Below are positions 1-61,437 of a DNA stretch of 61,437 bases, piece by piece. How positions within the stretch are numbered: the stretch's first letter is position 1; every line of letters starts with the position of its first letter. The notes under the pieces are model-generated. The model was not told the origin of the DNA and ran no database searches. It was given only the letters and a program-made list of their open reading frames with translations. A program made the position numbers and the translations under genes. The stretch is from a bacterium (lineage in GTDB: Bacteria > Hydrothermota > UBA3073 > JACQXS01). The DNA lies in contig JAUVIV010000001.1 in the NCBI GenBank assembly GCA_030592575.1, forward strand, positions 1-61,437, in the 5' to 3' direction.

Positions 1-151
1 AATATTTTATTGAAGGTTCTGGCAAGAGTCAAAAAGAAAAAGCTATTTTCCTTATTCACAAATTCCATAATCTTGCCTTTGCTCTTTTACTCAGATATTG
101 TAACCATCACTTAAAGACATTACAATTTATGCAATTTATGATTTAAAAACT

Positions 152-179
152 TTGCATTTACAAAAAACCATGTTATTTC
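152..179 (+). promoter_or_regulatory. sigma70-like promoter TTGCAT-N16-TATTTC, 10 nt upstream of ATG 190
   Basis: Hexamers and spacing read directly. Same architecture as several other promoters in this window. Confidence 0.35.
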
Positions 180-189
180 ATTTAAAATA

Positions 190-2586
190 ATGAAACATAT
201 TTTTCCACATATAAGAAAACCATTGAGATATATAGGAAACGAGATTGGTGCAGTGCATAAAGAGTGGGAACAAACTCTTGTTAAATTCGTTCTTTCTTAT
301 CCGGATATGTACGAACTTGGAATGAGCTGTCTTGGGACAAAAATAATTTACTCTCTATTAAACGCAAGAGACGACACGCTTTGTGAACGAGTTTTTGCTC
401 CGGCGCTTGACCTCGAAGAAGCATTACTCAAAACAAATACCCCTTATTGCTCTATGGAATCTGACATTCCATTAAATAAATTTGACTGCATCGGATTTAC
501 CCTACAATACGAACTCACTTACACTAATGTTTTGAATATACTGAAACTATCACAAATTCCTATTTACCGAGAAGCTCGAAATGAATCCGACCCTCTTGTC
601 ATTGCAGGTGGAAGTTGCACTTCAAATCCAGCTCCGATAGCAAAGTTTTTCGATTGCCTATTCATAGGAGAGGCAGAACAATCTCTTCCAAAATTCGTTG
701 ACCTTTTGGTAGAGCAAAAAAAGAACCACTTAACCCGACAGGAATTACTCAAAGAAACATCCAAGATACAGGGAATTTTTGTCCCCGGCATTAGCAAAAA
801 AGCAACTCGGGGTTCCTATGAAGAATTAAAAGATGAAGATTTCCCCCAAACTCCGATTCTGTCTTTTGTCGAAACTACACGAGATTCACTTATTATTGAA
901 ACCGCAAGAGGATGTACTCGTGGATGTAGGTTCTGTCAGGCAGGAATGATAGCCAGACCCTACAAAGAAAGACCTATTAAATCAGTGCTTGATTTGGTTA
1001 AAACAGGAATCCAGAAAACAGGATATAATGCCGTCTCTTTGCTTTCTCTCTCAATAGGCGACCACACTGAACTTATTCCAATTATCAAGGAAATCCAAAA
1101 ACAAGGCATAGAAGTCTCGCTTCCTTCACTCCGCGTAGAAACAATAACTCCTGAGCTCGTAAAATTAATAGGAAAAGGTGGAATAACTATTGCCCCCGAA
1201 ACAGGAACAGAAAGACTAAGAAAAAAAGTCAACAAGCCAATATCTGATGATGAATTATTGGCAACTTGTGAACTTGTAGCTCGTTACGGGTTTACTCATA
1301 TCAAACTATACTATATGCTTGGACTTCCGGGGGAAACACAACAAGACATAGACGGAATCATAAAACTCACTCGTCGCATCGCAAAAGCAATAAAAGGGAA
1401 AAAAGTAACAGCATCTCTTTCTCCTTTTGTCCCAAGACCACATACACCATTTCAATGGGAAGCCCAAGAAAGCGTTGAAGATATATCGCTAAAAATAAAA
1501 TATATCAAAAACAATCTACCTCGCGGAAACATAAAAGTAAAATACAGAGAGACGTTAATGGCCACGCTTGAAGGGATCTTTGCAAGAGGAGATGAAAAAC
1601 TAAGCGAGGTAATCGAAGAAGCTTGGAAAAACGGAGCAAGATTTGACGGTTGGAGTGATCATTTTAATTTCAGTCGATGGGAAGATGCTTTTCGTAAATT
1701 TGGAATAGATCCTTATGCTTATTTAAACAAGCGTTCAATGGACGCCCCTCTTGATTGGGACATAATAGACATGGGAATTGACAAGGAATGGCTAAAGAAA
1801 GAAGGAAAAAAACAAGAACCAACCACAGATTGTCGAATTGAAAGATGTTACGGATGCGGAGCTTGTAAAACACCCAACCCCATACCAATTGTAAAAAATA
1901 ACGAGATAGAAATACAACCCGTAAGTAACATCCGTTACGGAAGACCGCCAAAACGCAAAGACTCAGAGCATAATATAAAATTAAGATTTAGAGTAAAATT
2001 TGAAAAAACAGAGCAGTTAAAATTCTTAGGACATCTTGATTTTGTAAAAACAATAACTCGAACACTTAAGAGGGTAAACCTTCCTCTCGTATATTCTCAA
2101 GGATTTACAAAGCGACCAAGCATTTCATTCTCATCTCCAATTCCTTTTGGAATAACAAGCAGGGAAGAATATTTTGACATCTGGCTAAAATCACCTCCCT
2201 GCAAAGATATAAAAATTTTACTTAATAGCAAACTCCCCGATGGGCTTAAGATTTTGCAAGTAAGTCCAATAGTAGAAACCGCTCCTTCTTTGTTCGAGGA
2301 ATTAAAACGATGTGAATATAGAATAGCAGATATAAACGTGCCCGAGAAAACAATTCAAGAATTTATGTCAAAGAAGGAAGTATTGCTACGCGACATAAAT
2401 ATTCGTCCGGTAGTTCTCGCAATAGAATCCCAATGTGTAGGCGAGAAATCTCATCTTGTTTCTGACGAACTTACAATAACTATGCAAATAGGAAAAGTAA
2501 AACCCTGGTGGATTATCGAAGCATTGCTTGGAATCTCCGAGGATAAAGCAATTAACTTCAAGATAGAGAGGATTAAATATTGCTGA
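190..2586 (+). CDS. radical SAM protein fused to a C-terminal DUF2344-like (radical SAM-linked) domain
   Basis: 798 aa. CxxxCxxC motif in ARGCTRGCRFCQAG. The long C-terminal region resembles the protein usually encoded next to this radical SAM family. Confidence 0.75.
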   Translation: MKHIFPHIRKPLRYIGNEIGAVHKEWEQTLVKFVLSYPDMYELGMSCLGTKIIYSLLNARDDTLCERVFAPALDLEEALLKTNTPYCSMESDIPLNKFDCIGFTLQYELTYTNVLNILKLSQIPIYREARNESDPLVIAGGSCTSNPAPIAKFFDCLFIGEAEQSLPKFVDLLVEQKKNHLTRQELLKETSKIQGIFVPGISKKATRGSYEELKDEDFPQTPILSFVETTRDSLIIETARGCTRGCRFCQAGMIARPYKERPIKSVLDLVKTGIQKTGYNAVSLLSLSIGDHTELIPIIKEIQKQGIEVSLPSLRVETITPELVKLIGKGGITIAPETGTERLRKKVNKPISDDELLATCELVARYGFTHIKLYYMLGLPGETQQDIDGIIKLTRRIAKAIKGKKVTASLSPFVPRPHTPFQWEAQESVEDISLKIKYIKNNLPRGNIKVKYRETLMATLEGIFARGDEKLSEVIEEAWKNGARFDGWSDHFNFSRWEDAFRKFGIDPYAYLNKRSMDAPLDWDIIDMGIDKEWLKKEGKKQEPTTDCRIERCYGCGACKTPNPIPIVKNNEIEIQPVSNIRYGRPPKRKDSEHNIKLRFRVKFEKTEQLKFLGHLDFVKTITRTLKRVNLPLVYSQGFTKRPSISFSSPIPFGITSREEYFDIWLKSPPCKDIKILLNSKLPDGLKILQVSPIVETAPSLFEELKRCEYRIADINVPEKTIQEFMSKKEVLLRDINIRPVVLAIESQCVGEKSHLVSDELTITMQIGKVKPWWIIEALLGISEDKAINFKIERIKYC

Positions 2587-2648
2587 TCGTTTACAGCTCC
2601 TCAAAGATTTCTATTTTCGAGCACTCACAAAAAAGGAATCCTGAAAAA

Positions 2649-3620
2649 TTATATCTGTTCGGATTTCGGCTCACGAGTCATTAGGTCTCGTATCCCATCA
2701 CGAGGAGATTTCTCGTTAAAAAGAATTTCAGATACTTCGTGGGTTATTGGCATAGAAACTTTATATTTCTCTGATAATTTAACCGCAGCTTTTGTAGTAG
2801 AAACTCCTTCCGCCACTTCAATCATATTGCCAAGAATCTCGCGAAGACTTTCTCCTCGCCCAATTCGTTCTCCCACTTGTCTATTCCTTGAATCTTTACT
2901 GAACGACGTGGTAATAAGATCCCCTAGTCCTGATAGCCCCGCAAAGGTAAGCGGATCTGCACCCATTTTGGTTCCAATTCTCATAATTTCTCTTATTCCT
3001 CGAGAAAGGAGAGAGCCTTTTGCATTTACCCCAAGCTCTAACCCGTCACAAATCCCAGCAGCAAGAGCAATTACATTTTTTAAAGCTCCACCCATCTCAA
3101 CCCCAACGACATCAGTGCTTGTGTACATTCTAAAGAGCGAAGAATTAAACAATTTTTGGATAATTATGGCAGATTTCTCATTTACTCCAGCACATACACA
3201 AGATGTCGGAATTTCACGCACAACTTCTCTTGCAATAGTCGGTCCGGAGAGAACACAAATATTCTTTTGAGAGACCCCTGTTTCAGATTCTAAAATCTCC
3301 GACATCCTTTCAAGGCTTTGAACTTCAACCCCCTTCGCCACGGACAAGAGGATAGCATTAGATCCAGGGAATACCTTGCGAGCCACTTCTCGTATAACTT
3401 GAGAAGGCAAGGCAAAGACAATAAGTTCTGAGTCCAATATACTTTTTTCAAGATCCATTGAGATTTTAATATTTGAAGGAATTTTATAGCCCGGAAGATA
3501 TCTTTTATTTTCCCTATTTTCTATTTTTTCTATAGTCCACAAAGTTACTTCTGCTTTGTCTTTTAACATTATAGCTAAAGTCGTTCCCCAATTTCCAGCA
3601 CCAAGAATTGAAACTTTCAT
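2649..3620 (-). CDS. gpsA: NAD(P)H-dependent glycerol-3-phosphate dehydrogenase
   Basis: N-terminal Rossmann motif MKVSILGAGNWGT. Length 323 aa. GALKNVIA motif. Confidence 0.9.
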   Translation of the reverse strand: MKVSILGAGNWGTTLAIMLKDKAEVTLWTIEKIENRENKRYLPGYKIPSNIKISMDLEKSILDSELIVFALPSQVIREVARKVFPGSNAILLSVAKGVEVQSLERMSEILESETGVSQKNICVLSGPTIAREVVREIPTSCVCAGVNEKSAIIIQKLFNSSLFRMYTSTDVVGVEMGGALKNVIALAAGICDGLELGVNAKGSLLSRGIREIMRIGTKMGADPLTFAGLSGLGDLITTSFSKDSRNRQVGERIGRGESLREILGNMIEVAEGVSTTKAAVKLSEKYKVSMPITHEVSEILFNEKSPRDGIRDLMTREPKSEQI

Positions 3621-3881
3621 AAGATTACCTCACTCCCAAATGTATCAATTTTATTACAACAAATAAGCCAACAAAACTAATGTCTTTTACGATCTTCATC
3701 ATTTAGCAAAGAATATAACAAAAAATTTGTTTGTCAAAATAAAAATTTTTTCTCTTGACACATCAGGGACTAATTTGCTAATCTGAAAGAAGCTATAAAA
3801 AATGAATGTTAATAAGTCATCAAACTCAATGAATGATTTCCGTATCGTCCAGTTAAACAACAGAGTATGGACATCAATCAC

Positions 3882-3923
3882 TGTGGATAACTTTGTGGAT
3901 AATTCGACAGGCTTTTATCCTAA
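3882..3923. promoter_or_regulatory. DnaA-box cluster upstream of dnaA
   Basis: Perfect TGTGGATAA at 3882-3890 and 3894-3902. Near-match TTATCCTAA at 3915-3923. Confidence 0.7.
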
Positions 3924-3947
3924 AAGATTGAATTGTAATTAGTTAAG

Positions 3948-5264
3948 ATGTTAACCGAAGCAAAAAACTTATGGCAAGAGATACTTTGCCAAATAAAGGA
4001 TAAGATTCCTTCTCAAAATTATGAAACATGGCTTGAGCCAACCGAAGGAGAACATCTTACCCAAAATACTCTTTGGGTTAAGGTTCCCAATGCTTTTTTT
4101 ATAGATTGGATTGAGGAACATTATCATACAAATATTTATGAAATATTAGGAGCTCTAAATCAAGGACACTTAAAGGTCAAGTATAAATCCGTTGAAGGAG
4201 GCAGAGAAAGAAGTATTCCGAGTAAAGTTTATCAACCGGATTCATCTCATTTACAGCCAAGATATACCTTTGATAATTTTATTATAGGTGAGTCTAATAA
4301 ATTTGCTCGTGCTGCAGCAATAGCAGCAGCCAAAACTCCAGGCAGACAATATAACCCTCTTTTTCTTTATGGAAATGTTGGGCTTGGTAAAACGCACTTA
4401 CTTCAAGCTATTGGAAATTATATAAAAGAACATTTCTCCGGCTTAAAAGTATATTATCTTGGGTGTGAAGAATTTATGAATGAGATGATAGATGCAATTC
4501 AATCAAATAAAATGGTACAATTCAAGAATAAATACCGACGCAAAGATGCCTTATTAATAGATGATATTCAATTCCTTGAAGGAAAAGAAGGTTTGCAAGA
4601 AGAAATTTTCCATACATTTAATGCTTTGTACGATGAAGGAAAACAAGTAGTTTTCTCATCTGACAGACCACCTGGAGCATTAGCAAACCTTGAAGAGAGA
4701 CTTGTATCAAGGTTTCAAGGAGGTCTTGTTTGTGATATAAAACCTCCTGCATTTGAGACAAGAATAGCAATTTTAAAGAAAAAAATGGCTTCAACAGATG
4801 TTCATGTATCAGATGAAGTTATTTTATTCATAGCAAATAATATAAAAGGTAATATTCGGGAACTCGAAGGGGCTCTTGTTAAATTATTTGCTTTTGCTTC
4901 ACTTACCACCGGAACATTGGATATTGATAGGACAAAAGAACTACTCAGTGACTTACTTTCACAAAATACTCACGAGATAACCACAGGTAAAATCCAAAAA
5001 GTTGTAGCAAATCATTACAATATTTCATTGTCCAGTATGAGAGGTAAGCGTAGAATGAAATCTATAATACTTCCAAGAGACGTAGCAATATATTTATCAA
5101 GAGAATATACTGCCCTTTCTTTAAAAGATATAGGAAAAGAATTTGGTGGAAGAGATCATACAACTATAATTCATGCTTATAATAAGATAAAAAAATTATT
5201 AAACAAAGACAATGAACTTTTAGATGAAATTAACAACATTATAAAGTTAATAAAATGTGAATAA
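3948..5264 (+). CDS. dnaA: chromosomal replication initiator protein DnaA
   Basis: 438 aa. Walker A GNVGLGKTHLL. C-terminal DnaA signature RDHTTIIHAYNKI. Confidence 0.97.
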   Translation: MLTEAKNLWQEILCQIKDKIPSQNYETWLEPTEGEHLTQNTLWVKVPNAFFIDWIEEHYHTNIYEILGALNQGHLKVKYKSVEGGRERSIPSKVYQPDSSHLQPRYTFDNFIIGESNKFARAAAIAAAKTPGRQYNPLFLYGNVGLGKTHLLQAIGNYIKEHFSGLKVYYLGCEEFMNEMIDAIQSNKMVQFKNKYRRKDALLIDDIQFLEGKEGLQEEIFHTFNALYDEGKQVVFSSDRPPGALANLEERLVSRFQGGLVCDIKPPAFETRIAILKKKMASTDVHVSDEVILFIANNIKGNIRELEGALVKLFAFASLTTGTLDIDRTKELLSDLLSQNTHEITTGKIQKVVANHYNISLSSMRGKRRMKSIILPRDVAIYLSREYTALSLKDIGKEFGGRDHTTIIHAYNKIKKLLNKDNELLDEINNIIKLIKCE

Positions 5265-5273
5265 CTTTTTAAT

Positions 5274-5424
5274 GTGGATAACCCTATCCTTCTTAACATA
5301 TTTATTAACAACTTTTTGATATTGAAGACACAATCCTTGAAAAGTTTTGGATAACTTTTCAACTTATCCACAGGTCTTATTACTATTATTATATTATTTA
5401 ATATAATTTATATTACTTAAATAT
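5274..5424. other. candidate oriC core: DnaA boxes plus AT-rich unwinding region
   Basis: TGTGGATAA at 5274-5282, TTTGGATAA at 5346-5354 and TTATCCACA at 5364-5372. Then an almost pure A/T stretch at 5376-5424. Confidence 0.55.
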
Positions 5425-5437
5425 GGGGAAAACTTTA

Positions 5438-5533
5438 TTATTTGGATTTAAGAGCTCTAAAAATAAAATAACCTAATCCTCCGTATAGTATTATACATCC
5501 AAATATAAGCATTATTATAGCGGAAACAGGCAT
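5438..5533 (-). CDS. possible small hydrophobic single-TM peptide (31 aa, MPVSAIIMLIFGCIILYGGLGYFIFRALKSK)
   Basis: ATG-to-TAA ORF found by hand 11 nt downstream of the tsf stop. Below the ORF-track cutoff. No clear SD. Confidence 0.25.
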   Translation of the reverse strand: MPVSAIIMLIFGCIILYGGLGYFIFRALKSK

Positions 5534-5544
5534 TGAAGTTTTTA

Positions 5545-6135
5545 CTAAGATACGTTAAAGCGGGCAAATCTTTTTATATATATATTCTCTTTAAGCTTTC
5601 CAACAGATTCTTTTACTAACTCATCAATAGTAATTTCAGAATTTTTTATAAAAGGTTGTTCTATTAGACATACTTCTTTATAAAACTTTTCAAGTTTTCC
5701 TTGAGCAATTTTTTCTATTATTTTATCAGGTTTTCCAGATTCTTTTGCTTGAGTTTGGTATTGTTTGAGTTTATCCTCTATTGTTTCTTTTGGAATATTT
5801 TCTTTTGATACCCATTCAGGAGCAATTGCTGCTATCTGCATTGCAATATCTCTTGCAAGTTGCTTAAACTCAGGAGTTTTTGCAGCGAAATCTGTCTCAC
5901 ATCGTAGTTCAAGAATAACTCCAAGTCTTGAACCAGAATGAATATAAGATTCTATTATACCTTCTCCCGCAACTCTACTTGATTTTTCATCTGCTTTCAC
6001 AATTCCTTTTTTTCTTAAGTAATCAACTGCTTCATCTATATTATCAGATGCGAGTAAAGCACGTTTACAGTTCATAATGCCTGCATCTGTGAGCGTTCTT
6101 AATTCTTGTATTGACTCAAGGGTTATATCTTTCAT
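5545..6135 (-). CDS. tsf: translation elongation factor Ts (short form)
   Basis: N-terminal UBA-like TDAGIMNCKRAL motif. Lies downstream of rpsB. Confidence 0.9.
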   Translation of the reverse strand: MKDITLESIQELRTLTDAGIMNCKRALLASDNIDEAVDYLRKKGIVKADEKSSRVAGEGIIESYIHSGSRLGVILELRCETDFAAKTPEFKQLARDIAMQIAAIAPEWVSKENIPKETIEDKLKQYQTQAKESGKPDKIIEKIAQGKLEKFYKEVCLIEQPFIKNSEITIDELVKESVGKLKENIYIKRFARFNVS

Positions 6136-6848
6136 TTATCTTCTTTTCCTACGTATTTGTTAAATTCATTAGTTCCTTCTAAAACCGAATTTGCAATTGC
6201 AGTAGTTATTAATTTTACGGACTTCATTGAATCGTCATTTCCTGGAATTGGATAAGTTATGGTTCTTGGATCTACATTTGTATCAATAATTGCTATTATA
6301 GGAAGTCCAAGCTTTACTATTTCTTGAACAGCTAATTTCTCTTTTTTAATATTTGTAATGTAAGCAATTTCAGGAAGTGAGTCCATATCTTTTATCCCAT
6401 CCAAGCTACGATGCATTTTGACGAGTTTCTTATCAATAGATAATCTTTCTTTTTTGGTAAGTTTATTTAATTCGCCTTTTTCTTTTTGTTCTTCAAGAGA
6501 CTTCATTTTTTCAACACTTTTTCTTATTGTAGAAAAATTTGTAAGTGTTCCACCGAGCCATCGATGAACACAATAAAATGCTCCACATTCTATAGCATCA
6601 TCTTTTACTTCATCAGCGAATTGTCTTTTTGTTCCTACAAATAGTACTTTTCCACCTTTTTTTGTTATTTTATTTACTATTTCGCATGCACGATGGAGAA
6701 GGTCTAATGTTTTTTCCGGGTCAATTATACAAATTCCTTTACGTTCTGCAAATATATATGGCTCCATCCTTGGGTTCCAGCTTTCTCGTTTATGCCCAAG
6801 ATGAACACCTGCTTCTATTAAATCTCTTATATTTATCGTTTTGTCCAT
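6132..6848 (-). CDS. rpsB: 30S ribosomal protein S2
   Basis: LIEAGVHLGHKRESWNPRM motif. Start taken at MDKTINIRDL; the ORF extends to 6881. Confidence 0.9.
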   Translation of the reverse strand: MDKTINIRDLIEAGVHLGHKRESWNPRMEPYIFAERKGICIIDPEKTLDLLHRACEIVNKITKKGGKVLFVGTKRQFADEVKDDAIECGAFYCVHRWLGGTLTNFSTIRKSVEKMKSLEEQKEKGELNKLTKKERLSIDKKLVKMHRSLDGIKDMDSLPEIAYITNIKKEKLAVQEIVKLGLPIIAIIDTNVDPRTITYPIPGNDDSMKSVKLITTAIANSVLEGTNEFNKYVGKEDK

Positions 6849-7219
6849 TGGAATGATTTCCTTGCTTTCTTTTTTCCGCATTTTCTGCGTTCTTTTTCTC
6901 TTGGGTCTCGTGTTAGAAGTCCCTTGGGTTTTAACATTGCTCTGAATTCCGGGGAAACTTTTAAAAGTGCTCTTGCGATACCAAGAACCAATGCTCCTGC
7001 TTGACCCGCTACTCCTCCGCCTTTTATAATAGAAGTTGTGTCAAATTGAATATCGCTTTTTACTGTGTGAAAGGGTAGCTCAATATATTTCAAAAAGTCT
7101 TCCCTCTTAAAATATTCTTTGTAATCTTTCTTGTTTACAATTATACTTCCTGTTCCTTCTTTTAAAGTTACTTGAGCTGTTGCTCTTTTTCTTCTTCCTA
7201 TAGCTCTAATTTGTTCCAT
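6833..7219 (-). CDS. rpsI: 30S ribosomal protein S9
   Basis: GRRKRATAQV near the N-terminus. C-terminal KKARKSFQWTKR. Confidence 0.92.
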   Translation of the reverse strand: MEQIRAIGRRKRATAQVTLKEGTGSIIVNKKDYKEYFKREDFLKYIELPFHTVKSDIQFDTTSIIKGGGVAGQAGALVLGIARALLKVSPEFRAMLKPKGLLTRDPREKERRKCGKKKARKSFQWTKR

Positions 7220-7220
7220 A

Positions 7221-7616
7221 TTATATTTCCAGTTTAGTTGGAGATTGAGCTTTATGCGGATGCTCTACTCCTGCATATATCTTAAATTTATTTAACCTTT
7301 TAGCTCTTAATTTATTTTTGGGAAGCATTCCATGAACTGCATGATAAAGTATTCGTTCGGGATGCTCTTTCATCATACGATCAAATCTAATGAGTTTGAG
7401 TCCTGAAGGATATCCGGAGAATCGTTTGTAAAATTTCTTCTGTTCTTTGCCTCCGGTAACGACAACTTTATCAGCGTTTACACAGACAACAAAATCTCCA
7501 TCTTCTCTCCAAGGAACGTATGTAGGTTTGTTTTTACCTATAAGTATTCTTGAAATGTAAGTTGCAAGTCGTCCAAGAGACTGCCCATTTGCATCTATAA
7601 GCCACCATTTATTCAT
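7221..7616 (-). CDS. rplM: 50S ribosomal protein L13
   Basis: Start taken at MNKWWLIDANGQSLGRLA. The upstream 31 codons of the ORF overlap the promoter region. Confidence 0.9.
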   Translation of the reverse strand: MNKWWLIDANGQSLGRLATYISRILIGKNKPTYVPWREDGDFVVCVNADKVVVTGGKEQKKFYKRFSGYPSGLKLIRFDRMMKEHPERILYHAVHGMLPKNKLRAKRLNKFKIYAGVEHPHKAQSPTKLEI

Positions 7617-7625
7617 AGAGTGAGG

Positions 7626-7654
7626 AAAATAACACAAAAAAATATGCTTGTCAA
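7626..7654 (-). promoter_or_regulatory. promoter TTGACA-N17-TATTTT, 9 nt before the rplM ATG
   Basis: Minus-strand hexamers at 7654-7649 and 7631-7626, read directly. Confidence 0.5.
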
Positions 7655-7662
7655 GATTAAAA

Positions 7663-7690
7663 TTGACAAAAACTAAGATTAAGATATTTT
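7663..7690 (+). promoter_or_regulatory. promoter TTGACA-N16-TATTTT, 8 nt before the folK ATG
   Basis: Hexamers at 7663-7668 and 7685-7690. ATG at 7699. Confidence 0.5.
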
Positions 7691-7698
7691 TAATAACA

Positions 7699-8220
7699 AT
7701 GAGAAACATTTATCTTGGACTTGGTTCTAATATTGGCAACAGATTTGAAAATATTAAGTCTGCTATCTTGAAGCTTGTTTCTTTTTCAAATCTTGAGCTC
7801 TGTTCTTCTGTATGGGAAACTTCGCCATGGGGTTTTGTTTCGCAACCGACTTTCTTGAATTGTGTTGTCCGGATTGAATCATTGCTTAGTTCTCTGGATT
7901 TACTTAAGGAAATCTTGCGGATTGAAATTGAGCTGGGTAGAAAAAAGACCCAGAAATTTGGACCAAGAAGCATAGACATAGATATATTATTTTGTAATGG
8001 AAAAATTATAAATACCACAAAGCTTATAATTCCTCATCCTCGGTTACATAAGAGAAAATTTGCCCTCCTTCCCTTGAATGAAATTGCACCAGACTTTGTG
8101 CATCCTATATTGAAAAAAACTGTAAATGAAATGCTATGCTTGATAGAGCAATTTTCCATAGAAGAGAAATGCGAGCTTTTTATGAGCAGTGAGAAATTTC
8201 TTTTAGAAATAAAACTCTAA
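7699..8220 (+). CDS. folK: 2-amino-4-hydroxy-6-hydroxymethyldihydropteridine diphosphokinase (HPPK)
   Basis: IYLGLGSNIGNR N-terminus. PRSIDIDIL and IPHPRLHKRKFAL motifs. Confidence 0.85.
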   Translation: MRNIYLGLGSNIGNRFENIKSAILKLVSFSNLELCSSVWETSPWGFVSQPTFLNCVVRIESLLSSLDLLKEILRIEIELGRKKTQKFGPRSIDIDILFCNGKIINTTKLIIPHPRLHKRKFALLPLNEIAPDFVHPILKKTVNEMLCLIEQFSIEEKCELFMSSEKFLLEIKL

Positions 8221-8314
8221 ATATTTTTGCTTGACCAAATCTTTTCCGAAGTATAAAGTAAAAACAGATAGGTAAAGTTCATTGTTTTTTAACACAGCTC
8301 TTAATATAAATAAA

Positions 8315-9577
8315 ATGAAAGTATATAAAGTATCAGAGATTACGGCGGAAATAAAAGGGTTTTTGGAGAACGAATTTCCTGAAATTTGGATTGAAGGGGA
8401 AATAACAGATTATAGACCATCGTCTTCCGGACATCTTTATTTTAGCCTAAAAGACGAATTTGCATTAATCAGTTGCATAATATGGAAAGAAAATCGTACT
8501 CTTTCAACAGTGGGGTTAAAGAATGGTGCGAAAGTTAGGATGTTTGGTAATTTGCGAGTTTATGCAAAAGGCGGAAGATATAACCTGCAAGTTGAGCGAG
8601 TATATCCTATAGGAATAGGAGAGCTTCAAATTAAATTCGAAGAATTGAAGCAGAAGTTAGATAGGGAAGGACTTTTTGATATGTCGCACAAGAAGCCTCT
8701 TCCTAAATGGGTTAACCAAATAGGAATCGTTACGGCAATTAAAGGAGCGGTGATTCAAGATATGATTAAAGTTGCTCGCAGAAGATACCCCGGGATTCGT
8801 ATAATTGTGAGACCCTCAAAAGTTCAAGGAGAGGGGGCGGCACAAGATATTGCACAAGGAATACAAGAACTTAACGAGCAGGGGAAAATGGATTTACTTA
8901 TTGTCGGAAGAGGAGGAGGTTCAATCGAAGACCTTTGGGCTTTTAACGAGGAGGTAGTTGTGCGAGCAATATATGATTCGAAAATTCCCGTAATATCGGC
9001 AGTTGGACATGAAATTGACTGGACGATTGCAGACTTTGTGGCTGATATGAGGGCTCCAACTCCATCGGCAGCAGTTGAAATTGCAATTCCGGACAGCGAA
9101 GAGATTTTTGAAAAATTAAGTATTTTAGAGTATAGAATAGAGTACAACTTGAGAAAAAAGCTTGAAAATGCTTGGGATAAAATAAAGTCAATTGAGAAGA
9201 GTTATGGATTGAGGCAGGTTTTTGATTTAATACATACTCATTGGCAGACACTGGATGAGTTTGGTTATAGAATCGGCAAGTCTTTTGCTCATTCGTTGAA
9301 ACAAAAGGAAACCGAGATAGAGCTTATAACTCAGAGATTTTTCGGGACTGCGAGATATTTTATAGAAAGGGGTTTGCAAAAAATAAATATTGTTGACGCT
9401 AAGATGCAAGGGATAAATCCCCGTGCTACTTTAAAAAGGGGATATAGTGTTTGCTATAAACTTCCGGAAAGAAAAATAATTAAGACGAGCAAGGCTCTTT
9501 CACCCCAAGAAAAGATAGAAATTGAATTTTATGAAGGCAAGACAAAATGTGAGGTGTTAAATGCAAATGAAATTTGA
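8315..9577 (+). CDS. xseA: exodeoxyribonuclease VII large subunit
   Basis: OB-fold N-terminus with GEITDYRPSSSGHLYFSLKD. GRGGGSIEDLWAFNEE motif. Confidence 0.9.
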   Translation: MKVYKVSEITAEIKGFLENEFPEIWIEGEITDYRPSSSGHLYFSLKDEFALISCIIWKENRTLSTVGLKNGAKVRMFGNLRVYAKGGRYNLQVERVYPIGIGELQIKFEELKQKLDREGLFDMSHKKPLPKWVNQIGIVTAIKGAVIQDMIKVARRRYPGIRIIVRPSKVQGEGAAQDIAQGIQELNEQGKMDLLIVGRGGGSIEDLWAFNEEVVVRAIYDSKIPVISAVGHEIDWTIADFVADMRAPTPSAAVEIAIPDSEEIFEKLSILEYRIEYNLRKKLENAWDKIKSIEKSYGLRQVFDLIHTHWQTLDEFGYRIGKSFAHSLKQKETEIELITQRFFGTARYFIERGLQKINIVDAKMQGINPRATLKRGYSVCYKLPERKIIKTSKALSPQEKIEIEFYEGKTKCEVLNANEI

Positions 9578-9791
9578 GAAAGCATTAAAGAGAATTGAGG
9601 ATATTGTGGAAGCTCTTGAGCAGGGAGATGTTTCTTTGGACGATTCATTGAAGCTTTTCGAAGAAGGACAGTCTTTACTTAAGTTCTGTCGCGAGAAGCT
9701 TACGAAAGTAGAGAAAAAGGTAAAAGTGCTTATTCATACGGAAAAAGGGGAGCTTAAACTAAAAGACGCACAAATAAAAGAGAAAGAATAA
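9561..9791 (+). CDS. xseB: exodeoxyribonuclease VII small subunit
   Basis: 76 aa. FEKALKRIEDIVEALEQGDVSLDDSLKLFEEG. Overlaps the xseA 3' end. Confidence 0.85.
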   Translation: MQMKFEKALKRIEDIVEALEQGDVSLDDSLKLFEEGQSLLKFCREKLTKVEKKVKVLIHTEKGELKLKDAQIKEKE

Positions 9792-9828
9792 TTTTCAAAT
9801 AAGTTGGGTTAACAAAAATAATTTTATT

Positions 9829-11736
9829 ATGGATAAAATGAAATATAAACATTTAAATAATATAGAATCTCCTAAAGACATTAAATCTTTATCTATTAAA
9901 GAACTACAGGAGCTTGCCATAGAGATTCGCGAGGAGTTAATAGATATTGTTTCTAAAACCGGTGGGCATATCGGTCCTTCGCTCGGTGTGGTGGAGCTTA
10001 CCCTTGCTCTCCATCGGATTTTTGATACTCCGAAAGATAAAATAATCTGGGATGTAGGACATCAGGCGTATGTTCATAAACTCCTGACAGGCAGGCGAAA
10101 GAAAATGCATACTTTGCGTAAACACGGTGGTATAGCTGGTTTTCCAAAACGAGAAGAGAGCGAACACGATGCGTTTGGGACAGGGCATGCAGGTACTGCA
10201 ATCTCCGCTGCTCTGGGAATGGCGTCGGCGAGAGATTTAAATAAGAAAAAATTCAAGGTAATAGCTGTAATTGGAGATGGAGCTTTAACCTCTGGAGAAT
10301 CTTATGAGGGGCTTAATCAGGTGGGATTTGTGCGAGAGGATATGATAGTTGTTCTGAACGATAATCAAAGGTCTATATCGGAAAATGTTGGGGGGCTTGC
10401 GCATTACTTAAATCGTATCGTTACAACTCCTGTTTATACTTATCTCAAATCAGATGTCTGGGATCTTCTCGGTAAACTTCCGGGAGATATTAGCAAGAAG
10501 GTAAAGGATGTTACCAAAAGATTAAAAGAGGGGTTGAAAAATTTCGTTGTTCCTACCATTTTTTTTGAGGAACTTGGAATTAGATATATTGGACCACTTG
10601 ACGGACACAACATCCAAACGCTTATAGAAAATCTTGAATATGTACAAAGCTTAAAAGAGCCGGTGCTTATTCATATAATAACGGAAAAGGGCAGAGGGTA
10701 TAAGCCTGCCTTACAAGAGCCCGCAAGGTTTCATGGGCTGGCAGCATTTGATAAAATTACGGGTAAATCTTTAAAAAAGAGTGAAGTCCCCACTTATAGT
10801 GATGTTTTTGGGGAAACAATGATTGAGCTTGCTCGGAAAGATGAGCGTGTGATAGCAATAACAGCTGCTATGCCTGATGGGACAGGACTTAATAAATTCA
10901 GAGAAGAATTTCCCGATAGACTTTTTGACGTAGGAATAGCCGAGCAACATGCGGTTACTTTTGCGGCAGGACTTGCACTTGAAGGATTAAGACCAGTTTG
11001 TGCGATATACTCTACTTTTTTGCAACGTGGATTTGACCAGGTTTTGCATGATGTTTGTATTCAACGAATACCTGTTGTTTTTGCAATAGACAGAGCGGGA
11101 ATAGTTGGTGCAGATGGACCAACTCATCAAGGGGCATTTGATTTATCTTTTTTGAGATGCATCCCGAATCTTGTAATTGCCGCACCAAAGGACGCTGCGG
11201 AATTCAGGAGTATGTTATATACTGCAATAAATTACACCAAAGGACCTGTTGCAATAAGATATCCGAGAACTAATATCCCGGATGTAGGGGCTGTTCGCAA
11301 ACCATTCTTACCTGTTGGTAGGGGCAGACCCAAGTGTCTGCCCATTGGAAAAGCAGAAGTATTAAGAAAAGGAAAAAAAGGAGTGATTTTAGCTATTGGC
11401 TCGATGGTATCTGTGGCGATGGAAGTTGCCGAGGAACTGGATTTAGGAGTTGTAAATGCAAGGTTTGTAAAGCCGTTGGATGAGAAGTTGCTCAAAAAGA
11501 TTGTAGGGACGCACCGCAATACACTCAAAATAATAACCCTTGAGGAAAACACGATTAACGGGGGCTTTGGCTCAGCAATCTTGGAGTTCTTTAGTAGTCA
11601 GGGAATTCAGGTGAATTTACTTATGATTGGCTTACCTGACAAATTCATAGAACACGGCTCTCGTGATATATTACTTGAAAAATATGGCTTAACTTCCTCC
11701 AAGATAACGCAAAGGATAAAGAAGTTTTTTGGGTAG
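9829..11736 (+). CDS. dxs: 1-deoxy-D-xylulose-5-phosphate synthase
   Basis: 635 aa. GGHIGPSLGVVELT, DVGHQAYVHKLLTGR and GDGALTSG (TPP) motifs. Confidence 0.95.
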   Translation: MDKMKYKHLNNIESPKDIKSLSIKELQELAIEIREELIDIVSKTGGHIGPSLGVVELTLALHRIFDTPKDKIIWDVGHQAYVHKLLTGRRKKMHTLRKHGGIAGFPKREESEHDAFGTGHAGTAISAALGMASARDLNKKKFKVIAVIGDGALTSGESYEGLNQVGFVREDMIVVLNDNQRSISENVGGLAHYLNRIVTTPVYTYLKSDVWDLLGKLPGDISKKVKDVTKRLKEGLKNFVVPTIFFEELGIRYIGPLDGHNIQTLIENLEYVQSLKEPVLIHIITEKGRGYKPALQEPARFHGLAAFDKITGKSLKKSEVPTYSDVFGETMIELARKDERVIAITAAMPDGTGLNKFREEFPDRLFDVGIAEQHAVTFAAGLALEGLRPVCAIYSTFLQRGFDQVLHDVCIQRIPVVFAIDRAGIVGADGPTHQGAFDLSFLRCIPNLVIAAPKDAAEFRSMLYTAINYTKGPVAIRYPRTNIPDVGAVRKPFLPVGRGRPKCLPIGKAEVLRKGKKGVILAIGSMVSVAMEVAEELDLGVVNARFVKPLDEKLLKKIVGTHRNTLKIITLEENTINGGFGSAILEFFSSQGIQVNLLMIGLPDKFIEHGSRDILLEKYGLTSSKITQRIKKFFG

Positions 11737-11766
11737 CGTCGAGGGTTGTTCTCGGCAAAAGAAAAG

Positions 11767-11785
11767 GTGGGGGATAAACTCCCAC
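11767..11785 (+). terminator. possible intrinsic terminator after dxs
   Basis: GTGGGGG-ATAAA-CTCCCAC hairpin (7 bp including one G-U) followed by TTT. Confidence 0.3.
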
Positions 11786-11869
11786 TTTACAAAAAATGAA
11801 GGATTTGCTGAGGGGTAAACCCTGCTGCGATAGAGTGCGGTAGAAGAAAAAAAGAGGAGATATGAGTAT

Positions 11870-11937
11870 CTCAAATAGCATTGGTAAGCAATTTTCGTAA
11901 TTTTACAGCTTAAGTAGAAATGCTGACATAAACTTTG
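11870..11937 (+). repeat. upstream repeat A, copy 1 (precedes TPR module 1)
   Basis: CTCAAATAGCATTGGTAAGCAATTTTCGTAATTTTACAGCTT... matches 13153-13219 with few mismatches. Confidence 0.85.
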
Positions 11938-11948
11938 CAGAGAAAGAG

Positions 11949-12167
11949 ATGTGGAAAAATATTCTAATGATTGCTGGAGGAATTGGGGGAATATTTGGCG
12001 TGTTTGGATTTGTTTCGTTTATCAGAACAGAAGTAAGTATAAAGAGGTTAAAAAGAAGGTTGCAGAAATCAGAAGAAGAAAATAATACACTAAAAAAATA
12101 CCTTCCGAAAAGGATAAATATGGAAAGAAAAGACTTTATAGAATGGTTAGAAAAAGATAAAATATAA
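11949..12167 (+). CDS. small membrane-anchored protein (1 TM, charged coiled tail)
   Basis: 72 aa. Hydrophobic ILMIAGGIGGIFGVFGFVSFI, then a K/E-rich tail. Confidence 0.45.
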   Translation: MWKNILMIAGGIGGIFGVFGFVSFIRTEVSIKRLKRRLQKSEEENNTLKKYLPKRINMERKDFIEWLEKDKI

Positions 12168-12176
12168 TTGAAATAA

Positions 12177-13046
12177 ATGGAAGAATTTTTTTATCCTCTC
12201 ATTGGTATTGCTGCTGGACTGTTAATTGTTTTGTTGGCTCGGGTGCGGATGCGACTGATAAAAAATGAGGAAGAGAGATTGAAGCGGATGGAGGAAAAGT
12301 CGGAAAAAATGGAGGCTTATCTTGATGGTATTCCATCGTTGCCTCCAGATAATCCGATAAGAAAGGGATTTGATGACGGTATTCGGGCAATGGATGAGTA
12401 TAAATGGAATGAGGCAATTGGAATTTTTCGCAACCTATTACCTAATACTGAAGGAGAACAAAAAGGAACACTTCTTAACTTTATTGGGCTATGTTTTTAT
12501 CAGCAGGATAAATTAGATAAGGCACTTGGGCACTATCAAGAGTCATTGAAACTGGCAGAAGAAATTCAGGATAAAGAAGGCAGGGTCGTTAACCTGAATA
12601 ATATAGGAATGGTTTATGCTCAGAAGGGTGACTATGATGCTGCGATTCGTGATTATACGAAAGCGATTGAGATTGATCCAAACAATGCCGATACTTTTAG
12701 CAATCGTGGCGCTGCTTATTATACCGAGAAGGACTATGATACTGCGATTCGGGATTTTGACAAGGCAATAGAGCTTGACTCAGAGCTTGCCAGAGCTTTT
12801 TACAATCGTGGCAATGCTTATGCTGATAAGAAGGATTATGATACTGCGATTCGGGATTTCAATAAGGTAATAGAGCTTAACCCAAACTATGCCATAGCGA
12901 TGGCAAATATGGGAGATGCTTATAAACTGAAGGTGGATAAGGATAAGGCGAGAGAGTGGTATAGGAAAGCATTGGAAAAGAAAGAATATTTGCCTGATGG
13001 CGGAGAAGAAATAGTCAGGCAACGGCTTAAAGAACTTGGAGAGTGA
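12177..13046 (+). CDS. membrane-anchored tetratricopeptide (TPR) repeat protein
   Basis: N-terminal TM. Repeated DYDTAIRDFxKAIELxP TPR units. Confidence 0.85.
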   Translation: MEEFFYPLIGIAAGLLIVLLARVRMRLIKNEEERLKRMEEKSEKMEAYLDGIPSLPPDNPIRKGFDDGIRAMDEYKWNEAIGIFRNLLPNTEGEQKGTLLNFIGLCFYQQDKLDKALGHYQESLKLAEEIQDKEGRVVNLNNIGMVYAQKGDYDAAIRDYTKAIEIDPNNADTFSNRGAAYYTEKDYDTAIRDFDKAIELDSELARAFYNRGNAYADKKDYDTAIRDFNKVIELNPNYAIAMANMGDAYKLKVDKDKAREWYRKALEKKEYLPDGGEEIVRQRLKELGE

Positions 13047-13152
13047 GAAATGAGTTATAGAGTTATGGTTTGTGGAGCTCAGCATGAAAGATATTAGCGT
13101 CAGCGTGAAAGATAGAGGATTCCAAAAAGAAAGAGGGGGTATGGGTAATTGC

Positions 13153-13219
13153 CTCAAATAGCATTAGTAAGCAATTTTCGGAATTTTACAGCTTGATTAG
13201 AGATGCTGGCATGAACTTG
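13153..13219 (+). repeat. upstream repeat A, copy 2 (precedes TPR module 2)
   Basis: Near-identical to 11870-11937. Confidence 0.85.
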
Positions 13220-13231
13220 TAATTGAAAGAA

Positions 13232-14113
13232 ATGATTGAATTATATCAAAATAATCCTTTGGCATTCTGGATAGCAGGTCTTGTTATTGCATTTCTCATG
13301 TGTTGGTTTTTTTGGTGGTTACCCAAGAGGAAAAGGGAAGCCCAGAAGCAAACGCAAGAACAAAATCAATCACAAACTCAAAAACAGGAACAACATGTCT
13401 ATGTCAGTCCTTCAATTTCTCCTGAGGATAAAAAGGAAATTGCAAAAGAAGTAATAGAAGGAGTTAAGACATACCTTAAGACATATCTTGGTGATTGGGC
13501 AAACAGGTCTTCTGATGAGTCTAGGAAACAGACTTTTGATGATGGTATTTTTGAGATGGATAAGAAAGAATGGAATAAGGCGATTGAGATTTTCCGTAGG
13601 CTATTGCCGGAAGCGGAGGATAGTTATAAGGGATCATTGCTTAATCAGATTGGACTATGCTTTTATAATCAGAGTAAGTTTGACCAGGCACTTGGGTATT
13701 ATAAGGAGTCGTTAGAACTCGCGGAAGAAATTCAGGACAAAGAGGGAATAGTTGCTAACTTAAATAATATGGGTTTGATATATGATGATAAGGAGAACTA
13801 CGATATTGCAATTCGTGATTATACTAAGATAATAGAGATTGACCCAAACGATGCCATAGCTTTTAACAATCGTGGAGCTGTTTACGATGGTAAAGGGGAC
13901 TATGATACTGCAATTCGGGATTATAATAAGGCAATAGAGCTTAACCCAAAGCTTGCCGAGACGATGGCAAATATGGGAATTGCTTATGAGGAAAAAGGGG
14001 ATAAGAAGAGTGCGAGATTATGGTACGAGAAGGCGATTGAGAAGAAAGAATATTTGCCAGATGGTGGAGAAAAAGTTAGGCGATGGATTAAGAGCTTGAA
14101 GAGTAAAAAATGA
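13232..14113 (+). CDS. membrane-anchored TPR repeat protein, paralog of 12177-13046
   Basis: N-terminal TM and a Q-rich linker. TPR units nearly identical to the neighbour. The ORF also opens at TTG 13223. Confidence 0.85.
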   Translation: MIELYQNNPLAFWIAGLVIAFLMCWFFWWLPKRKREAQKQTQEQNQSQTQKQEQHVYVSPSISPEDKKEIAKEVIEGVKTYLKTYLGDWANRSSDESRKQTFDDGIFEMDKKEWNKAIEIFRRLLPEAEDSYKGSLLNQIGLCFYNQSKFDQALGYYKESLELAEEIQDKEGIVANLNNMGLIYDDKENYDIAIRDYTKIIEIDPNDAIAFNNRGAVYDGKGDYDTAIRDYNKAIELNPKLAETMANMGIAYEEKGDKKSARLWYEKAIEKKEYLPDGGEKVRRWIKSLKSKK

Positions 14114-14219
14114 GTTATAGAGTTGTGGAGAGTTCAGCATAAAAGATATGGAGTGCAAGTTTCTACCCAGCTTTAAAAACCCTGCGCTAAAGTGCGGTAG
14201 AAGAAAGAGAGAGACAAAG

Positions 14220-14429
14220 ATGGATAGAATAACCAAAGAGATGACGGTTGAGGAGGTTCTTGAGAGATATTCGGATACAGTGAAAGTATTTATGGATTTG
14301 AGTATTCCTTGTCTTGTATGCGGAGAACCGTTATGGGGGACTATTGAAGAAACCGCTCAAAGATACAATGTTAAGCTGGATGTTTTGCTTGAGGAACTTA
14401 ACAAAGTTTTGAACAATAAACATAAATAA
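14220..14429 (+). CDS. DUF1858-like small redox/disulfide domain protein
   Basis: TVEEVLERYSDTVKVFMDLSIPCLVCGEPLWGTIEE. Start taken at MDRITKEM because upstream codons lie in a dispersed repeat. Confidence 0.65.
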   Translation: MDRITKEMTVEEVLERYSDTVKVFMDLSIPCLVCGEPLWGTIEETAQRYNVKLDVLLEELNKVLNNKHK

Positions 14430-14441
14430 GGTATAGACTAT

Positions 14442-14550
14442 GAATCGCAGGGATTTTTATGAAGAAAGAATAGTACACAGATTATCTTCTATCAAGGCTG
14501 TGTAAATCTATTTTATCTGTGAATATCTGTGTGCGAGTTTCTAAGTAGAT
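14442..14550. repeat. intergenic CAC(A/G)A(A/G) palindromic repeat element
   Basis: ACACAGATT on one arm, and CTGTGTAAATC and ATCTGTGAATATCTGTGTGCGAG on the other. Confidence 0.6.
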
Positions 14551-14580
14551 ATTCTAATAGGCAAAAAACGAACAAGATAA

Positions 14581-15075
14581 ATGAACGGAAAGATTAAATA
14601 TTGTCCGATATGTAGCATTCTTCTTGAGAAAAGAAATATGGAGGAACGGCTAAGGCTTGTTTGTCCGAAATGCGAGTGGGTAAATTATGAAAATCCTATT
14701 CCGGCAGTAGTTATGTTTCTAAAAAACCAAAACAATGAAATTCTACTTATAAAAAGAAATGTAGAACCGGAAAAAGGAAAGTGGGCTCTTCCTTCAGGGT
14801 TTATAGAGGTGGATGAAACTACTGAGGATGCGGCAATAAGAGAGTTAAAGGAAGAGACCAATATAAAAGGTGGAATAAAAAAACTTATCGGGGTTTATAT
14901 TGAGCATCCTGCAATTTATAAGAGTGTTTTGGTAATTGGTTATGAGGTTGAATTTATTAGTGGTTCTCTTCTGGCAGGCTCAGATTGCAGTGGAGCGAAA
15001 TTTTTTTCATCTGATGAGCTTCCTCCTATTCCATTTTCATCACATCGGAAAATAATCAAAGATAGGTTAAAATAA
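14581..15075 (+). CDS. NUDIX hydrolase with N-terminal zinc ribbon
   Basis: CPICS...CPKC ribbon. Nudix box GFIEVDETTEDAAIRELKEETN. Confidence 0.85.
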   Translation: MNGKIKYCPICSILLEKRNMEERLRLVCPKCEWVNYENPIPAVVMFLKNQNNEILLIKRNVEPEKGKWALPSGFIEVDETTEDAAIRELKEETNIKGGIKKLIGVYIEHPAIYKSVLVIGYEVEFISGSLLAGSDCSGAKFFSSDELPPIPFSSHRKIIKDRLK

Positions 15076-15106
15076 TAGCTACGGAATGATATACATTATA
15101 AATATT

Positions 15107-15200
15107 AACCACAAAGACACAGAGACTCAAAGGACACAAAGATTTTACGAAAGAATTCTTTGCTTTTTTTGTGGCTTTTTGTGAGTTTCTGTAGCGGATG
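15107..15200. repeat. intergenic CAC(A/G)A(A/G) palindromic repeat element
   Basis: AACCACAAAGACACAGAGAC..GGACACAAAG, central palindrome AAAGAATTCTTT, then TTTGTGGCTTTTTGTGAG. Confidence 0.7.
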
Positions 15201-15206
15201 TATAAT
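15179..15206 (+). promoter_or_regulatory. promoter TTGTGA-N16-TATAAT, 5 nt before ATG 15212
   Basis: Read directly. The -35 lies inside the right arm of the repeat element. Confidence 0.5.
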
Positions 15207-15211
15207 CTAAA

Positions 15212-16171
15212 ATGAAATATATTTACGGACCAGTACCTTCTCGGAGACTTGGATTCTCGTTGGGTGTTGATCTTGTCCCATACAAGACTTGTCCTTTTGA
15301 TTGTATATATTGTCAGTTGGGAAAGACGACTAACAAGACGGTAACTCGGAAAGAATATTCTACAAAAGAGAAAATATTAAGAGATGTAGCAGAAACTCTT
15401 GCAGCTTCCCAACCTCTACATTGTGGAGGCAAAGGACGAGCTACGGATAAAAAAATTGATTATATTACACTTGCGGGTTCCGGTGAGCCGACGCTAAATT
15501 CCGGAATTGGATGGCTTATAAAAGAAATCAAAAAAATTACCCAAACCTCAATCGCAGTTCTTACCAATGGTTCTTTGCTATGGGATAAATCGTTAAGGCA
15601 AGAGTTATTGCTTGCTGACCTTGTAGTTCCTTCTCTGGATGCGGTTACAGAGAATGTATTTAAATCTATAAATTGCCCACATCAATCTCTTGATATAAAT
15701 AAGATTATAAAAGGACTAAAAGAATTTCGTAAAGAATTCAAAAATACGATATGGCTTGAAATAATGCTTGTCAAAGGAGTAAATGACAGCAAAGAAGAAA
15801 TTGAGAAGTTCAAAAATTTGATTTCAGAAATTCGTCCGGATAAAGTACATTTAAATACTGTAGTTCGTCCGCCAACTGATAAATCCGCTCATCCACTCTC
15901 TATTGAAAAATTAGAAGAAATAAGAGATTTTTTTGGTGAAAATTGTGAAGTAATCGCCGAATTCAAACGAGAAAAACAAGCCGATTTTTCCGAAGATATT
16001 GAACAAGCAATTATTGAGCTTATAAAGAGACGTCCTGTTACCTTGTCTGATATTAATAACTCTCTGGGTATACACAGGAATGAACTGATAAAATATCTTG
16101 AATCATCGGAGAAATCTAACAGGATAAAAAAAACTAATTATGAAGGCGTAACGTATTACGAATATAAATAA
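15212..16171 (+). CDS. radical SAM protein with C-terminal winged-helix-like domain
   Basis: GPVPSRRLGFSLGVDL and CPFDCIYCQLG cluster motif. C-terminal ...LIKRRPVTLSDINNSLGIHRNELIKYLE. Confidence 0.8.
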   Translation: MKYIYGPVPSRRLGFSLGVDLVPYKTCPFDCIYCQLGKTTNKTVTRKEYSTKEKILRDVAETLAASQPLHCGGKGRATDKKIDYITLAGSGEPTLNSGIGWLIKEIKKITQTSIAVLTNGSLLWDKSLRQELLLADLVVPSLDAVTENVFKSINCPHQSLDINKIIKGLKEFRKEFKNTIWLEIMLVKGVNDSKEEIEKFKNLISEIRPDKVHLNTVVRPPTDKSAHPLSIEKLEEIRDFFGENCEVIAEFKREKQADFSEDIEQAIIELIKRRPVTLSDINNSLGIHRNELIKYLESSEKSNRIKKTNYEGVTYYEYK

Positions 16172-16247
16172 AATCTATATTTTGTTTTTATAATATTGTT
16201 TTCCATTGTTTGAGCAATAGAGTATTTCCTCTTATGTTTGTTAAAAA

Positions 16248-18065
16248 GTGATTTTCCTTTTAGTTGTTTTGCTCGTGTCTCAGGAATTTGAGGCTTCTCT
16301 GGGGAATGAGGCATTGATAGATGAACTCGGTGAGTTAGAACAACATCCAATTCAAATCAACAAAGCAAAGAAAGAAGATTTTTTGAGAATATACTGGATT
16401 TCTCCGAATCTTGCAAAGTCCATTGTAAAGACGAGAAAGAAAATTAAGAAATTCAAGAAAGTAGAGGACTTGAGCAAAGTTTCGGGAATGACAGATGAAA
16501 TTTTAGAACTCATTAAACCATATATTACTGTAGAAACACCTTTTATAGCTACTCAAACAAAGAAACAGAAATCGCCTCTACAAATGGAATTCAGAGCAAG
16601 ATTTAAAGAAGCTTTTCCTTCTGTGTCGGGAAAGCTTGGCGATCCAAGAAAGGCATACGAGAGGCTTAAATTGAGATATAAAAAGCTTTCAAGTGTGATG
16701 CTTCTGGAAAAGGATTACTACGAAGAAAGCTATGGAGATTTTATTGCAGGAGGAATATCGCTTCAACTAAATGAGAGGTTTCCAATGTTTGTGCTTGGCG
16801 ACTATAGTCTTGAATTCGGAGAAAAGCTTTTGTTCGGGTACCCACCGCCAATTACTTTTAAAACCCAGGGAATGATTAAATCACGAGAAAGAGGAATTAA
16901 ACTATATACTAATTCCGGAGAGAATACTTATTTACGTGGATTATCTTTAGAATCAAAAATAACCAAACAGATTAAGAATTTTTTCTTTTATTCTAATGTT
17001 TTGCTTGATGGCAAAATTGAGGACGGAGAAGTTTTTGTTTATTATGATTATGAGGGGAATCATTCTACATCTTTTGGGTTAGCCAAGAAAAATAAGATAC
17101 GCGAGAAACTTTTCGGCACAAGGGTTGAATGGGATGGAGCTATGAAGATTGGACTTACAGGATACAAGAACTCGTATTTTTTGTATTCGGGAGAAATTAT
17201 AGAATCGGTTCGTGAATCACTTCTAAAACATAAGCTTTTCGGAATTGATTTTTCATACGAGAATGACGGTAAAAGCACGTCATTGTATGTCCCTACATTG
17301 TTTGGCGAGATTGGAAGATGTGATACAAGTTGGGCTTGGGTTGCAGGAATTGAATACAAAAGGAAAAGATTAAATGTAGGAGCACTATCAAGATATTACC
17401 CAACGCATTTTTATCTTTTTCATTCCACCCCCTGGTCTGATAGGTCTGTTATAACAGGCGGGATTTCGGAAAAAGGAAATTATTTATATATGGGATATAA
17501 GGTTTCAAAAAATACAAAATTTTCAGGATATTTTGATGTCTTTACTCGTTTACCAAGAGTCTATTCTCAAGAACTTCCGGAACAAGGACTTAAATATTGC
17601 GGTGAGATAGAACGCAAGTTCACAAAGCTTTTCAGTGCTACAGGTAGATATTCTTTTAAATCTCTTGGAGTCACTCAAAGTAAGCAATTTAGATTACAAG
17701 CAGATATGAGGATTAAAAATATTAATATGCGAGTTCGGGGAGAAAAAATTTACGAGACTGATGGTAGGGAAGGCGAACTTTTATATGGAGATATTAATTG
17801 TAAGTTTTTTAAAAAATTTAGCGTGTCAACAAGACTTATTTTGTTTGATTCAAACCTTTCTAAATTCAAGCTTTATGAATACGAAAGAGACTTGCCCGGA
17901 CTTATGACAAATCAGGTTATAGCAGGCAAAGGTTCAAGAGCTTATATTGTTCTCAACGACCGTATTAGTTCAAATTGTAAGCTTGGTTTAAAATATGAGA
18001 TAAACTCAAAGTTTAGAGAATCCCCTGTTCAAAAATATGGCATTCAACTTGATTTGGAAATATAG
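16248..18065 (+). CDS. ComEA-like helix-hairpin-helix domain fused to a large predicted beta-barrel/outer-membrane domain
   Basis: N-terminal HhH (INKAKKEDFLRIYWISPNLAKSIV...VSGMTDEIL). About 480 aa of alternating beta-strand-like sequence. GTG start. Confidence 0.55.
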   Translation: MIFLLVVLLVSQEFEASLGNEALIDELGELEQHPIQINKAKKEDFLRIYWISPNLAKSIVKTRKKIKKFKKVEDLSKVSGMTDEILELIKPYITVETPFIATQTKKQKSPLQMEFRARFKEAFPSVSGKLGDPRKAYERLKLRYKKLSSVMLLEKDYYEESYGDFIAGGISLQLNERFPMFVLGDYSLEFGEKLLFGYPPPITFKTQGMIKSRERGIKLYTNSGENTYLRGLSLESKITKQIKNFFFYSNVLLDGKIEDGEVFVYYDYEGNHSTSFGLAKKNKIREKLFGTRVEWDGAMKIGLTGYKNSYFLYSGEIIESVRESLLKHKLFGIDFSYENDGKSTSLYVPTLFGEIGRCDTSWAWVAGIEYKRKRLNVGALSRYYPTHFYLFHSTPWSDRSVITGGISEKGNYLYMGYKVSKNTKFSGYFDVFTRLPRVYSQELPEQGLKYCGEIERKFTKLFSATGRYSFKSLGVTQSKQFRLQADMRIKNINMRVRGEKIYETDGREGELLYGDINCKFFKKFSVSTRLILFDSNLSKFKLYEYERDLPGLMTNQVIAGKGSRAYIVLNDRISSNCKLGLKYEINSKFRESPVQKYGIQLDLEI

Positions 18066-18136
18066 ATAAGTCTGTTTATTATTTCTCCTTGACAAAACGA
18101 AGATTTTGACGCACATACTATGTAATGGAGGTGATT

Positions 18137-20581
18137 ATGAATAAAATTTTATATGTTTTATTTGGGGTTTTTGTTAGTGGAGCTGGCTATTCTAATATGA
18201 TAGCTGATATTACGGATACGGTGCATACGGAATTTGGTACCTATCATCCGTATTCTGTAGAGGTTACTCCTGCCTGCATGCCATACACAATAGACTCAGG
18301 ATTTACTAATGTGGCTAATTTTGATAGCTTTACTTTCACTGCTTGCGAAGAATCGCTTTTATCTGAGAATGCTTTTGTGTCCACGCCATCGGCTCGGATG
18401 GAAATCTATGACATTTATAATGAGGCAAGAGAACGAGGAATGCCTATATTTGTGAGTTGTGATGCACTATTGCATACCTATCATATTTTGTATGACAAAT
18501 TGCTTCAGACTGCTGAAGTTGAACAGCTTGTTGGTGATATAAAAAACCTTACGGATACACTTTATTCTAAAATCAAGGCAGAATGGGATTCAGCAAGTGC
18601 TCTATCAGTGGAAGAAGCACTGCGACTTAATTTGGCTTATTTGAGTGTAGCAAAATGTTTGCTTGAGCCAACTTTTACTCCGTTGCCAGAAGTAGAAGCA
18701 CTTGTAGATACTGAACTTGCACTTATTTATGCACATGAGGGATATGTAAAATCTCCCATATTTGGCTACTTTGAAGATTATAGTCAATATGTTCCGAGAG
18801 GTCATTATACAAAGAGCGATACGCTTGAGCGGTATTTTAGGACGATGATGTGGTATGGGAGAATGACTTTTGCAACAATAGATACACTTCCAACGAGAAT
18901 GGCAGTGCTTTTGGTTCATTCTATGCATAATATTGGTATAGCAGGAGAGCCAGGAACTGATATTTGGGAAAGAGTTTATGTGCCGACTATGTTTTTCGTT
19001 GGGAAGTCAGATGATATACATCTTGAGCAATATACTCAAATTGCAGAAGAAGTTTATGGAAGTGGTTTTGCTTCACTGCCACCGGATAGTTTTGCTAACG
19101 ATGTTTTGCTGGATGAATTTATGGTAAAAGCAGATTCGTTACCTGTTCCCGCAATACCTACAACTGCTTCAAAAGGATTTAGGTTTATGGGGCAGAGGTT
19201 TATTCCAGATTCCTGGGTGTTTAGTGAACTCACATATAATAGAATTCCAGATGCCAGAATTTTTCCAAAGGGGCTTGATGTTATGAGTGTTTTGGGTTCT
19301 GCTCATGCATACGAGATACTTGACCAAGTTTATAATGAGACTGACTATACGGGTTATCCCGAAAAGATGGATACTCTTAAAGCATATTTTTCTGCTTTAC
19401 CTGATGCTACCTGGGCACAGAATCTATATTGGAATTGGCTTTATTGTCTTATGCCATTTACATTTGCAAAGGGAACTGGTTTCCCGACTTTTATGCAGAA
19501 CGAAGCATGGACACGCAAGGAACTTTATGGTGCTCTTGGAAGCTGGAGTGAGCTTCGTCACGATACAATATTATATGCAAAGCAAAGTGAGAGTTGTATA
19601 GGAGAACCACCTGGAGAACCATCTACAATTCACGGTTATGTAGAGCCGAATCCCTGGTCATTTGCAAGGCTTGCTTCTCTTGTAAAATATACAAAAGAAG
19701 GACTTAAGGAACTTGATTTGCTTTATTATGATTTTGAGGCACGGCTCATAGGACTTGAAGAATTGTTGATTGTTTTAAAAACAATCGCAGAAAAAGAACT
19801 TACAAATCAGTCTGTTAGTTCTATAGAAGATCGGGCAATATGTGGTGTAGGGGCAGAAATCGGGAAACTGGTAGCTTTTGATAAATATGATTATGACTTG
19901 TATAAGACTTATTTGGGACCAGATCGATATGACCCTGCTGATGACCAAATGCCAGTAATTGCCGATGTGCATACTTATGTCGGCTCTTGTCTTGAGGAAG
20001 GAGTTGGTTATCCATTTAATTTATATGTGATAGTTCCTTTGAATGGAGAGCTTACAGTATGTTGGGGTGCTGGGTTTTCATATTATGAATTTGAACAACC
20101 AACATCCAATAGATTGACAGATGAGGAGTGGCAGACAATGTTACAAACAAATCCACCGAATGTTCCTGTTTGGGCAACAAGTTTTGTTGATACCTCACAA
20201 TTATGTGCTACTCCAAATCCAGACCATTACTATTATGATAGCATTTGGTATCTACAGGAATTTGGAGTTGAGGAAAGAGAGATAAGTCCGTTGGCTGATG
20301 GAAAGAGTTTAGGGTTAAGAGTTTTTCCGAATCCGTCCGGGAAAGGAGCCGTTGTCCGATTACAGATTCCTAATTTAAATTTTCAGAGTAAGGATATGCG
20401 ATTGACAATTCATGATATTTCTGGCAGATTGGTGAGAGAGTTGAGGGTTGAGAATAAAAAATTGAATGTTGAATGGAATGGAAAAAACAATATAGGTAAG
20501 CGAGTGCCACAGGGTATTTATTTCATCAAGTTTAAAGCTGGAGATTTTGAGAAAGTATGTAAGTTTGTGCTCGTGCGATAA
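18137..20581 (+). CDS. DUF3160-like secreted protein with T9SS C-terminal sorting domain
   Basis: GGAGGTG SD before ATG 18137. YSQYVPRGHYT motif. C-terminal VFPNPSGKGAVV...GIYFIKFKAG...VLVR. Confidence 0.7.
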   Translation: MNKILYVLFGVFVSGAGYSNMIADITDTVHTEFGTYHPYSVEVTPACMPYTIDSGFTNVANFDSFTFTACEESLLSENAFVSTPSARMEIYDIYNEARERGMPIFVSCDALLHTYHILYDKLLQTAEVEQLVGDIKNLTDTLYSKIKAEWDSASALSVEEALRLNLAYLSVAKCLLEPTFTPLPEVEALVDTELALIYAHEGYVKSPIFGYFEDYSQYVPRGHYTKSDTLERYFRTMMWYGRMTFATIDTLPTRMAVLLVHSMHNIGIAGEPGTDIWERVYVPTMFFVGKSDDIHLEQYTQIAEEVYGSGFASLPPDSFANDVLLDEFMVKADSLPVPAIPTTASKGFRFMGQRFIPDSWVFSELTYNRIPDARIFPKGLDVMSVLGSAHAYEILDQVYNETDYTGYPEKMDTLKAYFSALPDATWAQNLYWNWLYCLMPFTFAKGTGFPTFMQNEAWTRKELYGALGSWSELRHDTILYAKQSESCIGEPPGEPSTIHGYVEPNPWSFARLASLVKYTKEGLKELDLLYYDFEARLIGLEELLIVLKTIAEKELTNQSVSSIEDRAICGVGAEIGKLVAFDKYDYDLYKTYLGPDRYDPADDQMPVIADVHTYVGSCLEEGVGYPFNLYVIVPLNGELTVCWGAGFSYYEFEQPTSNRLTDEEWQTMLQTNPPNVPVWATSFVDTSQLCATPNPDHYYYDSIWYLQEFGVEEREISPLADGKSLGLRVFPNPSGKGAVVRLQIPNLNFQSKDMRLTIHDISGRLVRELRVENKKLNVEWNGKNNIGKRVPQGIYFIKFKAGDFEKVCKFVLVR

Positions 20582-20584
20582 AGA

Positions 20585-21005
20585 AAATACAAACACGAAC
20601 TGAACACGAACGAAAAAATTACAAAACGAAGAATTTTTAACCGTAGAGACCAGAGAAAGAGATAAGAAATGAACCACAAAGGACACAAAGACAGACAAAA
20701 AAGATAAACGCGAACTTATCACGAACAAGAAATTTTCAATTACGGATACATTGAAAACCACGAATAAACACAGATAGATACAAATTACAAGATTCAAAAA
20801 ATTATCACGGAAACACGAAAAAAATTTCAGATTGCACATACATTGAAACCATAGATGTACGCGGATTTTTTAATCTTTAAATCTTCATTTAATCGTGATT
20901 CTTCTTTTCTCTGCGTTCTTTGCGTCTCTGCGGTGATTATCTTGTCTTGTAAAAATCTGTGTTCTCCGTGGGTTAAGTTTTTTTTGTTGGTTTTTTTCAC
21001 GGAAG
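20585..21005. repeat. largest cluster of CAC(A/G)A(A/G) repeat modules, with strand flip near 20870
   Basis: More than 15 CACGAA/CACAAA/CACAGA hexamers on the + strand up to about 20860, then their complements (CGTGATT, CTTTGCG, ATCTGTG, CCGTGGG). Confidence 0.75.
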
Positions 21006-21008
21006 ATG

Positions 21009-21036
21009 TTGACTTCTGACATCTTGGTGTTATTTT
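21009..21036 (+). promoter_or_regulatory. promoter TTGACT-N16-TATTTT, 8 nt before the coaX ATG
   Basis: Read directly. Confidence 0.45.
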
Positions 21037-21044
21037 AAAATCAA

Positions 21045-21824
21045 ATGCTACTCACAATAGATATCGGGAATTCTACTACCTGTATTGGATTATTTAATGT
21101 AAAGGCAGTTTGCAAACCGTTCCTACTGGTAAATCCACAAAGAATATCAAACAAAAAGTTTGGAGATATAAAATCTTGTCTTCCAAAGGAAAAAATATCT
21201 GCTGTGATAATTGCTTCTGTTGTGCCGGAGAAGAACGAAATTTTTAATCGTGTAATTCAAGGGAGATATGATATAGTCCCGAGATTTGTTGACTCAAGTT
21301 TAATAGAAGGGGCTTATCCTGAATTGGGGGCAGATAGAGTGGCGAGCCTCATAGGTGGAGGCGGAAAATTCGGGGTACCTGTTTGTGTGATTGATTGTGG
21401 AAGTGCAACAACTATAGATGTATTGGAAAATGCAAAAAGCAAAACGCAAAATACAAAAGTTGATGGAAAATATGGAGGTGGAATTATTTTACCCGGTATG
21501 AAAATGGGACTTAAGGTTTTACATCAAAACACTTCTTTGCTTCCGAATGTTCCTTTTGATGAAGCAATTTATGAATTACTCCTACTTGGTAAATCTACAA
21601 TTGAGTGTATTCAATCCGGTAGTTACTGGGGCGAGTTATGCAGAATTCAAGGATTGATAGAGAAAATTAAACGTAAAGACAATCAGCGAACTACTCCTAT
21701 TAAATTTGTTTGCACAGGAGGAATTGGCAATTTGGTTGCCAAGGCGTTAGGGTTTGAGTATGATCCCTGGCTTACTCTCTATGGGTTATATTTTATATGG
21801 AAAAAACAAGAAGCACAGAAATAA
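21045..21824 (+). CDS. coaX: type III pantothenate kinase
   Basis: MLLTIDIGNSTT N-terminus. GADRVAS and CVIDCGSATTIDV motifs. Confidence 0.9.
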   Translation: MLLTIDIGNSTTCIGLFNVKAVCKPFLLVNPQRISNKKFGDIKSCLPKEKISAVIIASVVPEKNEIFNRVIQGRYDIVPRFVDSSLIEGAYPELGADRVASLIGGGGKFGVPVCVIDCGSATTIDVLENAKSKTQNTKVDGKYGGGIILPGMKMGLKVLHQNTSLLPNVPFDEAIYELLLLGKSTIECIQSGSYWGELCRIQGLIEKIKRKDNQRTTPIKFVCTGGIGNLVAKALGFEYDPWLTLYGLYFIWKKQEAQK

Positions 21825-21838
21825 ATAAGTAGAAAATC

Positions 21839-22777
21839 CTAAATTCTATCGTATTCATCTTCTATTTCGCCAAACAATTCTTCAATTACATCTTCGGCAG
21901 TAATAAGTCCGGCAAGTTTACCTTGCCGATTTTTTACCAGAGCAAAGAAATTTTCTTTGTTTTTTAATTCCTCGAAGAGAGCTTCTATTGATAAGTTGTC
22001 ATTAATAAACTTGCAGGGGGTAATGACATTGGATACACTTGTTGCGGTAAGGAGATTTTTAACTTCGACGACACCAATTATTTTATTTGTATTGATTGGG
22101 TTTGACTGATAGATAGGGACTCTTGAATATCCGCTCTTTTTTATTATTTGTTTTAGTTGTTGAAGAGAAACACTTGCTGGAGCAGAGAGGATTTTATTTT
22201 TAGGTATCATTATTTCTTTTGCCTGTTTTTCTCTGAAATCAAGGAGACGAGAAGTAATACGATGTTCGGATGAGGCAAGAACTTTTTTGCTGGCAATTCG
22301 AAGATCTTCTCTTGAGAATTTTTGGAATGTGAATGTAGGATTAGAGCTGAACAGTCTTAATATACCTATAGAACTACGATAGACTATGAATATCAAAGGA
22401 TATAAAATCCAATAAATTATGCTGTAAGGTTTTGCGAGGATAATCACGAGTTGTTCTTTGAATCTTGAAGCTATAGATTTTGGTAGAACTTCTCCAAATA
22501 CAAAGATAAGCAAAGCTGTAGATAAGATAATTAATCCTTCCGGAAGTCCCCAAACAGTTGATGCTATAACTGAAAGTCCGACGTTTGCTAAGTTTGTTCC
22601 GATAAGTATTGTTATTAGTAGTTTATCTTGATTGTGAAGAAGGTCTAATGCGAATTTTGCACCTTTCTTGTTTTTGCTTGCCCAATATCTGAGTTTAATC
22701 CAATCGCAGGATATAAAAGCCATTTCCGAAGCGGAAAAAAAAGCACAAGCGATGAGACACAATATTATTCCTATCAT
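21839..22777 (-). CDS. CNNM/DUF21 transmembrane domain + CBS pair protein (no CorC_HlyC tail)
   Basis: N-terminal 3-4 TM with FSASEMAF. FGEVLPKS. CBS pair region. Confidence 0.8.
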   Translation of the reverse strand: MIGIILCLIACAFFSASEMAFISCDWIKLRYWASKNKKGAKFALDLLHNQDKLLITILIGTNLANVGLSVIASTVWGLPEGLIILSTALLIFVFGEVLPKSIASRFKEQLVIILAKPYSIIYWILYPLIFIVYRSSIGILRLFSSNPTFTFQKFSREDLRIASKKVLASSEHRITSRLLDFREKQAKEIMIPKNKILSAPASVSLQQLKQIIKKSGYSRVPIYQSNPINTNKIIGVVEVKNLLTATSVSNVITPCKFINDNLSIEALFEELKNKENFFALVKNRQGKLAGLITAEDVIEELFGEIEDEYDRI

Positions 22778-23697
22778 TGTCCAATTATGGTGCGTAGAAT
22801 ATCATCAAGTGTAATAACTCCTACGACGTTATTATTACTGCCAACGACTATAGCGATGTGAACTCTTTTTCGTTGAAATTTTGAAAGCAATACACTTGCG
22901 CTCAATGAAGCAGATACAAAATAAGGTTTGCGCAAGGGTAATTCGTGAATTTTTCCTACGGTTTCCTTAGCAATTAAATCTTTAAGATAAAGAATACCTG
23001 TAATACGTTTGGATTTATCGTCATAAACAGGGATTCTTGAATAGCGTAATTTTGATATTATAGCAGGAGTTAATTGCGTAGACATAGAAAGAGAACGGAG
23101 TTTGGTTTTAGGTGTCATTATATCTTTTACTGTTTTGTCCTTGAAGTTCAAAAGAGAGAGGATAAATTCTTTTTCCATATTGTTGATACGACCTTCTTCT
23201 ACTTCGGCTGCAACAAGCACTCGAGTCTCATCTCGACTTATAGAAGTTTTGGGGGTAGGTGTAATGAGTGAAATCAGTGCATTGACTGGCAGAGTGATGA
23301 GTAAAAAAATATATCGAAAAAATTTAAGGTAGGGAACCAATTTCAATGATATACTTTCATCATGTTCCAACGAATAGAGTTTTGGCACAAATTCCCCAAA
23401 TACAAGTAATATGTAAGCCATAATTCCTGTTACTATTGCGAGTCCTTCGGTTTGAAATATTCTATAGAATATTCTGGCAGCAAGAATAGAGGCACCTGTA
23501 TTTACAAGAGTGTTTCCAAAAAGTATGGTTCCCAAAAGTTTTTCCCGTTCTCGAAGTATAGATAAACTATGGTATCGCGCAGCAAGTTTTTCTATTTTTA
23601 CTTTCGGTAGATGAAATATAGCGGTTTCTGCGCTTGAGAAAAAAGCAGAAAGAAAGAGCAGAAAAACAAGAATTAAACTTTCAAATAAGTATGTCAC
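22774..23697 (-). CDS. CNNM/DUF21 + CBS pair protein, tandem paralog
   Basis: FSSAETAIF and FGEFVPK motifs. CBS pair. 4-nt overlap with the downstream paralog. Confidence 0.8.
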   Translation of the reverse strand: MTYLFESLILVFLLFLSAFFSSAETAIFHLPKVKIEKLAARYHSLSILREREKLLGTILFGNTLVNTGASILAARIFYRIFQTEGLAIVTGIMAYILLVFGEFVPKLYSLEHDESISLKLVPYLKFFRYIFLLITLPVNALISLITPTPKTSISRDETRVLVAAEVEEGRINNMEKEFILSLLNFKDKTVKDIMTPKTKLRSLSMSTQLTPAIISKLRYSRIPVYDDKSKRITGILYLKDLIAKETVGKIHELPLRKPYFVSASLSASVLLSKFQRKRVHIAIVVGSNNNVVGVITLDDILRTIIGQ

Positions 23698-23761
23698 TTA
23701 GAATGTTAGTTTGTTTTGCGAGCTACAATTATAAGAAGTTTTTTAGAACGATTTTGCATTT

Positions 23762-24229
23762 TTATATATTTGAGACAACTTGGTCTTTTAAATTTTGTAG
23801 GTAGTAATTTTGTCTTTCTTCCATTTTTTTGCCGTGTTTGTAGTTCAAAATATGAAGTATGCCATGAATCAAAAGACGAGAAACTTCTATGTCAATTGTC
23901 TCGTTAGGAGAAATTTGTTCACGTGCTTTATCCAATGATATATAGATATCTCCCAAAAACTTGGTAGGGATGAGTATTGAATCTGTTTCTGCGTTTATCT
24001 TTCCCTTGGGTACTTCCATAGAAAAAGAAAGAACATCTGTTGGAGAATCAATTTTTCTGTATTTTTTGTTTAATTCATGGATATATGTATTGTTTACAAG
24101 AGTAATGTCAATCTCTGTATCTTCGGCATTTTCAAGTTCAAGCATAAGCAATGCGATTGATTTAAGAGAAGTTTTTTTTATTTTTGAATTCTTTATTAGA
24201 TTCTTTATACGTACTTTTTTCATATTCAA
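23762..24229 (-). CDS. ybeY: rRNA maturation RNase YbeY
   Basis: PTDVLSF and zinc motif HGILHILNYKH. Confidence 0.85.
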   Translation of the reverse strand: MNMKKVRIKNLIKNSKIKKTSLKSIALLMLELENAEDTEIDITLVNNTYIHELNKKYRKIDSPTDVLSFSMEVPKGKINAETDSILIPTKFLGDIYISLDKAREQISPNETIDIEVSRLLIHGILHILNYKHGKKMEERQNYYLQNLKDQVVSNI

Positions 24230-26318
24230 TTCGTTGATGGAAAATACCTATTAGTACCGGAAGAAAACTTTGTTCCAGTTTCTTAAGCTCTTCAATAGAT
24301 AAATTAACCTTAGAGAGTTGGCCGTCTTCAACTTTTCCCTTAATTATATCTCCAACAATTCCTTTTATTCTGGAAGGAGATTGATCCGGAATGCTTCTTA
24401 TGGCGGCTTCAATAGAATCAGCAAGCATAACGATTGCCGATTCTTTTGTGTGTGGTAAAGGTCCGGGGTATCTAAAATCCAGTTCATTTACTTCTTTTTT
24501 GGCTAATTCCGCTTTTGTGTAAAAGAATTTCACCAAAGTTGTCCCGTGATGTTCTCTTATAATGTCTATAATTTCTCCTGGCAGTTTTTCTCGGCTCGCA
24601 CGTTCTACGCCTTCTCTCACATGAGAAATGATAATACGAGCATTTAATTCCGGGTTGAGCTTAGTATGTGGGTTTGTGCCACGTTGATTTTCAATAAAAT
24701 AATCAGGTTTTTTAAGCTTGCCGATATCATGATAATATGCACCAACCCTTGCAAGTAATGGATTAGCGCCTACGGCTCTGGCACCTTGCTCGGCAAGAGT
24801 TGCTACTGTCATAGAATGATGATAAGTGCCAGGTGCATATTTACTTAAGTCTGTTAGAATAGGATGGTCGGGATTTGCATATTCTAAAAGAGTAATGGGA
24901 GTGGTAATTTTAAATCCATGTTCAAAGAAAGGGAGTAATCCAAAAGCAAGAAATGAATTTCCAATGCCTCCAACCAAAGCGTATCCTAAGGACTTGAATA
25001 AAGAAATTCCTGAAGAAAGTTTCATTGTTTCCATTCCCAATGCAGTAAGAATATAAGCTCCTCCTATAAGAAGAGCTGGTTTGTAAAAATCAGATGGTTT
25101 TTTAACATTATTACTTGCAAGAACAGAAACAATACCTGCGAATAAACAAAGGGTTACCACTTCAAATCCTCCACCGGAATATATTGATATAAGAATTGTC
25201 AAAACTATAATTCCCAAGACGCCTACGATAGTTCCTAAAAGCAAAGAAGTTAAGATCCCGAATAGTGCTATCGGAACGAGATATAGAGATAATTTTGACA
25301 AGATAAAAAGAGACGATATTCCCATAACAATAAACATAAGAAGTACAAGCAAAAACAATTTCCAAAAATCGTCAAGCAACGAAGGATTGAAAAAATAAAG
25401 AGACAAGTAAAGCAAGAAAATAGCAAGAATATATAGAATGTTTCTTCCAATAGATACAGATATTCCAGAAATACCAGTTTTCTTGGGAAAAGATTGTAGT
25501 TTTTCTATAACCTCAGGAGTAACAATGTCATGTGCTCGCACAATCATTTCTCCTTTTGAAACAGTTCCTTTGGTTGGAGCAATTTGCGTAGCAGCACGTT
25601 CTCTTCTTTCTAATGTTTCTGGTAAGTCGGTTGATAAATTTGGTTTAACAAAAGAATTTGCGAGCAATACAATGGTATTAATTGCAGTATTGTTTTTGGG
25701 AAACATTCGGGTTGCTCGTGATTTAAAAATTTTAGGAAGTGCGTCAAAGCTTAAAAATTCGCCAATACTTCTCGGTTTTTCTTTTCCCAGAATTACTACC
25801 ACAGAACCCTCTATTTTGCTTTTTTCTGCGATTACCCCTTGTTTTAAAACTTCATCTAATAATTTAAGAAGGCTATCTTTTACAGGTTTATAATTCCTAA
25901 GCAGAAGAAATCCTATTTCTTTTTTCTCCAAAGAAGATTCAAGTTCAATAAGCTTGGCTCTTTTATTACTAAAAGTTTCTTTTCCCCATCGTATTTCTTC
26001 AAGTTGCTTGAAGAAGTTTTCCGCTTCTTTTTTTACAATTCGAGGTTGTTTTTTGTCTTGGCGAAGAACAAAAAAAACATTTTTTTCGGCTTCTTCTTTT
26101 TCTTCGTGAAGTTCTTTTTTGCTTTTCTTTACATAAAAGGCATGTGGAGCTATTATATCTTTTGGGGCAATATCACCTATTTTAAAGCTGAATTTTGCTT
26201 GAAAAGGAACAGGGTATAACAGGTTAAGGGTTAATAAAAACCCGATAAGCAAAACTATATTTTTAATACTTACCCCGGAGAGACTAAGCTCTCTTTTTGG
26301 AATTAACTTCCACTTCAT
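24162..26318 (-). CDS. 7TM-HD (HDIG) membrane phosphohydrolase, PgpH-like
   Basis: 718 aa. Central polytopic region. HHSMTVA...YHDIGK HD motifs. Confidence 0.85.
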   Translation of the reverse strand: MKWKLIPKRELSLSGVSIKNIVLLIGFLLTLNLLYPVPFQAKFSFKIGDIAPKDIIAPHAFYVKKSKKELHEEKEEAEKNVFFVLRQDKKQPRIVKKEAENFFKQLEEIRWGKETFSNKRAKLIELESSLEKKEIGFLLLRNYKPVKDSLLKLLDEVLKQGVIAEKSKIEGSVVVILGKEKPRSIGEFLSFDALPKIFKSRATRMFPKNNTAINTIVLLANSFVKPNLSTDLPETLERRERAATQIAPTKGTVSKGEMIVRAHDIVTPEVIEKLQSFPKKTGISGISVSIGRNILYILAIFLLYLSLYFFNPSLLDDFWKLFLLVLLMFIVMGISSLFILSKLSLYLVPIALFGILTSLLLGTIVGVLGIIVLTILISIYSGGGFEVVTLCLFAGIVSVLASNNVKKPSDFYKPALLIGGAYILTALGMETMKLSSGISLFKSLGYALVGGIGNSFLAFGLLPFFEHGFKITTPITLLEYANPDHPILTDLSKYAPGTYHHSMTVATLAEQGARAVGANPLLARVGAYYHDIGKLKKPDYFIENQRGTNPHTKLNPELNARIIISHVREGVERASREKLPGEIIDIIREHHGTTLVKFFYTKAELAKKEVNELDFRYPGPLPHTKESAIVMLADSIEAAIRSIPDQSPSRIKGIVGDIIKGKVEDGQLSKVNLSIEELKKLEQSFLPVLIGIFHQRIEYEKSTYKESNKEFKNKKNFS

Positions 26319-27243
26319 AAGCTTCTACTATTTTTTTTACCAATGGATGTCGTACAATATCAGTATTCTCAAGTTTCACAAACTTAATTCCTTGAATTCC
26401 CGAGAGTACATGTTGAATATGCAAGAGTCCTGAAAGATTAAGGTTTTCAAGGTCAATTTGAGTTGTATCTCCTGTGATACATGTTTTCGAGCCGATTCCG
26501 AGCCTTGTTAAAAACATTTTCATCTGGATTTTTCCAGTATTCTGAGCCTCATCAAGAATTATAAAAGAATTATCCAGATTTCTACCTCTCATATAAGCAA
26601 GAGGAGCTACCTCAATTGTATGATCTTCGATACAGTGTCTTATTTTCTCGTGATACATTAATTCGTGAAGAGCATCATAAAGTGGACGAAGGTAGGGATC
26701 TACTTTTTCTTTAAAATCACCCGGAAGAAACCCAAGTTTTTCGCCTGTTTCAACAGCAGGTCTTGTAAGTATGATTCTGCGAAAAAGTCCTTTTTCGAAA
26801 AGCTCAACTGCTTTTGCAACAGCAAGATAAGTTTTTCCTGTTCCTGCAGGCCCAGTACAAGCAACTATGTCAAAATCATTTAATGCTTTTAGATATCTTA
26901 TTTGACCGGGGGTTCTTGGTTTTACGGATTTCCTTGGAGTTACAATAAGCTGCTTATTAGTAACAGTAGGAATTTGACTTGAGCTACTTAAATCTTCCTT
27001 AGAAATAGTTCTTCCGTTTTTTACTTCTTTGATCAAAGATAGAAATTTTAGTTTTAAGAGCGAAATCTTTTGGGATTCACCATTAAGAAAGATATTATCA
27101 CCCCTTAGGATAATATCTACGCCATACTCTTTTGAAAGGAATTTTAGATTCTCATCTAACTCGCCACAAAGCAACAAGGGGTCTATACCTTTTAAAGAGA
27201 AACGCTCCTTTGCCAACTCTTTCCCCAATTTGGGATTTAACAA
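26284..27243 (-). CDS. phoH: PhoH family ATPase
   Basis: Walker A GPAGTGKTYLAV. ILDEAQN. Lies upstream of the pgpH-ybeY block. Confidence 0.9.
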   Translation of the reverse strand: MLNPKLGKELAKERFSLKGIDPLLLCGELDENLKFLSKEYGVDIILRGDNIFLNGESQKISLLKLKFLSLIKEVKNGRTISKEDLSSSSQIPTVTNKQLIVTPRKSVKPRTPGQIRYLKALNDFDIVACTGPAGTGKTYLAVAKAVELFEKGLFRRIILTRPAVETGEKLGFLPGDFKEKVDPYLRPLYDALHELMYHEKIRHCIEDHTIEVAPLAYMRGRNLDNSFIILDEAQNTGKIQMKMFLTRLGIGSKTCITGDTTQIDLENLNLSGLLHIQHVLSGIQGIKFVKLENTDIVRHPLVKKIVEAYEVEVNSKKRA

Positions 27244-27244
27244 A

Positions 27245-27685
27245 TTAGGGTCTTGGAATTTTAAGATTCCATCCAGGCTTAATAAAAGTCGGATTCTTTA
27301 TTAGATCCTTGTTGGCTTTGTAAATCTTAGGCCACATAGCATAATTTCCGCGACCGTAGACTTCAGAATATTCTGCAAGCTTTGCAAGCCAGTCACCTTG
27401 TTTTACAACATATATATCATGCTTTGGTTCTGCTGCATGGAGTTTAGCTATTTCGTCTGCAATAGCTAAAATTTCTGTATCAAGCTTTGCGATCTCTCCT
27501 TCTAAAACTGCTATTTTCTCTTCTTCTTCTTTTATCTTTGTATTCGCAACATCTTCTCTTGACTTATACTGTTCCACCAATCTTAATGCTTGTTCCTCTG
27601 TAAGTTTCATTTCTTCGGCGGTATAACTACTAGTAAATGCAATGCAAGACGCAACGACTACCAATGTAAGGCATAATTTTTTCAT
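27245..27685 (-). CDS. coiled-coil + LysM domain secreted protein
   Basis: Signal peptide. E/K coiled coil. C-terminal YVVKQGDWLAKLA...IKPGWNLKIP. Confidence 0.7.
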   Translation of the reverse strand: MKKLCLTLVVVASCIAFTSSYTAEEMKLTEEQALRLVEQYKSREDVANTKIKEEEEKIAVLEGEIAKLDTEILAIADEIAKLHAAEPKHDIYVVKQGDWLAKLAEYSEVYGRGNYAMWPKIYKANKDLIKNPTFIKPGWNLKIPRP

Positions 27686-27687
27686 AA

Positions 27688-27942
27688 TTACTTACCCCCT
27701 AACTTAAGAGTTTCTAATTCTTTCCTTAGTTCTTCAACTCTTACTTCTTTTTCAGCTTTCTTCCCTTCAAGCTTGATACGCTTGGCTTCCAACTCTTTGG
27801 CTTTTACTTCTGCACTTTCTGCTGCCTGTTTTCTCATGCTTAAGGCACTTAAAGTTTCTTGAGATGCACCCTTTGGGCCACATCCAACAAGAAGAAGTAC
27901 GGAAGCCATCATGAAGATTGTTAATAATTTCTTCATCCTCAC
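27688..27942 (-). CDS. small coiled-coil lipoprotein
   Basis: Lipobox LLVGCG. AAGGAGG SD upstream. Confidence 0.6.
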   Translation of the reverse strand: MRMKKLLTIFMMASVLLLVGCGPKGASQETLSALSMRKQAAESAEVKAKELEAKRIKLEGKKAEKEVRVEELRKELETLKLGGK

Positions 27943-27995
27943 ACCTCCTTATTTTTACACACCCTTATTGTTAAATAATTCTAAAGATTACTTTG

Positions 27996-28024
27996 TAGAT
28001 AACATAACAGAAATTGTTTGTCAA
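27996..28024 (-). promoter_or_regulatory. promoter TTGACA-N17-TATCTA for the lipoprotein/LysM/phoH operon
   Basis: Minus-strand hexamers at 28024-28019 and 28001-27996. Leadered, with a strong SD. Confidence 0.45.
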
Positions 28025-28120
28025 GAGATAAAATAAAAAAATTGTAGTTAGTAACTTCATGCAGCTTTGATCAAAAAAATTTTTATAAAAAAGCAATGAG
28101 AATTTTTTTGGAGTTTATTA

Positions 28121-28195
28121 TGGCTCCTCGGGAGAGATTCGAACTCACAACCTTGTGGTTAACAGCCACCTGCTCTGCCATTGAGCTACCGAGGA
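28121..28195 (-). tRNA. tRNA-Asn (anticodon GTT), CCA encoded
   Basis: Hand-folded 75-nt cloverleaf: acceptor TCCTCGG/CCGAGGA, D-arm GCTC/GAGC, anticodon loop CTGTTAA, T-loop TTCGAAT, discriminator G, CCA. One mismatch each in the anticodon and T stems. Confidence 0.85.
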
Positions 28196-28205
28196 ACAAA
28201 ACTGA

Positions 28206-29999
28206 TTATCTAATAATTGCAAATTTCTTTATGTCTTTGTTTTCGCCGTATGTTCCTAATAAGCAAATGTAAATTCCGCTTCCAACTAATTTTCCTTCTT
28301 CGTTTCTGCCATTCCATTTAAAGATATGTCGTCCAAGACTTTGATTTGATGCTTCAAATTCCTTCACGAGTTTACCTGAAAGAGTATATATTCTCAAGTA
28401 TGCATAAGAATCGTTTACGAGTTGATATGCAATAACAAGTTCTTTTTCTGTTCCTATCTTAAATGGATTTGGGTAAATATGAAAAACTTCATCTTTTGTA
28501 AAAGAAGACGGCTTAACATCTGGTGTTTCAGAATATATTGCTTTATATGCATTAGGCCTTCCCCATCCTAAAGTATCGTTAGGGTTATTGTTGTTGCTTG
28601 CCGTGCTTAAGATTGCTTCTCTTATTTTCATAGGTCCCCATTTAGGATGTGCCTCTAAAACAAGAGCACATACTCCAGCCACAAGAGCTGTGGCACAAGA
28701 AGTGCCTCCAGACCATGTGTAACTATCAGATGAATCAGGGTTGTCGAGTAAATACGCATAAAAAGGAGCGCAAACATCGGGCTTCCATCTAGTTCTTTTG
28801 GTTAAGCCCAATTGGTCATACGGAGGTCCTATTGCACTTCCTGTGCTTCCGCTCCATTCCCAGTTTCCAAGAGTATCTACTCCTCCTACTGCAAGAATAC
28901 TATCAGCGTCAGCTGGAGCAACTATACAGGTATCCGGAGAAAAAGTAGGATGAGTTGATCCTATATTTCCCATTGCGTTAACCAAAAGTACTCCCTTACC
29001 AGCCAACATACCAGCTACTATACTCATAGGTGTGGTATGGCCATCCATATCAGAGTAAAGATAAGGGGGAGGAGGGGGGGAGTCAAACCATCTTCTGTAT
29101 CCTAGTGAACTTGATATTATATCCACACCAATAGAGTCTAAATATTCTGCACCAGCTATCCACCAAGTTGCTTCCATTATTATATCGGTATCTATTCCTT
29201 GAGCTTTTTCTGTTCTTGCCAAAGCAAGGGAACATCCATACGCAGGACCTACTACTTCTGCTGATTTAGCTCCTGCAATCAATGAAAGCATTCTACTTCC
29301 ATGACGGAAGCTACACAGCTCATCGCCCTCATTATACAATATTGTATCATTACCTACAAAATCATATTTTGCTATTACTTTGTCTTTTAAGTGTTGCAGG
29401 CATCTATGGTACCTAAGGTCAAACCCACAATCGAGAACTCCTATCAACACTCCATTCCCGCTATAACCACTATCGTGGGCTGATGGGACGTTTAGGGATT
29501 TAAGTTGTTTTTCGCAGTTATCTCCATAATTAATTCCTTTAACTTCTTTTAATATTAAATCTTTTTCTCGGGTATATAACATTACTTTTCTTATTTCTTT
29601 TACAAACGAGAGAGTTTCTATTTCTTTAATTAGTTTTACTGAAATTTCAAAGCTTACTGCATTTAGCCATTTTGAGATTACACATTTTTCAATGCCAAGT
29701 TTTTGGATATGTTCCACGTACTCTTTGCACACGGGAATGTCGGAAAAATCACAAAGCTTACCTGCTTTCCTGATTTTAAGTCTTCGTGTTTTTGCTCTAC
29801 CGTTAAGTGAATATTCCGCTGATTTAATAGCTTTGTTGTACTCTGAATTTTTGAATATTCCTTTATCTGTGAAGAAAATCCATACCTTTACTTTGTTTTC
29901 AGGAGCTTTTTGAGATAACCAGCTCTGAAATCCGGGCGAAATTTTTGGATTATTGGGAGCTATATAAAAACTTGCAATAAAAAAGTAAATTAATATCAT
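28206..29999 (-). CDS. S8 (subtilisin-like) serine peptidase with T9SS C-terminal sorting domain
   Basis: Catalytic-type motifs VLDCGFD, HGSRM and GGTSCATALVAG. C-terminal YPNPFK...GIYICLL...FAIIR. Confidence 0.85.
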   Translation of the reverse strand: MILIYFFIASFYIAPNNPKISPGFQSWLSQKAPENKVKVWIFFTDKGIFKNSEYNKAIKSAEYSLNGRAKTRRLKIRKAGKLCDFSDIPVCKEYVEHIQKLGIEKCVISKWLNAVSFEISVKLIKEIETLSFVKEIRKVMLYTREKDLILKEVKGINYGDNCEKQLKSLNVPSAHDSGYSGNGVLIGVLDCGFDLRYHRCLQHLKDKVIAKYDFVGNDTILYNEGDELCSFRHGSRMLSLIAGAKSAEVVGPAYGCSLALARTEKAQGIDTDIIMEATWWIAGAEYLDSIGVDIISSSLGYRRWFDSPPPPPYLYSDMDGHTTPMSIVAGMLAGKGVLLVNAMGNIGSTHPTFSPDTCIVAPADADSILAVGGVDTLGNWEWSGSTGSAIGPPYDQLGLTKRTRWKPDVCAPFYAYLLDNPDSSDSYTWSGGTSCATALVAGVCALVLEAHPKWGPMKIREAILSTASNNNNPNDTLGWGRPNAYKAIYSETPDVKPSSFTKDEVFHIYPNPFKIGTEKELVIAYQLVNDSYAYLRIYTLSGKLVKEFEASNQSLGRHIFKWNGRNEEGKLVGSGIYICLLGTYGENKDIKKFAIIR

Positions 30000-30008
30000 T
30001 ATATATAA

Positions 30009-30037
30009 TTTTTACCGATATACTTCAAGGTTGTCAA
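30009..30037 (-). promoter_or_regulatory. promoter TTGACA-N17-TAAAAA, 9 nt before the S8 peptidase ATG
   Basis: Minus-strand hexamers at 30037-30032 and 30014-30009. Confidence 0.4.
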
Positions 30038-30056
30038 GAAAAATCATTTTGAATTT

Positions 30057-31187
30057 TTATCTTGTCAAACTCTTCCCAAATTCTTGGATTTTCTTGATTA
30101 CTTTTTCAACTTCTTCGTCTTTCATCGCTGGATAAAGAGGCAAAGTCAAAAGCTTCTTCCATATTTTTTCTGTTACTGGAACTTGAGCAGGAAAATCTTT
30201 AAAAACTTTATAGTGGTGCGCAGGTTCATAGTGTACGGTTGTTTGGATTTCCTTACTCATTAAATACTCATGTAGTTCATTCCTGTATTCTGTTTTAATT
30301 ATATACATATGGTTGGAGCTTTTGGTATATTCTCGTTCAACTGGAATTTCCAGCCAATTTAATTCTCCAAGTCCTTTGTTGTATTTTTGTGTAATGGCTT
30401 GCCTTCTTTGGTTATGTTTATCAAGAAGCTTAAATTGTGCAAGTCCAATCACTGCCGCAATGTCATTCATATGATACTTGAATCCCAATTCGTCAATCCT
30501 GTATTCCCATGGATAACTACCGGTCGCTATTCTATCCCATGTGCTTTTATTTATATCCAACCATCTCAATTTTTTTAGCTTTTCGCACAGTTTAGTGTCA
30601 TTAGTTGTAATCATAGCACCATCACCTGTAGTGAGATTTTTGACAGCATGGAAGCTGAAGCAAGTAGTTTTGGTGTCGGAAAGTCCACCGTGTTTTTTGC
30701 CTTTGTATTCACTTCCGCAAGCGTGCGCAGCATCTTCTATTACTAATAAATTATGCGATTTTGCTATATCCCAAATTTCATCCATCGGAGCACTGTGTCC
30801 ACCAAGATGCACAACCACAATGGCTTTGGTACGATTAGTAATCTTTCGCTTTATATCCTCAGGAGCTATACATAAAGTATCGGGAAGAATGTCAGCAAAT
30901 ACAGGAATAGCTTTTTGGTAAAGAAGTGGGATAATGGTTGATGCAAAAGTGAACGAGGGAACAATTACTTCATCTCCTTCTTTTATTCCGGTAGAGTGAA
31001 AAGAGAGATGTAGGGCTGCGGTGCAAGAGCTAATGCCAATGGCATGTTTTGCTCCCACGTAACGTGCAAATTTTTCCTCAAATTCAATGGTTTTTGGGCC
31101 AAGTCCAATCCAACCCGAATCAAATATCTTGCCCAGTTCTTTAAGAATTTTCTCTTTATTTATTTCCGGTCTAAATATCGGTATCAT
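30057..31187 (-). CDS. DegT/DnrJ/EryC1/StrS family PLP-dependent sugar aminotransferase
   Basis: MIPIFRPEI start. FHAVKNLTTGDGAMITT lysine motif. The 15 upstream ORF codons lie in a repeat element. Confidence 0.87.
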   Translation of the reverse strand: MIPIFRPEINKEKILKELGKIFDSGWIGLGPKTIEFEEKFARYVGAKHAIGISSCTAALHLSFHSTGIKEGDEVIVPSFTFASTIIPLLYQKAIPVFADILPDTLCIAPEDIKRKITNRTKAIVVVHLGGHSAPMDEIWDIAKSHNLLVIEDAAHACGSEYKGKKHGGLSDTKTTCFSFHAVKNLTTGDGAMITTNDTKLCEKLKKLRWLDINKSTWDRIATGSYPWEYRIDELGFKYHMNDIAAVIGLAQFKLLDKHNQRRQAITQKYNKGLGELNWLEIPVEREYTKSSNHMYIIKTEYRNELHEYLMSKEIQTTVHYEPAHHYKVFKDFPAQVPVTEKIWKKLLTLPLYPAMKDEEVEKVIKKIQEFGKSLTR

Positions 31188-31205
31188 TTTTTTATTTTCT
31201 ACCTT

Positions 31206-31298
31206 AACCACAGAGCACACAGATTTTCGCAAGATGTAGGGGCAGACCTACGTGTCTGCCCTGATGATTTGGGCGAACACACGGGGTCGTCCCTACAT
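31206..31298. repeat. repeat module (AACCACAGAGCACACAGATTTTCGCAAG) joined to a 65-nt GC-rich multi-hairpin element
   Basis: Outer stem ATGTAGGG (31234-41) / CCCTACAT (31291-98). Inner hairpins GCAGAC-CTACGT-GTCTGC and GGGCGA..TCGTCC. Confidence 0.7.
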
Positions 31299-31345
31299 TT
31301 ATAATCTTTTAATGGTTCTATCATCCACTCGTAGAACTTCACAAT

Positions 31346-32104
31346 TCATTTGTTGTTTCCCCTTAATTTCAGAAATTCTTGATTTAACATTTGTATTACC
31401 TTTTCATCTGAAATGTGCGTTTCGAGAACATTAGGAAACCACTTGAAATAAGTACGAAATCCCATCAACCTTCTCAGAATTTTTATTTTTTCCTCATCTG
31501 AAGAGGCATTTTTTAGTCGCAACAAATCTTTTCTTGCCTCAAAATAAAGCAATTCTATTCCTGTTTCGGAATCCTTCTTATAATTGAAAACAGAGGTTGC
31601 AGATGTAATATTATTAAAGTTTCGTGTAATACTTCCTTGGTTTTCTCTATTTAATAGCCATGCATCCAATCTTATTTTACCATCGTCTAATCTACTTGGG
31701 AAGAACTCTGACCCTTTTCCAATTATTCTGACTTCACAGCCTTTTGAGCCTGACAAGAGATCTTTCGGAATACCTTCAGGTGAGCAAGATGGAGTAATGC
31801 CATAATCGTAAACTTCAAAGTAGTTTGTGGATGAATCTGGCAAAAATACTGTTTGTTTGACTTTGACCAAAAATCCGTATGCTTCTCCCTTGACACGCTC
31901 AGACCGCAAGGGTCCAACTATATCAATTACTTCACCAATAAATAAATATTCAGTTGTATCAAATTTTGTTGGAGGCCGAATACGAATCTCACAAGCAATG
32001 GATATCTGTGGTAACAATATTGCAAAGATTAAAAGCAAGATTTTCCTTGTTACTGTTACGATAAACATTTTATTTTTTATATACTCTAACTTCAAGAAAG
32101 TCAA
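31346..32104 (-). CDS. hypothetical secreted protein
   Basis: Hydrophobic signal-like N-terminus (alternative start MFIVTV at 32068). No recognisable motifs. Confidence 0.5.
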   Translation of the reverse strand: MTFLKLEYIKNKMFIVTVTRKILLLIFAILLPQISIACEIRIRPPTKFDTTEYLFIGEVIDIVGPLRSERVKGEAYGFLVKVKQTVFLPDSSTNYFEVYDYGITPSCSPEGIPKDLLSGSKGCEVRIIGKGSEFFPSRLDDGKIRLDAWLLNRENQGSITRNFNNITSATSVFNYKKDSETGIELLYFEARKDLLRLKNASSDEEKIKILRRLMGFRTYFKWFPNVLETHISDEKVIQMLNQEFLKLRGNNK

Positions 32105-32145
32105 CTTTATTTTTGCACAATCCTTTACTCGAAGCTTAAGTCTTA

Positions 32146-32173
32146 TTTTCTATATATTTCACAGCATCCTCTA
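32146..32173 (-). pseudogene. 28-nt exact copy of the 3' end of the ACP gene at 43422-43449 (gene-tail relic)
   Basis: TTTTCTATATATTTCACAGCATCCTCTA is identical at both sites. Here it encodes only ..IEDAVKYIENKT* with no start codon. Confidence 0.6.
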
Positions 32174-32309
32174 TATTTTCTTATAACCTCTTTTATTGCT
32201 TTGGATTTTTCCACAGGATTTTGTGAATTTGGGTTTCTTTGATTGTTGCAATTATTTCTCTTTTTCGCAAATATTTACCTATTACAATTAAATGTGTACT
32301 TAAAAATAT

Positions 32310-33971
32310 TTATAGACTTTTTGCTCTCATCATTGCAATTACAAGCCTTATGCCAAGAATACCGGCCACCAAAAATCCCAGAAGTCCTAATACTGGAAAT
32401 CCCAAGAGAAGAGGACCTTTTTCTGTTTGCATAATCAAAGACGACCCGATAATAAGAGCTGCAATGATAAGACTAAAAGATAATCTGTTAGTTGATCTTT
32501 CACCTTGTGAAATAAGATTGTCTAATCCCTTATGTTCAAATTCTACCTTTAGTTTTCCCTGTCGTATTTTTTTCAATATCGGGACAATATCACCTGGAAA
32601 ATTTTTCAGGAGTATGGAATATGCTGTAAAAATTTCTGTTGCAACTTTAACGAGTCGTTTTGGATTATATTTTCTCTCAAGTAACTGTTTAACGTAAGGC
32701 TTCAAGTGTTCAATTATATCAAATTCCGGGTCAAGCTGATGTGCAATTCCTTCTACCGTAGATAATGTTTTTGTAAGCAAAAGCAAATCTTCAGGAAATT
32801 TCATCCTATATCTTCTCGAAATTTCAAACGCTTCATCTACAACATTTTTTACTTCAATTCTTGCAAGTGGTACTCCGTAATATCGGTTAATAAATCTTCT
32901 CAAATCTGACTTCAACTCTCGCATATCCATTTCTTCATCTACTACATTGAGTTCTATAAAGACATCTATAATTCTGCCTATATCTTTATTAATTACTGAT
33001 ACAAGGAGGAGTGTTAAACTTTCTATTAGTTCGTCGTCCAGATTTCCTGTAAGTCCGAAGTCAAGAAGTGCGATTTTACCCTCTGTTGTAACAAGTATAT
33101 TCCCTGGATGAGGGTCAGCGTGAAAAAATCTATGTATGAATATCTGTCTAAAAATAGAGTCTATTACTATCAGTGATAGGTCTTTACGAGAAAGTCCTGT
33201 CTTTTCCGGAACATCAGAGTCTGTGATTTTTATCCCCTCTATATATTCTAATGTAAGAATTCTTGAAGTAGAAAGATTCCAATACACTTTTGGAATAAGG
33301 ATAAATTTATCATCCTCAAAATTTGTTCTAAATTGATCTATAGCTCTACCTTCGTTTATAAAGTTGAGTTCGGATTTTAAATTTTTGCCTATCCCTCTTA
33401 CTTTTGCCAATGGTTCATATTCTCTTGCCTCTCTTATTTCTCGCTCTATCCAGCCTGCAATCGTTTCCATAATAGAAAGATCCGTATCAATTTTACCAGA
33501 AACGAATGGACGTTGTATCTTTACTACGATTTCGCATCCTTCTTTTAGAATTGCTCTATGTACTTGAGAAAGAGAAGCAGATGCAATGGGTTCCTTATCA
33601 AAAGCACAGAACAATGTTTCTATTGGAGCCTTTAATTCATCTTCAACTACTTTTCTAATTTGCTCATAAGGAAGAGGTGCTACTTCATCTTGCAGTTTGG
33701 AAAGTTCATAGACAAAATCCCGTGGAAGTATGTCTGCTCTTACAGATAGAAATTGTCCAAATTTTACAAAAGTTGGTCCAAGTTCTTCAAGAGCCAGGCG
33801 AAACCGTACTGCCCTTGATTGTTTGAGTAATACCGTTCGTATTTTGTGAGGAAGAAGCCTTCTATCAATGGGAAGTCGGTTTACTACATCTTTAAATCCA
33901 TATCTGGCAAAAACTCCCAGAATCTGCCGAATTCTCCTGATATTCTTTAATTTTCTATCTATTCCTATCAT
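32310..33971 (-). CDS. ABC1/UbiB family atypical kinase with C-terminal TM helices
   Basis: LGPTFVKFGQFLSVRADILP and HADPHPGNIL motifs. 553 aa. Confidence 0.88.
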   Translation of the reverse strand: MIGIDRKLKNIRRIRQILGVFARYGFKDVVNRLPIDRRLLPHKIRTVLLKQSRAVRFRLALEELGPTFVKFGQFLSVRADILPRDFVYELSKLQDEVAPLPYEQIRKVVEDELKAPIETLFCAFDKEPIASASLSQVHRAILKEGCEIVVKIQRPFVSGKIDTDLSIMETIAGWIEREIREAREYEPLAKVRGIGKNLKSELNFINEGRAIDQFRTNFEDDKFILIPKVYWNLSTSRILTLEYIEGIKITDSDVPEKTGLSRKDLSLIVIDSIFRQIFIHRFFHADPHPGNILVTTEGKIALLDFGLTGNLDDELIESLTLLLVSVINKDIGRIIDVFIELNVVDEEMDMRELKSDLRRFINRYYGVPLARIEVKNVVDEAFEISRRYRMKFPEDLLLLTKTLSTVEGIAHQLDPEFDIIEHLKPYVKQLLERKYNPKRLVKVATEIFTAYSILLKNFPGDIVPILKKIRQGKLKVEFEHKGLDNLISQGERSTNRLSFSLIIAALIIGSSLIMQTEKGPLLLGFPVLGLLGFLVAGILGIRLVIAMMRAKSL

Positions 33972-33988
33972 TTTAGTAAACAGTAGAA

Positions 33989-34025
33989 AGTGAGAAGTAT
34001 GTAAATAAAAAATTTACTTCTCACT
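33989..34025 (-). terminator. 11-bp perfect-stem hairpin between the phasin-like gene and the UbiB-like gene
   Basis: AGTGAGAAGTA (33989-99) pairs with TACTTCTCACT (34015-25). Only a weak T tract follows. Confidence 0.35.
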
Positions 34026-34034
34026 GATTACTTC

Positions 34035-34325
34035 CTACTTTTTCTTCTCCAGTTTTTCAATCTTCTTCATAAGAGCATCTATGTCCGACTTTGTCGGAAT
34101 ATTGACTTTATTCAATACATCTCTCGTAGTATTCTCAACTATCTTTTCAATTTCTGCTCTCGTATCTTTACCTTTCTCAAGAAGTTTTTTGACAAATTCT
34201 GGCTGGTCTTTCTTGGCTACTTTCCCCTTTTTTACAAGGTCATCCACTATGTTCTCTGCCTTTTCCTTTGTGAGAGCAAAAGCTCCAAGACCTGCTGAAA
34301 GCATCCTCTCTATAAATCCTTCCAT
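34035..34325 (-). CDS. phasin-like (PHA granule-associated regulator family) small helical protein
   Basis: MEGFIERMLSAGLGAFALTKEKAENIVDDLVKKG. GGAGGTG SD. Confidence 0.6.
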   Translation of the reverse strand: MEGFIERMLSAGLGAFALTKEKAENIVDDLVKKGKVAKKDQPEFVKKLLEKGKDTRAEIEKIVENTTRDVLNKVNIPTKSDIDALMKKIEKLEKKK

Positions 34326-34399
34326 CTAAATCACCTCCCTTTTAGTTAAATGGTAACTGGTTAAATAAAAATTGCTGCAAATATGTTATTTTAACTGTT

Positions 34400-35272
34400 T
34401 TACGATTCACGGTTTTTAATTCTTGTTACCTTTAGTGCCATTTTTATCTTGATTTTTCCCAGTACTGGAATTTTAATAATACCTATTCCACTGACAGGTA
34501 TCAAGTTCTTTCCATTATCTAATAATCGAACACTCAATATTGTTGGATATTTCAATACGTCTGGTAACTTTTTGGAAGTCACGGTATAAATCACACCTTC
34601 TTCTACCACTTCCATTTTTGTCACTTCTACAACTACTTCACCGACTTTCATACCGGCATTCTTATCTGCCGTAAGCATATTTGCTACAAGAATTTTCCCT
34701 ACCGCCATCTTCTGAGTATTAACTTTGTACAAGAAATCTACAAGAACTGAAACCAGGTCTTGTATATCATAAGGAACATTCTTAAGAACCTTCCCATCTA
34801 CAAGCAGTTTTATAGATTGTTTTTCTCTATCATAATATATATGTTCAGTTATCTTCTTCGTTCCATCCTTTTGTTGTTTATATTCTATACACTGCACAGG
34901 CAGATGCGTCTCAATATCAATATAGGAATCAGAAGTTTCTGCTCCTTTATATACTTTGAGCAAACTTATAATAAAACCCAAAATCCCTCCGAGTTTATCC
35001 ACTTTTCCTCTTACCAAAATGACATTTTTGCCATTAACCTCTGTCTCTTTCACTGCTTGCAGACTTCCTGTACCAGATAGAAGAAATCGTCTTGCCGTGC
35101 AAGTGATTTTCGTCCCCGTTACCTTATATAATGAAAGTGTATCTAATTCGTGGGATTCTATAAATTGGCTTTTACACTCCAATATTTGTGTGTTCAGGCA
35201 AAATACGGAAATGACATAAATCCAGAGTGTATATGTAGACTTCCGTCTTAGAGGCAGAAGAAAGTTAGTCAT
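34400..35272 (-). CDS. hypothetical secreted protein at the distal end of the lipid locus
   Basis: Signal-like N-terminus. Beta-rich. 4 nt after the PlsC-type gene. Confidence 0.5.
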   Translation of the reverse strand: MTNFLLPLRRKSTYTLWIYVISVFCLNTQILECKSQFIESHELDTLSLYKVTGTKITCTARRFLLSGTGSLQAVKETEVNGKNVILVRGKVDKLGGILGFIISLLKVYKGAETSDSYIDIETHLPVQCIEYKQQKDGTKKITEHIYYDREKQSIKLLVDGKVLKNVPYDIQDLVSVLVDFLYKVNTQKMAVGKILVANMLTADKNAGMKVGEVVVEVTKMEVVEEGVIYTVTSKKLPDVLKYPTILSVRLLDNGKNLIPVSGIGIIKIPVLGKIKIKMALKVTRIKNRES

Positions 35273-35276
35273 ATTT

Positions 35277-35951
35277 TCAATATTTCACAAGTTCAGTGAT
35301 TTTAGCAATAACCATTTTGGTAGTTTCCCTTTCGGTTCGTTTGGGATAAATAGGTTTCCCAATATTAACAATTATTTTACCAGGACGAGGAATTTTACGA
35401 AATAACGCAAAGACATTATCAGTTCCTTGAATACCAACTGGAATAATAGGAACATTTGCCGTGTGAGCAAGAAAGAAAGCCCCTCTCTTGACTTTTTGTA
35501 TCTTATTGGTTAATCTTACACTTCCCTCGGGGAAAATCCCTATTATTCCTCTCCTTCTTAATATGTTTAAAGATTCTTTGAACGGTTCTCTTATTTGTAA
35601 TTGGCTAACCGAAATACATCCCATTCTAGATAGGAATACTCTTACTATTAGTCCTTCAAACAGATAAGATGCAGATAAAAAGGTGATTTTTCCTTTAAAT
35701 AAAGCAACTAAAACAAAACTATCAAACCAATTGATATGATTTGCTACAATAATAGAAGCATCTTTTTCTAAAATATTCTCTGCTCCCCTTACCCTTAGCG
35801 AGTAAAATATTGTAAGAACTATTCGAGTAGCCAGACGAATTGTATAATAAAAAGCCGATTTGCTATTTTGGTGTTTCACAAATTTCTTATCTCCTGAACA
35901 GCATAATGTCAATGATTTCTTGTATCTTTTTCCCAAGTCAGTCAGTAGCAA
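35277..35951 (-). CDS. PlsC/LPLAT-family acyltransferase
   Basis: HX4D motif NHINWFDSF. FPEGS motif. N-terminal TM. Confidence 0.8.
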   Translation of the reverse strand: MLLTDLGKRYKKSLTLCCSGDKKFVKHQNSKSAFYYTIRLATRIVLTIFYSLRVRGAENILEKDASIIVANHINWFDSFVLVALFKGKITFLSASYLFEGLIVRVFLSRMGCISVSQLQIREPFKESLNILRRRGIIGIFPEGSVRLTNKIQKVKRGAFFLAHTANVPIIPVGIQGTDNVFALFRKIPRPGKIIVNIGKPIYPKRTERETTKMVIAKITELVKY

Positions 35952-36008
35952 TTACTATCACTGAAGCTATTTTCTTGAATATATCCATGTATCTCCTTCT
36001 TTCAATAT

Positions 36009-36416
36009 CTATGGTGCAATATATAGTGTGTCAATGTCTATGCCTGTAAGGTTGTCTCCATCGTTTACTACAATTGAATCAGGCTCAAGATTATCATCCG
36101 GGTCATACCATCCTATCAAATCCTTGTCAGGCTCATATACGATATTCCCATTGGTATCTGCTATTGTCGTCACATAGTAAGTAGAAGGGTCAACCCTTAT
36201 TATCTTATAAGTCCCATCATTTCCTGCTTTCCATCCGTTGCTTAAGTTGATATCGCTCTCCTTTGATTTTAAGAGCAGGACATAAGTATTGGCTAAAGCT
36301 TGCTCTCCGTTTGTAACCTTTCCAGAAACAGTGCATTGCTCAATTTCCTCTTGCACATCCTTGCAGCCAGCAAATACTAAAAGCCCGACCAGCATTATGT
36401 AAAACTTTTTCATCAT
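36009..36416 (-). CDS. lipoprotein with carboxypeptidase-regulatory-like beta-sandwich
   Basis: Lipobox VFAGCKD. AAGGAAGGGGGG SD before ATG 36416. VSGKVTNGEQ...YVLL pattern. Confidence 0.55.
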   Translation of the reverse strand: MMKKFYIMLVGLLVFAGCKDVQEEIEQCTVSGKVTNGEQALANTYVLLLKSKESDINLSNGWKAGNDGTYKIIRVDPSTYYVTTIADTNGNIVYEPDKDLIGWYDPDDNLEPDSIVVNDGDNLTGIDIDTLYIAP

Positions 36417-36486
36417 CCCCCCTTCCTTATATTTTTCCCTGCTCATTTACCCAAATATTGTAACTATTACTCAAGAACACTACATA

Positions 36487-37602
36487 TTATTCAAATGGCA
36501 CTGAAATTGTCAGCCGGAATGAGAGCTTGGAATCTTTTCCTTCATATTTTCCCGACACAGATGTATCTACCCTATAATTAGAATAACTGTAACCAATTCC
36601 CCCTGTGTAGATTTTTTCTTCCTTCAATAAATCTGTACCATAAGCCCCGACTCGTATTGAGAGGTCTCCCTGTTTTAAGGATTGTCTGTTTTTGGTGCCA
36701 AAATTGCTTCTTTGTTTTTTTTCTCGTATAAATGTTTTCTCTGCTCCAGTATGATAAATGTAAGGGGCTTTATCATCCCACCTTTTTTCGACATCTGATG
36801 CTAAAATGAAACCCTTAAAAAGTTCTAAAGCTATACCTCCTCGCAAATTCGCATTTATTCGGTCTCCACTATAATCGTGCCAGTACATCTTTGCCAGAAC
36901 ATTCCGTGCAGCGAGTCCAATAGCAATTCGCTTTTTGGGATACAAGAAACCGATATCTATGCTGTAACCATTGCCACTATCCAGATTTATATTTGGTTCT
37001 TCCCACACTTCATTTTTTCTACTTTTTTCTGCAACTCCTATCCTGCCATTCAGGTATTTGACATTCATCCCCAGAATACAAGGCATTCCCTGGATTTCTT
37101 GGTCAGTGGCTCCCATAAGTGTGGTCATTGATAGAACAAATTCATTGATACTGTATTCAATGTCTTTCCATCTTTCAATTGTATCTCCATCCGCATTGAT
37201 GTTCTGTTCATACATGTTATTCTCACATATACTTGACAGCGGACGCCAGCTCAAAGCTCCCTGATTTTCTGAAAATGCAACAAATGACAATCTCTTACCA
37301 CTCAGTCCTGTCGCTGTTCTAAAGAGATTTACGACCTCTATATTCTCAACCTCTATATCCTTCATATCACTGAAGCCAAACATTGCTATTGATTGAGGAA
37401 GTAATCCCAATCCAGCTGGATTCCAGTAAATACAACTAGCGTCGCCACCAACAGCAACAAATGCTCCTCCCATTGCGAAAGGTCTGGCTCCTGATTCCAG
37501 TCCCCAATAGGCGCCCTCAAGAAGAGGAGCTTTCTCGGTGCCAGCAGACTCCCTTGAGAAAAATGTTAGGCATAGAATTGAAAAAATAACTCGTTTTTCC
37601 AT
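36487..37602 (-). CDS. FadL/PorV/PorQ-like outer-membrane beta-barrel
   Basis: Signal peptide. GARPFAMGGAFVAVGGDASCIYWNPAGLG N-terminal motif typical of this barrel class. Confidence 0.55.
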   Translation of the reverse strand: MEKRVIFSILCLTFFSRESAGTEKAPLLEGAYWGLESGARPFAMGGAFVAVGGDASCIYWNPAGLGLLPQSIAMFGFSDMKDIEVENIEVVNLFRTATGLSGKRLSFVAFSENQGALSWRPLSSICENNMYEQNINADGDTIERWKDIEYSINEFVLSMTTLMGATDQEIQGMPCILGMNVKYLNGRIGVAEKSRKNEVWEEPNINLDSGNGYSIDIGFLYPKKRIAIGLAARNVLAKMYWHDYSGDRINANLRGGIALELFKGFILASDVEKRWDDKAPYIYHTGAEKTFIREKKQRSNFGTKNRQSLKQGDLSIRVGAYGTDLLKEEKIYTGGIGYSYSNYRVDTSVSGKYEGKDSKLSFRLTISVPFE

Positions 37603-37633
37603 ATCATCTTAATAGTGCATTCAACTAATTTTC

Positions 37634-39004
37634 TCAGAAATTCACTTCTGTCTTGAAGTAAAGTTGGTCTTGCTCTTTCCATTCGCCAAAGAGAGTTCCC
37701 AACTTTCCATCTAAAAGAAATGCTCCAACCAAGAGTTTTACATTATCAGTTGGAACATAAGATAACTCAGGGATAATTACAGTGCCGTAGTTTTTCTCTA
37801 TATCCTCAATATCTTTTATCTCTAAACCACCAGATACAGCAATCTTAATCTCATCATTTTTGAATTTCTGTTCAATTCCTGCCATAACATAGTCCTCAAG
37901 ATTATCTTTTCCTCGTTCAGCAAAGAAGCCATGCATCCATTGAGCATTGATATAGACTCCGGTCTTAAGGGTATAATCTCCACCAAGAGTGAATTTCATA
38001 TAAGGTTCGTCAGAGAGAATGGTTGTATCTTGAATTATGGGATTCAAAGGATCTGCAGGATTTGGCATTTTTATTTCCATCTTTACTTCTTCAGGCAAGA
38101 ACATTGCTACTTCTCCCCAGAGACCTATAGAACAAAGCTCTCCAGCACAATCAAAGCCAATGGCTCGAAATTTTGGAAATCCCAAATAGGTATCAAGTTT
38201 CACATTTCCCAAAGTATCAACAGGAGTTACAGCAAGCTTATTTGCAATAGGTACATCGTCATAACCCCAAAAGTATGATAGCGAAAAGTCGTATTCTTCA
38301 ATCTTTCCAGACAACTTTGTAGCATACATAGAGTTTTCAGGCTTTCTGTCAGGGAAAGTAAGATGTTCTACTGACTCTGCAAGATTTGTCCCTGTGGGTA
38401 AAGGAAGAGCATCCGTACTACCTAATAAAGGAAATTCACCTCTGGGCAACAAAATAGGCTTGAGAGATGGAAGCCATATAGCACTTAAGTTGTATTCATC
38501 ACTTAAATTATAAATAGCATTTACAGCCTCCGTAGGTATTTTCTCTCCAAAATTCAGAGGGTCAGAAAAATCATCAGGATTTAGATTGTCTGTCGGATTG
38601 AGTTTATCTGCTGTTCCCCAAGCTATTCGCTGTTTACCAATCCGTAGGTCTAATTCATCAACAATAAAACCGTAAAGATCGGCATAGGCTTCCCACAGAG
38701 AAAGTTCATAAGGATTGTTAAATGAAATCTCAGCCAAATCTGCCGAACTACTTGCAAGATTTTGGTCCCATAACCTGAATTTCATACCGGCATAGAGAAA
38801 TAGATTTTTGGATGGACTTGATTGTAGTTTTAAGTTAAGTTCGTGATATGGATAATCTGCGATTCTTACACTATCTGCTACGAGAAAACGCTTGTCCAGT
38901 TTGAGATTACCTGAAATATCTATCTCCCCCATACAAATTTTGGGACTACTTATAATACTCATTCCTAATAATATAAGAATGATACGAAAAGAAATTTTTG
39001 TCAT
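37634..39004 (-). CDS. large outer-membrane beta-barrel protein (DUF1302-like context)
   Basis: Signal peptide. Alternating strand pattern. C-terminal YFKTEVNF beta-signal. Confidence 0.55.
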   Translation of the reverse strand: MTKISFRIILILLGMSIISSPKICMGEIDISGNLKLDKRFLVADSVRIADYPYHELNLKLQSSPSKNLFLYAGMKFRLWDQNLASSSADLAEISFNNPYELSLWEAYADLYGFIVDELDLRIGKQRIAWGTADKLNPTDNLNPDDFSDPLNFGEKIPTEAVNAIYNLSDEYNLSAIWLPSLKPILLPRGEFPLLGSTDALPLPTGTNLAESVEHLTFPDRKPENSMYATKLSGKIEEYDFSLSYFWGYDDVPIANKLAVTPVDTLGNVKLDTYLGFPKFRAIGFDCAGELCSIGLWGEVAMFLPEEVKMEIKMPNPADPLNPIIQDTTILSDEPYMKFTLGGDYTLKTGVYINAQWMHGFFAERGKDNLEDYVMAGIEQKFKNDEIKIAVSGGLEIKDIEDIEKNYGTVIIPELSYVPTDNVKLLVGAFLLDGKLGTLFGEWKEQDQLYFKTEVNF

Positions 39005-39041
39005 TATATACCTCCATTTTTGACGCTCTACGCCTCACGCT

Positions 39042-39416
39042 TTATGTGTGTAGCGTTGTGTGTTTATCATTCAATGTGTTTCTAAATGCACGGATTTTTG
39101 CCTCTAACTTATCACACAATTCATAAATGTCTCTGACATCTTCAGCGGTAATAAATTGTAGTCGTTCGCATATCTTCAAGCAACTAAGAACCTCGATAAG
39201 TGATTTCAGGGAAATGCCCAGATACCTCCGGAATTCAGCATCGGTATTAGCTTCCCTTCCTTCCGCAATATTCAGTGACATGGAAGTAACTGCTCTCTTT
39301 ACTTGATTGGACAATTCATACTTCTCTTTAACAAGCAATAGTTTTGTCAGGCTACATACCTTCTCTATTAGTTCAAGCAAAAGATGCCAAATCTCTAAAA
39401 TTTCAAAACTATACAT
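39042..39416 (-). CDS. four-helix-bundle protein (23S rRNA intervening-sequence / Avd-like family)
   Basis: 124 aa. SNQVKRAVTSMSLNIAEG motif. Confidence 0.8.
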   Translation of the reverse strand: MYSFEILEIWHLLLELIEKVCSLTKLLLVKEKYELSNQVKRAVTSMSLNIAEGREANTDAEFRRYLGISLKSLIEVLSCLKICERLQFITAEDVRDIYELCDKLEAKIRAFRNTLNDKHTTLHT

Positions 39417-39455
39417 TTTTATCTTCTTGCTTTAAGCATATGGTATTAAGCGTCT

Positions 39456-40199
39456 TTATTTCGCTCTCTTGAGCATTCGTTTAGTGAACATACTTGCTTC
39501 AAGCCCTGTGTCGTGCGTAACAATTCCAAGTTCCATAACAGTACTATGCTGTATTTTTAGGTTTTTCATTGTTACCTTTTTAGGAGTCCAGTAACCATCT
39601 ATTTTTTCTGTATCCTCATTTTCCATAACCTTGAGAACGGTTCCTTTCTTGCTATAGTATTCTACCTTACTTGGAATATAATGTGTTTTATTCACTCGCA
39701 TAATAAGTTTAGCGTAATCTATATCTGATTTCGGTGTAGGAGTGAGCTTCAATACATACTCTTTTTCTGTTTCCTTTTCTATTTTAGCGGTAAAGTCCTT
39801 AGTATATTGGCATTTACCAATATCGTTGTAAGAGAAATCTGTCCCCATAAAGCTCTCGTTCTTCACATGAGAAGCAATACGTCTTATCTTTTTGAATGCA
39901 GGCATATAAAGATACATCTCATTATCGGAGAAAACTAAAAACCCAACTCCTTTTACATCGGCGGGAGAAAGAAATCTTATAAGTCGTTTTTCTTTTCCCA
40001 ATTGCCACATCTTTATCTTGCGAACCTTAGAATCCCCATCCTTATCTATTAGCGTAAGGTTTATATTTGCTATTCTATCGTTTGGAGCATTCATGGCATC
40101 TTCTACTTTCTTCAAAATTTTGTCACCTGTCTCTGCCAAAAGAATAAGTGGCAGAAAAAGAGCAACACCTATTTCCAAAAGCTTTTTCATACGGTACAC
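39456..40199 (-). CDS. LolA-like outer-membrane lipoprotein-sorting protein
   Basis: Signal peptide. LIRFLSPADVKGVGFL...ESFMGTDFSYNDI motifs. Confidence 0.75.
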   Translation of the reverse strand: MYRMKKLLEIGVALFLPLILLAETGDKILKKVEDAMNAPNDRIANINLTLIDKDGDSKVRKIKMWQLGKEKRLIRFLSPADVKGVGFLVFSDNEMYLYMPAFKKIRRIASHVKNESFMGTDFSYNDIGKCQYTKDFTAKIEKETEKEYVLKLTPTPKSDIDYAKLIMRVNKTHYIPSKVEYYSKKGTVLKVMENEDTEKIDGYWTPKKVTMKNLKIQHSTVMELGIVTHDTGLEASMFTKRMLKRAK

Positions 40200-40230
40200 C
40201 TCCTTTTTTTATATTTTATGCTTGACGCAT

Positions 40231-43107
40231 TCAGCGTCTGGTCTTCATAAATCTAGCCTTAGTAACAAGAATTAGTGCTGGCAAAAATGTAATAGCTCCT
40301 AAGGCACTAGTTATCATCGTAAATGCTATTAGATAACCGAATCGCTGCATAGGAACTATGTTTCCCAAAACTAAAACCAGAAATCCCATCATTACAGAAA
40401 TAGCATTGATGAGAATTGCCTTCCCTGTCGTCTCCAGTGTTTTATCCAAAGCCTCCAATTCAGACTTGTTTTTCCCCATCTCATGCTTAAATCTATTGAT
40501 AAAATGAATGGTATAATCAATACCAATCCCAACAGCTACGCTGCCTATCATAACAGTAACGATATCTAATGGAATATTTAGAACTGTCATCAGAATGAAA
40601 TTGATGAGAATAGTGAGAATAATAGGTGATATTGAGATTAACCCACCAATCAAGGATTTCAGTTGAAAAGACAGAAGAAGAAAGACCAAAAAGATAGCAA
40701 TAGAGAGGCTCAATGCCTGACTCCTCATTATTTTTTTATCTATATCCATATAGATTATAGGCATTCCTGTTTGTTGGGCAGCCAAATTCACTCTATTTTT
40801 GGAATTGAAAGCGTCAGCATATTTTGAATTCTCCACAGCAAGCCAGTCTTCATTTATTTCCCAACAATTATCCCGTAAATCTTCCAAGAAGTCCCTATCA
40901 TCCCTTAAATTTTCAGGAAGAAATGGCTTTAACTCTTGCACAAGATTATTAATCTTTGTCCATCTTTTAAAATCAGCTATGATTTCCGTAATTGATTCGG
41001 CAGAATATTCCAGAACTTCAGTATCCCCGATATAATTTTTTTTAGGAATGTTTCTCTTCAGAACACTAATAATCTTTTTTTCACCAATCTCTCCTGTTTT
41101 TAACCCTACAAGAACACCATCAACAACTTTAGTAATAATTCTTTCTGATTCTATTTGGATATCTGCTTCATCGCTTTTGAAATAGTCAATAATTCTTTGT
41201 TTTAATCTTTTTGTTGATGCTTCACCAAATGCTTCCTGTCCATTTTGCATTCCTGCAATGATACCCTTTATCAGAGTAGTGTCAGAAACTTGAAATTGGG
41301 GGTTTCTCATCTTAATATCCCACTTTATTTTTGATAGAATTTCATTTGCCCGTTCCATTCTCAATGTTTTAGCCATATCGGGAGAAGCAAGAGAGATTTT
41401 AACTTCAAGCAAATCCGTTTTAAATTCATTTTTCAAATAATCCTCAATTGCATCCACTAAAGTCCTGACTTCTCCCGTGCTTACTGTTCCCAATTTTGCT
41501 TGAATCAACCCCTCATTCGCTTGATTATTTATCAACTGATTTAATACTTCATTTCCTTCTATGAACAACCAGAGATTAGCTACTCCTTCTCTTGTTTCAG
41601 GAATGGTATAATGACCATTCATTACCCCATTTATTTCGCAAATTAAGTCGGCAATAGATTGTGGGTCATTTACATTGGCTTGAATTTCTAAATATTTTTC
41701 AAATTTGAGCATCTCTTTCAAAACAAAAGGGTTCTTCAAATCTCCTTTAACCAAAATCTGAATCGGAATAGAGCCACCAAGCTTCTCTTCCATCATCTCC
41801 TCAGTCTGTCTAATTTCACTGTCCTTTTCAAAATAGCCAATCATATTGACTTCTCGCTGTAATCTGGGAATAGCAAAGAAAGAGATTACAATAATAGTAA
41901 TCCCCATTCCTATGATAAGTTTTTCGTGTTGAAGAATAAACGCTCCCAATCTGTCCATTAGTCTTGTTAAAAGGTCATTTTCAATTCCTTTATGATTTAG
42001 TTTAACTTTTCCAACTCTCAACAGAGAGAGCATTGCAGGCAAGAAAGTTACAGAGATAAGCATAGCAAACATTACTCCGATAGCAGTGAAAATACCAAGC
42101 TCTCGAATCAAGCTCAATTCGGAAGATAAAAAGGCTAAAAATCCAATTAAAGTGGTAATGCCAGCTAAAAAGATAGGAATCCCTACCTCACTTAAAGCAT
42201 CTTTTATCCCTTGGATCTTATTGTCTCCTAATCTAACATCCTCGTTATATTTAGAAAGCATATGAATTCCATAAGCGCTACCAATGGCAACAAGCAAAAC
42301 CGGTATTACATCAGCGGCAATAGTTAAAGGAATTTTCATTAAACTCATTATTCCCATAGCCCATACTGTACTCATAAGAACAGTAGCCAATGGTAAAAAG
42401 ATTCCTCTAAAACTTCTAAAGCTGAAAAAGAGAGTAATCATTACCAATAGAATGACTAAAGGAATAAGTTTACTCAAATCTTTAATAATAACGTCTGCCA
42501 GGAAAATCATCTGGAATGGCATTCCACCATAATATATCTTCTCCTTGCCCTGAGTCTCTTTAACAAGTTCTTTCATTTGTTTCCCAGCTTCTACCTTATC
42601 AATATCTTCTACAAGACGTGCAATAATAACCGTTATTTTACCGTCTTCGGAAACCATATTACCTCTATACATATCTTTAGAAAGAGTATATTCTTCCAAC
42701 TTTTTTAGCTCATCCGGATTTTCGGGAATATTATGTCTATCAATCAGTTTGCCAACTTCTAGACCCCATTCTGTCTTTTTAATATCCAGAATATCCGTTA
42801 TGCTCATTACATAAGAAACTCCGTCCATCTGTTTAAGCTTCTCAGTGATTTCGTCAACTCTATTCAGCGTTTCATAGTTAAACACATTATCGGTTTCCAA
42901 AGCCACCATAGCTAATGAGCTACCACCAAATTTATCTCCAATTTCATTGAATAGTACTACCAGAGGATCGTCCTGGGGTAAATAGGTGAGAATGTCACTA
43001 TTTATCTTTAGATTCTTCAATTGATAGCCAAAGAACCCGGTTAAAGCAACTACCGAAACAATAATAATTACCCGATATTTTATGACCAGATTAGCAAATC
43101 TTCTCAT
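40231..43107 (-). CDS. MMPL/RND-superfamily exporter (COG1033-type, 2 x 6 TM)
   Basis: 958 aa. Two TM bundles (..AIGSAYGIHMLSKY.. and ..GIGIDYTIHFINRF..) separated by large soluble loops. Confidence 0.88.
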   Translation of the reverse strand: MRRFANLVIKYRVIIIVSVVALTGFFGYQLKNLKINSDILTYLPQDDPLVVLFNEIGDKFGGSSLAMVALETDNVFNYETLNRVDEITEKLKQMDGVSYVMSITDILDIKKTEWGLEVGKLIDRHNIPENPDELKKLEEYTLSKDMYRGNMVSEDGKITVIIARLVEDIDKVEAGKQMKELVKETQGKEKIYYGGMPFQMIFLADVIIKDLSKLIPLVILLVMITLFFSFRSFRGIFLPLATVLMSTVWAMGIMSLMKIPLTIAADVIPVLLVAIGSAYGIHMLSKYNEDVRLGDNKIQGIKDALSEVGIPIFLAGITTLIGFLAFLSSELSLIRELGIFTAIGVMFAMLISVTFLPAMLSLLRVGKVKLNHKGIENDLLTRLMDRLGAFILQHEKLIIGMGITIIVISFFAIPRLQREVNMIGYFEKDSEIRQTEEMMEEKLGGSIPIQILVKGDLKNPFVLKEMLKFEKYLEIQANVNDPQSIADLICEINGVMNGHYTIPETREGVANLWLFIEGNEVLNQLINNQANEGLIQAKLGTVSTGEVRTLVDAIEDYLKNEFKTDLLEVKISLASPDMAKTLRMERANEILSKIKWDIKMRNPQFQVSDTTLIKGIIAGMQNGQEAFGEASTKRLKQRIIDYFKSDEADIQIESERIITKVVDGVLVGLKTGEIGEKKIISVLKRNIPKKNYIGDTEVLEYSAESITEIIADFKRWTKINNLVQELKPFLPENLRDDRDFLEDLRDNCWEINEDWLAVENSKYADAFNSKNRVNLAAQQTGMPIIYMDIDKKIMRSQALSLSIAIFLVFLLLSFQLKSLIGGLISISPIILTILINFILMTVLNIPLDIVTVMIGSVAVGIGIDYTIHFINRFKHEMGKNKSELEALDKTLETTGKAILINAISVMMGFLVLVLGNIVPMQRFGYLIAFTMITSALGAITFLPALILVTKARFMKTRR

Positions 43108-43140
43108 CTTTTACTCCTTTCCTAATTGTTTGTTTTGAGA

Positions 43141-43395
43141 TTATTCATTTGACGGTAACTTTGTACGAAGATATTCCACCACATCTCCCATTGTCTTAAG
43201 TTTTTCTTCATCATCAATAAGGATAATGGCGTTGACACCAAACTCTTCTCCAATATCCATAATGAACTCAACCATATCCAATGAATCTACTCCTAAATCG
43301 TCAACAAAAGATGCTTCTGGCGTAACCTGTTTTTCAAGAACTTTTATGTATTTGACAATAATCCTCTCTACTCTCTCGTATAATGTTAATTTCAT
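43141..43395 (-). CDS. acyl carrier protein
   Basis: DLGVDSLDMVEF phosphopantetheine motif. ATG 4 nt after the upstream ACP stop. Confidence 0.85.
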   Translation of the reverse strand: MKLTLYERVERIIVKYIKVLEKQVTPEASFVDDLGVDSLDMVEFIMDIGEEFGVNAIILIDDEEKLKTMGDVVEYLRTKLPSNE

Positions 43396-43399
43396 TGCT

Positions 43400-43642
43400 T
43401 TATTTGATGTTAAATGTTTCATTTTCTATATATTTCACAGCATCCTCTACGGTTTTAAGTTTTTCGACAGCCGAGTCTGGAATCTGGATATTAAACTCTA
43501 TTTCAAGTGCCTGAAGCAATGCAACATAATCAAGACTGTCCGCTCCCAAATTGTTTGCAAAAGAAGTTTCTGGCAAAACTTCTGCCTCTTTCACGCAAAG
43601 TGTTTCCGCAATAACCTTTTTTGCTCTTTCAAATACTGCCAT
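43400..43642 (-). CDS. acyl carrier protein
   Basis: NLGADSLDYVALLQALE motif. 80 aa. Confidence 0.88.
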   Translation of the reverse strand: MAVFERAKKVIAETLCVKEAEVLPETSFANNLGADSLDYVALLQALEIEFNIQIPDSAVEKLKTVEDAVKYIENETFNIK

Positions 43643-44270
43643 AATTTACCTCCTGTGATGTATCTGGATTCAATAACATTTTTATCTCACTCATTATTTG
43701 CGTGGTTACAACTTTCAATATTTTTTTATTGTAAGGTTTATCATAGTGTTTATCAAAATAAATCGGTTTACCAAATTTGACAATTACCTTGCGGGGACGG
43801 GGAAATTTTTGTCCCTTTGACATAACATTGAAAGTACCTACTATTGCAACCGGAACAACAGGTGCTTTTGTTTGCAAAGCAATAAATGCTGTTCCTAATT
43901 TTGGCTCCTGCAAAGAACCGTCTTTGCTTACCGTTCCTTCTGGATACATATCAATTATATGTCCTTCTTTAAGAATACTAACAGCAACTCGGATAGCTTC
44001 TCTATCACTTTCTCCTCTTTTTACAGGAAAAGCATTCAATTTTCTAAAAATAAATTCTGCGAAACGTTTTCTAAACAGTTCTTCTTTACCCATTGTATGA
44101 AGTTGTCTTTTAATTGCAATTCCCAGAACAAATGAATCTAAATCACTGGGATGATTTGGCGCCAGTATCACACCACCCTGTTCGGGAATATTTTCATCGC
44201 AAACGGCTTCTAATCTAATATAAACCATTGCTATAACTCTTATGATTAAATGTGCAATTGAATAAAACAT
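43629..44270 (-). CDS. LPLAT/PlsC-family acyltransferase
   Basis: HX4D motif NHPSDLDSF. YPEGT motif. 14-nt overlap with the ACP start. Confidence 0.82.
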   Translation of the reverse strand: MFYSIAHLIIRVIAMVYIRLEAVCDENIPEQGGVILAPNHPSDLDSFVLGIAIKRQLHTMGKEELFRKRFAEFIFRKLNAFPVKRGESDREAIRVAVSILKEGHIIDMYPEGTVSKDGSLQEPKLGTAFIALQTKAPVVPVAIVGTFNVMSKGQKFPRPRKVIVKFGKPIYFDKHYDKPYNKKILKVVTTQIMSEIKMLLNPDTSQEVNYGSI

Positions 44271-44311
44271 TTTCGCTTTTAGTCAAAGATATTTGATTTT
44301 ATAGGTAAGGA

Positions 44312-45745
44312 CTATTTACTGTTGCTTTGTAAATACTCTTTTTCCCAGATGTCTTTTGTTAATTCTCCTATTTTATCTCCGTATGCCGTAAGTTTTTTGC
44401 GATATTCCTCATCATTCAAAGCGTCTTGGACATTCTCATCTATAGAGTAAGGCTTGTGACATTTTAAAAGCTTATGATACATTCCATAGTGGTCCCGGAT
44501 AGGACAGGTTCTTAAAAGATTTCCCTTCTTATCTTTTGGTTGCTTATAAGCGTATTCATCCTGCCATTTTCGTATTGCCTTGAAGAACTCAGAATTCAAA
44601 ACAGTATTCAGATTACCACCATTCTTATAGACCTCATTAATATTGTGAACAGTATAAGGTTGAAAAACACAAGGAGTGCAATCTCCATTCCAATTTATGT
44701 AAAAATATCCCTCTGTTCTGCCTGCTGCTATGCACCCCTCTGAGGCAGTCCCATCATTCCAGAAGTCTGCAATGAAAATCTTTCGTTTTCTCACTATTTC
44801 CCTGTTCTTCTTCCACATAAAAAGTCGTTGCTCCGGCGTAGGCATAAGGTCAATCGTATAACTTCTACCTATTGGCATATAATGGAATATCCAACCGTAA
44901 GATGCCTTTGGTTCTTTTTCAAAATAGAAATCATAAAACTCATCACTTGTTATTATATCTACATTCTGTGAGGTTGCAGTTATAGATAACCCAAAGGGAA
45001 CTCCTGCATCTTTCAAGTTTTGCATTGCTTTCCTTATACGTTTATAACTCCCTTCCCCTCTTCGTGCATCAGTTTCTTTTTCAAATCCTTCAACAGAAAT
45101 AGCAGGAGTAATATTACCTAATTCTGCAAGTCTTTTTGCAACCTTTTCATCAATAAGAGTTCCATTTGTGTACATCAGAAAAAATGTATCCTTATGTTTT
45201 TTCACTATATCAAAGATTCCTTTATAAAGAAGTGGCTCTCCACCTGATATGACCGTAAAATAAGAACCCCATAATTCCCTTGTCTCTCGTATAATTCGGT
45301 CAAACACATCAAAAGTAAGTTTATCAGCATTTTGCACTCCAGCATTAGCATAACAACCCTTACATCTCAGATTACAAGCATTGCTTGGACTTATAGTAAG
45401 GAAGTGTGGAGGTTTAAATCCAAACTTACTATTAAACTTCTCCTTCACTTCAGCGTCCCCATCAGCAAGCATTTTGTCTACTCCAATATCCAGAATAACA
45501 TCTTTCCATCGCGAAGAAATATTACTTGATAGTGCCCTTTCAGCGGTATGAAGCAAAGCTTTTCCCATGTAGAACATATCTTGTACCTGTTCAAAAGGAC
45601 AAGAATCCCCTTTATCTAGGAGAATTGCTTTATATATTTCACTATCAGCTTTTTTAAGTGCAATTTTTCTAATTGCACTGCTCCGAATGGCAGTACGCGC
45701 AAGTCCCTTAACTGATTTTACCCATGAATCCTTCGCTTTGCTCAT
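44312..45745 (-). CDS. radical SAM enzyme, SPASM/Twitch type, paralog B
   Basis: CNLRCKGCYA cluster motif about 120 aa from the N-terminus. GGEPLLY. C-x15-G-x4-C (GCIAAGRTEGYFYINWNGDCTPC). One distal Cys. Confidence 0.85.
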   Translation of the reverse strand: MSKAKDSWVKSVKGLARTAIRSSAIRKIALKKADSEIYKAILLDKGDSCPFEQVQDMFYMGKALLHTAERALSSNISSRWKDVILDIGVDKMLADGDAEVKEKFNSKFGFKPPHFLTISPSNACNLRCKGCYANAGVQNADKLTFDVFDRIIRETRELWGSYFTVISGGEPLLYKGIFDIVKKHKDTFFLMYTNGTLIDEKVAKRLAELGNITPAISVEGFEKETDARRGEGSYKRIRKAMQNLKDAGVPFGLSITATSQNVDIITSDEFYDFYFEKEPKASYGWIFHYMPIGRSYTIDLMPTPEQRLFMWKKNREIVRKRKIFIADFWNDGTASEGCIAAGRTEGYFYINWNGDCTPCVFQPYTVHNINEVYKNGGNLNTVLNSEFFKAIRKWQDEYAYKQPKDKKGNLLRTCPIRDHYGMYHKLLKCHKPYSIDENVQDALNDEEYRKKLTAYGDKIGELTKDIWEKEYLQSNSK

Positions 45746-47208
45746 AGCAATCTTCTTCTTTTTCTATTAAGAGGATTTGATATACTTGTTTGCAAATATT
45801 CTTTTTCCCAGATGTCTTTTGTTAATTCTCCTATCTTATCTCCGTATGCCGTAAGTTTTTTGCGATATTCCTCATCTTTTAAAGCATCCCGAGCATCTTT
45901 ATCTATAGGATAAGGTTTGTAACGTTCTAAAAGCTCACGATATAGTCCGTAATGATCCCTGATAGCACAAGGTCTCAAGAGATTTTCTTTTTTATCTTTC
46001 GCTTGTCCATAACCATATTCATTTTGCCATTTTCGTATGGACTTGAAGAAATCAGAATTCAAGACAGTATTCAGATTACCACCATTCTTATAGACTTCAT
46101 TAATATTATGGATGGCATAAGGTTGAAAAACACAAGGAGTGCAATCTCCGTTCCAATTGATATAAAAATATCCTCCTTGCCTACCCGCCGAAATACAACC
46201 GTCCGATACAGTCCCATCATTCCAGAAGTCTACGATTAATATCTTTCGCTTTCTTACTATTTCTCTGTTCTTCTTCCACATAAAAAGTCTTTGCTCCGGC
46301 GTAGGCATAAGCTCAATGGTATAACTCCTACCTATTGGCATATAATGGAATATCCAACCGTAAGATGCCTTTGGTTCTTTTTCAAAATAGAAATCATAAA
46401 ACTCATCACTTGTTACTATATCTACATTCTGTCTCGTTGCTGTTATAGATAATCCAAAAGGAACTCCTGCATCTTTCAAGTTTTGCATTGCTTTCCTTAT
46501 ACGCTTATAAACTCCCTTTCCTCTTCGTGCATCTGTTTCCTTTTCAAACCCTTCAACAGAAATAGCCGGAGTAATATTACCCACTTCCGCAAGTCTCTTC
46601 GCAACTTTCTTATCAATGAGAGTTCCATTTGTATATACCAAGAAAAATCTATCTTTGTATTTTTCCGCTATATCAAAAAGTTTTTTATAGAGGAACGGCT
46701 CTCCACCTGATATGACCGTAAAATAAGAACCCCATAGTTCCCTTGTCTCTCGTATAATTCTGTCAAATACCTCAAAAGTAAGTTTATTAGCACTTTGGAC
46801 TCCAGCATTAGCGTAACAACCTTTACATCTCAAATTACAAGCATTGCCTGGGCTTATAGTAAGAAAGAGAGGAGGGTTAAACCCAAACTCACTATTAAAT
46901 TTCTTTTTCGCCGCCGTATCTTTAGCAGTAACCATTTTCTTTGTCACATTATTAACAAGAATATTCGTGCATTGCGGAGAGATACCACTTAATATTGCTT
47001 TGTCTGCCGAGTGAAGTAAAGCACTTCCCATATAAAATTTGTCTTCTCGCTCCCTAAAAGGATGAATATCCGAGTCTTTCGAAATAAGTTCTTTATATAC
47101 TTCACTCTCAATCTTTTTGAGCGCAAGCTTTCTAATCGTACTACTTTGAACCGCAGTACGCACAACTCCCTTCATTGATTTTACACCCAGGTTCTTCACA
47201 TTGCCCAT
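45742..47208 (-). CDS. radical SAM enzyme, SPASM/Twitch type, paralog A
   Basis: Same motifs as paralog B. AGGGAGGG SD. 4-nt ATGA overlap with paralog B. Confidence 0.85.
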   Translation of the reverse strand: MGNVKNLGVKSMKGVVRTAVQSSTIRKLALKKIESEVYKELISKDSDIHPFREREDKFYMGSALLHSADKAILSGISPQCTNILVNNVTKKMVTAKDTAAKKKFNSEFGFNPPLFLTISPGNACNLRCKGCYANAGVQSANKLTFEVFDRIIRETRELWGSYFTVISGGEPFLYKKLFDIAEKYKDRFFLVYTNGTLIDKKVAKRLAEVGNITPAISVEGFEKETDARRGKGVYKRIRKAMQNLKDAGVPFGLSITATRQNVDIVTSDEFYDFYFEKEPKASYGWIFHYMPIGRSYTIELMPTPEQRLFMWKKNREIVRKRKILIVDFWNDGTVSDGCISAGRQGGYFYINWNGDCTPCVFQPYAIHNINEVYKNGGNLNTVLNSDFFKSIRKWQNEYGYGQAKDKKENLLRPCAIRDHYGLYRELLERYKPYPIDKDARDALKDEEYRKKLTAYGDKIGELTKDIWEKEYLQTSISNPLNRKRRRLL

Positions 47209-47229
47209 AATGCCCTCCCTTGCAAATCA

Positions 47230-47256
47230 TTAGACCAAAATGGTTTTTTAGTCTAA
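47230..47256. promoter_or_regulatory. candidate TetR operator TAGACT-N13-GGTCTA between tetR and the radical SAM genes
   Basis: Inverted repeat TTAGAC..GTCTAA read directly. Same architecture as 47868-47892. Confidence 0.5.
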
Positions 47257-47270
47257 TTTTGACAAAAAAA

Positions 47271-47846
47271 TTATCTCTTTTTTATTCCCTCGAATAAAGT
47301 TTCTAACAAGATATTAATATTTTTTTTGATATTTGTCGTTTTGGTTTTTATTGTCAAGGGATATTCTAATCCTTTTAAGGCAGTAACAATCGCAAAAGAA
47401 GTCAAGTGTGGATTTCTGACAGCAAAAATACCTTTTTCTACCCCTTCTATTAGAAAAGCTTTTATCGTTTCGATTTCTTCTTCAAAATCTTTTTTTCTTA
47501 TTTTCTCAATAAATGAGTAATGTTCTAAATATTCATCTTTGAGTACGTTGTAAAAATTAGCCAATTGCCTGAGACACTGCATTCTTGTTAGTATAAATAT
47601 TTGTAGTTTTTCTACTGGAGAAGTTGCTTTCTCCACAGCTTTTTTTATTTTCATGGCTAAGAATTTGCCTTCCCTCTCTATCACCGCTTTAAAAATATCC
47701 TCTTTGGTTTCAAAATAATAATAAATTGTGCTTTTCCCCATATGAAGAGCTTTGGCAATCTCATCCACAGTAGTTTTCTTGAACCCGAATCTCGCAAAAA
47801 GATCTCTTGCGGTTTCAACGATACCTTCTTTTCTATCTTCTTTCAT
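47271..47846 (-). CDS. TetR/AcrR family transcriptional regulator
   Basis: N-terminal HTH FGFKKTTVDEIAKALHMGKSTIYYYF. Confidence 0.9.
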   Translation of the reverse strand: MKEDRKEGIVETARDLFARFGFKKTTVDEIAKALHMGKSTIYYYFETKEDIFKAVIEREGKFLAMKIKKAVEKATSPVEKLQIFILTRMQCLRQLANFYNVLKDEYLEHYSFIEKIRKKDFEEEIETIKAFLIEGVEKGIFAVRNPHLTSFAIVTALKGLEYPLTIKTKTTNIKKNINILLETLFEGIKKR

Positions 47847-47867
47847 TAGTTTCTTTTGTTAAACATT

Positions 47868-47892
47868 TAGACTAAAACATTCTAACAGTCTA
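47868..47892. promoter_or_regulatory. candidate TetR operator TAGACT-N13-AGTCTA just downstream of the tetR promoter
   Basis: Perfect 6-bp inverted repeat read directly. Confidence 0.55.
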
Positions 47893-47896
47893 TTTT

Positions 47897-47924
47897 TAAA
47901 TATTGCCTAATTTAAGTTTGTCAA
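47897..47924 (-). promoter_or_regulatory. promoter TTGACA-N16-TATTTA for tetR (and probably the operon)
   Basis: Minus-strand hexamers at 47924-47919 and 47902-47897. Confidence 0.5.
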
Positions 47925-48003
47925 GAAAAATCGAAAATTTTTTTGCATAATTTGAAATCGTGCCTACCTCCCTTGACTCCACAGGACATCAAGAAATACT
48001 TTT

Positions 48004-48072
48004 ATCTTTGTGCCCTTTGTGTTCTTTGTGGTTAAAAAAATCCTGCTCAAGAAATGTGTTCTTTGTGGTTAA
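48004..48072. repeat. CAC(A/G)A(A/G) repeat modules (complement orientation)
   Basis: CTTTGTGCCCTTTGTGTTCTTTGTGGTT and TGTGTTCTTTGTGGTT. Confidence 0.7.
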
Positions 48073-48091
48073 GGTAAAGATTTTTTTCTGA

Positions 48092-48119
48092 TTGACTTTT
48101 TCCTGTAATTGTGTAATAT
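48092..48119 (+). promoter_or_regulatory. promoter TTGACT-N16-TAATAT, 11 nt before ATG 48131
   Basis: Read directly. The ORF-track start (48092) is the TTG of the -35 box. Confidence 0.45.
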
Positions 48120-48130
48120 GTAATATACAA

Positions 48131-48730
48131 ATGAATGAGTTTAAGCTTAGGTTTGTTTCTTGGATTGGATGGTTTCTTGTTACTATTATAGGCAAGAGCC
48201 TTAGAATAAGACTTGAAGGTGAAATCCCTAAAGGTCCAGTGATTTATGCTTTTTGGCATAGCGATTTTTTCCCTCTTGTTTATGCTAATAGGAATAGAGG
48301 CATTGTTGGTCTTGTAAGTCCTCATCAGGACGGCGAGTATCTTGCGAGAATGCTCAAACCCTTGGGATATAAAGTTGTGAGAAGCACAAGTGGAGACAAG
48401 GGTATAAAAGGAGTTCGCAAGATTTTGAAATTAAAGAAAAACGATTTTGCAATTGCTCCTGACGGTCCTATAGGACCGGCTTATCAGGTAAAAAATGGAG
48501 TCTTGAAACTTGCCGAACTTACCGACTTACCAATTATTCCCATAGGAATCGGCATTTCAAGACTTATAAGATTTAATAGTTGGGATAGATTTAAACTTCC
48601 TTTGCTATTTTCAAAATGTGTAATTTATTGGGGAGCTCCTATTTGGGTCAAGAAATCAACGGAAGAATTAAGAGAGCGGCTTGAATCTGATTTGATTAAT
48701 GTTAATATGCTTGCAGATTCACTTTTATAG
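48131..48730 (+). CDS. DUF374-type lysophospholipid acyltransferase family protein
   Basis: FWHSDFFP and APDGPIGP motifs. Start taken at MNEFKLRF. Confidence 0.72.
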   Translation: MNEFKLRFVSWIGWFLVTIIGKSLRIRLEGEIPKGPVIYAFWHSDFFPLVYANRNRGIVGLVSPHQDGEYLARMLKPLGYKVVRSTSGDKGIKGVRKILKLKKNDFAIAPDGPIGPAYQVKNGVLKLAELTDLPIIPIGIGISRLIRFNSWDRFKLPLLFSKCVIYWGAPIWVKKSTEELRERLESDLINVNMLADSLL

Positions 48731-48787
48731 CTTTATTTAGAATAGCAATATCCTGGCTATAATGATGATAAAAAAGGAGAAACTGTT

Positions 48788-49315
48788 ATGAATTCTGAAA
48801 CAAAACTCTATACACAGGGATTAGAAAAATATCCTAAAACAACCATAATTTTCGGCAATCTTCTGATGATTGTATGGATTATATTAGGAACTATTGCCTG
48901 TAGGTTTTTGTGTTCGTTGGCTGCCTGGCTTTATTTGGCTTTTGCTATTATAATGGTTTATATCGTGTTACGAAAATTAATTTGCACAGATTGTTGTTAT
49001 TACGATAAATGGTGTCCGATAGGTTGGAGTAAATTATCTGCTCTGTTTTTCAAAAAGGGTAGTGTTAAGAAGTTTGGCACTAACATTGGCGTAAAACTTG
49101 CTCCGTTTACTTATGGGGTTTTGAGCTTAATTCCGCTTATTTTTATCATTGCTTCAATGTTTCAGAAGTTTACAATCTCTAAATTAATCGTATTGGTCCT
49201 TCTATTAGTAATTTCATTTTACAGTGGAGGAATTGGCAGGAAAAAGAGTTGTGCAAAATGTAAAATGAGATTAATTTGTCCCGGATGTGCGGTAAAGCCC
49301 CCCTCTGATGCTTAA
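48788..49315 (+). CDS. Cys-rich polytopic membrane protein, unknown function
   Basis: About 4 TM. CTDCCYYDKWCPIGW and C-terminal CAKCKMRLICPGC. Confidence 0.5.
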   Translation: MNSETKLYTQGLEKYPKTTIIFGNLLMIVWIILGTIACRFLCSLAAWLYLAFAIIMVYIVLRKLICTDCCYYDKWCPIGWSKLSALFFKKGSVKKFGTNIGVKLAPFTYGVLSLIPLIFIIASMFQKFTISKLIVLVLLLVISFYSGGIGRKKSCAKCKMRLICPGCAVKPPSDA

Positions 49316-49342
49316 GAAGTGAGTTCTATGTTAAATCATTAA

Positions 49343-50029
49343 ATGGGAAAAATGCAATACGAGGATATTCTGAAAAAATTGGAGTCTCTATCTGATCCAA
49401 GAGCAATAGATGGGATGGCACGATTTGGCATTAATCCCAAAAATATATATGGAGTGTCAATTCCAAATATAAGAAAAATTGCCAAAGAGATAGGAATGAA
49501 TCATATACTTGCCCAACAACTCTGGTCATCGGGGATTCATGAAGCTCGGATACTTGCAAGCATAATTGATAATCCAGAGATAGTAACTGAAGAGCAAATG
49601 GGAAAATGGGCAAAAGATTTTGATTCGTGGGATGTGTGTGACCAATGTTGCCTGAACCTCTTTAAGAAAACCAAATTCGCATATCAACAAGCAGATGAGT
49701 GGAGCTATGACAAGCGAGAATTTGTCAAGAGGGCAGGGTTTGCTTTGATGGCTTGTTTAGCAATTTATGATAAAAAAGCAGATGATAAAAAGTTTGAGAA
49801 TTTTTTCTCTATCATAAAAAGGGAAGCTTTTGACGAGAGAAACTATGTTAAAAAGGCGGTTAATTGGGCGCTCAGGCAAATCGGGAAACGAAACCTTAAT
49901 TTGAATAAGTGGGCAATCAAAACAGCTAAAGAAATTCAACAAATGGATTCAATAATTGCTAAATGGATTGCTTCTGATGCGATTCGGGAATTGGAAAGCA
50001 AAGAAGTTCAGAGTAGATTGCAAGGATAA
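49343..50029 (+). CDS. DNA alkylation repair (AlkD-like HEAT repeat) protein
   Basis: GVSIPNIRKIAKEIG...LWSSGIHEARILA...WDVCD pattern. Confidence 0.78.
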   Translation: MGKMQYEDILKKLESLSDPRAIDGMARFGINPKNIYGVSIPNIRKIAKEIGMNHILAQQLWSSGIHEARILASIIDNPEIVTEEQMGKWAKDFDSWDVCDQCCLNLFKKTKFAYQQADEWSYDKREFVKRAGFALMACLAIYDKKADDKKFENFFSIIKREAFDERNYVKKAVNWALRQIGKRNLNLNKWAIKTAKEIQQMDSIIAKWIASDAIRELESKEVQSRLQG

Positions 50030-50088
50030 AAATATGGAACAAATAAAGAAATATCCGAAGAAAGAATAGAATTAAAATTGAGAAAAAA

Positions 50089-51246
50089 ATGAGTATCAAG
50101 GAAATTGAAGCAAAATCCATATTACGGAAACATAAGAAAATTGATTCGTGGTTTCTTTCTCGTTATGGAATGAATTTATATAGAGGATGTACCCATAATT
50201 GCGTGTATTGTGATGGCCGCTCAGAAGGTTATTACGTAGATGGAGAGTTTGGAAAAGATATTACGGTAAAGGTTAATGCGATAGAAATTTTAGAGCGAGA
50301 ATTGGACCCAAAAAGAAAACGAACTTCTTTTAAGCAAGGGTTTGTTATGGTAGGAGGAGGAGTTTGTGATAGCTATCAGCCAATAGAAAAAAAGTATCAA
50401 CTAACGCGAAAAGCCCTTGAGCTTATTTATAAACACAAATTCCCCGTACATATACTTACAAAATCAACTCTTATTGAGCGAGACATTGATATTCTAAAAA
50501 AAATAAATGAACAGAGTAAAGTGATTATAAGTTTTAGCTTTTCGTCAGTAAATGACAAAATAAGTGCTATATTTGAACCAGGTGTTCCATCTCCAACTGA
50601 ACGATTAAAAACACTTGCTCTTTTCAAAAAAGAAGGGATTGCTTGTGGTATGTTTTTGCTTCCTGTGATTCCATTTATAACCGACACTCCTAAGTTGATA
50701 GAACAAGCAATAAAAAAAGCTGTTGAAATAGGACTGGACTTTATCATCTTTGGTGGAATGACACTAAAAGAAGGAAGGCAGAAAGATTATTTCCTGAATG
50801 TTCTAAAAAAACATTACTCGCATCTTGCCATAGAATATGCGAATATCTATAAACAAAGCAAGTGGGGAGAAGCAACCGGAGAATATTATAATTCAATAAA
50901 TTCAGTATTTAATATTATTGCAAAGACATACAATATGCCTACTTGTATTCCCATTAATCTTTATAGAGATGTATTAAGCGAGAACGATTTGGTAGTTGTT
51001 ATATTAGAACATCTTGATTATTTTTTGAAAATGGAGGGGAGGACATCGCCTTATAGTTATGCGGCATATTCAATTTCACAATTAAAAGAATCATTATCAA
51101 AAATGAAAGGAAGTTTTAGAAAAATAAAAGGAGTTGGCAAAACAACCGAAAATATTATATTGGAGATACTTAAAACAGGAAATTCATCTTATTATGAAAA
51201 ATTATTAAGAGGCGGAAAGAGTACTTTATTTGAGGATTCTAATTAA
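50089..51246 (+). CDS. radical SAM protein, SplB/COG1533-like, with C-terminal HhH
   Basis: GCTHNCVYCDG cluster motif. C-terminal IKGVGKTTENIILEIL. Confidence 0.78.
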   Translation: MSIKEIEAKSILRKHKKIDSWFLSRYGMNLYRGCTHNCVYCDGRSEGYYVDGEFGKDITVKVNAIEILERELDPKRKRTSFKQGFVMVGGGVCDSYQPIEKKYQLTRKALELIYKHKFPVHILTKSTLIERDIDILKKINEQSKVIISFSFSSVNDKISAIFEPGVPSPTERLKTLALFKKEGIACGMFLLPVIPFITDTPKLIEQAIKKAVEIGLDFIIFGGMTLKEGRQKDYFLNVLKKHYSHLAIEYANIYKQSKWGEATGEYYNSINSVFNIIAKTYNMPTCIPINLYRDVLSENDLVVVILEHLDYFLKMEGRTSPYSYAAYSISQLKESLSKMKGSFRKIKGVGKTTENIILEILKTGNSSYYEKLLRGGKSTLFEDSN

Positions 51247-52091
51247 GGAATTCGTAAAGTTATGTTGTCAATGAGTCTTGCTTTGCCAAACCAGACAGCA
51301 ATTGCAATTAAGATTTCTCCTTCTAAAATATTTACTTGTGTTAGGTCTTTTTTGTTGACTATATCTATGTAATCAATTTTGGCGGTGAGTTTATCGGAGA
51401 TTGCGTTTCTTATTTCATCTTTTATCTTTTTTGCATTTCTTTCTCTGTTTTCTATTAATTTTTTGGCAAGCATCAAAGATTGGTAAATCACTGGGGCATC
51501 TTTTCTTTCTTGGGAAGATAGATATATGTTTCTTGAGCTTATAGCAAGTCCATCCGACTCTCTTGCTGTTGGAACAGCTAAAATTTTTATTCCAAAATTC
51601 AAATCCGCAACCATTTTTTTAAGTATAATAAGTTGTTGAGCATCTTTTTCTCCAAAAATTGCAATATTTGGAGCAACGATATTAAAAAGCTTGCATACTA
51701 CTGTACATACTCCCTTGAAATGAGTTGGTCTTGTTGCTCCGCAAAGAGCGGATGAAAGCTTGGGTAATTCAATAGAAGTGTCATATTCTTCCGGATACAT
51801 CTCTTTGTCGGAAGGGGTAAATAAGATGTTTGTTCCTCTATTTTCAAGCAACTTTGCATCATAGTGAATATCTTTAGGGTAACTTCTTAAATCTTCGGAA
51901 GCTCCAAATTGTAAGGGATTTACGAAAATACTGGCTATAATGAAATCAGTGTATTTTTTGGCAGTATCTACAAGCTTAAGGTGTCCTTCATGTAAAGCAC
52001 CCATCGTAGGAACAAAACCTATTTTTTCCCCTTCGTTCTTAATTTTACGGGAAATAGATTTCATTTCGTTTATTTTTTTAATGATTTTCAT
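51243..52091 (-). CDS. panC: pantoate--beta-alanine ligase
   Basis: GFVPTMGALHEGHL. ATRPTHFKGV. Confidence 0.93.
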   Translation of the reverse strand: MKIIKKINEMKSISRKIKNEGEKIGFVPTMGALHEGHLKLVDTAKKYTDFIIASIFVNPLQFGASEDLRSYPKDIHYDAKLLENRGTNILFTPSDKEMYPEEYDTSIELPKLSSALCGATRPTHFKGVCTVVCKLFNIVAPNIAIFGEKDAQQLIILKKMVADLNFGIKILAVPTARESDGLAISSRNIYLSSQERKDAPVIYQSLMLAKKLIENRERNAKKIKDEIRNAISDKLTAKIDYIDIVNKKDLTQVNILEGEILIAIAVWFGKARLIDNITLRIP

Positions 52092-52099
52092 AGTGGATA

Positions 52100-52127
52100 A
52101 TTATATAGCGTAAAGCTATTCTGTCAA
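52100..52127 (-). promoter_or_regulatory. promoter TTGACA-N16-TATAAT, 8 nt before the panC ATG
   Basis: Consensus hexamers on the minus strand at 52127-52122 and 52105-52100. Confidence 0.6.
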
Positions 52128-52305
52128 GTTCAGATTTTAAAGGTGTTTTTTCTGAATTATAAAAAGCCGTTAATAGTTCAAGCAAGAAACAATAGTACCT
52201 ACTTTTTGCTTGTAGTTAGCTATTTTAAAAAGCCCTTTTCTTGCTAATTTTTCACCATTTGGTTATCACAATATCTTTTCTCTTGTAATCTAAGAACGAA
52301 AAATA

Positions 52306-52410
52306 TTAGTGACCGACCTTTAACTTCTTCTTATGGCGGATTGCTTTTCTTTGCTTTTTCCGCTTATGCGTGGTTATCTTTCTTCTTTTTCTTTTTCTTC
52401 CGCAAGGCAT
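52306..52410 (-). CDS. 34-aa highly basic peptide, bS22-like ribosomal protein candidate (MPCGRKRKRRKITTHKRKKQRKAIRHKKKLKVGH)
   Basis: Hand-found ORF. GAGGT SD 7 nt upstream. Sits 13 nt downstream of hup. K/R-rich with a central HK, as in bS22 peptides. Confidence 0.45.
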   Translation of the reverse strand: MPCGRKRKRRKITTHKRKKQRKAIRHKKKLKVGH

Positions 52411-52423
52411 AATTTACCTCAAT

Positions 52424-52702
52424 TCAAAAACTATTTTTAAGAAGCTTAGAAGCTTTAAATACAGGTACAGTCCTAGCTGGTAGGCTTACAGTCTTTCCTG
52501 TTTTTGGATTTCTGGCCTCTCTTGGTTTTCTATGTCGTACAGAGAAAACCCCAAACCCCCTAAGCTCAAGTCTATCGTTGTTCTTAAGTGTTTCGGAAAT
52601 CCTATCAAGGAAAGAAGCTACAATAACAGCTACTTCTCTTTGAGTAAAGCCTGTATCTTTAGCAACTTCTTTTACGAGTTCTTTTTTTGTTTTTGTCATC
52701 AA
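52424..52702 (-). CDS. hup: HU/IHF family DNA-binding protein
   Basis: LRGFGVFSVRHRKPREARNPKTG arm motif. 92 aa. Confidence 0.9.
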   Translation of the reverse strand: MMTKTKKELVKEVAKDTGFTQREVAVIVASFLDRISETLKNNDRLELRGFGVFSVRHRKPREARNPKTGKTVSLPARTVPVFKASKLLKNSF

Positions 52703-52724
52703 AATTTAGGCTATAAGTTTTTAT

Positions 52725-55148
52725 TTATCTTCTAACAGGAATCTTATTATTAGATTCAATTATAAAATCTACTTCGTTATCTTGTCTTACCACCTTTAGT
52801 TTAGTTCCTCTTTTGATTCCTAATTCAAGGATTTTGTCAGCCAAAGGATCTTCAAGAATACGTTCTATTGCTCTTTTTAAAGGACGAGCACCAAAATGCG
52901 GATCAAATCCTTCTTCTATTAAAAGCTCTTTTGCTGAATCGTCTAAAGTAAGAGTTATTCCTTTTTCATGTACCAGCTCTTTAAGTTCTGCGATAAAAAG
53001 GTCAACTATTTTAGCCATCTCTGGTTTTCCAAGTGCTCTGAATACTAAAATATCATTTATACGATTTAAGAATTCTGGTTTGAAAGTTTTCTTTACTTTT
53101 TCCAACAGCGTTTCTTTCATAAATTTATGAGTAAATACTTCTCTTTGTGTTTCAAATCCAATATGTGAGCGTTTGAGTTCTTGAGTTCCAATATTGGAGG
53201 TCATTATAAGAATCGTATTTCTAAAGTCAATATGTCGTCCAAATGAATCGGTAAGCATGCCTTCATCCATAATTTGCAAAAGTATATTGAATATATCCGG
53301 ATGTGCTTTCTCTATTTCATCAAGAAGAACAATAGAGTAAGGTTTTCTGCGAACTTTTTCGGTAAGTTGACCACCTTCTTCGTAACCTACGTATCCGGGA
53401 GGAGCTCCAATCAATCTTGAAACATTGAATTTCTCAATGTATTCACTCATATCAATGCGTATAAGAGCATTTTCCGAATCAAACAAAAATTCCGCAAGTT
53501 TTTTAGCAAGATATGTTTTTCCAACACCGGTAGGACCTAAAAATATAAAACTGCCAATAGGATGTTTCGCATCTTTGAGTCCAGCTCTCGATCTTCTTAT
53601 TGCACGTGCTAATACCTTGATTGCTTCTTCTTGTCCTATGACTTTATTCTGAAGAGTTTCTTCCATTTTAAGTAATTTTTCTTGCTCTTCTTGTTTAAGC
53701 CTGAAGAGAGGAATCCCAGTCCATAAAGAAATAACTTCCTTTATATGTTCTTGCTTGACTTTTGTAACTTTTTCTTCTTTCTTAGATGATTGAATTTGTT
53801 CTTCAAGTTGACGTTGTTCATCTCTTAATTTGGCAGCTTCCTCAAATTTTTGATGTTTTACCGCATCTTTTTTAAGTTCTCCAATATGTTCGAGTTCTTT
53901 TTTGAAAGCATTGAGTTGAGGTGGAAGTTTGCGAAATTTACGTAATTTAATACGGCTTCCAGCTTCGTCAATCACATCTATTGCTTTATCAGGAAGATAT
54001 TTATTTGATATATATTTATCGGAAAGAGTAACTGCAGCTACAAGCGCAGCGTCCTCATATCTTACTCCGTGATGTGCTTCATATCTTGGTTTTAAGCCTC
54101 TTAGTATTTGTATTGTTTCTTTTACGCTTGGAGGAGTAACATGGATTGCTTGAAATCTTCGTTCTAAAGCACTGTCTTTTTCTATATATTTTCTGTATTC
54201 ATTTAAGGTCGTAGCACCTATACAATGAAGTTCACCTCTTGCAAGTGCAGGTTTTAACATATTTGAAGCATCAATTGCTCCTTCGGCTGCCCCTGCTCCT
54301 ACGAGAGTATGAAGCTCGTCTATGAAAAGTATAATATTTTGGGAATTTTGTATATCTTTTAGCACTGCTTTTAATCTTTCTTCAAATTGTCCTCTATATT
54401 TAGTCCCGGCAACAATTGCTGCCAAATCGAGCGCAAGTATTCTTGAATTATGCAAAATTTCCGGAACTTCTTTTCGTATAATATGTTGAGCAAGTCCTTC
54501 AACTATAGCTGTTTTGCCAACTCCCGGATCTCCTATGAGTGCGGGATTGTTCTTTTTTCTTCTGCATAGAATTTGCATTACTCTTTCAATTTCTTTTTCT
54601 CTTCCAATTATTGGGTCAAGTTTTCCTTCTTCAGCTAATTTGGTAATGTCTCTGGAAAAACGTTCTATGTTTGTCGTTTTTGATTTGCCGGGTTTTTTCT
54701 TGCTCTCTTCGCCCATAAAAAGGATTGCAAGAATCTCATCAGTTGTGCGGTCAATGTCTAATTCAAAACTAAAAAGAATTTGAGCCGCTATGCTATCTTC
54801 ATGTCTTAGCATTCCCAGCAAAAGGTGTTCTGTCCCAACATATCCATGTCCAAATTGTTGAGCCTCTTCTTTTGCGTAATTAAGGATTTTTTTTGTTTCT
54901 TCATTATGAGCAAGTCCTTCATTTAAAAGCCCAAATTTTCCAATTTTTCTATGAGATTCGTAAATAACTTTAAGTATTGCAGTTGGATCAATATCAAGAT
55001 TTACAAGAACTGTTATACCTACGCCTCCACCTTCTTTTATAAGACCGATAAGAATGTGCTCACTTCCTATTGAGTCATCTCCAAGCCTAATTGCTTCTCG
55101 TTTTGCTATGAGAAGAACTCTTCGCACTCTTTCTGTGAATTGATTCAT
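52725..55148 (-). CDS. clpC: ATP-dependent Clp protease ATP-binding subunit ClpC
   Basis: Two Clp_N repeats. Two AAA modules ([16 protein letters not shown]). UVR-like [11 protein letters not shown]. Confidence 0.93.
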
Positions 55149-55615
55149 AATTTGAATTTTCCGAAATCTTCTAATTTAAGTTCTTGAAAATGTGCTTTCA
55201 ATTTATCTTTTTCTTTGATTTTAAAAGTTTTTCCTTTTTCTAATACTTCGTCGGTAATATAAATTGGAGCAGAACTTCTAACAGCTATAGCAATTGAATC
55301 AGATGGCCTAGCATCTATTTCCGTTATTGAGTTTTCCCCATTTAAGTATATTCTTGCATAATAAGTGTTTTCTTGAATATTATTCACTACAATTTTAATT
55401 ATATTGGCATTAAGACCTTCTATCACATTTTTTATAAGATCATGAGTAAATGGACGCTCTGTTTTTTTGTGTTGGAGCCCCATTGCAATGGCAAATGCTT
55501 CATTAGAGCCAATCCATATAGGAAGAACTCTCTCACCGTCCAGTTCTTTCAAAAAAACAACATGTGACTTAAATGAAGTATCGTAAGCTAATCCCGAAAC
55601 CTTTGCCTCAATCAT
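55145..55615 (-). CDS. bifunctional nuclease (BFN/DUF151) family protein
   Basis: [13 protein letters not shown]...RPFTHDL...[13 protein letters not shown]. Confidence 0.8.
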
Positions 55616-55622
55616 TGAATTA

Positions 55623-56066
55623 TTACTTGTTTACTACCCAGAGTTTTACGGTTGCAGTAACTTTTGGATGTAATGATATTTTTACGGAATAAACACCGAG
55701 TTCTTTTATTGGTTCGGGAAGAAGAATATCTTTTTTGTCTATTTGATGTTTTTCTTTCGTGAGAGCAGCTTCTATATCCATATTTGTAACAGCACCAAAC
55801 AGTTTTCCGTCTTCTCCTGCTTGAACAGGAAAAGTTAATGAGAGGGCTTCAAGCTTTTCTTTTATTTGGGTAGCTTCTTTTTCCTTTTTTCCCTTTCTTA
55901 TAGCTTCTATGCGATTAAGCTCTTCAAACATTTTAAGATTTGAAGAAGTATGCATAAGAGCAAATCCCTTGGGAATGAGATGGTTTCGAGCGTACCCACG
56001 CTTTACATTAACAACGGTTCCTCTTTCGCCTAATTTTTCTATTGATTTTAGTAAGACAATTTTCAT
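55623..56066 (-). CDS. rplI: 50S ribosomal protein L9
   Basis: Start at [20 protein letters not shown] overlap with the rpsR stop. Confidence 0.9.
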
Positions 56067-56326
56067 CTTGCTGTTTTTGTGAAAGGTAAGAGAGCCATAA
56101 CTCTTGAATGTTTTATTGCACGAGTAAGAGCTCGTTGATGTTTTGCGCAAAGCTTTGTTATTCTACGAGGTAAAATTTTGCCGCTTCTGGTAATATAATC
56201 TCTTAAATGATCAACGTCTTTATAATCTATAGTTAGCTTATTAGAACAGAAAAAACAAACTTTCTTTCTCTCCGGCCCTAATCTTCTTGGAGTTGTTTTG
56301 TTAGAATGGTAACTCTTTTTTTTCAT
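56063..56326 (-). CDS. rpsR: 30S ribosomal protein S18
   Basis: [25 protein letters not shown] motif. Confidence 0.92.
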
Positions 56327-56723
56327 TTTCTTCTATAGTTGTTTCTTCCTTCTTAGGAAAATTTTCTGTTTCAAGTTTAGTCAAATTCTGAACCCTTAAA
56401 GCATTAATTTCTACAATACTTCTCTTTTGTCCTTCAGGGGTTTCCCATGAACGGCTTTGAATACTTCCTTCAACAAAAACTGCGTTGCCTTTGTGAAGTT
56501 TCTCGCCTAATCTTTCGGCGGTGGGTCCCCAGGTAGTTACTCTTACGAATGTTGGGTCAGCATCTACCCATTCATTTGTTTTTTTGCTTAAGTATCTTCG
56601 GTTTGATGCTATTTGAAAATTGCATACTGCTCGACCATCTGGCATATACCTGAGGTCCGGATCTCCTGTAAGATTTCCGGTGATTAGGATTTTATTTATA
56701 TTTGGGAGTTTATATTCTGCCAT
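56301..56723 (-). CDS. ssb: single-stranded DNA-binding protein
   Basis: OB fold [17 protein letters not shown]. Acidic tip ending LPF. TAATG overlap with rpsF. Confidence 0.9.
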
Positions 56724-57001
56724 TATTTTAATATGACGCAATGCCTGAGTACATTTTTACTCAGTTTAAGTTCATGGTCAAGCTCGGGAAGTATTTCTTT
56801 TTCAACTGTGAATTCAATTAATACATAATACCCTTGTTCTTTTTTCTTTATTGGATAAGCAAGTTGGCGAATTCCCCATTTATCAATCTTTGAAACCTTG
56901 CCATTTTTTTCTATGATTTCTTTAAACCTGTCGGTTTCTTTGCTTATATTTTCTTCCCCACTTTTTGGGTTAAAGATTATAAGGTTTTCATATTCTCTCA
57001 T
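56723..57001 (-). CDS. rpsF: 30S ribosomal protein S6
   Basis: MREYENLIIF start. GIRQLAYPIKK motif. Confidence 0.88.
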   Translation of the reverse strand: MREYENLIIFNPKSGEENISKETDRFKEIIEKNGKVSKIDKWGIRQLAYPIKKKEQGYYVLIEFTVEKEILPELDHELKLSKNVLRHCVILK

Positions 57002-57010
57002 TGAAAATGG

Positions 57011-57038
57011 ATTATGCACTCAAAAATTACTCTGTCAA
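57011..57038 (-). promoter_or_regulatory. promoter TTGACA-N16-CATAAT, 9 nt before the rpsF ATG
   Basis: Minus-strand hexamers at 57038-57033 and 57016-57011. Confidence 0.5.
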
Positions 57039-57273
57039 GATAAAATTTTAAAAATATTAACAGATGTCCTCATATCGTTGGAATCAAATCCCATAAAATA
57101 AATTATGCTTTTAAAAAAATATTTACAGAAAAGAAGGGATAATTTAAAGAATAAGAAGTCATAGGGTGAAAGATAATAGGGGATAGGATTGTCTTTATCT
57201 ACTATATTATATAGCACAAAAAACTTGTTGACGATTAGAGAAAAATAAATTAAACTTAAAACAAGGAGTTAAA

Positions 57274-57954
57274 ATGAATAAACTTATAGCTATTGTAGAT
57301 GATGAACCTGATATTGTTGAACTCATCACACATCATCTAAAAAAAGAAGGATTTAGGGTAAAGGAATTTTATGATGGTGAGAATTTGCTTTCTTATGCAA
57401 GGAAAGAACTTCCCGATATGATAATTCTTGACCTAATGCTACCAGGTATAGATGGTATAGAAGTCTGTCGTTTGCTTAAATATAATGAAAAAACTTCATT
57501 TGTGCCTATTATTATGCTTACTGCTAAGGGAAGCGAAACAGACAGAGTTGTTGGTCTGGAACTTGGGGCAGATGATTATATGGTTAAGCCATTTAGTCCA
57601 AGAGAGCTTGTGGCTCGTGTCAAGGCAGTGCTTAGGCGGACTACTTTAAAGAAAGAGACTCCAAAAATCACGAGGATAGGAGATGTGACAATAGATTCAA
57701 CAAAATTTGAGGTGAAAGCGAAAGATAAAAAAATTAATTTGACTCCTACGGAGTTTAGAATTCTTGAAATTCTTGCAAGTCATAAGAATTGGGTTTTTAA
57801 TAGAGACCAGCTTCTTAACAAGCTCTGGGGGCACGACAAGATTGTTATTGATAGGACAATAGATGTTCATATCAGGAGATTGAGAGAGAAGTTGGGGAAA
57901 GCAGGCAAGATGGTTAAGACTATACGAGGAATTGGATATAAACTTGAGGAATAA
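57274..57954 (+). CDS. OmpR/PhoB-family response regulator
   Basis: Receiver domain (DDEPDI..DLMLPGIDG). Winged-helix output TIRGIGYKL. Confidence 0.92.
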   Translation: MNKLIAIVDDEPDIVELITHHLKKEGFRVKEFYDGENLLSYARKELPDMIILDLMLPGIDGIEVCRLLKYNEKTSFVPIIMLTAKGSETDRVVGLELGADDYMVKPFSPRELVARVKAVLRRTTLKKETPKITRIGDVTIDSTKFEVKAKDKKINLTPTEFRILEILASHKNWVFNRDQLLNKLWGHDKIVIDRTIDVHIRRLREKLGKAGKMVKTIRGIGYKLEE

Positions 57955-58030
57955 GATGTTAAGCCCTTCTTAAAATGCAATCTTGGATTTAAGAAAATCG
58001 TAATCAGGAGATTGCTCCTACGAAATAATT

Positions 58031-59806
58031 ATGCAACGAATTGGAATAATGTGGAAACAGTTTTTTTGTTATTTCCTAATTATTATTGCAACTGTTTCTG
58101 TTCTTGCGTTCTTTACCAGTCGGGAAATAGAACGGCATCACATTGGTCAGATTGAGAGGAACCTTAAACATCAAGCAGAATTAATAGAGGAAACATTGTA
58201 TCACCTGTCGTTTGAGGAACATAGTGATAAGATAGATGAGATTGTAAATAAGATAAGTAAAAAAATAGGAACAAGAATTACGGTTATTAAGCCAAATGGA
58301 GTGGTTATCGGTGATTCTGAAGAATATCCTAAAAATATGGAGAATCATGCAACAAGACCTGAGATAGCCGATGCACTGAAGGGGGAGATTGGTAAAAGTA
58401 TTCGTTTTAGTACTACTGTGAAAAAGAATATGCTATATCTGGTACTACCTGTAAAGCGAAATAATAAAATCATAGGAGTTATTAGAACAAGCCTTCCTTT
58501 AGAGAAAGTAAAGGAGTTGATAAATGTCATAAACCGAAAAATATTTTATTGGACAATAGCTTTAATTGTTTTTGGGCTTATTTTAAATTTAATATTCTCA
58601 AGGATATTTGCAAAACCAATTAGCGAAATAGTCCAGTCCACTAAGAAGATTGCAGGTGGGGATTTTACCACAAGAATATCAACCAATAGAAAGGATGAAT
58701 TGGGTGAATTAGCTACTGCATTGAACTGGATGACAGGAGAAATTCAGAGATTATTTACCGAAGTTGCGACAGAGAAAGAGGAACTTGCAGCAATTCTTTC
58801 TTCAATGATAGAGGGCGTAGTTGTTTTGGATGCTGATGGGAAAATTATATTAACAAATGATGGATTTAAAACTATTTGTGAACTCCCAAATTCTGAAAGT
58901 GCTATTGGCAGGTATTACTGGGAAATTTTGAGAAGTACCGATTTTAAGCAACTAATTGATGAAGTGCAAGACAAAGGAGTTACAGAAGCTTTGGAAATTC
59001 ATATAAGGAACAAAACGTATCTTGGCAATGCAACTTTGACTCGTGAAAAGGGAAAAGAAGAAACGGTTGCCGTTCTTCACGATATTACAGAAATTAGGCG
59101 ATTAGACCTGATGAAGTCAGAGTTTGTTGCCAGTGCGTCTCATGAGCTTAGAACTCCACTTACTGCCATTAAAGGATTTGTAGAAACTTTGGAAGAAGGT
59201 GCAGAAGGAGAAAAACAGCATTTCTTGCAAATTATCAAAAGGCATACTGATAGGATGATTAATCTTGTTTCTGACTTGCTTCTTCTTTCTAATCTGGAGG
59301 CTAAAGAACGGAAGCTTGAGATAGATAACATAGACTTAAAAGAGGTGTTTTCTAATGTCGTAAATATTTTCAAGGATAAGGTAAAAAAGAAGGAACTAAA
59401 AATAGAACTTCTAATACCTGATGGATTCCTTATAATAAAAGGAGATTCTTTTTTTATTGAGCAAGTATTTATCAACCTGCTTGATAATGCGATAAAATAT
59501 ACTCAGGAAGGTGAAATCAAAATAGAATTATTTGACTTGGACAAACAAGTCCGGATTGAAATGTCAGATACTGGGGTAGGCATACCAAAAGAGCATTTAT
59601 CAAGGCTATTTGAGAGGTTTTACACAGTTGATAAAGCTCGTTCAAGAGAACTCGGTGGAACTGGCTTGGGGCTTTCTATCGTAAAACATATTGTCCTACT
59701 TCATAATGGTAGGATAGATGTAGAAAGTGAACTCGGTAAGGGTTCCAAATTTCTTATAGTATTACCAAAAGGAGATGATATTTTGGGAGATACGAAAAGA
59801 TTTTAG
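58031..59806 (+). CDS. sensor histidine kinase (2 TM, periplasmic domain, HAMP, PAS, HisKA, HATPase)
   Basis: H-box SASHELRTPLT. N/G boxes LLDNAIKYT and GGTGLGLSIV. Confidence 0.9.
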   Translation: MQRIGIMWKQFFCYFLIIIATVSVLAFFTSREIERHHIGQIERNLKHQAELIEETLYHLSFEEHSDKIDEIVNKISKKIGTRITVIKPNGVVIGDSEEYPKNMENHATRPEIADALKGEIGKSIRFSTTVKKNMLYLVLPVKRNNKIIGVIRTSLPLEKVKELINVINRKIFYWTIALIVFGLILNLIFSRIFAKPISEIVQSTKKIAGGDFTTRISTNRKDELGELATALNWMTGEIQRLFTEVATEKEELAAILSSMIEGVVVLDADGKIILTNDGFKTICELPNSESAIGRYYWEILRSTDFKQLIDEVQDKGVTEALEIHIRNKTYLGNATLTREKGKEETVAVLHDITEIRRLDLMKSEFVASASHELRTPLTAIKGFVETLEEGAEGEKQHFLQIIKRHTDRMINLVSDLLLLSNLEAKERKLEIDNIDLKEVFSNVVNIFKDKVKKKELKIELLIPDGFLIIKGDSFFIEQVFINLLDNAIKYTQEGEIKIELFDLDKQVRIEMSDTGVGIPKEHLSRLFERFYTVDKARSRELGGTGLGLSIVKHIVLLHNGRIDVESELGKGSKFLIVLPKGDDILGDTKRF

Positions 59807-59954
59807 GTATCAAGAAACTTTTTAGTTAACAAATAATCATATTGAAATAATAAATGTAGTTAAAAGTATTTTATCTTATGTTTATCTATGCCTGTCTGTG
59901 GTCAAAAAATCCTTGACATTATGTGATTATATGATAAGTTAAAAACAGAATGCA

Positions 59955-59994
59955 CACAACACAACACAACACAACACAACACAACACAACACAA
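59955..59994 (+). repeat. pentanucleotide microsatellite (CACAA)x8
   Basis: Eight perfect tandem units counted directly. Confidence 0.95.
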
Positions 59995-60152
59995 CCTTGT
60001 AGTATTATATAATCCTGCTTTTTCTTTAATTTTCTACCCGGCTCTATCTGATGGTTCTTATTTTTATCCTGCCGAGTATTCAAACCCTGCATTAAAGCCT
60101 GCCCTGAGAGAAGCCGAAGGGTGCGGTAGAAGTTTTTCTTTACCCCAATATA

Positions 60153-60335
60153 TCATTGCGAGCTTTTCGCTTGTCATTGCGAGCCCTTCGCTCAGGACAA
60201 ATCTGAACCCTTCACTTGTCATTCTGAACCCTTCACTTGTCATTCTGAACGAAGTGAAGAATCTCAACATATCGTTCAGGGTAAACTCCGTGAAGAATCT
60301 CGCTCAGGACAGGCTTCGCGAAGCAATCTCATACT
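60153..60335. repeat. degenerate 21-nt periodic repeat block with nested hairpins/palindromes
   Basis: TCATTGCGAGC at 60153 and 60174. CTGAACCCTTCACTTGTCATT at 60203 and 60224. Hairpin CTTCACTT/AAGTGAAG. Palindrome GCTTCGCGAAGC at 60313-60324. Confidence 0.8.
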
Positions 60336-60367
60336 TATTAACCCAATTACTTAATAACCAATTATCA

Positions 60368-60398
60368 TTTAACCCAAGCCAGATGGCTTGAAAGGAGG
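60368..60398 (+). repeat. 31-nt hairpin+SD module, copy 1 (TTTAACCCAAGCCAGATGGCTTGAAAGGAGG)
   Basis: Exact repeat of 60455-60485. Stem AAGCC/GGCTT with loop AGAT, followed by an AAGGAGG SD. Confidence 0.9.
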
Positions 60399-60400
60399 TG

Positions 60401-60478
60401 ATGCAATATGAATGTATGAAGAAAGAATTGAAGGATTGTAAAATTTGTTTAGTTTTTAACCCAAGCCAGATGGCTTGA
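60401..60478 (+). CDS. possible 25-aa Cys-containing leader ORF (MQYECMKKELKDCKICLVFNPSQMA)
   Basis: ATG 2 nt after the end of module copy 1 (GGAGG ends 60398). Stops inside module copy 2, 11 nt before ATG 60490. Confidence 0.3.
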   Translation: MQYECMKKELKDCKICLVFNPSQMA

Positions 60479-60485
60479 AAGGAGG
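60455..60485 (+). repeat. 31-nt hairpin+SD module, copy 2
   Basis: Identical to 60368-60398. Provides the SD for ATG 60490. Confidence 0.9.
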
Positions 60486-60489
60486 AAAA

Positions 60490-61332
60490 ATGAGGAAAAT
60501 ATTCTCAATCGGGATAGGAATTGTGGGGTTAGCAATTGCAACAACACCTATTCTTGGACAAACGGATTACATATTGGAGCAAGGGATATGTTTTATTCCA
60601 CCTTATGGAGGGGATGTTTATACGCATACGCAACCAGGTGGGGCGAATTCTATAGTGATTCAGTCCTGGACTCTTCCACCTGTGTTGAAACCGGGACAAC
60701 AGCGCAAAGTAACAGTAAAATTTAAAGTATTTACTAACCATAGCCCCGTTTTTTATATCAACTATTTTGGTGATTGGCAGCCAAATGTTGAATTAGCCCA
60801 AAGTTCACTGTATGGAGGCATCCCAAGTGCAGATGAAGTATTTACAGATACTTTTGAGTTTACAGCTCCATCAACTCCCGGATGGTATCGCATGAGATTT
60901 ATGTGGCGAGGAAATTTCAGCCCAACGCCCAGTTTCTATGGTGGTACTTCCAGTGGTGTACCCAATGCCTTTAGTGAATTGGTTTTTCATGTTGGCTATC
61001 CTCTTGGAGTAAAAGAAGAGAGTAAAGGTAATGTCCCTCAGAAATTTGGCATGTCACAGAATCGTCCAAATCCAAGCAGTGGAGTTACGAATATTGCATA
61101 TCAAATTCCCAAGAAATCTAAAGTTTCTCTTAAGGTCTATGATAGTTCTGGCTGTATTGTGAGAACTTTGATTGATAGCGAACAGGACGCTGGTCATTAT
61201 ACTTCAACATGGTATGGAAAGGATAATAGCATTCAATCGGTTCCAAACGGTAATTATTTCTATAGGTTAAATTGTCCTGGCTCTAAGATGTGGTTACAAA
61301 TTGACATGCCAGAGCCTTCTCTTTTTCCATAA
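60490..61332 (+). CDS. secreted protein of unknown function with T9SS-type C-terminal sorting domain
   Basis: Signal peptide MRKIFSIGIGIVGLAIA. C-terminal QNRPNPSSGVTNIAYQIP..VSLKVYDSSG..GNYFYRL. The ORF-track start 60475 is a TTG inside the SD module. Confidence 0.7.
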   Translation: MRKIFSIGIGIVGLAIATTPILGQTDYILEQGICFIPPYGGDVYTHTQPGGANSIVIQSWTLPPVLKPGQQRKVTVKFKVFTNHSPVFYINYFGDWQPNVELAQSSLYGGIPSADEVFTDTFEFTAPSTPGWYRMRFMWRGNFSPTPSFYGGTSSGVPNAFSELVFHVGYPLGVKEESKGNVPQKFGMSQNRPNPSSGVTNIAYQIPKKSKVSLKVYDSSGCIVRTLIDSEQDAGHYTSTWYGKDNSIQSVPNGNYFYRLNCPGSKMWLQIDMPEPSLFP

Positions 61333-61437
61333 AATCATTGCATAAAATCTTTTTTTCTCTTACCTCCATTCCATTCCCATTTTTCGAAACTGTTCTTACC
61401 TTACTATCTTTTAATATATTATTACTTCTAACCCCCT

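Follow-up and report, generated by a model that had tools for sequence, protein, structure and literature searches.

Gene Content of the Locus

The locus is chromosomal and belongs to an uncultured WOR-3-type anaerobic bacterium. It was analyzed within a window of 61,437 nucleotides, which is the whole stretch of DNA considered here, and its features are listed in Table 1. From the ORF listing of this 61-kb window, all 14 same-strand genes of the original prediction were reproduced with their coordinates, strand, and spacing, including the 4-nt overlap between the two radical SAM genes and the 14-nt overlap between the genes for LPLAT 1 and ACP1. The domain calls were also reproduced by Pfam and NCBIfam profile searches. 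The cluster had been taken to end at position 34400, but the same-strand run was found to continue through a phasin-like gene and a ubiB gene to position 32310. A Pfam scan of the ORF at 31346-32104 gave no match. Promoter and terminator scans gave no excess over shuffled sequence, and we therefore infer a one-operon structure from the gene spacing only.

Table 1. Genes and candidate regulatory elements of the locus, with positions given in the window
Feature	Position	Strand	Assignment
DUF374 acyltransferase	48131-48730	+	DUF374; divergent from tetR
Candidate TetR operator 1, TAGAC-N15-GTCTA	47868-47892	.	Upstream of tetR, facing the divergent DUF374 gene
TetR-family regulator	47271-47846	-	PF00440, E 1.5e-16
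Candidate TetR operator 2, TAGAC-N15-GTCTA	47231-47255	.	Between tetR and the first mss gene
mss paralogue A, radical SAM membrane-spanning lipid synthase homologue	45742-47208	-	488 aa; Mss homology
mss paralogue B	44312-45745	-	477 aa; Mss homology
PlsC/Aas-type lysophospholipid acyltransferase 1 (LPLAT 1)	43629-44270	-	PF01553, E 2.9e-27
Acyl carrier protein 1 (ACP1)	43400-43642	-	PP-binding; NF002148, 93.9 bits vs cutoff 71
Acyl carrier protein 2 (ACP2)	43141-43422 (likely start 43395)	-	PP-binding; NF002148, 78.7 bits
HAE3/MMPL RND inner-membrane lipid transporter	40231-43107	-	PF03176, E 8e-57; TIGR00921 HAE3, E 7e-88
LolA-like (TP_0789-like) periplasmic lipid chaperone	39456-40199	-	PF17131 (LolA_like), E 2.2e-57; signal peptide
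Four-helix-bundle (23S rRNA IVP family) gene	39042-39416	-	PF05635, TIGR02436
Outer-membrane protein, DUF1302-like	37634-39004	-	Weak PF06980, E 1.6e-4; signal peptide
PorV/FadL-like outer-membrane barrel	36487-37602	-	NF033709 PorV_fam, E 1e-13, below cutoff; signal peptide
Small lipoprotein	36009-36416	-	Lipobox LVFAGC
PlsC-type acyltransferase 2	35277-35951	-	PF01553, E 5e-20
DUF3108 secreted protein	34400-35272	-	PF11306, E 1.5e-7
Phasin-like amphipathic protein	34035-34325	-	PF05597, E 7e-13; outside the range first predicted
UbiB/ABC1 atypical kinase	32310-33971	-	PF03109, E 8e-77; outside the range first predicted

The top NCBIfam match for LPLAT 1 is acyl-[ACP]--phospholipid O-acyltransferase. 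The HX4D motif of this protein is HPSDLD, and that of acyltransferase 2 is HINWFD. ACP1 passed the AcpP models and carries its serine in the motif GADSLD; the corresponding motif in ACP2 is GVDSLD. The RND transporter has approximately 12-13 hydrophobic segments and is also HpnN-like (E 4e-45), while UbiB has two C-terminal hydrophobic segments. The small lipoprotein has no family match in Pfam or NCBIfam. In line with the original statement, Pfam searches of the window's annotated ORFs (those listed at ≥110 aa, all but a handful of which were scanned) found no chain-building gene: no ketosynthase, ketoreductase, dehydratase, thioesterase, or ammonia lyase.

The tetR product is weakly similar to the fatty-acid FadR-type TetR model NF053878. 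There are two exact matches to the palindrome TAGAC-N15-GTCTA in the 61 kb, against 0.04 expected, and none of 100 shuffled windows contained two or more. The palindrome is also found upstream of tetR in two related loci (L081 and L082; L numbers denote individual loci), and at the position between the TetR and radical SAM genes it is kept in L081, L082, and L087. The L083 copy precedes the ACP-MMPL-LolA-like-DUF1302 genes. We regard this conserved palindrome flanking tetR as a candidate TetR operator.

Assignment of the Radical SAM Proteins

Mss is a radical SAM membrane-spanning lipid synthase that couples two fatty-acyl tails after abstracting hydrogen at their omega or omega-1 carbons. The product is a C30-C34 alpha,omega-diacid of the diabolic or iso-diabolic acid type. 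Both radical SAM proteins from the window, for which Pfam and NCBIfam return Radical_SAM and SPASM domains, are placed in the Mss family by sequence comparison. The two proteins are paralogues with an identity of 76%. Radical SAM A is 39% identical over 370 aa (E 3e-87) to AGL49750.1 (Tmari_0825), the protein named as T. maritima Mss; AGL49404, which is Ger/Tmari_0479, shows an equal numbering offset. Radical SAM B is 41% identical (E 2e-83) to a protein from Thermotoga sp. Mc24 that shares one 90% cluster with AGL49750.1. At 39-41% identity, the pair falls within the published threshold for Mss homologues. The two enzymes had been presented as uncharacterized, with Mss as a mere conceptual precedent, and this view is not supported, given their similarity to a confirmed Mss.

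Beyond the CX3CX2C motif, only three cysteines are invariant (C338, C359, and C414), and all three align between the radical SAM pair and Thermotoga Mss. Three extra cysteines would fit one Twitch-like auxiliary cluster and not a full SPASM, a correction to the earlier label. The AF2 model of radical SAM A (pLDDT 85.9) has an N-terminal domain of five helices.

Among solved structures, SkfB, anSME, and SuiB match best in both sequence and fold, and the best NCBIfam matches are MftC, NirJ, and AhbD, all far under their cutoffs. These matches would suit a SPASM/Twitch-type maturase of peptides (RiPPs) or cofactors, to which the lipid genes are merely adjacent. We consider such a role extremely improbable. 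The similarity to Mss has an E value of about 1e-87, compared with about 1e-14 for any maturase, no conserved precursor-like small ORF was found in the loci, and the all-helical N-terminal domain appears, in our reading of the AF2 model, to be unlike an RRE.

C-C coupling of acyl tails is most likely the reaction of the pair. It had previously been one entry in a longer list of conceivable tail chemistries; the lipid context of that list holds, and Mss homology now makes coupling its likeliest member. The function of mss was demonstrated through anaerobic expression in E. coli, where diacids were formed with mss alone (PMC13159169), and the dedicated ACPs and LPLATs are thus not required for catalysis. 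The phylum distribution of the radical SAM family agrees with that reported for Mss, namely candidate phyla, FCB, Chloroflexi, Spirochaetes, Planctomycetes, Clostridia, DPANN, and gamma-proteobacteria (PMC13159169).

Gene Neighborhoods

The surroundings of radical SAM family members were compared in a distant sample of 80 species-level loci from more than 15 phyla. The general partners were found to be TetR, a phasin-like protein, the UbiB kinase, and patatin, with an MsbA-like ABC protein, DegV, and a B12-radical SAM protein as further lipid neighbors. The TetR gene adjoins the radical SAM gene in 12-15 of the 80 loci, and the pairing is also seen in Thermotoga and on a plasmid from Methanosphaera. 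The phasin-like gene (16/80; also L083, L084, L087, L088, and L094) and the ubiB gene (14-15/80; also L083 and L087) are among the most conserved neighbors of the family. Near mss in these distant species, an ACP was found in none of the 80, an LPLAT in one, and the exporter in 3-5. The predicted colocalization of ACP, LPLAT, and exporter with the radical SAM genes was therefore found in close relatives but not across phyla, where the homologues are largely unlinked to ACP, acyltransferase, or exporter genes, an outcome that the original prediction had named as speaking against it.

In close relatives (58-83% identity), LPLAT and ACP recur in several gene orders, sometimes with PlsX, and the RND/LolA-like/DUF1302 exporter recurs too. 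The order is TetR-mss-x-LPLAT-ACP-ACP in L081 and L082, TetR-LPLAT-ACP-mss-LpxL-like-hydrolase-RND-LolA-like-DUF1302-patatin-phasin in L084, and PhaR-mss-PlsX-RND-LolA-like-DUF1302-LPLAT-ACP-phasin-patatin-LPLAT in L088, where the PlsX is bona fide (349 bits vs a cutoff of 243). Other arrangements are found in L083, L085, L087, and L094. LPLAT 1 orthologues adjoin mss in L081, L082, L084, L085, and L088, and ACP1 is kept in each of these; orthologues of ACP2 occur in L081, L082, and L083 and those of acyltransferase 2 in L084 and L088. The RND gene adjoins mss in L003, L018, L036, L041, L083, L084, L088, and L094. In relatives it is always followed by the LolA-like gene, after which come the DUF1302-like orthologues (E 1e-97 to 1e-244). 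The PorV-like barrel has a single weak counterpart, in L085, and the lipoprotein has a homologue in L084 (E 7e-32). Neither the DUF3108 gene nor the DUF374 gene has a counterpart near the radical SAM gene in any related locus. The four-helix-bundle gene has no homologue in these loci and is probably an unrelated insertion. Separately, ORFs of 48-49 aa were noted in L084 and L085; that of L084 has a weak PlsX-family match and may be a PlsX remnant.

The scarcity of exporter and LPLAT/ACP genes beside mss over the 80 species is what separate adjacent modules with no common substrate would produce. The functional unit would then be only tetR-mss with the phasin-like and ubiB genes, within a membrane-homeostasis neighborhood where the RND cassette serves Ame-type general hydrophobe or envelope-lipid efflux and LPLAT/ACP serve ordinary phospholipid turnover. 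The exporter is absent from L081 and L082, which have LPLAT-ACP-ACP, and L083 has exporter and ACP without LPLAT; an exporter trio in L093, 46% identical to that of the window, has no mss within 10 kb; and Ame-type cassettes handle unrelated hydrophobes. We nevertheless hold this arrangement to be possible but unlikely, since nine loci, drawn from no fewer than three lineages (WOR-3, KSB1, and unclassified MAGs), have the exporter a few kb or less from mss, with differing gene orders. In addition, L084 and L088 have mss intermingled with acylation and exporter genes along a single strand, and an identical operator precedes ACP-RND in L083.

The recurrence of LPLAT-ACP(-ACP) beside mss in five distinct relatives, together with the PlsX of L088, bears on the original prediction that acyl-ACP chains are altered by radical chemistry (cyclization, branching, ether formation, or coupling), esterified by LPLAT, and exported. 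In a sharpened form, this Mss clade would act on acyl-ACP with one tail per ACP. The native Mss substrate could be phospholipid, free acid, or acyl-ACP, and the clade is only about 40% identical to the assayed Mss, which favors this proposal. It is decidedly doubtful, however, because tail coupling is the chemistry to be expected by default from Mss homology, Mss is active in E. coli without the window ACPs, and ACPs are missing near mss in all 80 distant species. Moreover, the Pfam scan, which covered all but a handful of the listed ORFs in the 61 kb, turned up neither an acyl-ACP synthetase nor a loading enzyme.

Proposed Function

We propose, with a probability of roughly 55%, that the locus is a TetR-controlled mss operon making tail-coupled diacid lipids, with lineage-specific modules for acylation and outer-membrane export. 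The Mss-type function is assigned by homology at about 40% identity, and the diacid product is thus predicted only. The two tandem mss copies would be the operon core that couples acyl tails. The two PlsC/Aas-type acyltransferases and the two dedicated ACPs may supply or re-esterify the chains coupled by Mss; in relatives, PlsX would join in acyl-chain supply and patatin would deacylate. The HAE3 RND transporter, the LolA-like chaperone, and the DUF1302-like protein would transfer the two-headed lipid out of the inner membrane and into the outer one, perhaps assisted by the extra barrels and the lipoprotein of the window. Handling of the hydrophobic intermediate at the membrane could fall to the phasin-like protein and UbiB, and the binding of a fatty-acyl ligand to TetR would release the operators. 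A known enzyme family is found here in a gene context for which we found no earlier description: a putative regulated operon that combines tandem mss with genes for acyl carriers, acyltransferases, and the export of lipids to the outer membrane.

Comparison with Known Systems

Tes/GDGT-MAS, the archaeal tetraether synthase (PDB 7TOL/7TOM), is likewise a radical SAM enzyme with an auxiliary cluster that couples two inert lipid tails by radical chemistry. It had been named among the nearest precedents, but no close relation was found. Only the radical SAM core aligns (E 1e-5 to 1e-3), and in the Foldseek search Tes ranked 35th (TM 0.38), behind SkfB, anSME, and SuiB. By these measures Tes falls outside the family of the radical SAM pair.

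Mss (T. maritima Tmari_0825/AGL49750; T. ethanolicus WP_129545148.1; Sahonero-Canavesi et al. 2022, PMC13159169) and the radical SAM pair are both radical SAM proteins in which CX3CX2C is followed by three shared cysteines, and they are similar in length (482 aa vs 477-488 aa). Both also come from anaerobes, have a TetR gene beside them, and show a matching phylum spread. Here, however, the copies are duplicated in tandem and are surrounded by two ACPs, two PlsC-type acyltransferases, an HAE3 RND/LolA-like/DUF1302 exporter, a phasin, and UbiB, whereas Thermotoga mss is adjoined only by a second SPASM radical SAM gene and TetR. The product and regiochemistry of the window enzymes are predictions.

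The APE clusters (E. coli apeA-R, PMC8253772) have in common with the window LPLAT + ACP + ACP and LolA-like + RND, and the logic of attaching a product to a lipid that is moved to the outer membrane. The original assignment of roles agrees with the published table, in which ApeD is the LPLAT, ApeE/F are the ACPs, ApeL is LolA-like, and ApeM is the RND protein (PMC8253772). The window lacks the APE ketosynthases, reductase, dehydratases, ApeH loader, ApeK thioesterase, ApeG, and ApeN (DUF3261), and its chain-modifying enzyme is Mss. The exporter, whose LolA-like/MMPL pair had been equated with ApeL-ApeM, more closely resembles AmeABCD-type HAE3/DUF1302/LolA-like cassettes, with ApeN and ApeG being absent.

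HAE3 pumps carry hopanoids or hydrophobes, and in Ame-type cassettes the pump is paired with DUF1302 and LolA-like proteins (PMC6394551). The window exporter shares with these cassettes and HpnN an HAE3 RND protein, a DUF1302-type outer-membrane protein, a LolA-superfamily periplasmic protein, and a hydrophobic cargo. It differs in that the AmeC (BNR/COG4447) partner is absent, the LolA-like protein is PF17131 rather than DUF1329, the DUF1302 match is weak, and a PorV/FadL-like barrel and a lipoprotein are added. The Ame cassettes are linked to catabolism, whereas the exporter of the window is linked to a lipid synthase.

Identity of the Radical SAM Proteins

Judged by their sequences, the two radical SAM proteins of the cluster, rSAM-A and rSAM-B, belong, as new members, to the known Mss family (bacterial membrane-spanning lipid synthase), and the uncultured WOR-3 bacterium carries two Mss genes. 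They are tandem paralogues with 76% identity to one another. The identity of rSAM-A to the confirmed enzyme from T. maritima (AGL49750.1) was found to be 39% over 370 residues (E = 3e-87), and that of rSAM-B was 41% (E = 2e-83) to a protein from Thermotoga sp. Mc24 in the same 90% cluster as AGL49750.1, where both E-values are from pairwise BLASTP and are not database-sized. The two proteins pass the published cutoff for Mss homologues (identity ≥ 30% to a confirmed enzyme with E ≤ 1e-50; PMC13159169), whereas the original prediction had named Mss as a conceptual precedent only. The other confirmed enzyme, T. ethanolicus WP_129545148.1 (446 aa), was not among the homologue matches listed. The chemistry of the two enzymes is probably already known. 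In anaerobic E. coli, Mss joins two fatty-acyl tails at the omega or omega-1 position, and C32-C34 diacids result (PMC13159169); a phospholipid is the presumed, as yet unproven, native substrate.

The route to the confirmed enzymes was indirect. Searches started from the window protein or from a homologue in a Eubacteriales MAG returned uncultured relatives only. On an E. albertii plasmid, a tblastn search against plasmids located a homologue of 459 aa (35% identity, E = 2e-63), the relatives of which cover every Thermotogales genus, and the Thermotoga cluster holds T. maritima AAD35906.1/AGL49750.1. In a 2026 preprint, the T. maritima Mss is given as AGL49750 and Ger as AGL49404; both accessions obey the relation Tmari_n = AGL(48925 + n), which gives Tmari_0825 and Tmari_0479, respectively. 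A cluster look-up gave no named protein among the 434-508-aa homologues.

The two radical SAM proteins match PF04055 with E-values of 1e-23 and 2e-24, and no NCBIfam model reached its cutoff for either one. The cysteines of the CX3CX2C motif (C124, C128, and C131) were invariant in 18/18 members of an alignment of diverse homologues. Only three cysteines outside of this motif were invariant in the same alignment, which fits one Twitch-like auxiliary cluster and not a full SPASM domain, and these three are kept in both of the Thermotoga alignments. The AF2 model (pLDDT 85.9) has an all-helical N-terminal region of ~110 residues with five helices. A role as a peptide maturase, of the SPASM/Twitch type found with RiPPs, is very improbable: no conserved small ORF was found at the window or at the loci of relatives (L081-L085), and the five N-terminal helices (110 aa) were judged by eye from the AF2 model not to be RRE-like.

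Organization and Surroundings of the Cluster

Every gene of the predicted cluster was found on the minus strand with the predicted spacing, including overlaps of 4 nt between rSAM-A and rSAM-B and 14 nt between the first acyltransferase and ACP1. The predicted domains were reproduced with Pfam and NCBIfam: TetR, two Radical_SAM/SPASM proteins, two PF01553 acyltransferases, two AcpP-like carriers, an MMPL/HAE3 RND transporter, a LolA_like protein (PF17131), a 23S-IVP four-helix bundle, DUF3108, a divergent DUF374 protein, and two outer-membrane proteins, one weakly DUF1302-like and one a PorV-like barrel. Both acyltransferases are closest to acyl-[ACP]--phospholipid O-acyltransferase (NCBIfam). 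The HX4D motifs, the DSL serines of the ACPs, signal peptides, and one lipobox were located by inspection. In agreement with the original prediction of missing chain-building genes, no ketosynthase, reductase, dehydratase, thioesterase, or acyl-ACP synthetase was found in a Pfam scan of all but a few of the ORFs of at least 110 aa listed across the whole 61 kb.

Housekeeping genes (dnaA, gpsA, dxs, coaX, panC, clpB, and ribosomal protein genes) surround the cluster. The phasin and UbiB genes, just past the left boundary first proposed, belong to the conserved neighbor set. There was no support for the DUF374 gene as a member of the system because DUF374 is never found near the radical SAM gene in other loci.

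The four-helix-bundle gene (23S rRNA intervening-sequence family, TIGR02436), located between the LolA-like and outer-membrane genes, is in none of the related clusters and looks like an insertion. The dnaA gene is close to the left end of the window, and the sign of the GC skew flips with gene strand at ~8, 24, and 48 kb; this is an ordinary stretch of chromosome that may lie close to the origin. The pantothenate/CoA genes panC and coaX are found in the window, and panC is near the cluster in L083 as well. Their vicinity may be plain synteny or may be tied to the supply of phosphopantetheine for the extra ACPs.

Coordinates of features in the window and in homologous loci (L044-L091)
Feature	Sequence	Coordinates	Strand
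dnaA	window	3948-5264	
coaX	window	21045-21824	
UbiB	window	32310-33971	
Phasin	window	34035-34325	
DUF1302-like outer-membrane protein	window	37634-39004	minus
Four-helix-bundle gene	window	39042-39416	minus
LolA-like protein	window	39456-40199	minus
RND exporter	window	40231-43107	minus
ACP1	window	43400-43642	minus
First acyltransferase	window	43629-44270	minus
rSAM-B	window	44312-45745	minus
rSAM-A	window	45742-47208	minus
Palindrome between tetR and mss	window	47231-47255	
Palindrome upstream of tetR	window	47868-47892	
panC	window	51243-52091	
B12-binding radical SAM gene beside mss	L044	8439-9863	
Palindrome	L081	7571-7595	
Palindrome	L081	8209-8233	
panC	L083	3528-4376	
AhbD-like radical SAM gene beside mss	L083	6622-8091	
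Palindrome	L083	13255-13279	
Short ORF beside mss (48 aa)	L084	2534-2680	
Short ORF beside mss (49 aa)	L085	9848-9997	
AhbD-like radical SAM gene beside mss	L086	8457-9932	
Palindrome	L087	9952-9976	
Short ORF beside mss (147 aa)	L087	12375-12818	
Mss-family gene	L089, E. albertii plasmid pEA5_1	2254-3633	
TetR and radical SAM homologue	L090, Methanosphaera plasmid pNP174	5248-6960	
SPASM-rSAM, mss, TetR	L091, Thermotoga sp. Mc24	6949-10037	

Candidate Operator

The palindrome TAGAC-N15-GTCTA is present in exactly two copies in the 61-kb window, where shuffles average 0.04. The candidate target sites of TetR are TAGACTAAAAAACCATTTTGGTCTA and 47868-47892. Exact copies were found at matching positions flanking TetR in L081, L082, and L087, and the palindrome is a likely TetR operator. 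The copy in L083 is between TetR and the ACP-RND-LolA-like-DUF1302 genes, and this position would tie the exporter and the ACP to the same regulator. Scans of the window for generic promoters and terminators did no better than shuffles.

Gene Neighborhoods in Close Relatives

The predicted partners were found to recur, in shuffled orders, among proteins that are 58-83% identical and mostly labelled WOR-3.

Gene order around mss in close relatives
Locus	Genes
L081/L082	TetR, mss, 220-aa unknown, LPLAT, ACP, ACP; without exporter
L083	PhaR-like, AhbD-like rSAM, mss, phasin, patatin, UbiB, TetR, ACP, RND, LolA-like, DUF1302
L084	TetR, LPLAT, ACP, mss, LpxL-like acyltransferase, hydrolase, RND, LolA-like, DUF1302, lipoprotein, patatin, LPLAT2, phasin
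L085	TetR, PhaR-like, LPLAT, ACP, mss
L087	TetR, mss, hydrolase, PlsX fragment, phasin, UbiB
L088	PhaR-like, mss, full PlsX, RND, LolA-like, DUF1302, LPLAT, ACP, phasin, patatin, LPLAT
L094	TetR, RND, LolA-like, DUF1302, phasin, TetR, mss

The PlsX from L088 scored 349 bits against a cutoff of 243, and the RND protein from L094 is 83% identical to that of the window. The exporter and mss are also paired in more distant loci from KSB1 (L003) and WOR-3 (L018, L036, and L041). An exporter trio that is 46% identical occurs without mss in L093, and a metagenome scan with the window RND protein returned two loci only. The pairings in relatives and the mss-less L093 locus together indicate that the linkage is real but confined to certain lineages. 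It is rather unlikely that the modules are mere neighbors in a membrane-homeostasis region.

Short ORFs were found beside mss in L084, L085, and L087. A match to the PlsX family (FA_synthesis) was obtained for the L087 ORF and, weakly, for the L084 ORF, with none for that of L085; these ORFs may be degraded remnants of PlsX, which is full-length in L088. In L083 and L086, mss adjoins a different radical SAM gene that is AhbD-like (E = 3e-83, below cutoff), and its product combines a full SPASM domain with ~120 extra residues at the N terminus, which is the published architecture of the GMGT synthase Gms.

Distribution and Neighborhoods across Phyla

The homologues are very numerous and well conserved (~45-55% identity across phyla). 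They were found in WOR-3, KSB1, Latescibacterota, Aminicenantes, Chloroflexota, Nitrospirota, Planctomycetota, Omnitrophota, Spirochaetales, Armatimonadota, Clostridia, and one DPANN archaeon, and the best 80 loci are MAGs. This spread, and the occurrence in anaerobes, are as reported for Mss homologues by Sahonero-Canavesi et al. (PMC13159169).

Eighty species-level loci were fetched by the family profile, the ORFs were searched with the window proteins, and the neighbors were clustered de novo. Neighbors were counted on the same strand and within 6 kb of the mss homologue, and all counts are minima because flanks of 5 kb or more on each side are available for only 32 loci. Phasin-like genes were the most frequent (16/80), followed by UbiB and patatin (14/80 each), TetR (12/80), and MsbA-like ABC and DegV genes (7/80 each), and this general context is one of membrane-lipid handling. 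Phasin, UbiB, and PhaR-like families are known in hydrophobic-surface or lipid settings. The partners named in the original prediction are not general: ACP was found in 0/80, LPLAT in 1/80, RND in 2/80, and the LolA-like and DUF1302-like outer-membrane proteins in 3/80 each. When strand and distance are left unrestricted, TetR is counted in 15/80 and RND in 4-5/80. The gene order in Thermotoga sp. Mc24 is SPASM-rSAM (323 aa), mss, and TetR; since this mss of the confirmed type adjoins TetR, the pairing is ancient. On an Aminicenantes contig the order is TetR, patatin, and mss.

A B12-binding radical SAM gene directly adjoins the mss homologue in 4/80 species (L044 and three other loci) and could encode a lipid methylase or a ring synthase. 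Mss-family genes are also found on the E. albertii plasmid (IncF typing) and likewise on a K. pneumoniae plasmid (NZ_CP077819.1), and both share ~50% identity with the Mss orthologue from Thermotoga sp. Mc24; the E. albertii copy is without adjoining lipid genes. Homologous proteins are listed for Salmonella, Edwardsiella, Klebsiella oxytoca, and Photobacterium. On the archaeal Methanosphaera plasmid, a TetR gene is directly followed by a shorter radical SAM homologue (361 aa).

Proposed Pathway

We propose that the two Mss paralogues would produce tail-coupled lipids, that the acyl chains would be fed or remodeled by the dedicated ACPs and the PlsC/Aas-type acyltransferases (joined in relatives by PlsX and patatin), and that the RND, LolA-like, and DUF1302-like proteins, with the extra barrel and the lipoprotein, would move the product to the outer membrane. 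HAE3 pumps carry hopanoids or hydrophobes; in Ame-type cassettes they are joined by an outer-membrane protein of the DUF1302 type and by one of the LolA superfamily (PMC6394551). It is quite unlikely that this clade acts on acyl-ACP or does different chemistry.

A specific version with carrier-bound substrates must be regarded as a long shot. Each dedicated ACP (ACP1 and ACP2) would carry a single acyl tail for coupling by the duplicated Mss of the WOR-3 clade, so that finished phospholipids would not be the substrate. Attachment of both ends of the diacid to two glycerol backbones would follow, catalysed by the PlsC-type acyltransferases (and PlsX in relatives), and the RND/LolA-like/DUF1302 route would take the two-headed lipid to the outer membrane. 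If true, this would be the first described assembly-and-export pathway for bacterial membrane-spanning lipids in a diderm.

The bacterial membrane-spanning lipids (diabolic acids, iso-diabolic acids, and branched GDGTs) are in wide use as climate proxies, and their producers and assembly are still unsettled. The mss family has a recurring lipid-handling neighborhood of TetR, phasin, UbiB, and patatin, to which the window clade adds PlsX/PlsC/ACP and an outer-membrane exporter. The main Mss paper (PMC13159169) makes no mention of gene neighborhood, transporter, outer membrane, or acyl carrier protein, a 2026 Bacillota paper does not mention a gene cluster or neighborhood, and a targeted literature search for an rSAM+ACP+MMPL+LolA cluster returned nothing relevant. 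The conserved accessory genes and the operator offer testable handles on the assembly, regulation, and export of these lipids, with clonable hypotheses for the substrate of Mss, the crossing of the periplasm by a two-headed lipid, and regulation via a defined operator sequence.

Comparison with Known Systems

Membership in the Tes/GDGT-MAS family was rejected by sequence and by fold. The radical SAM proteins matched 7TOL with E-values of 9.5e-6, 2e-5, and 9.4e-4 over the radical SAM core only, where the criterion for full-length homology to Tes is E < 1e-50 (Zeng et al.), and 7TOM was at Foldseek rank 35 with the model (TM 0.38, rmsd 17). E-values of 1e-5 to 1e-3 and this rank argue that Tes is not their family; it is an analogue and not a relative. 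The best solved-structure matches by sequence and fold were SkfB, anSME, and SuiB, with generic likeness only. Gms has a full SPASM domain with two auxiliary [4Fe-4S] clusters, and a Gms-type assignment, with Gms compared by description only, was rejected on the cysteine content of three beyond the radical SAM motif.

The likeness to aryl polyene (APE) clusters is in the LPLAT-ACP-ACP, LolA-like, and RND genes, at the level of domains and gene roles only (PMC8253772). In contrast to those clusters, the annotated ORFs of the 61 kb include no KS, KR, DH, or ApeH loader, and ApeN (DUF3261) and ApeG are absent from the window. With the AmeABCD cassette, the HAE3 match has an E-value of 7e-88 (295 bits against a cutoff of 352), the LolA_like match is strong, and the DUF1302 match has an E-value of 1.6e-4, below cutoff; the window differs in having no AmeC-like (BNR/COG4447) gene. 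The exporter appears closer to the Ame-type cassettes than to APE.
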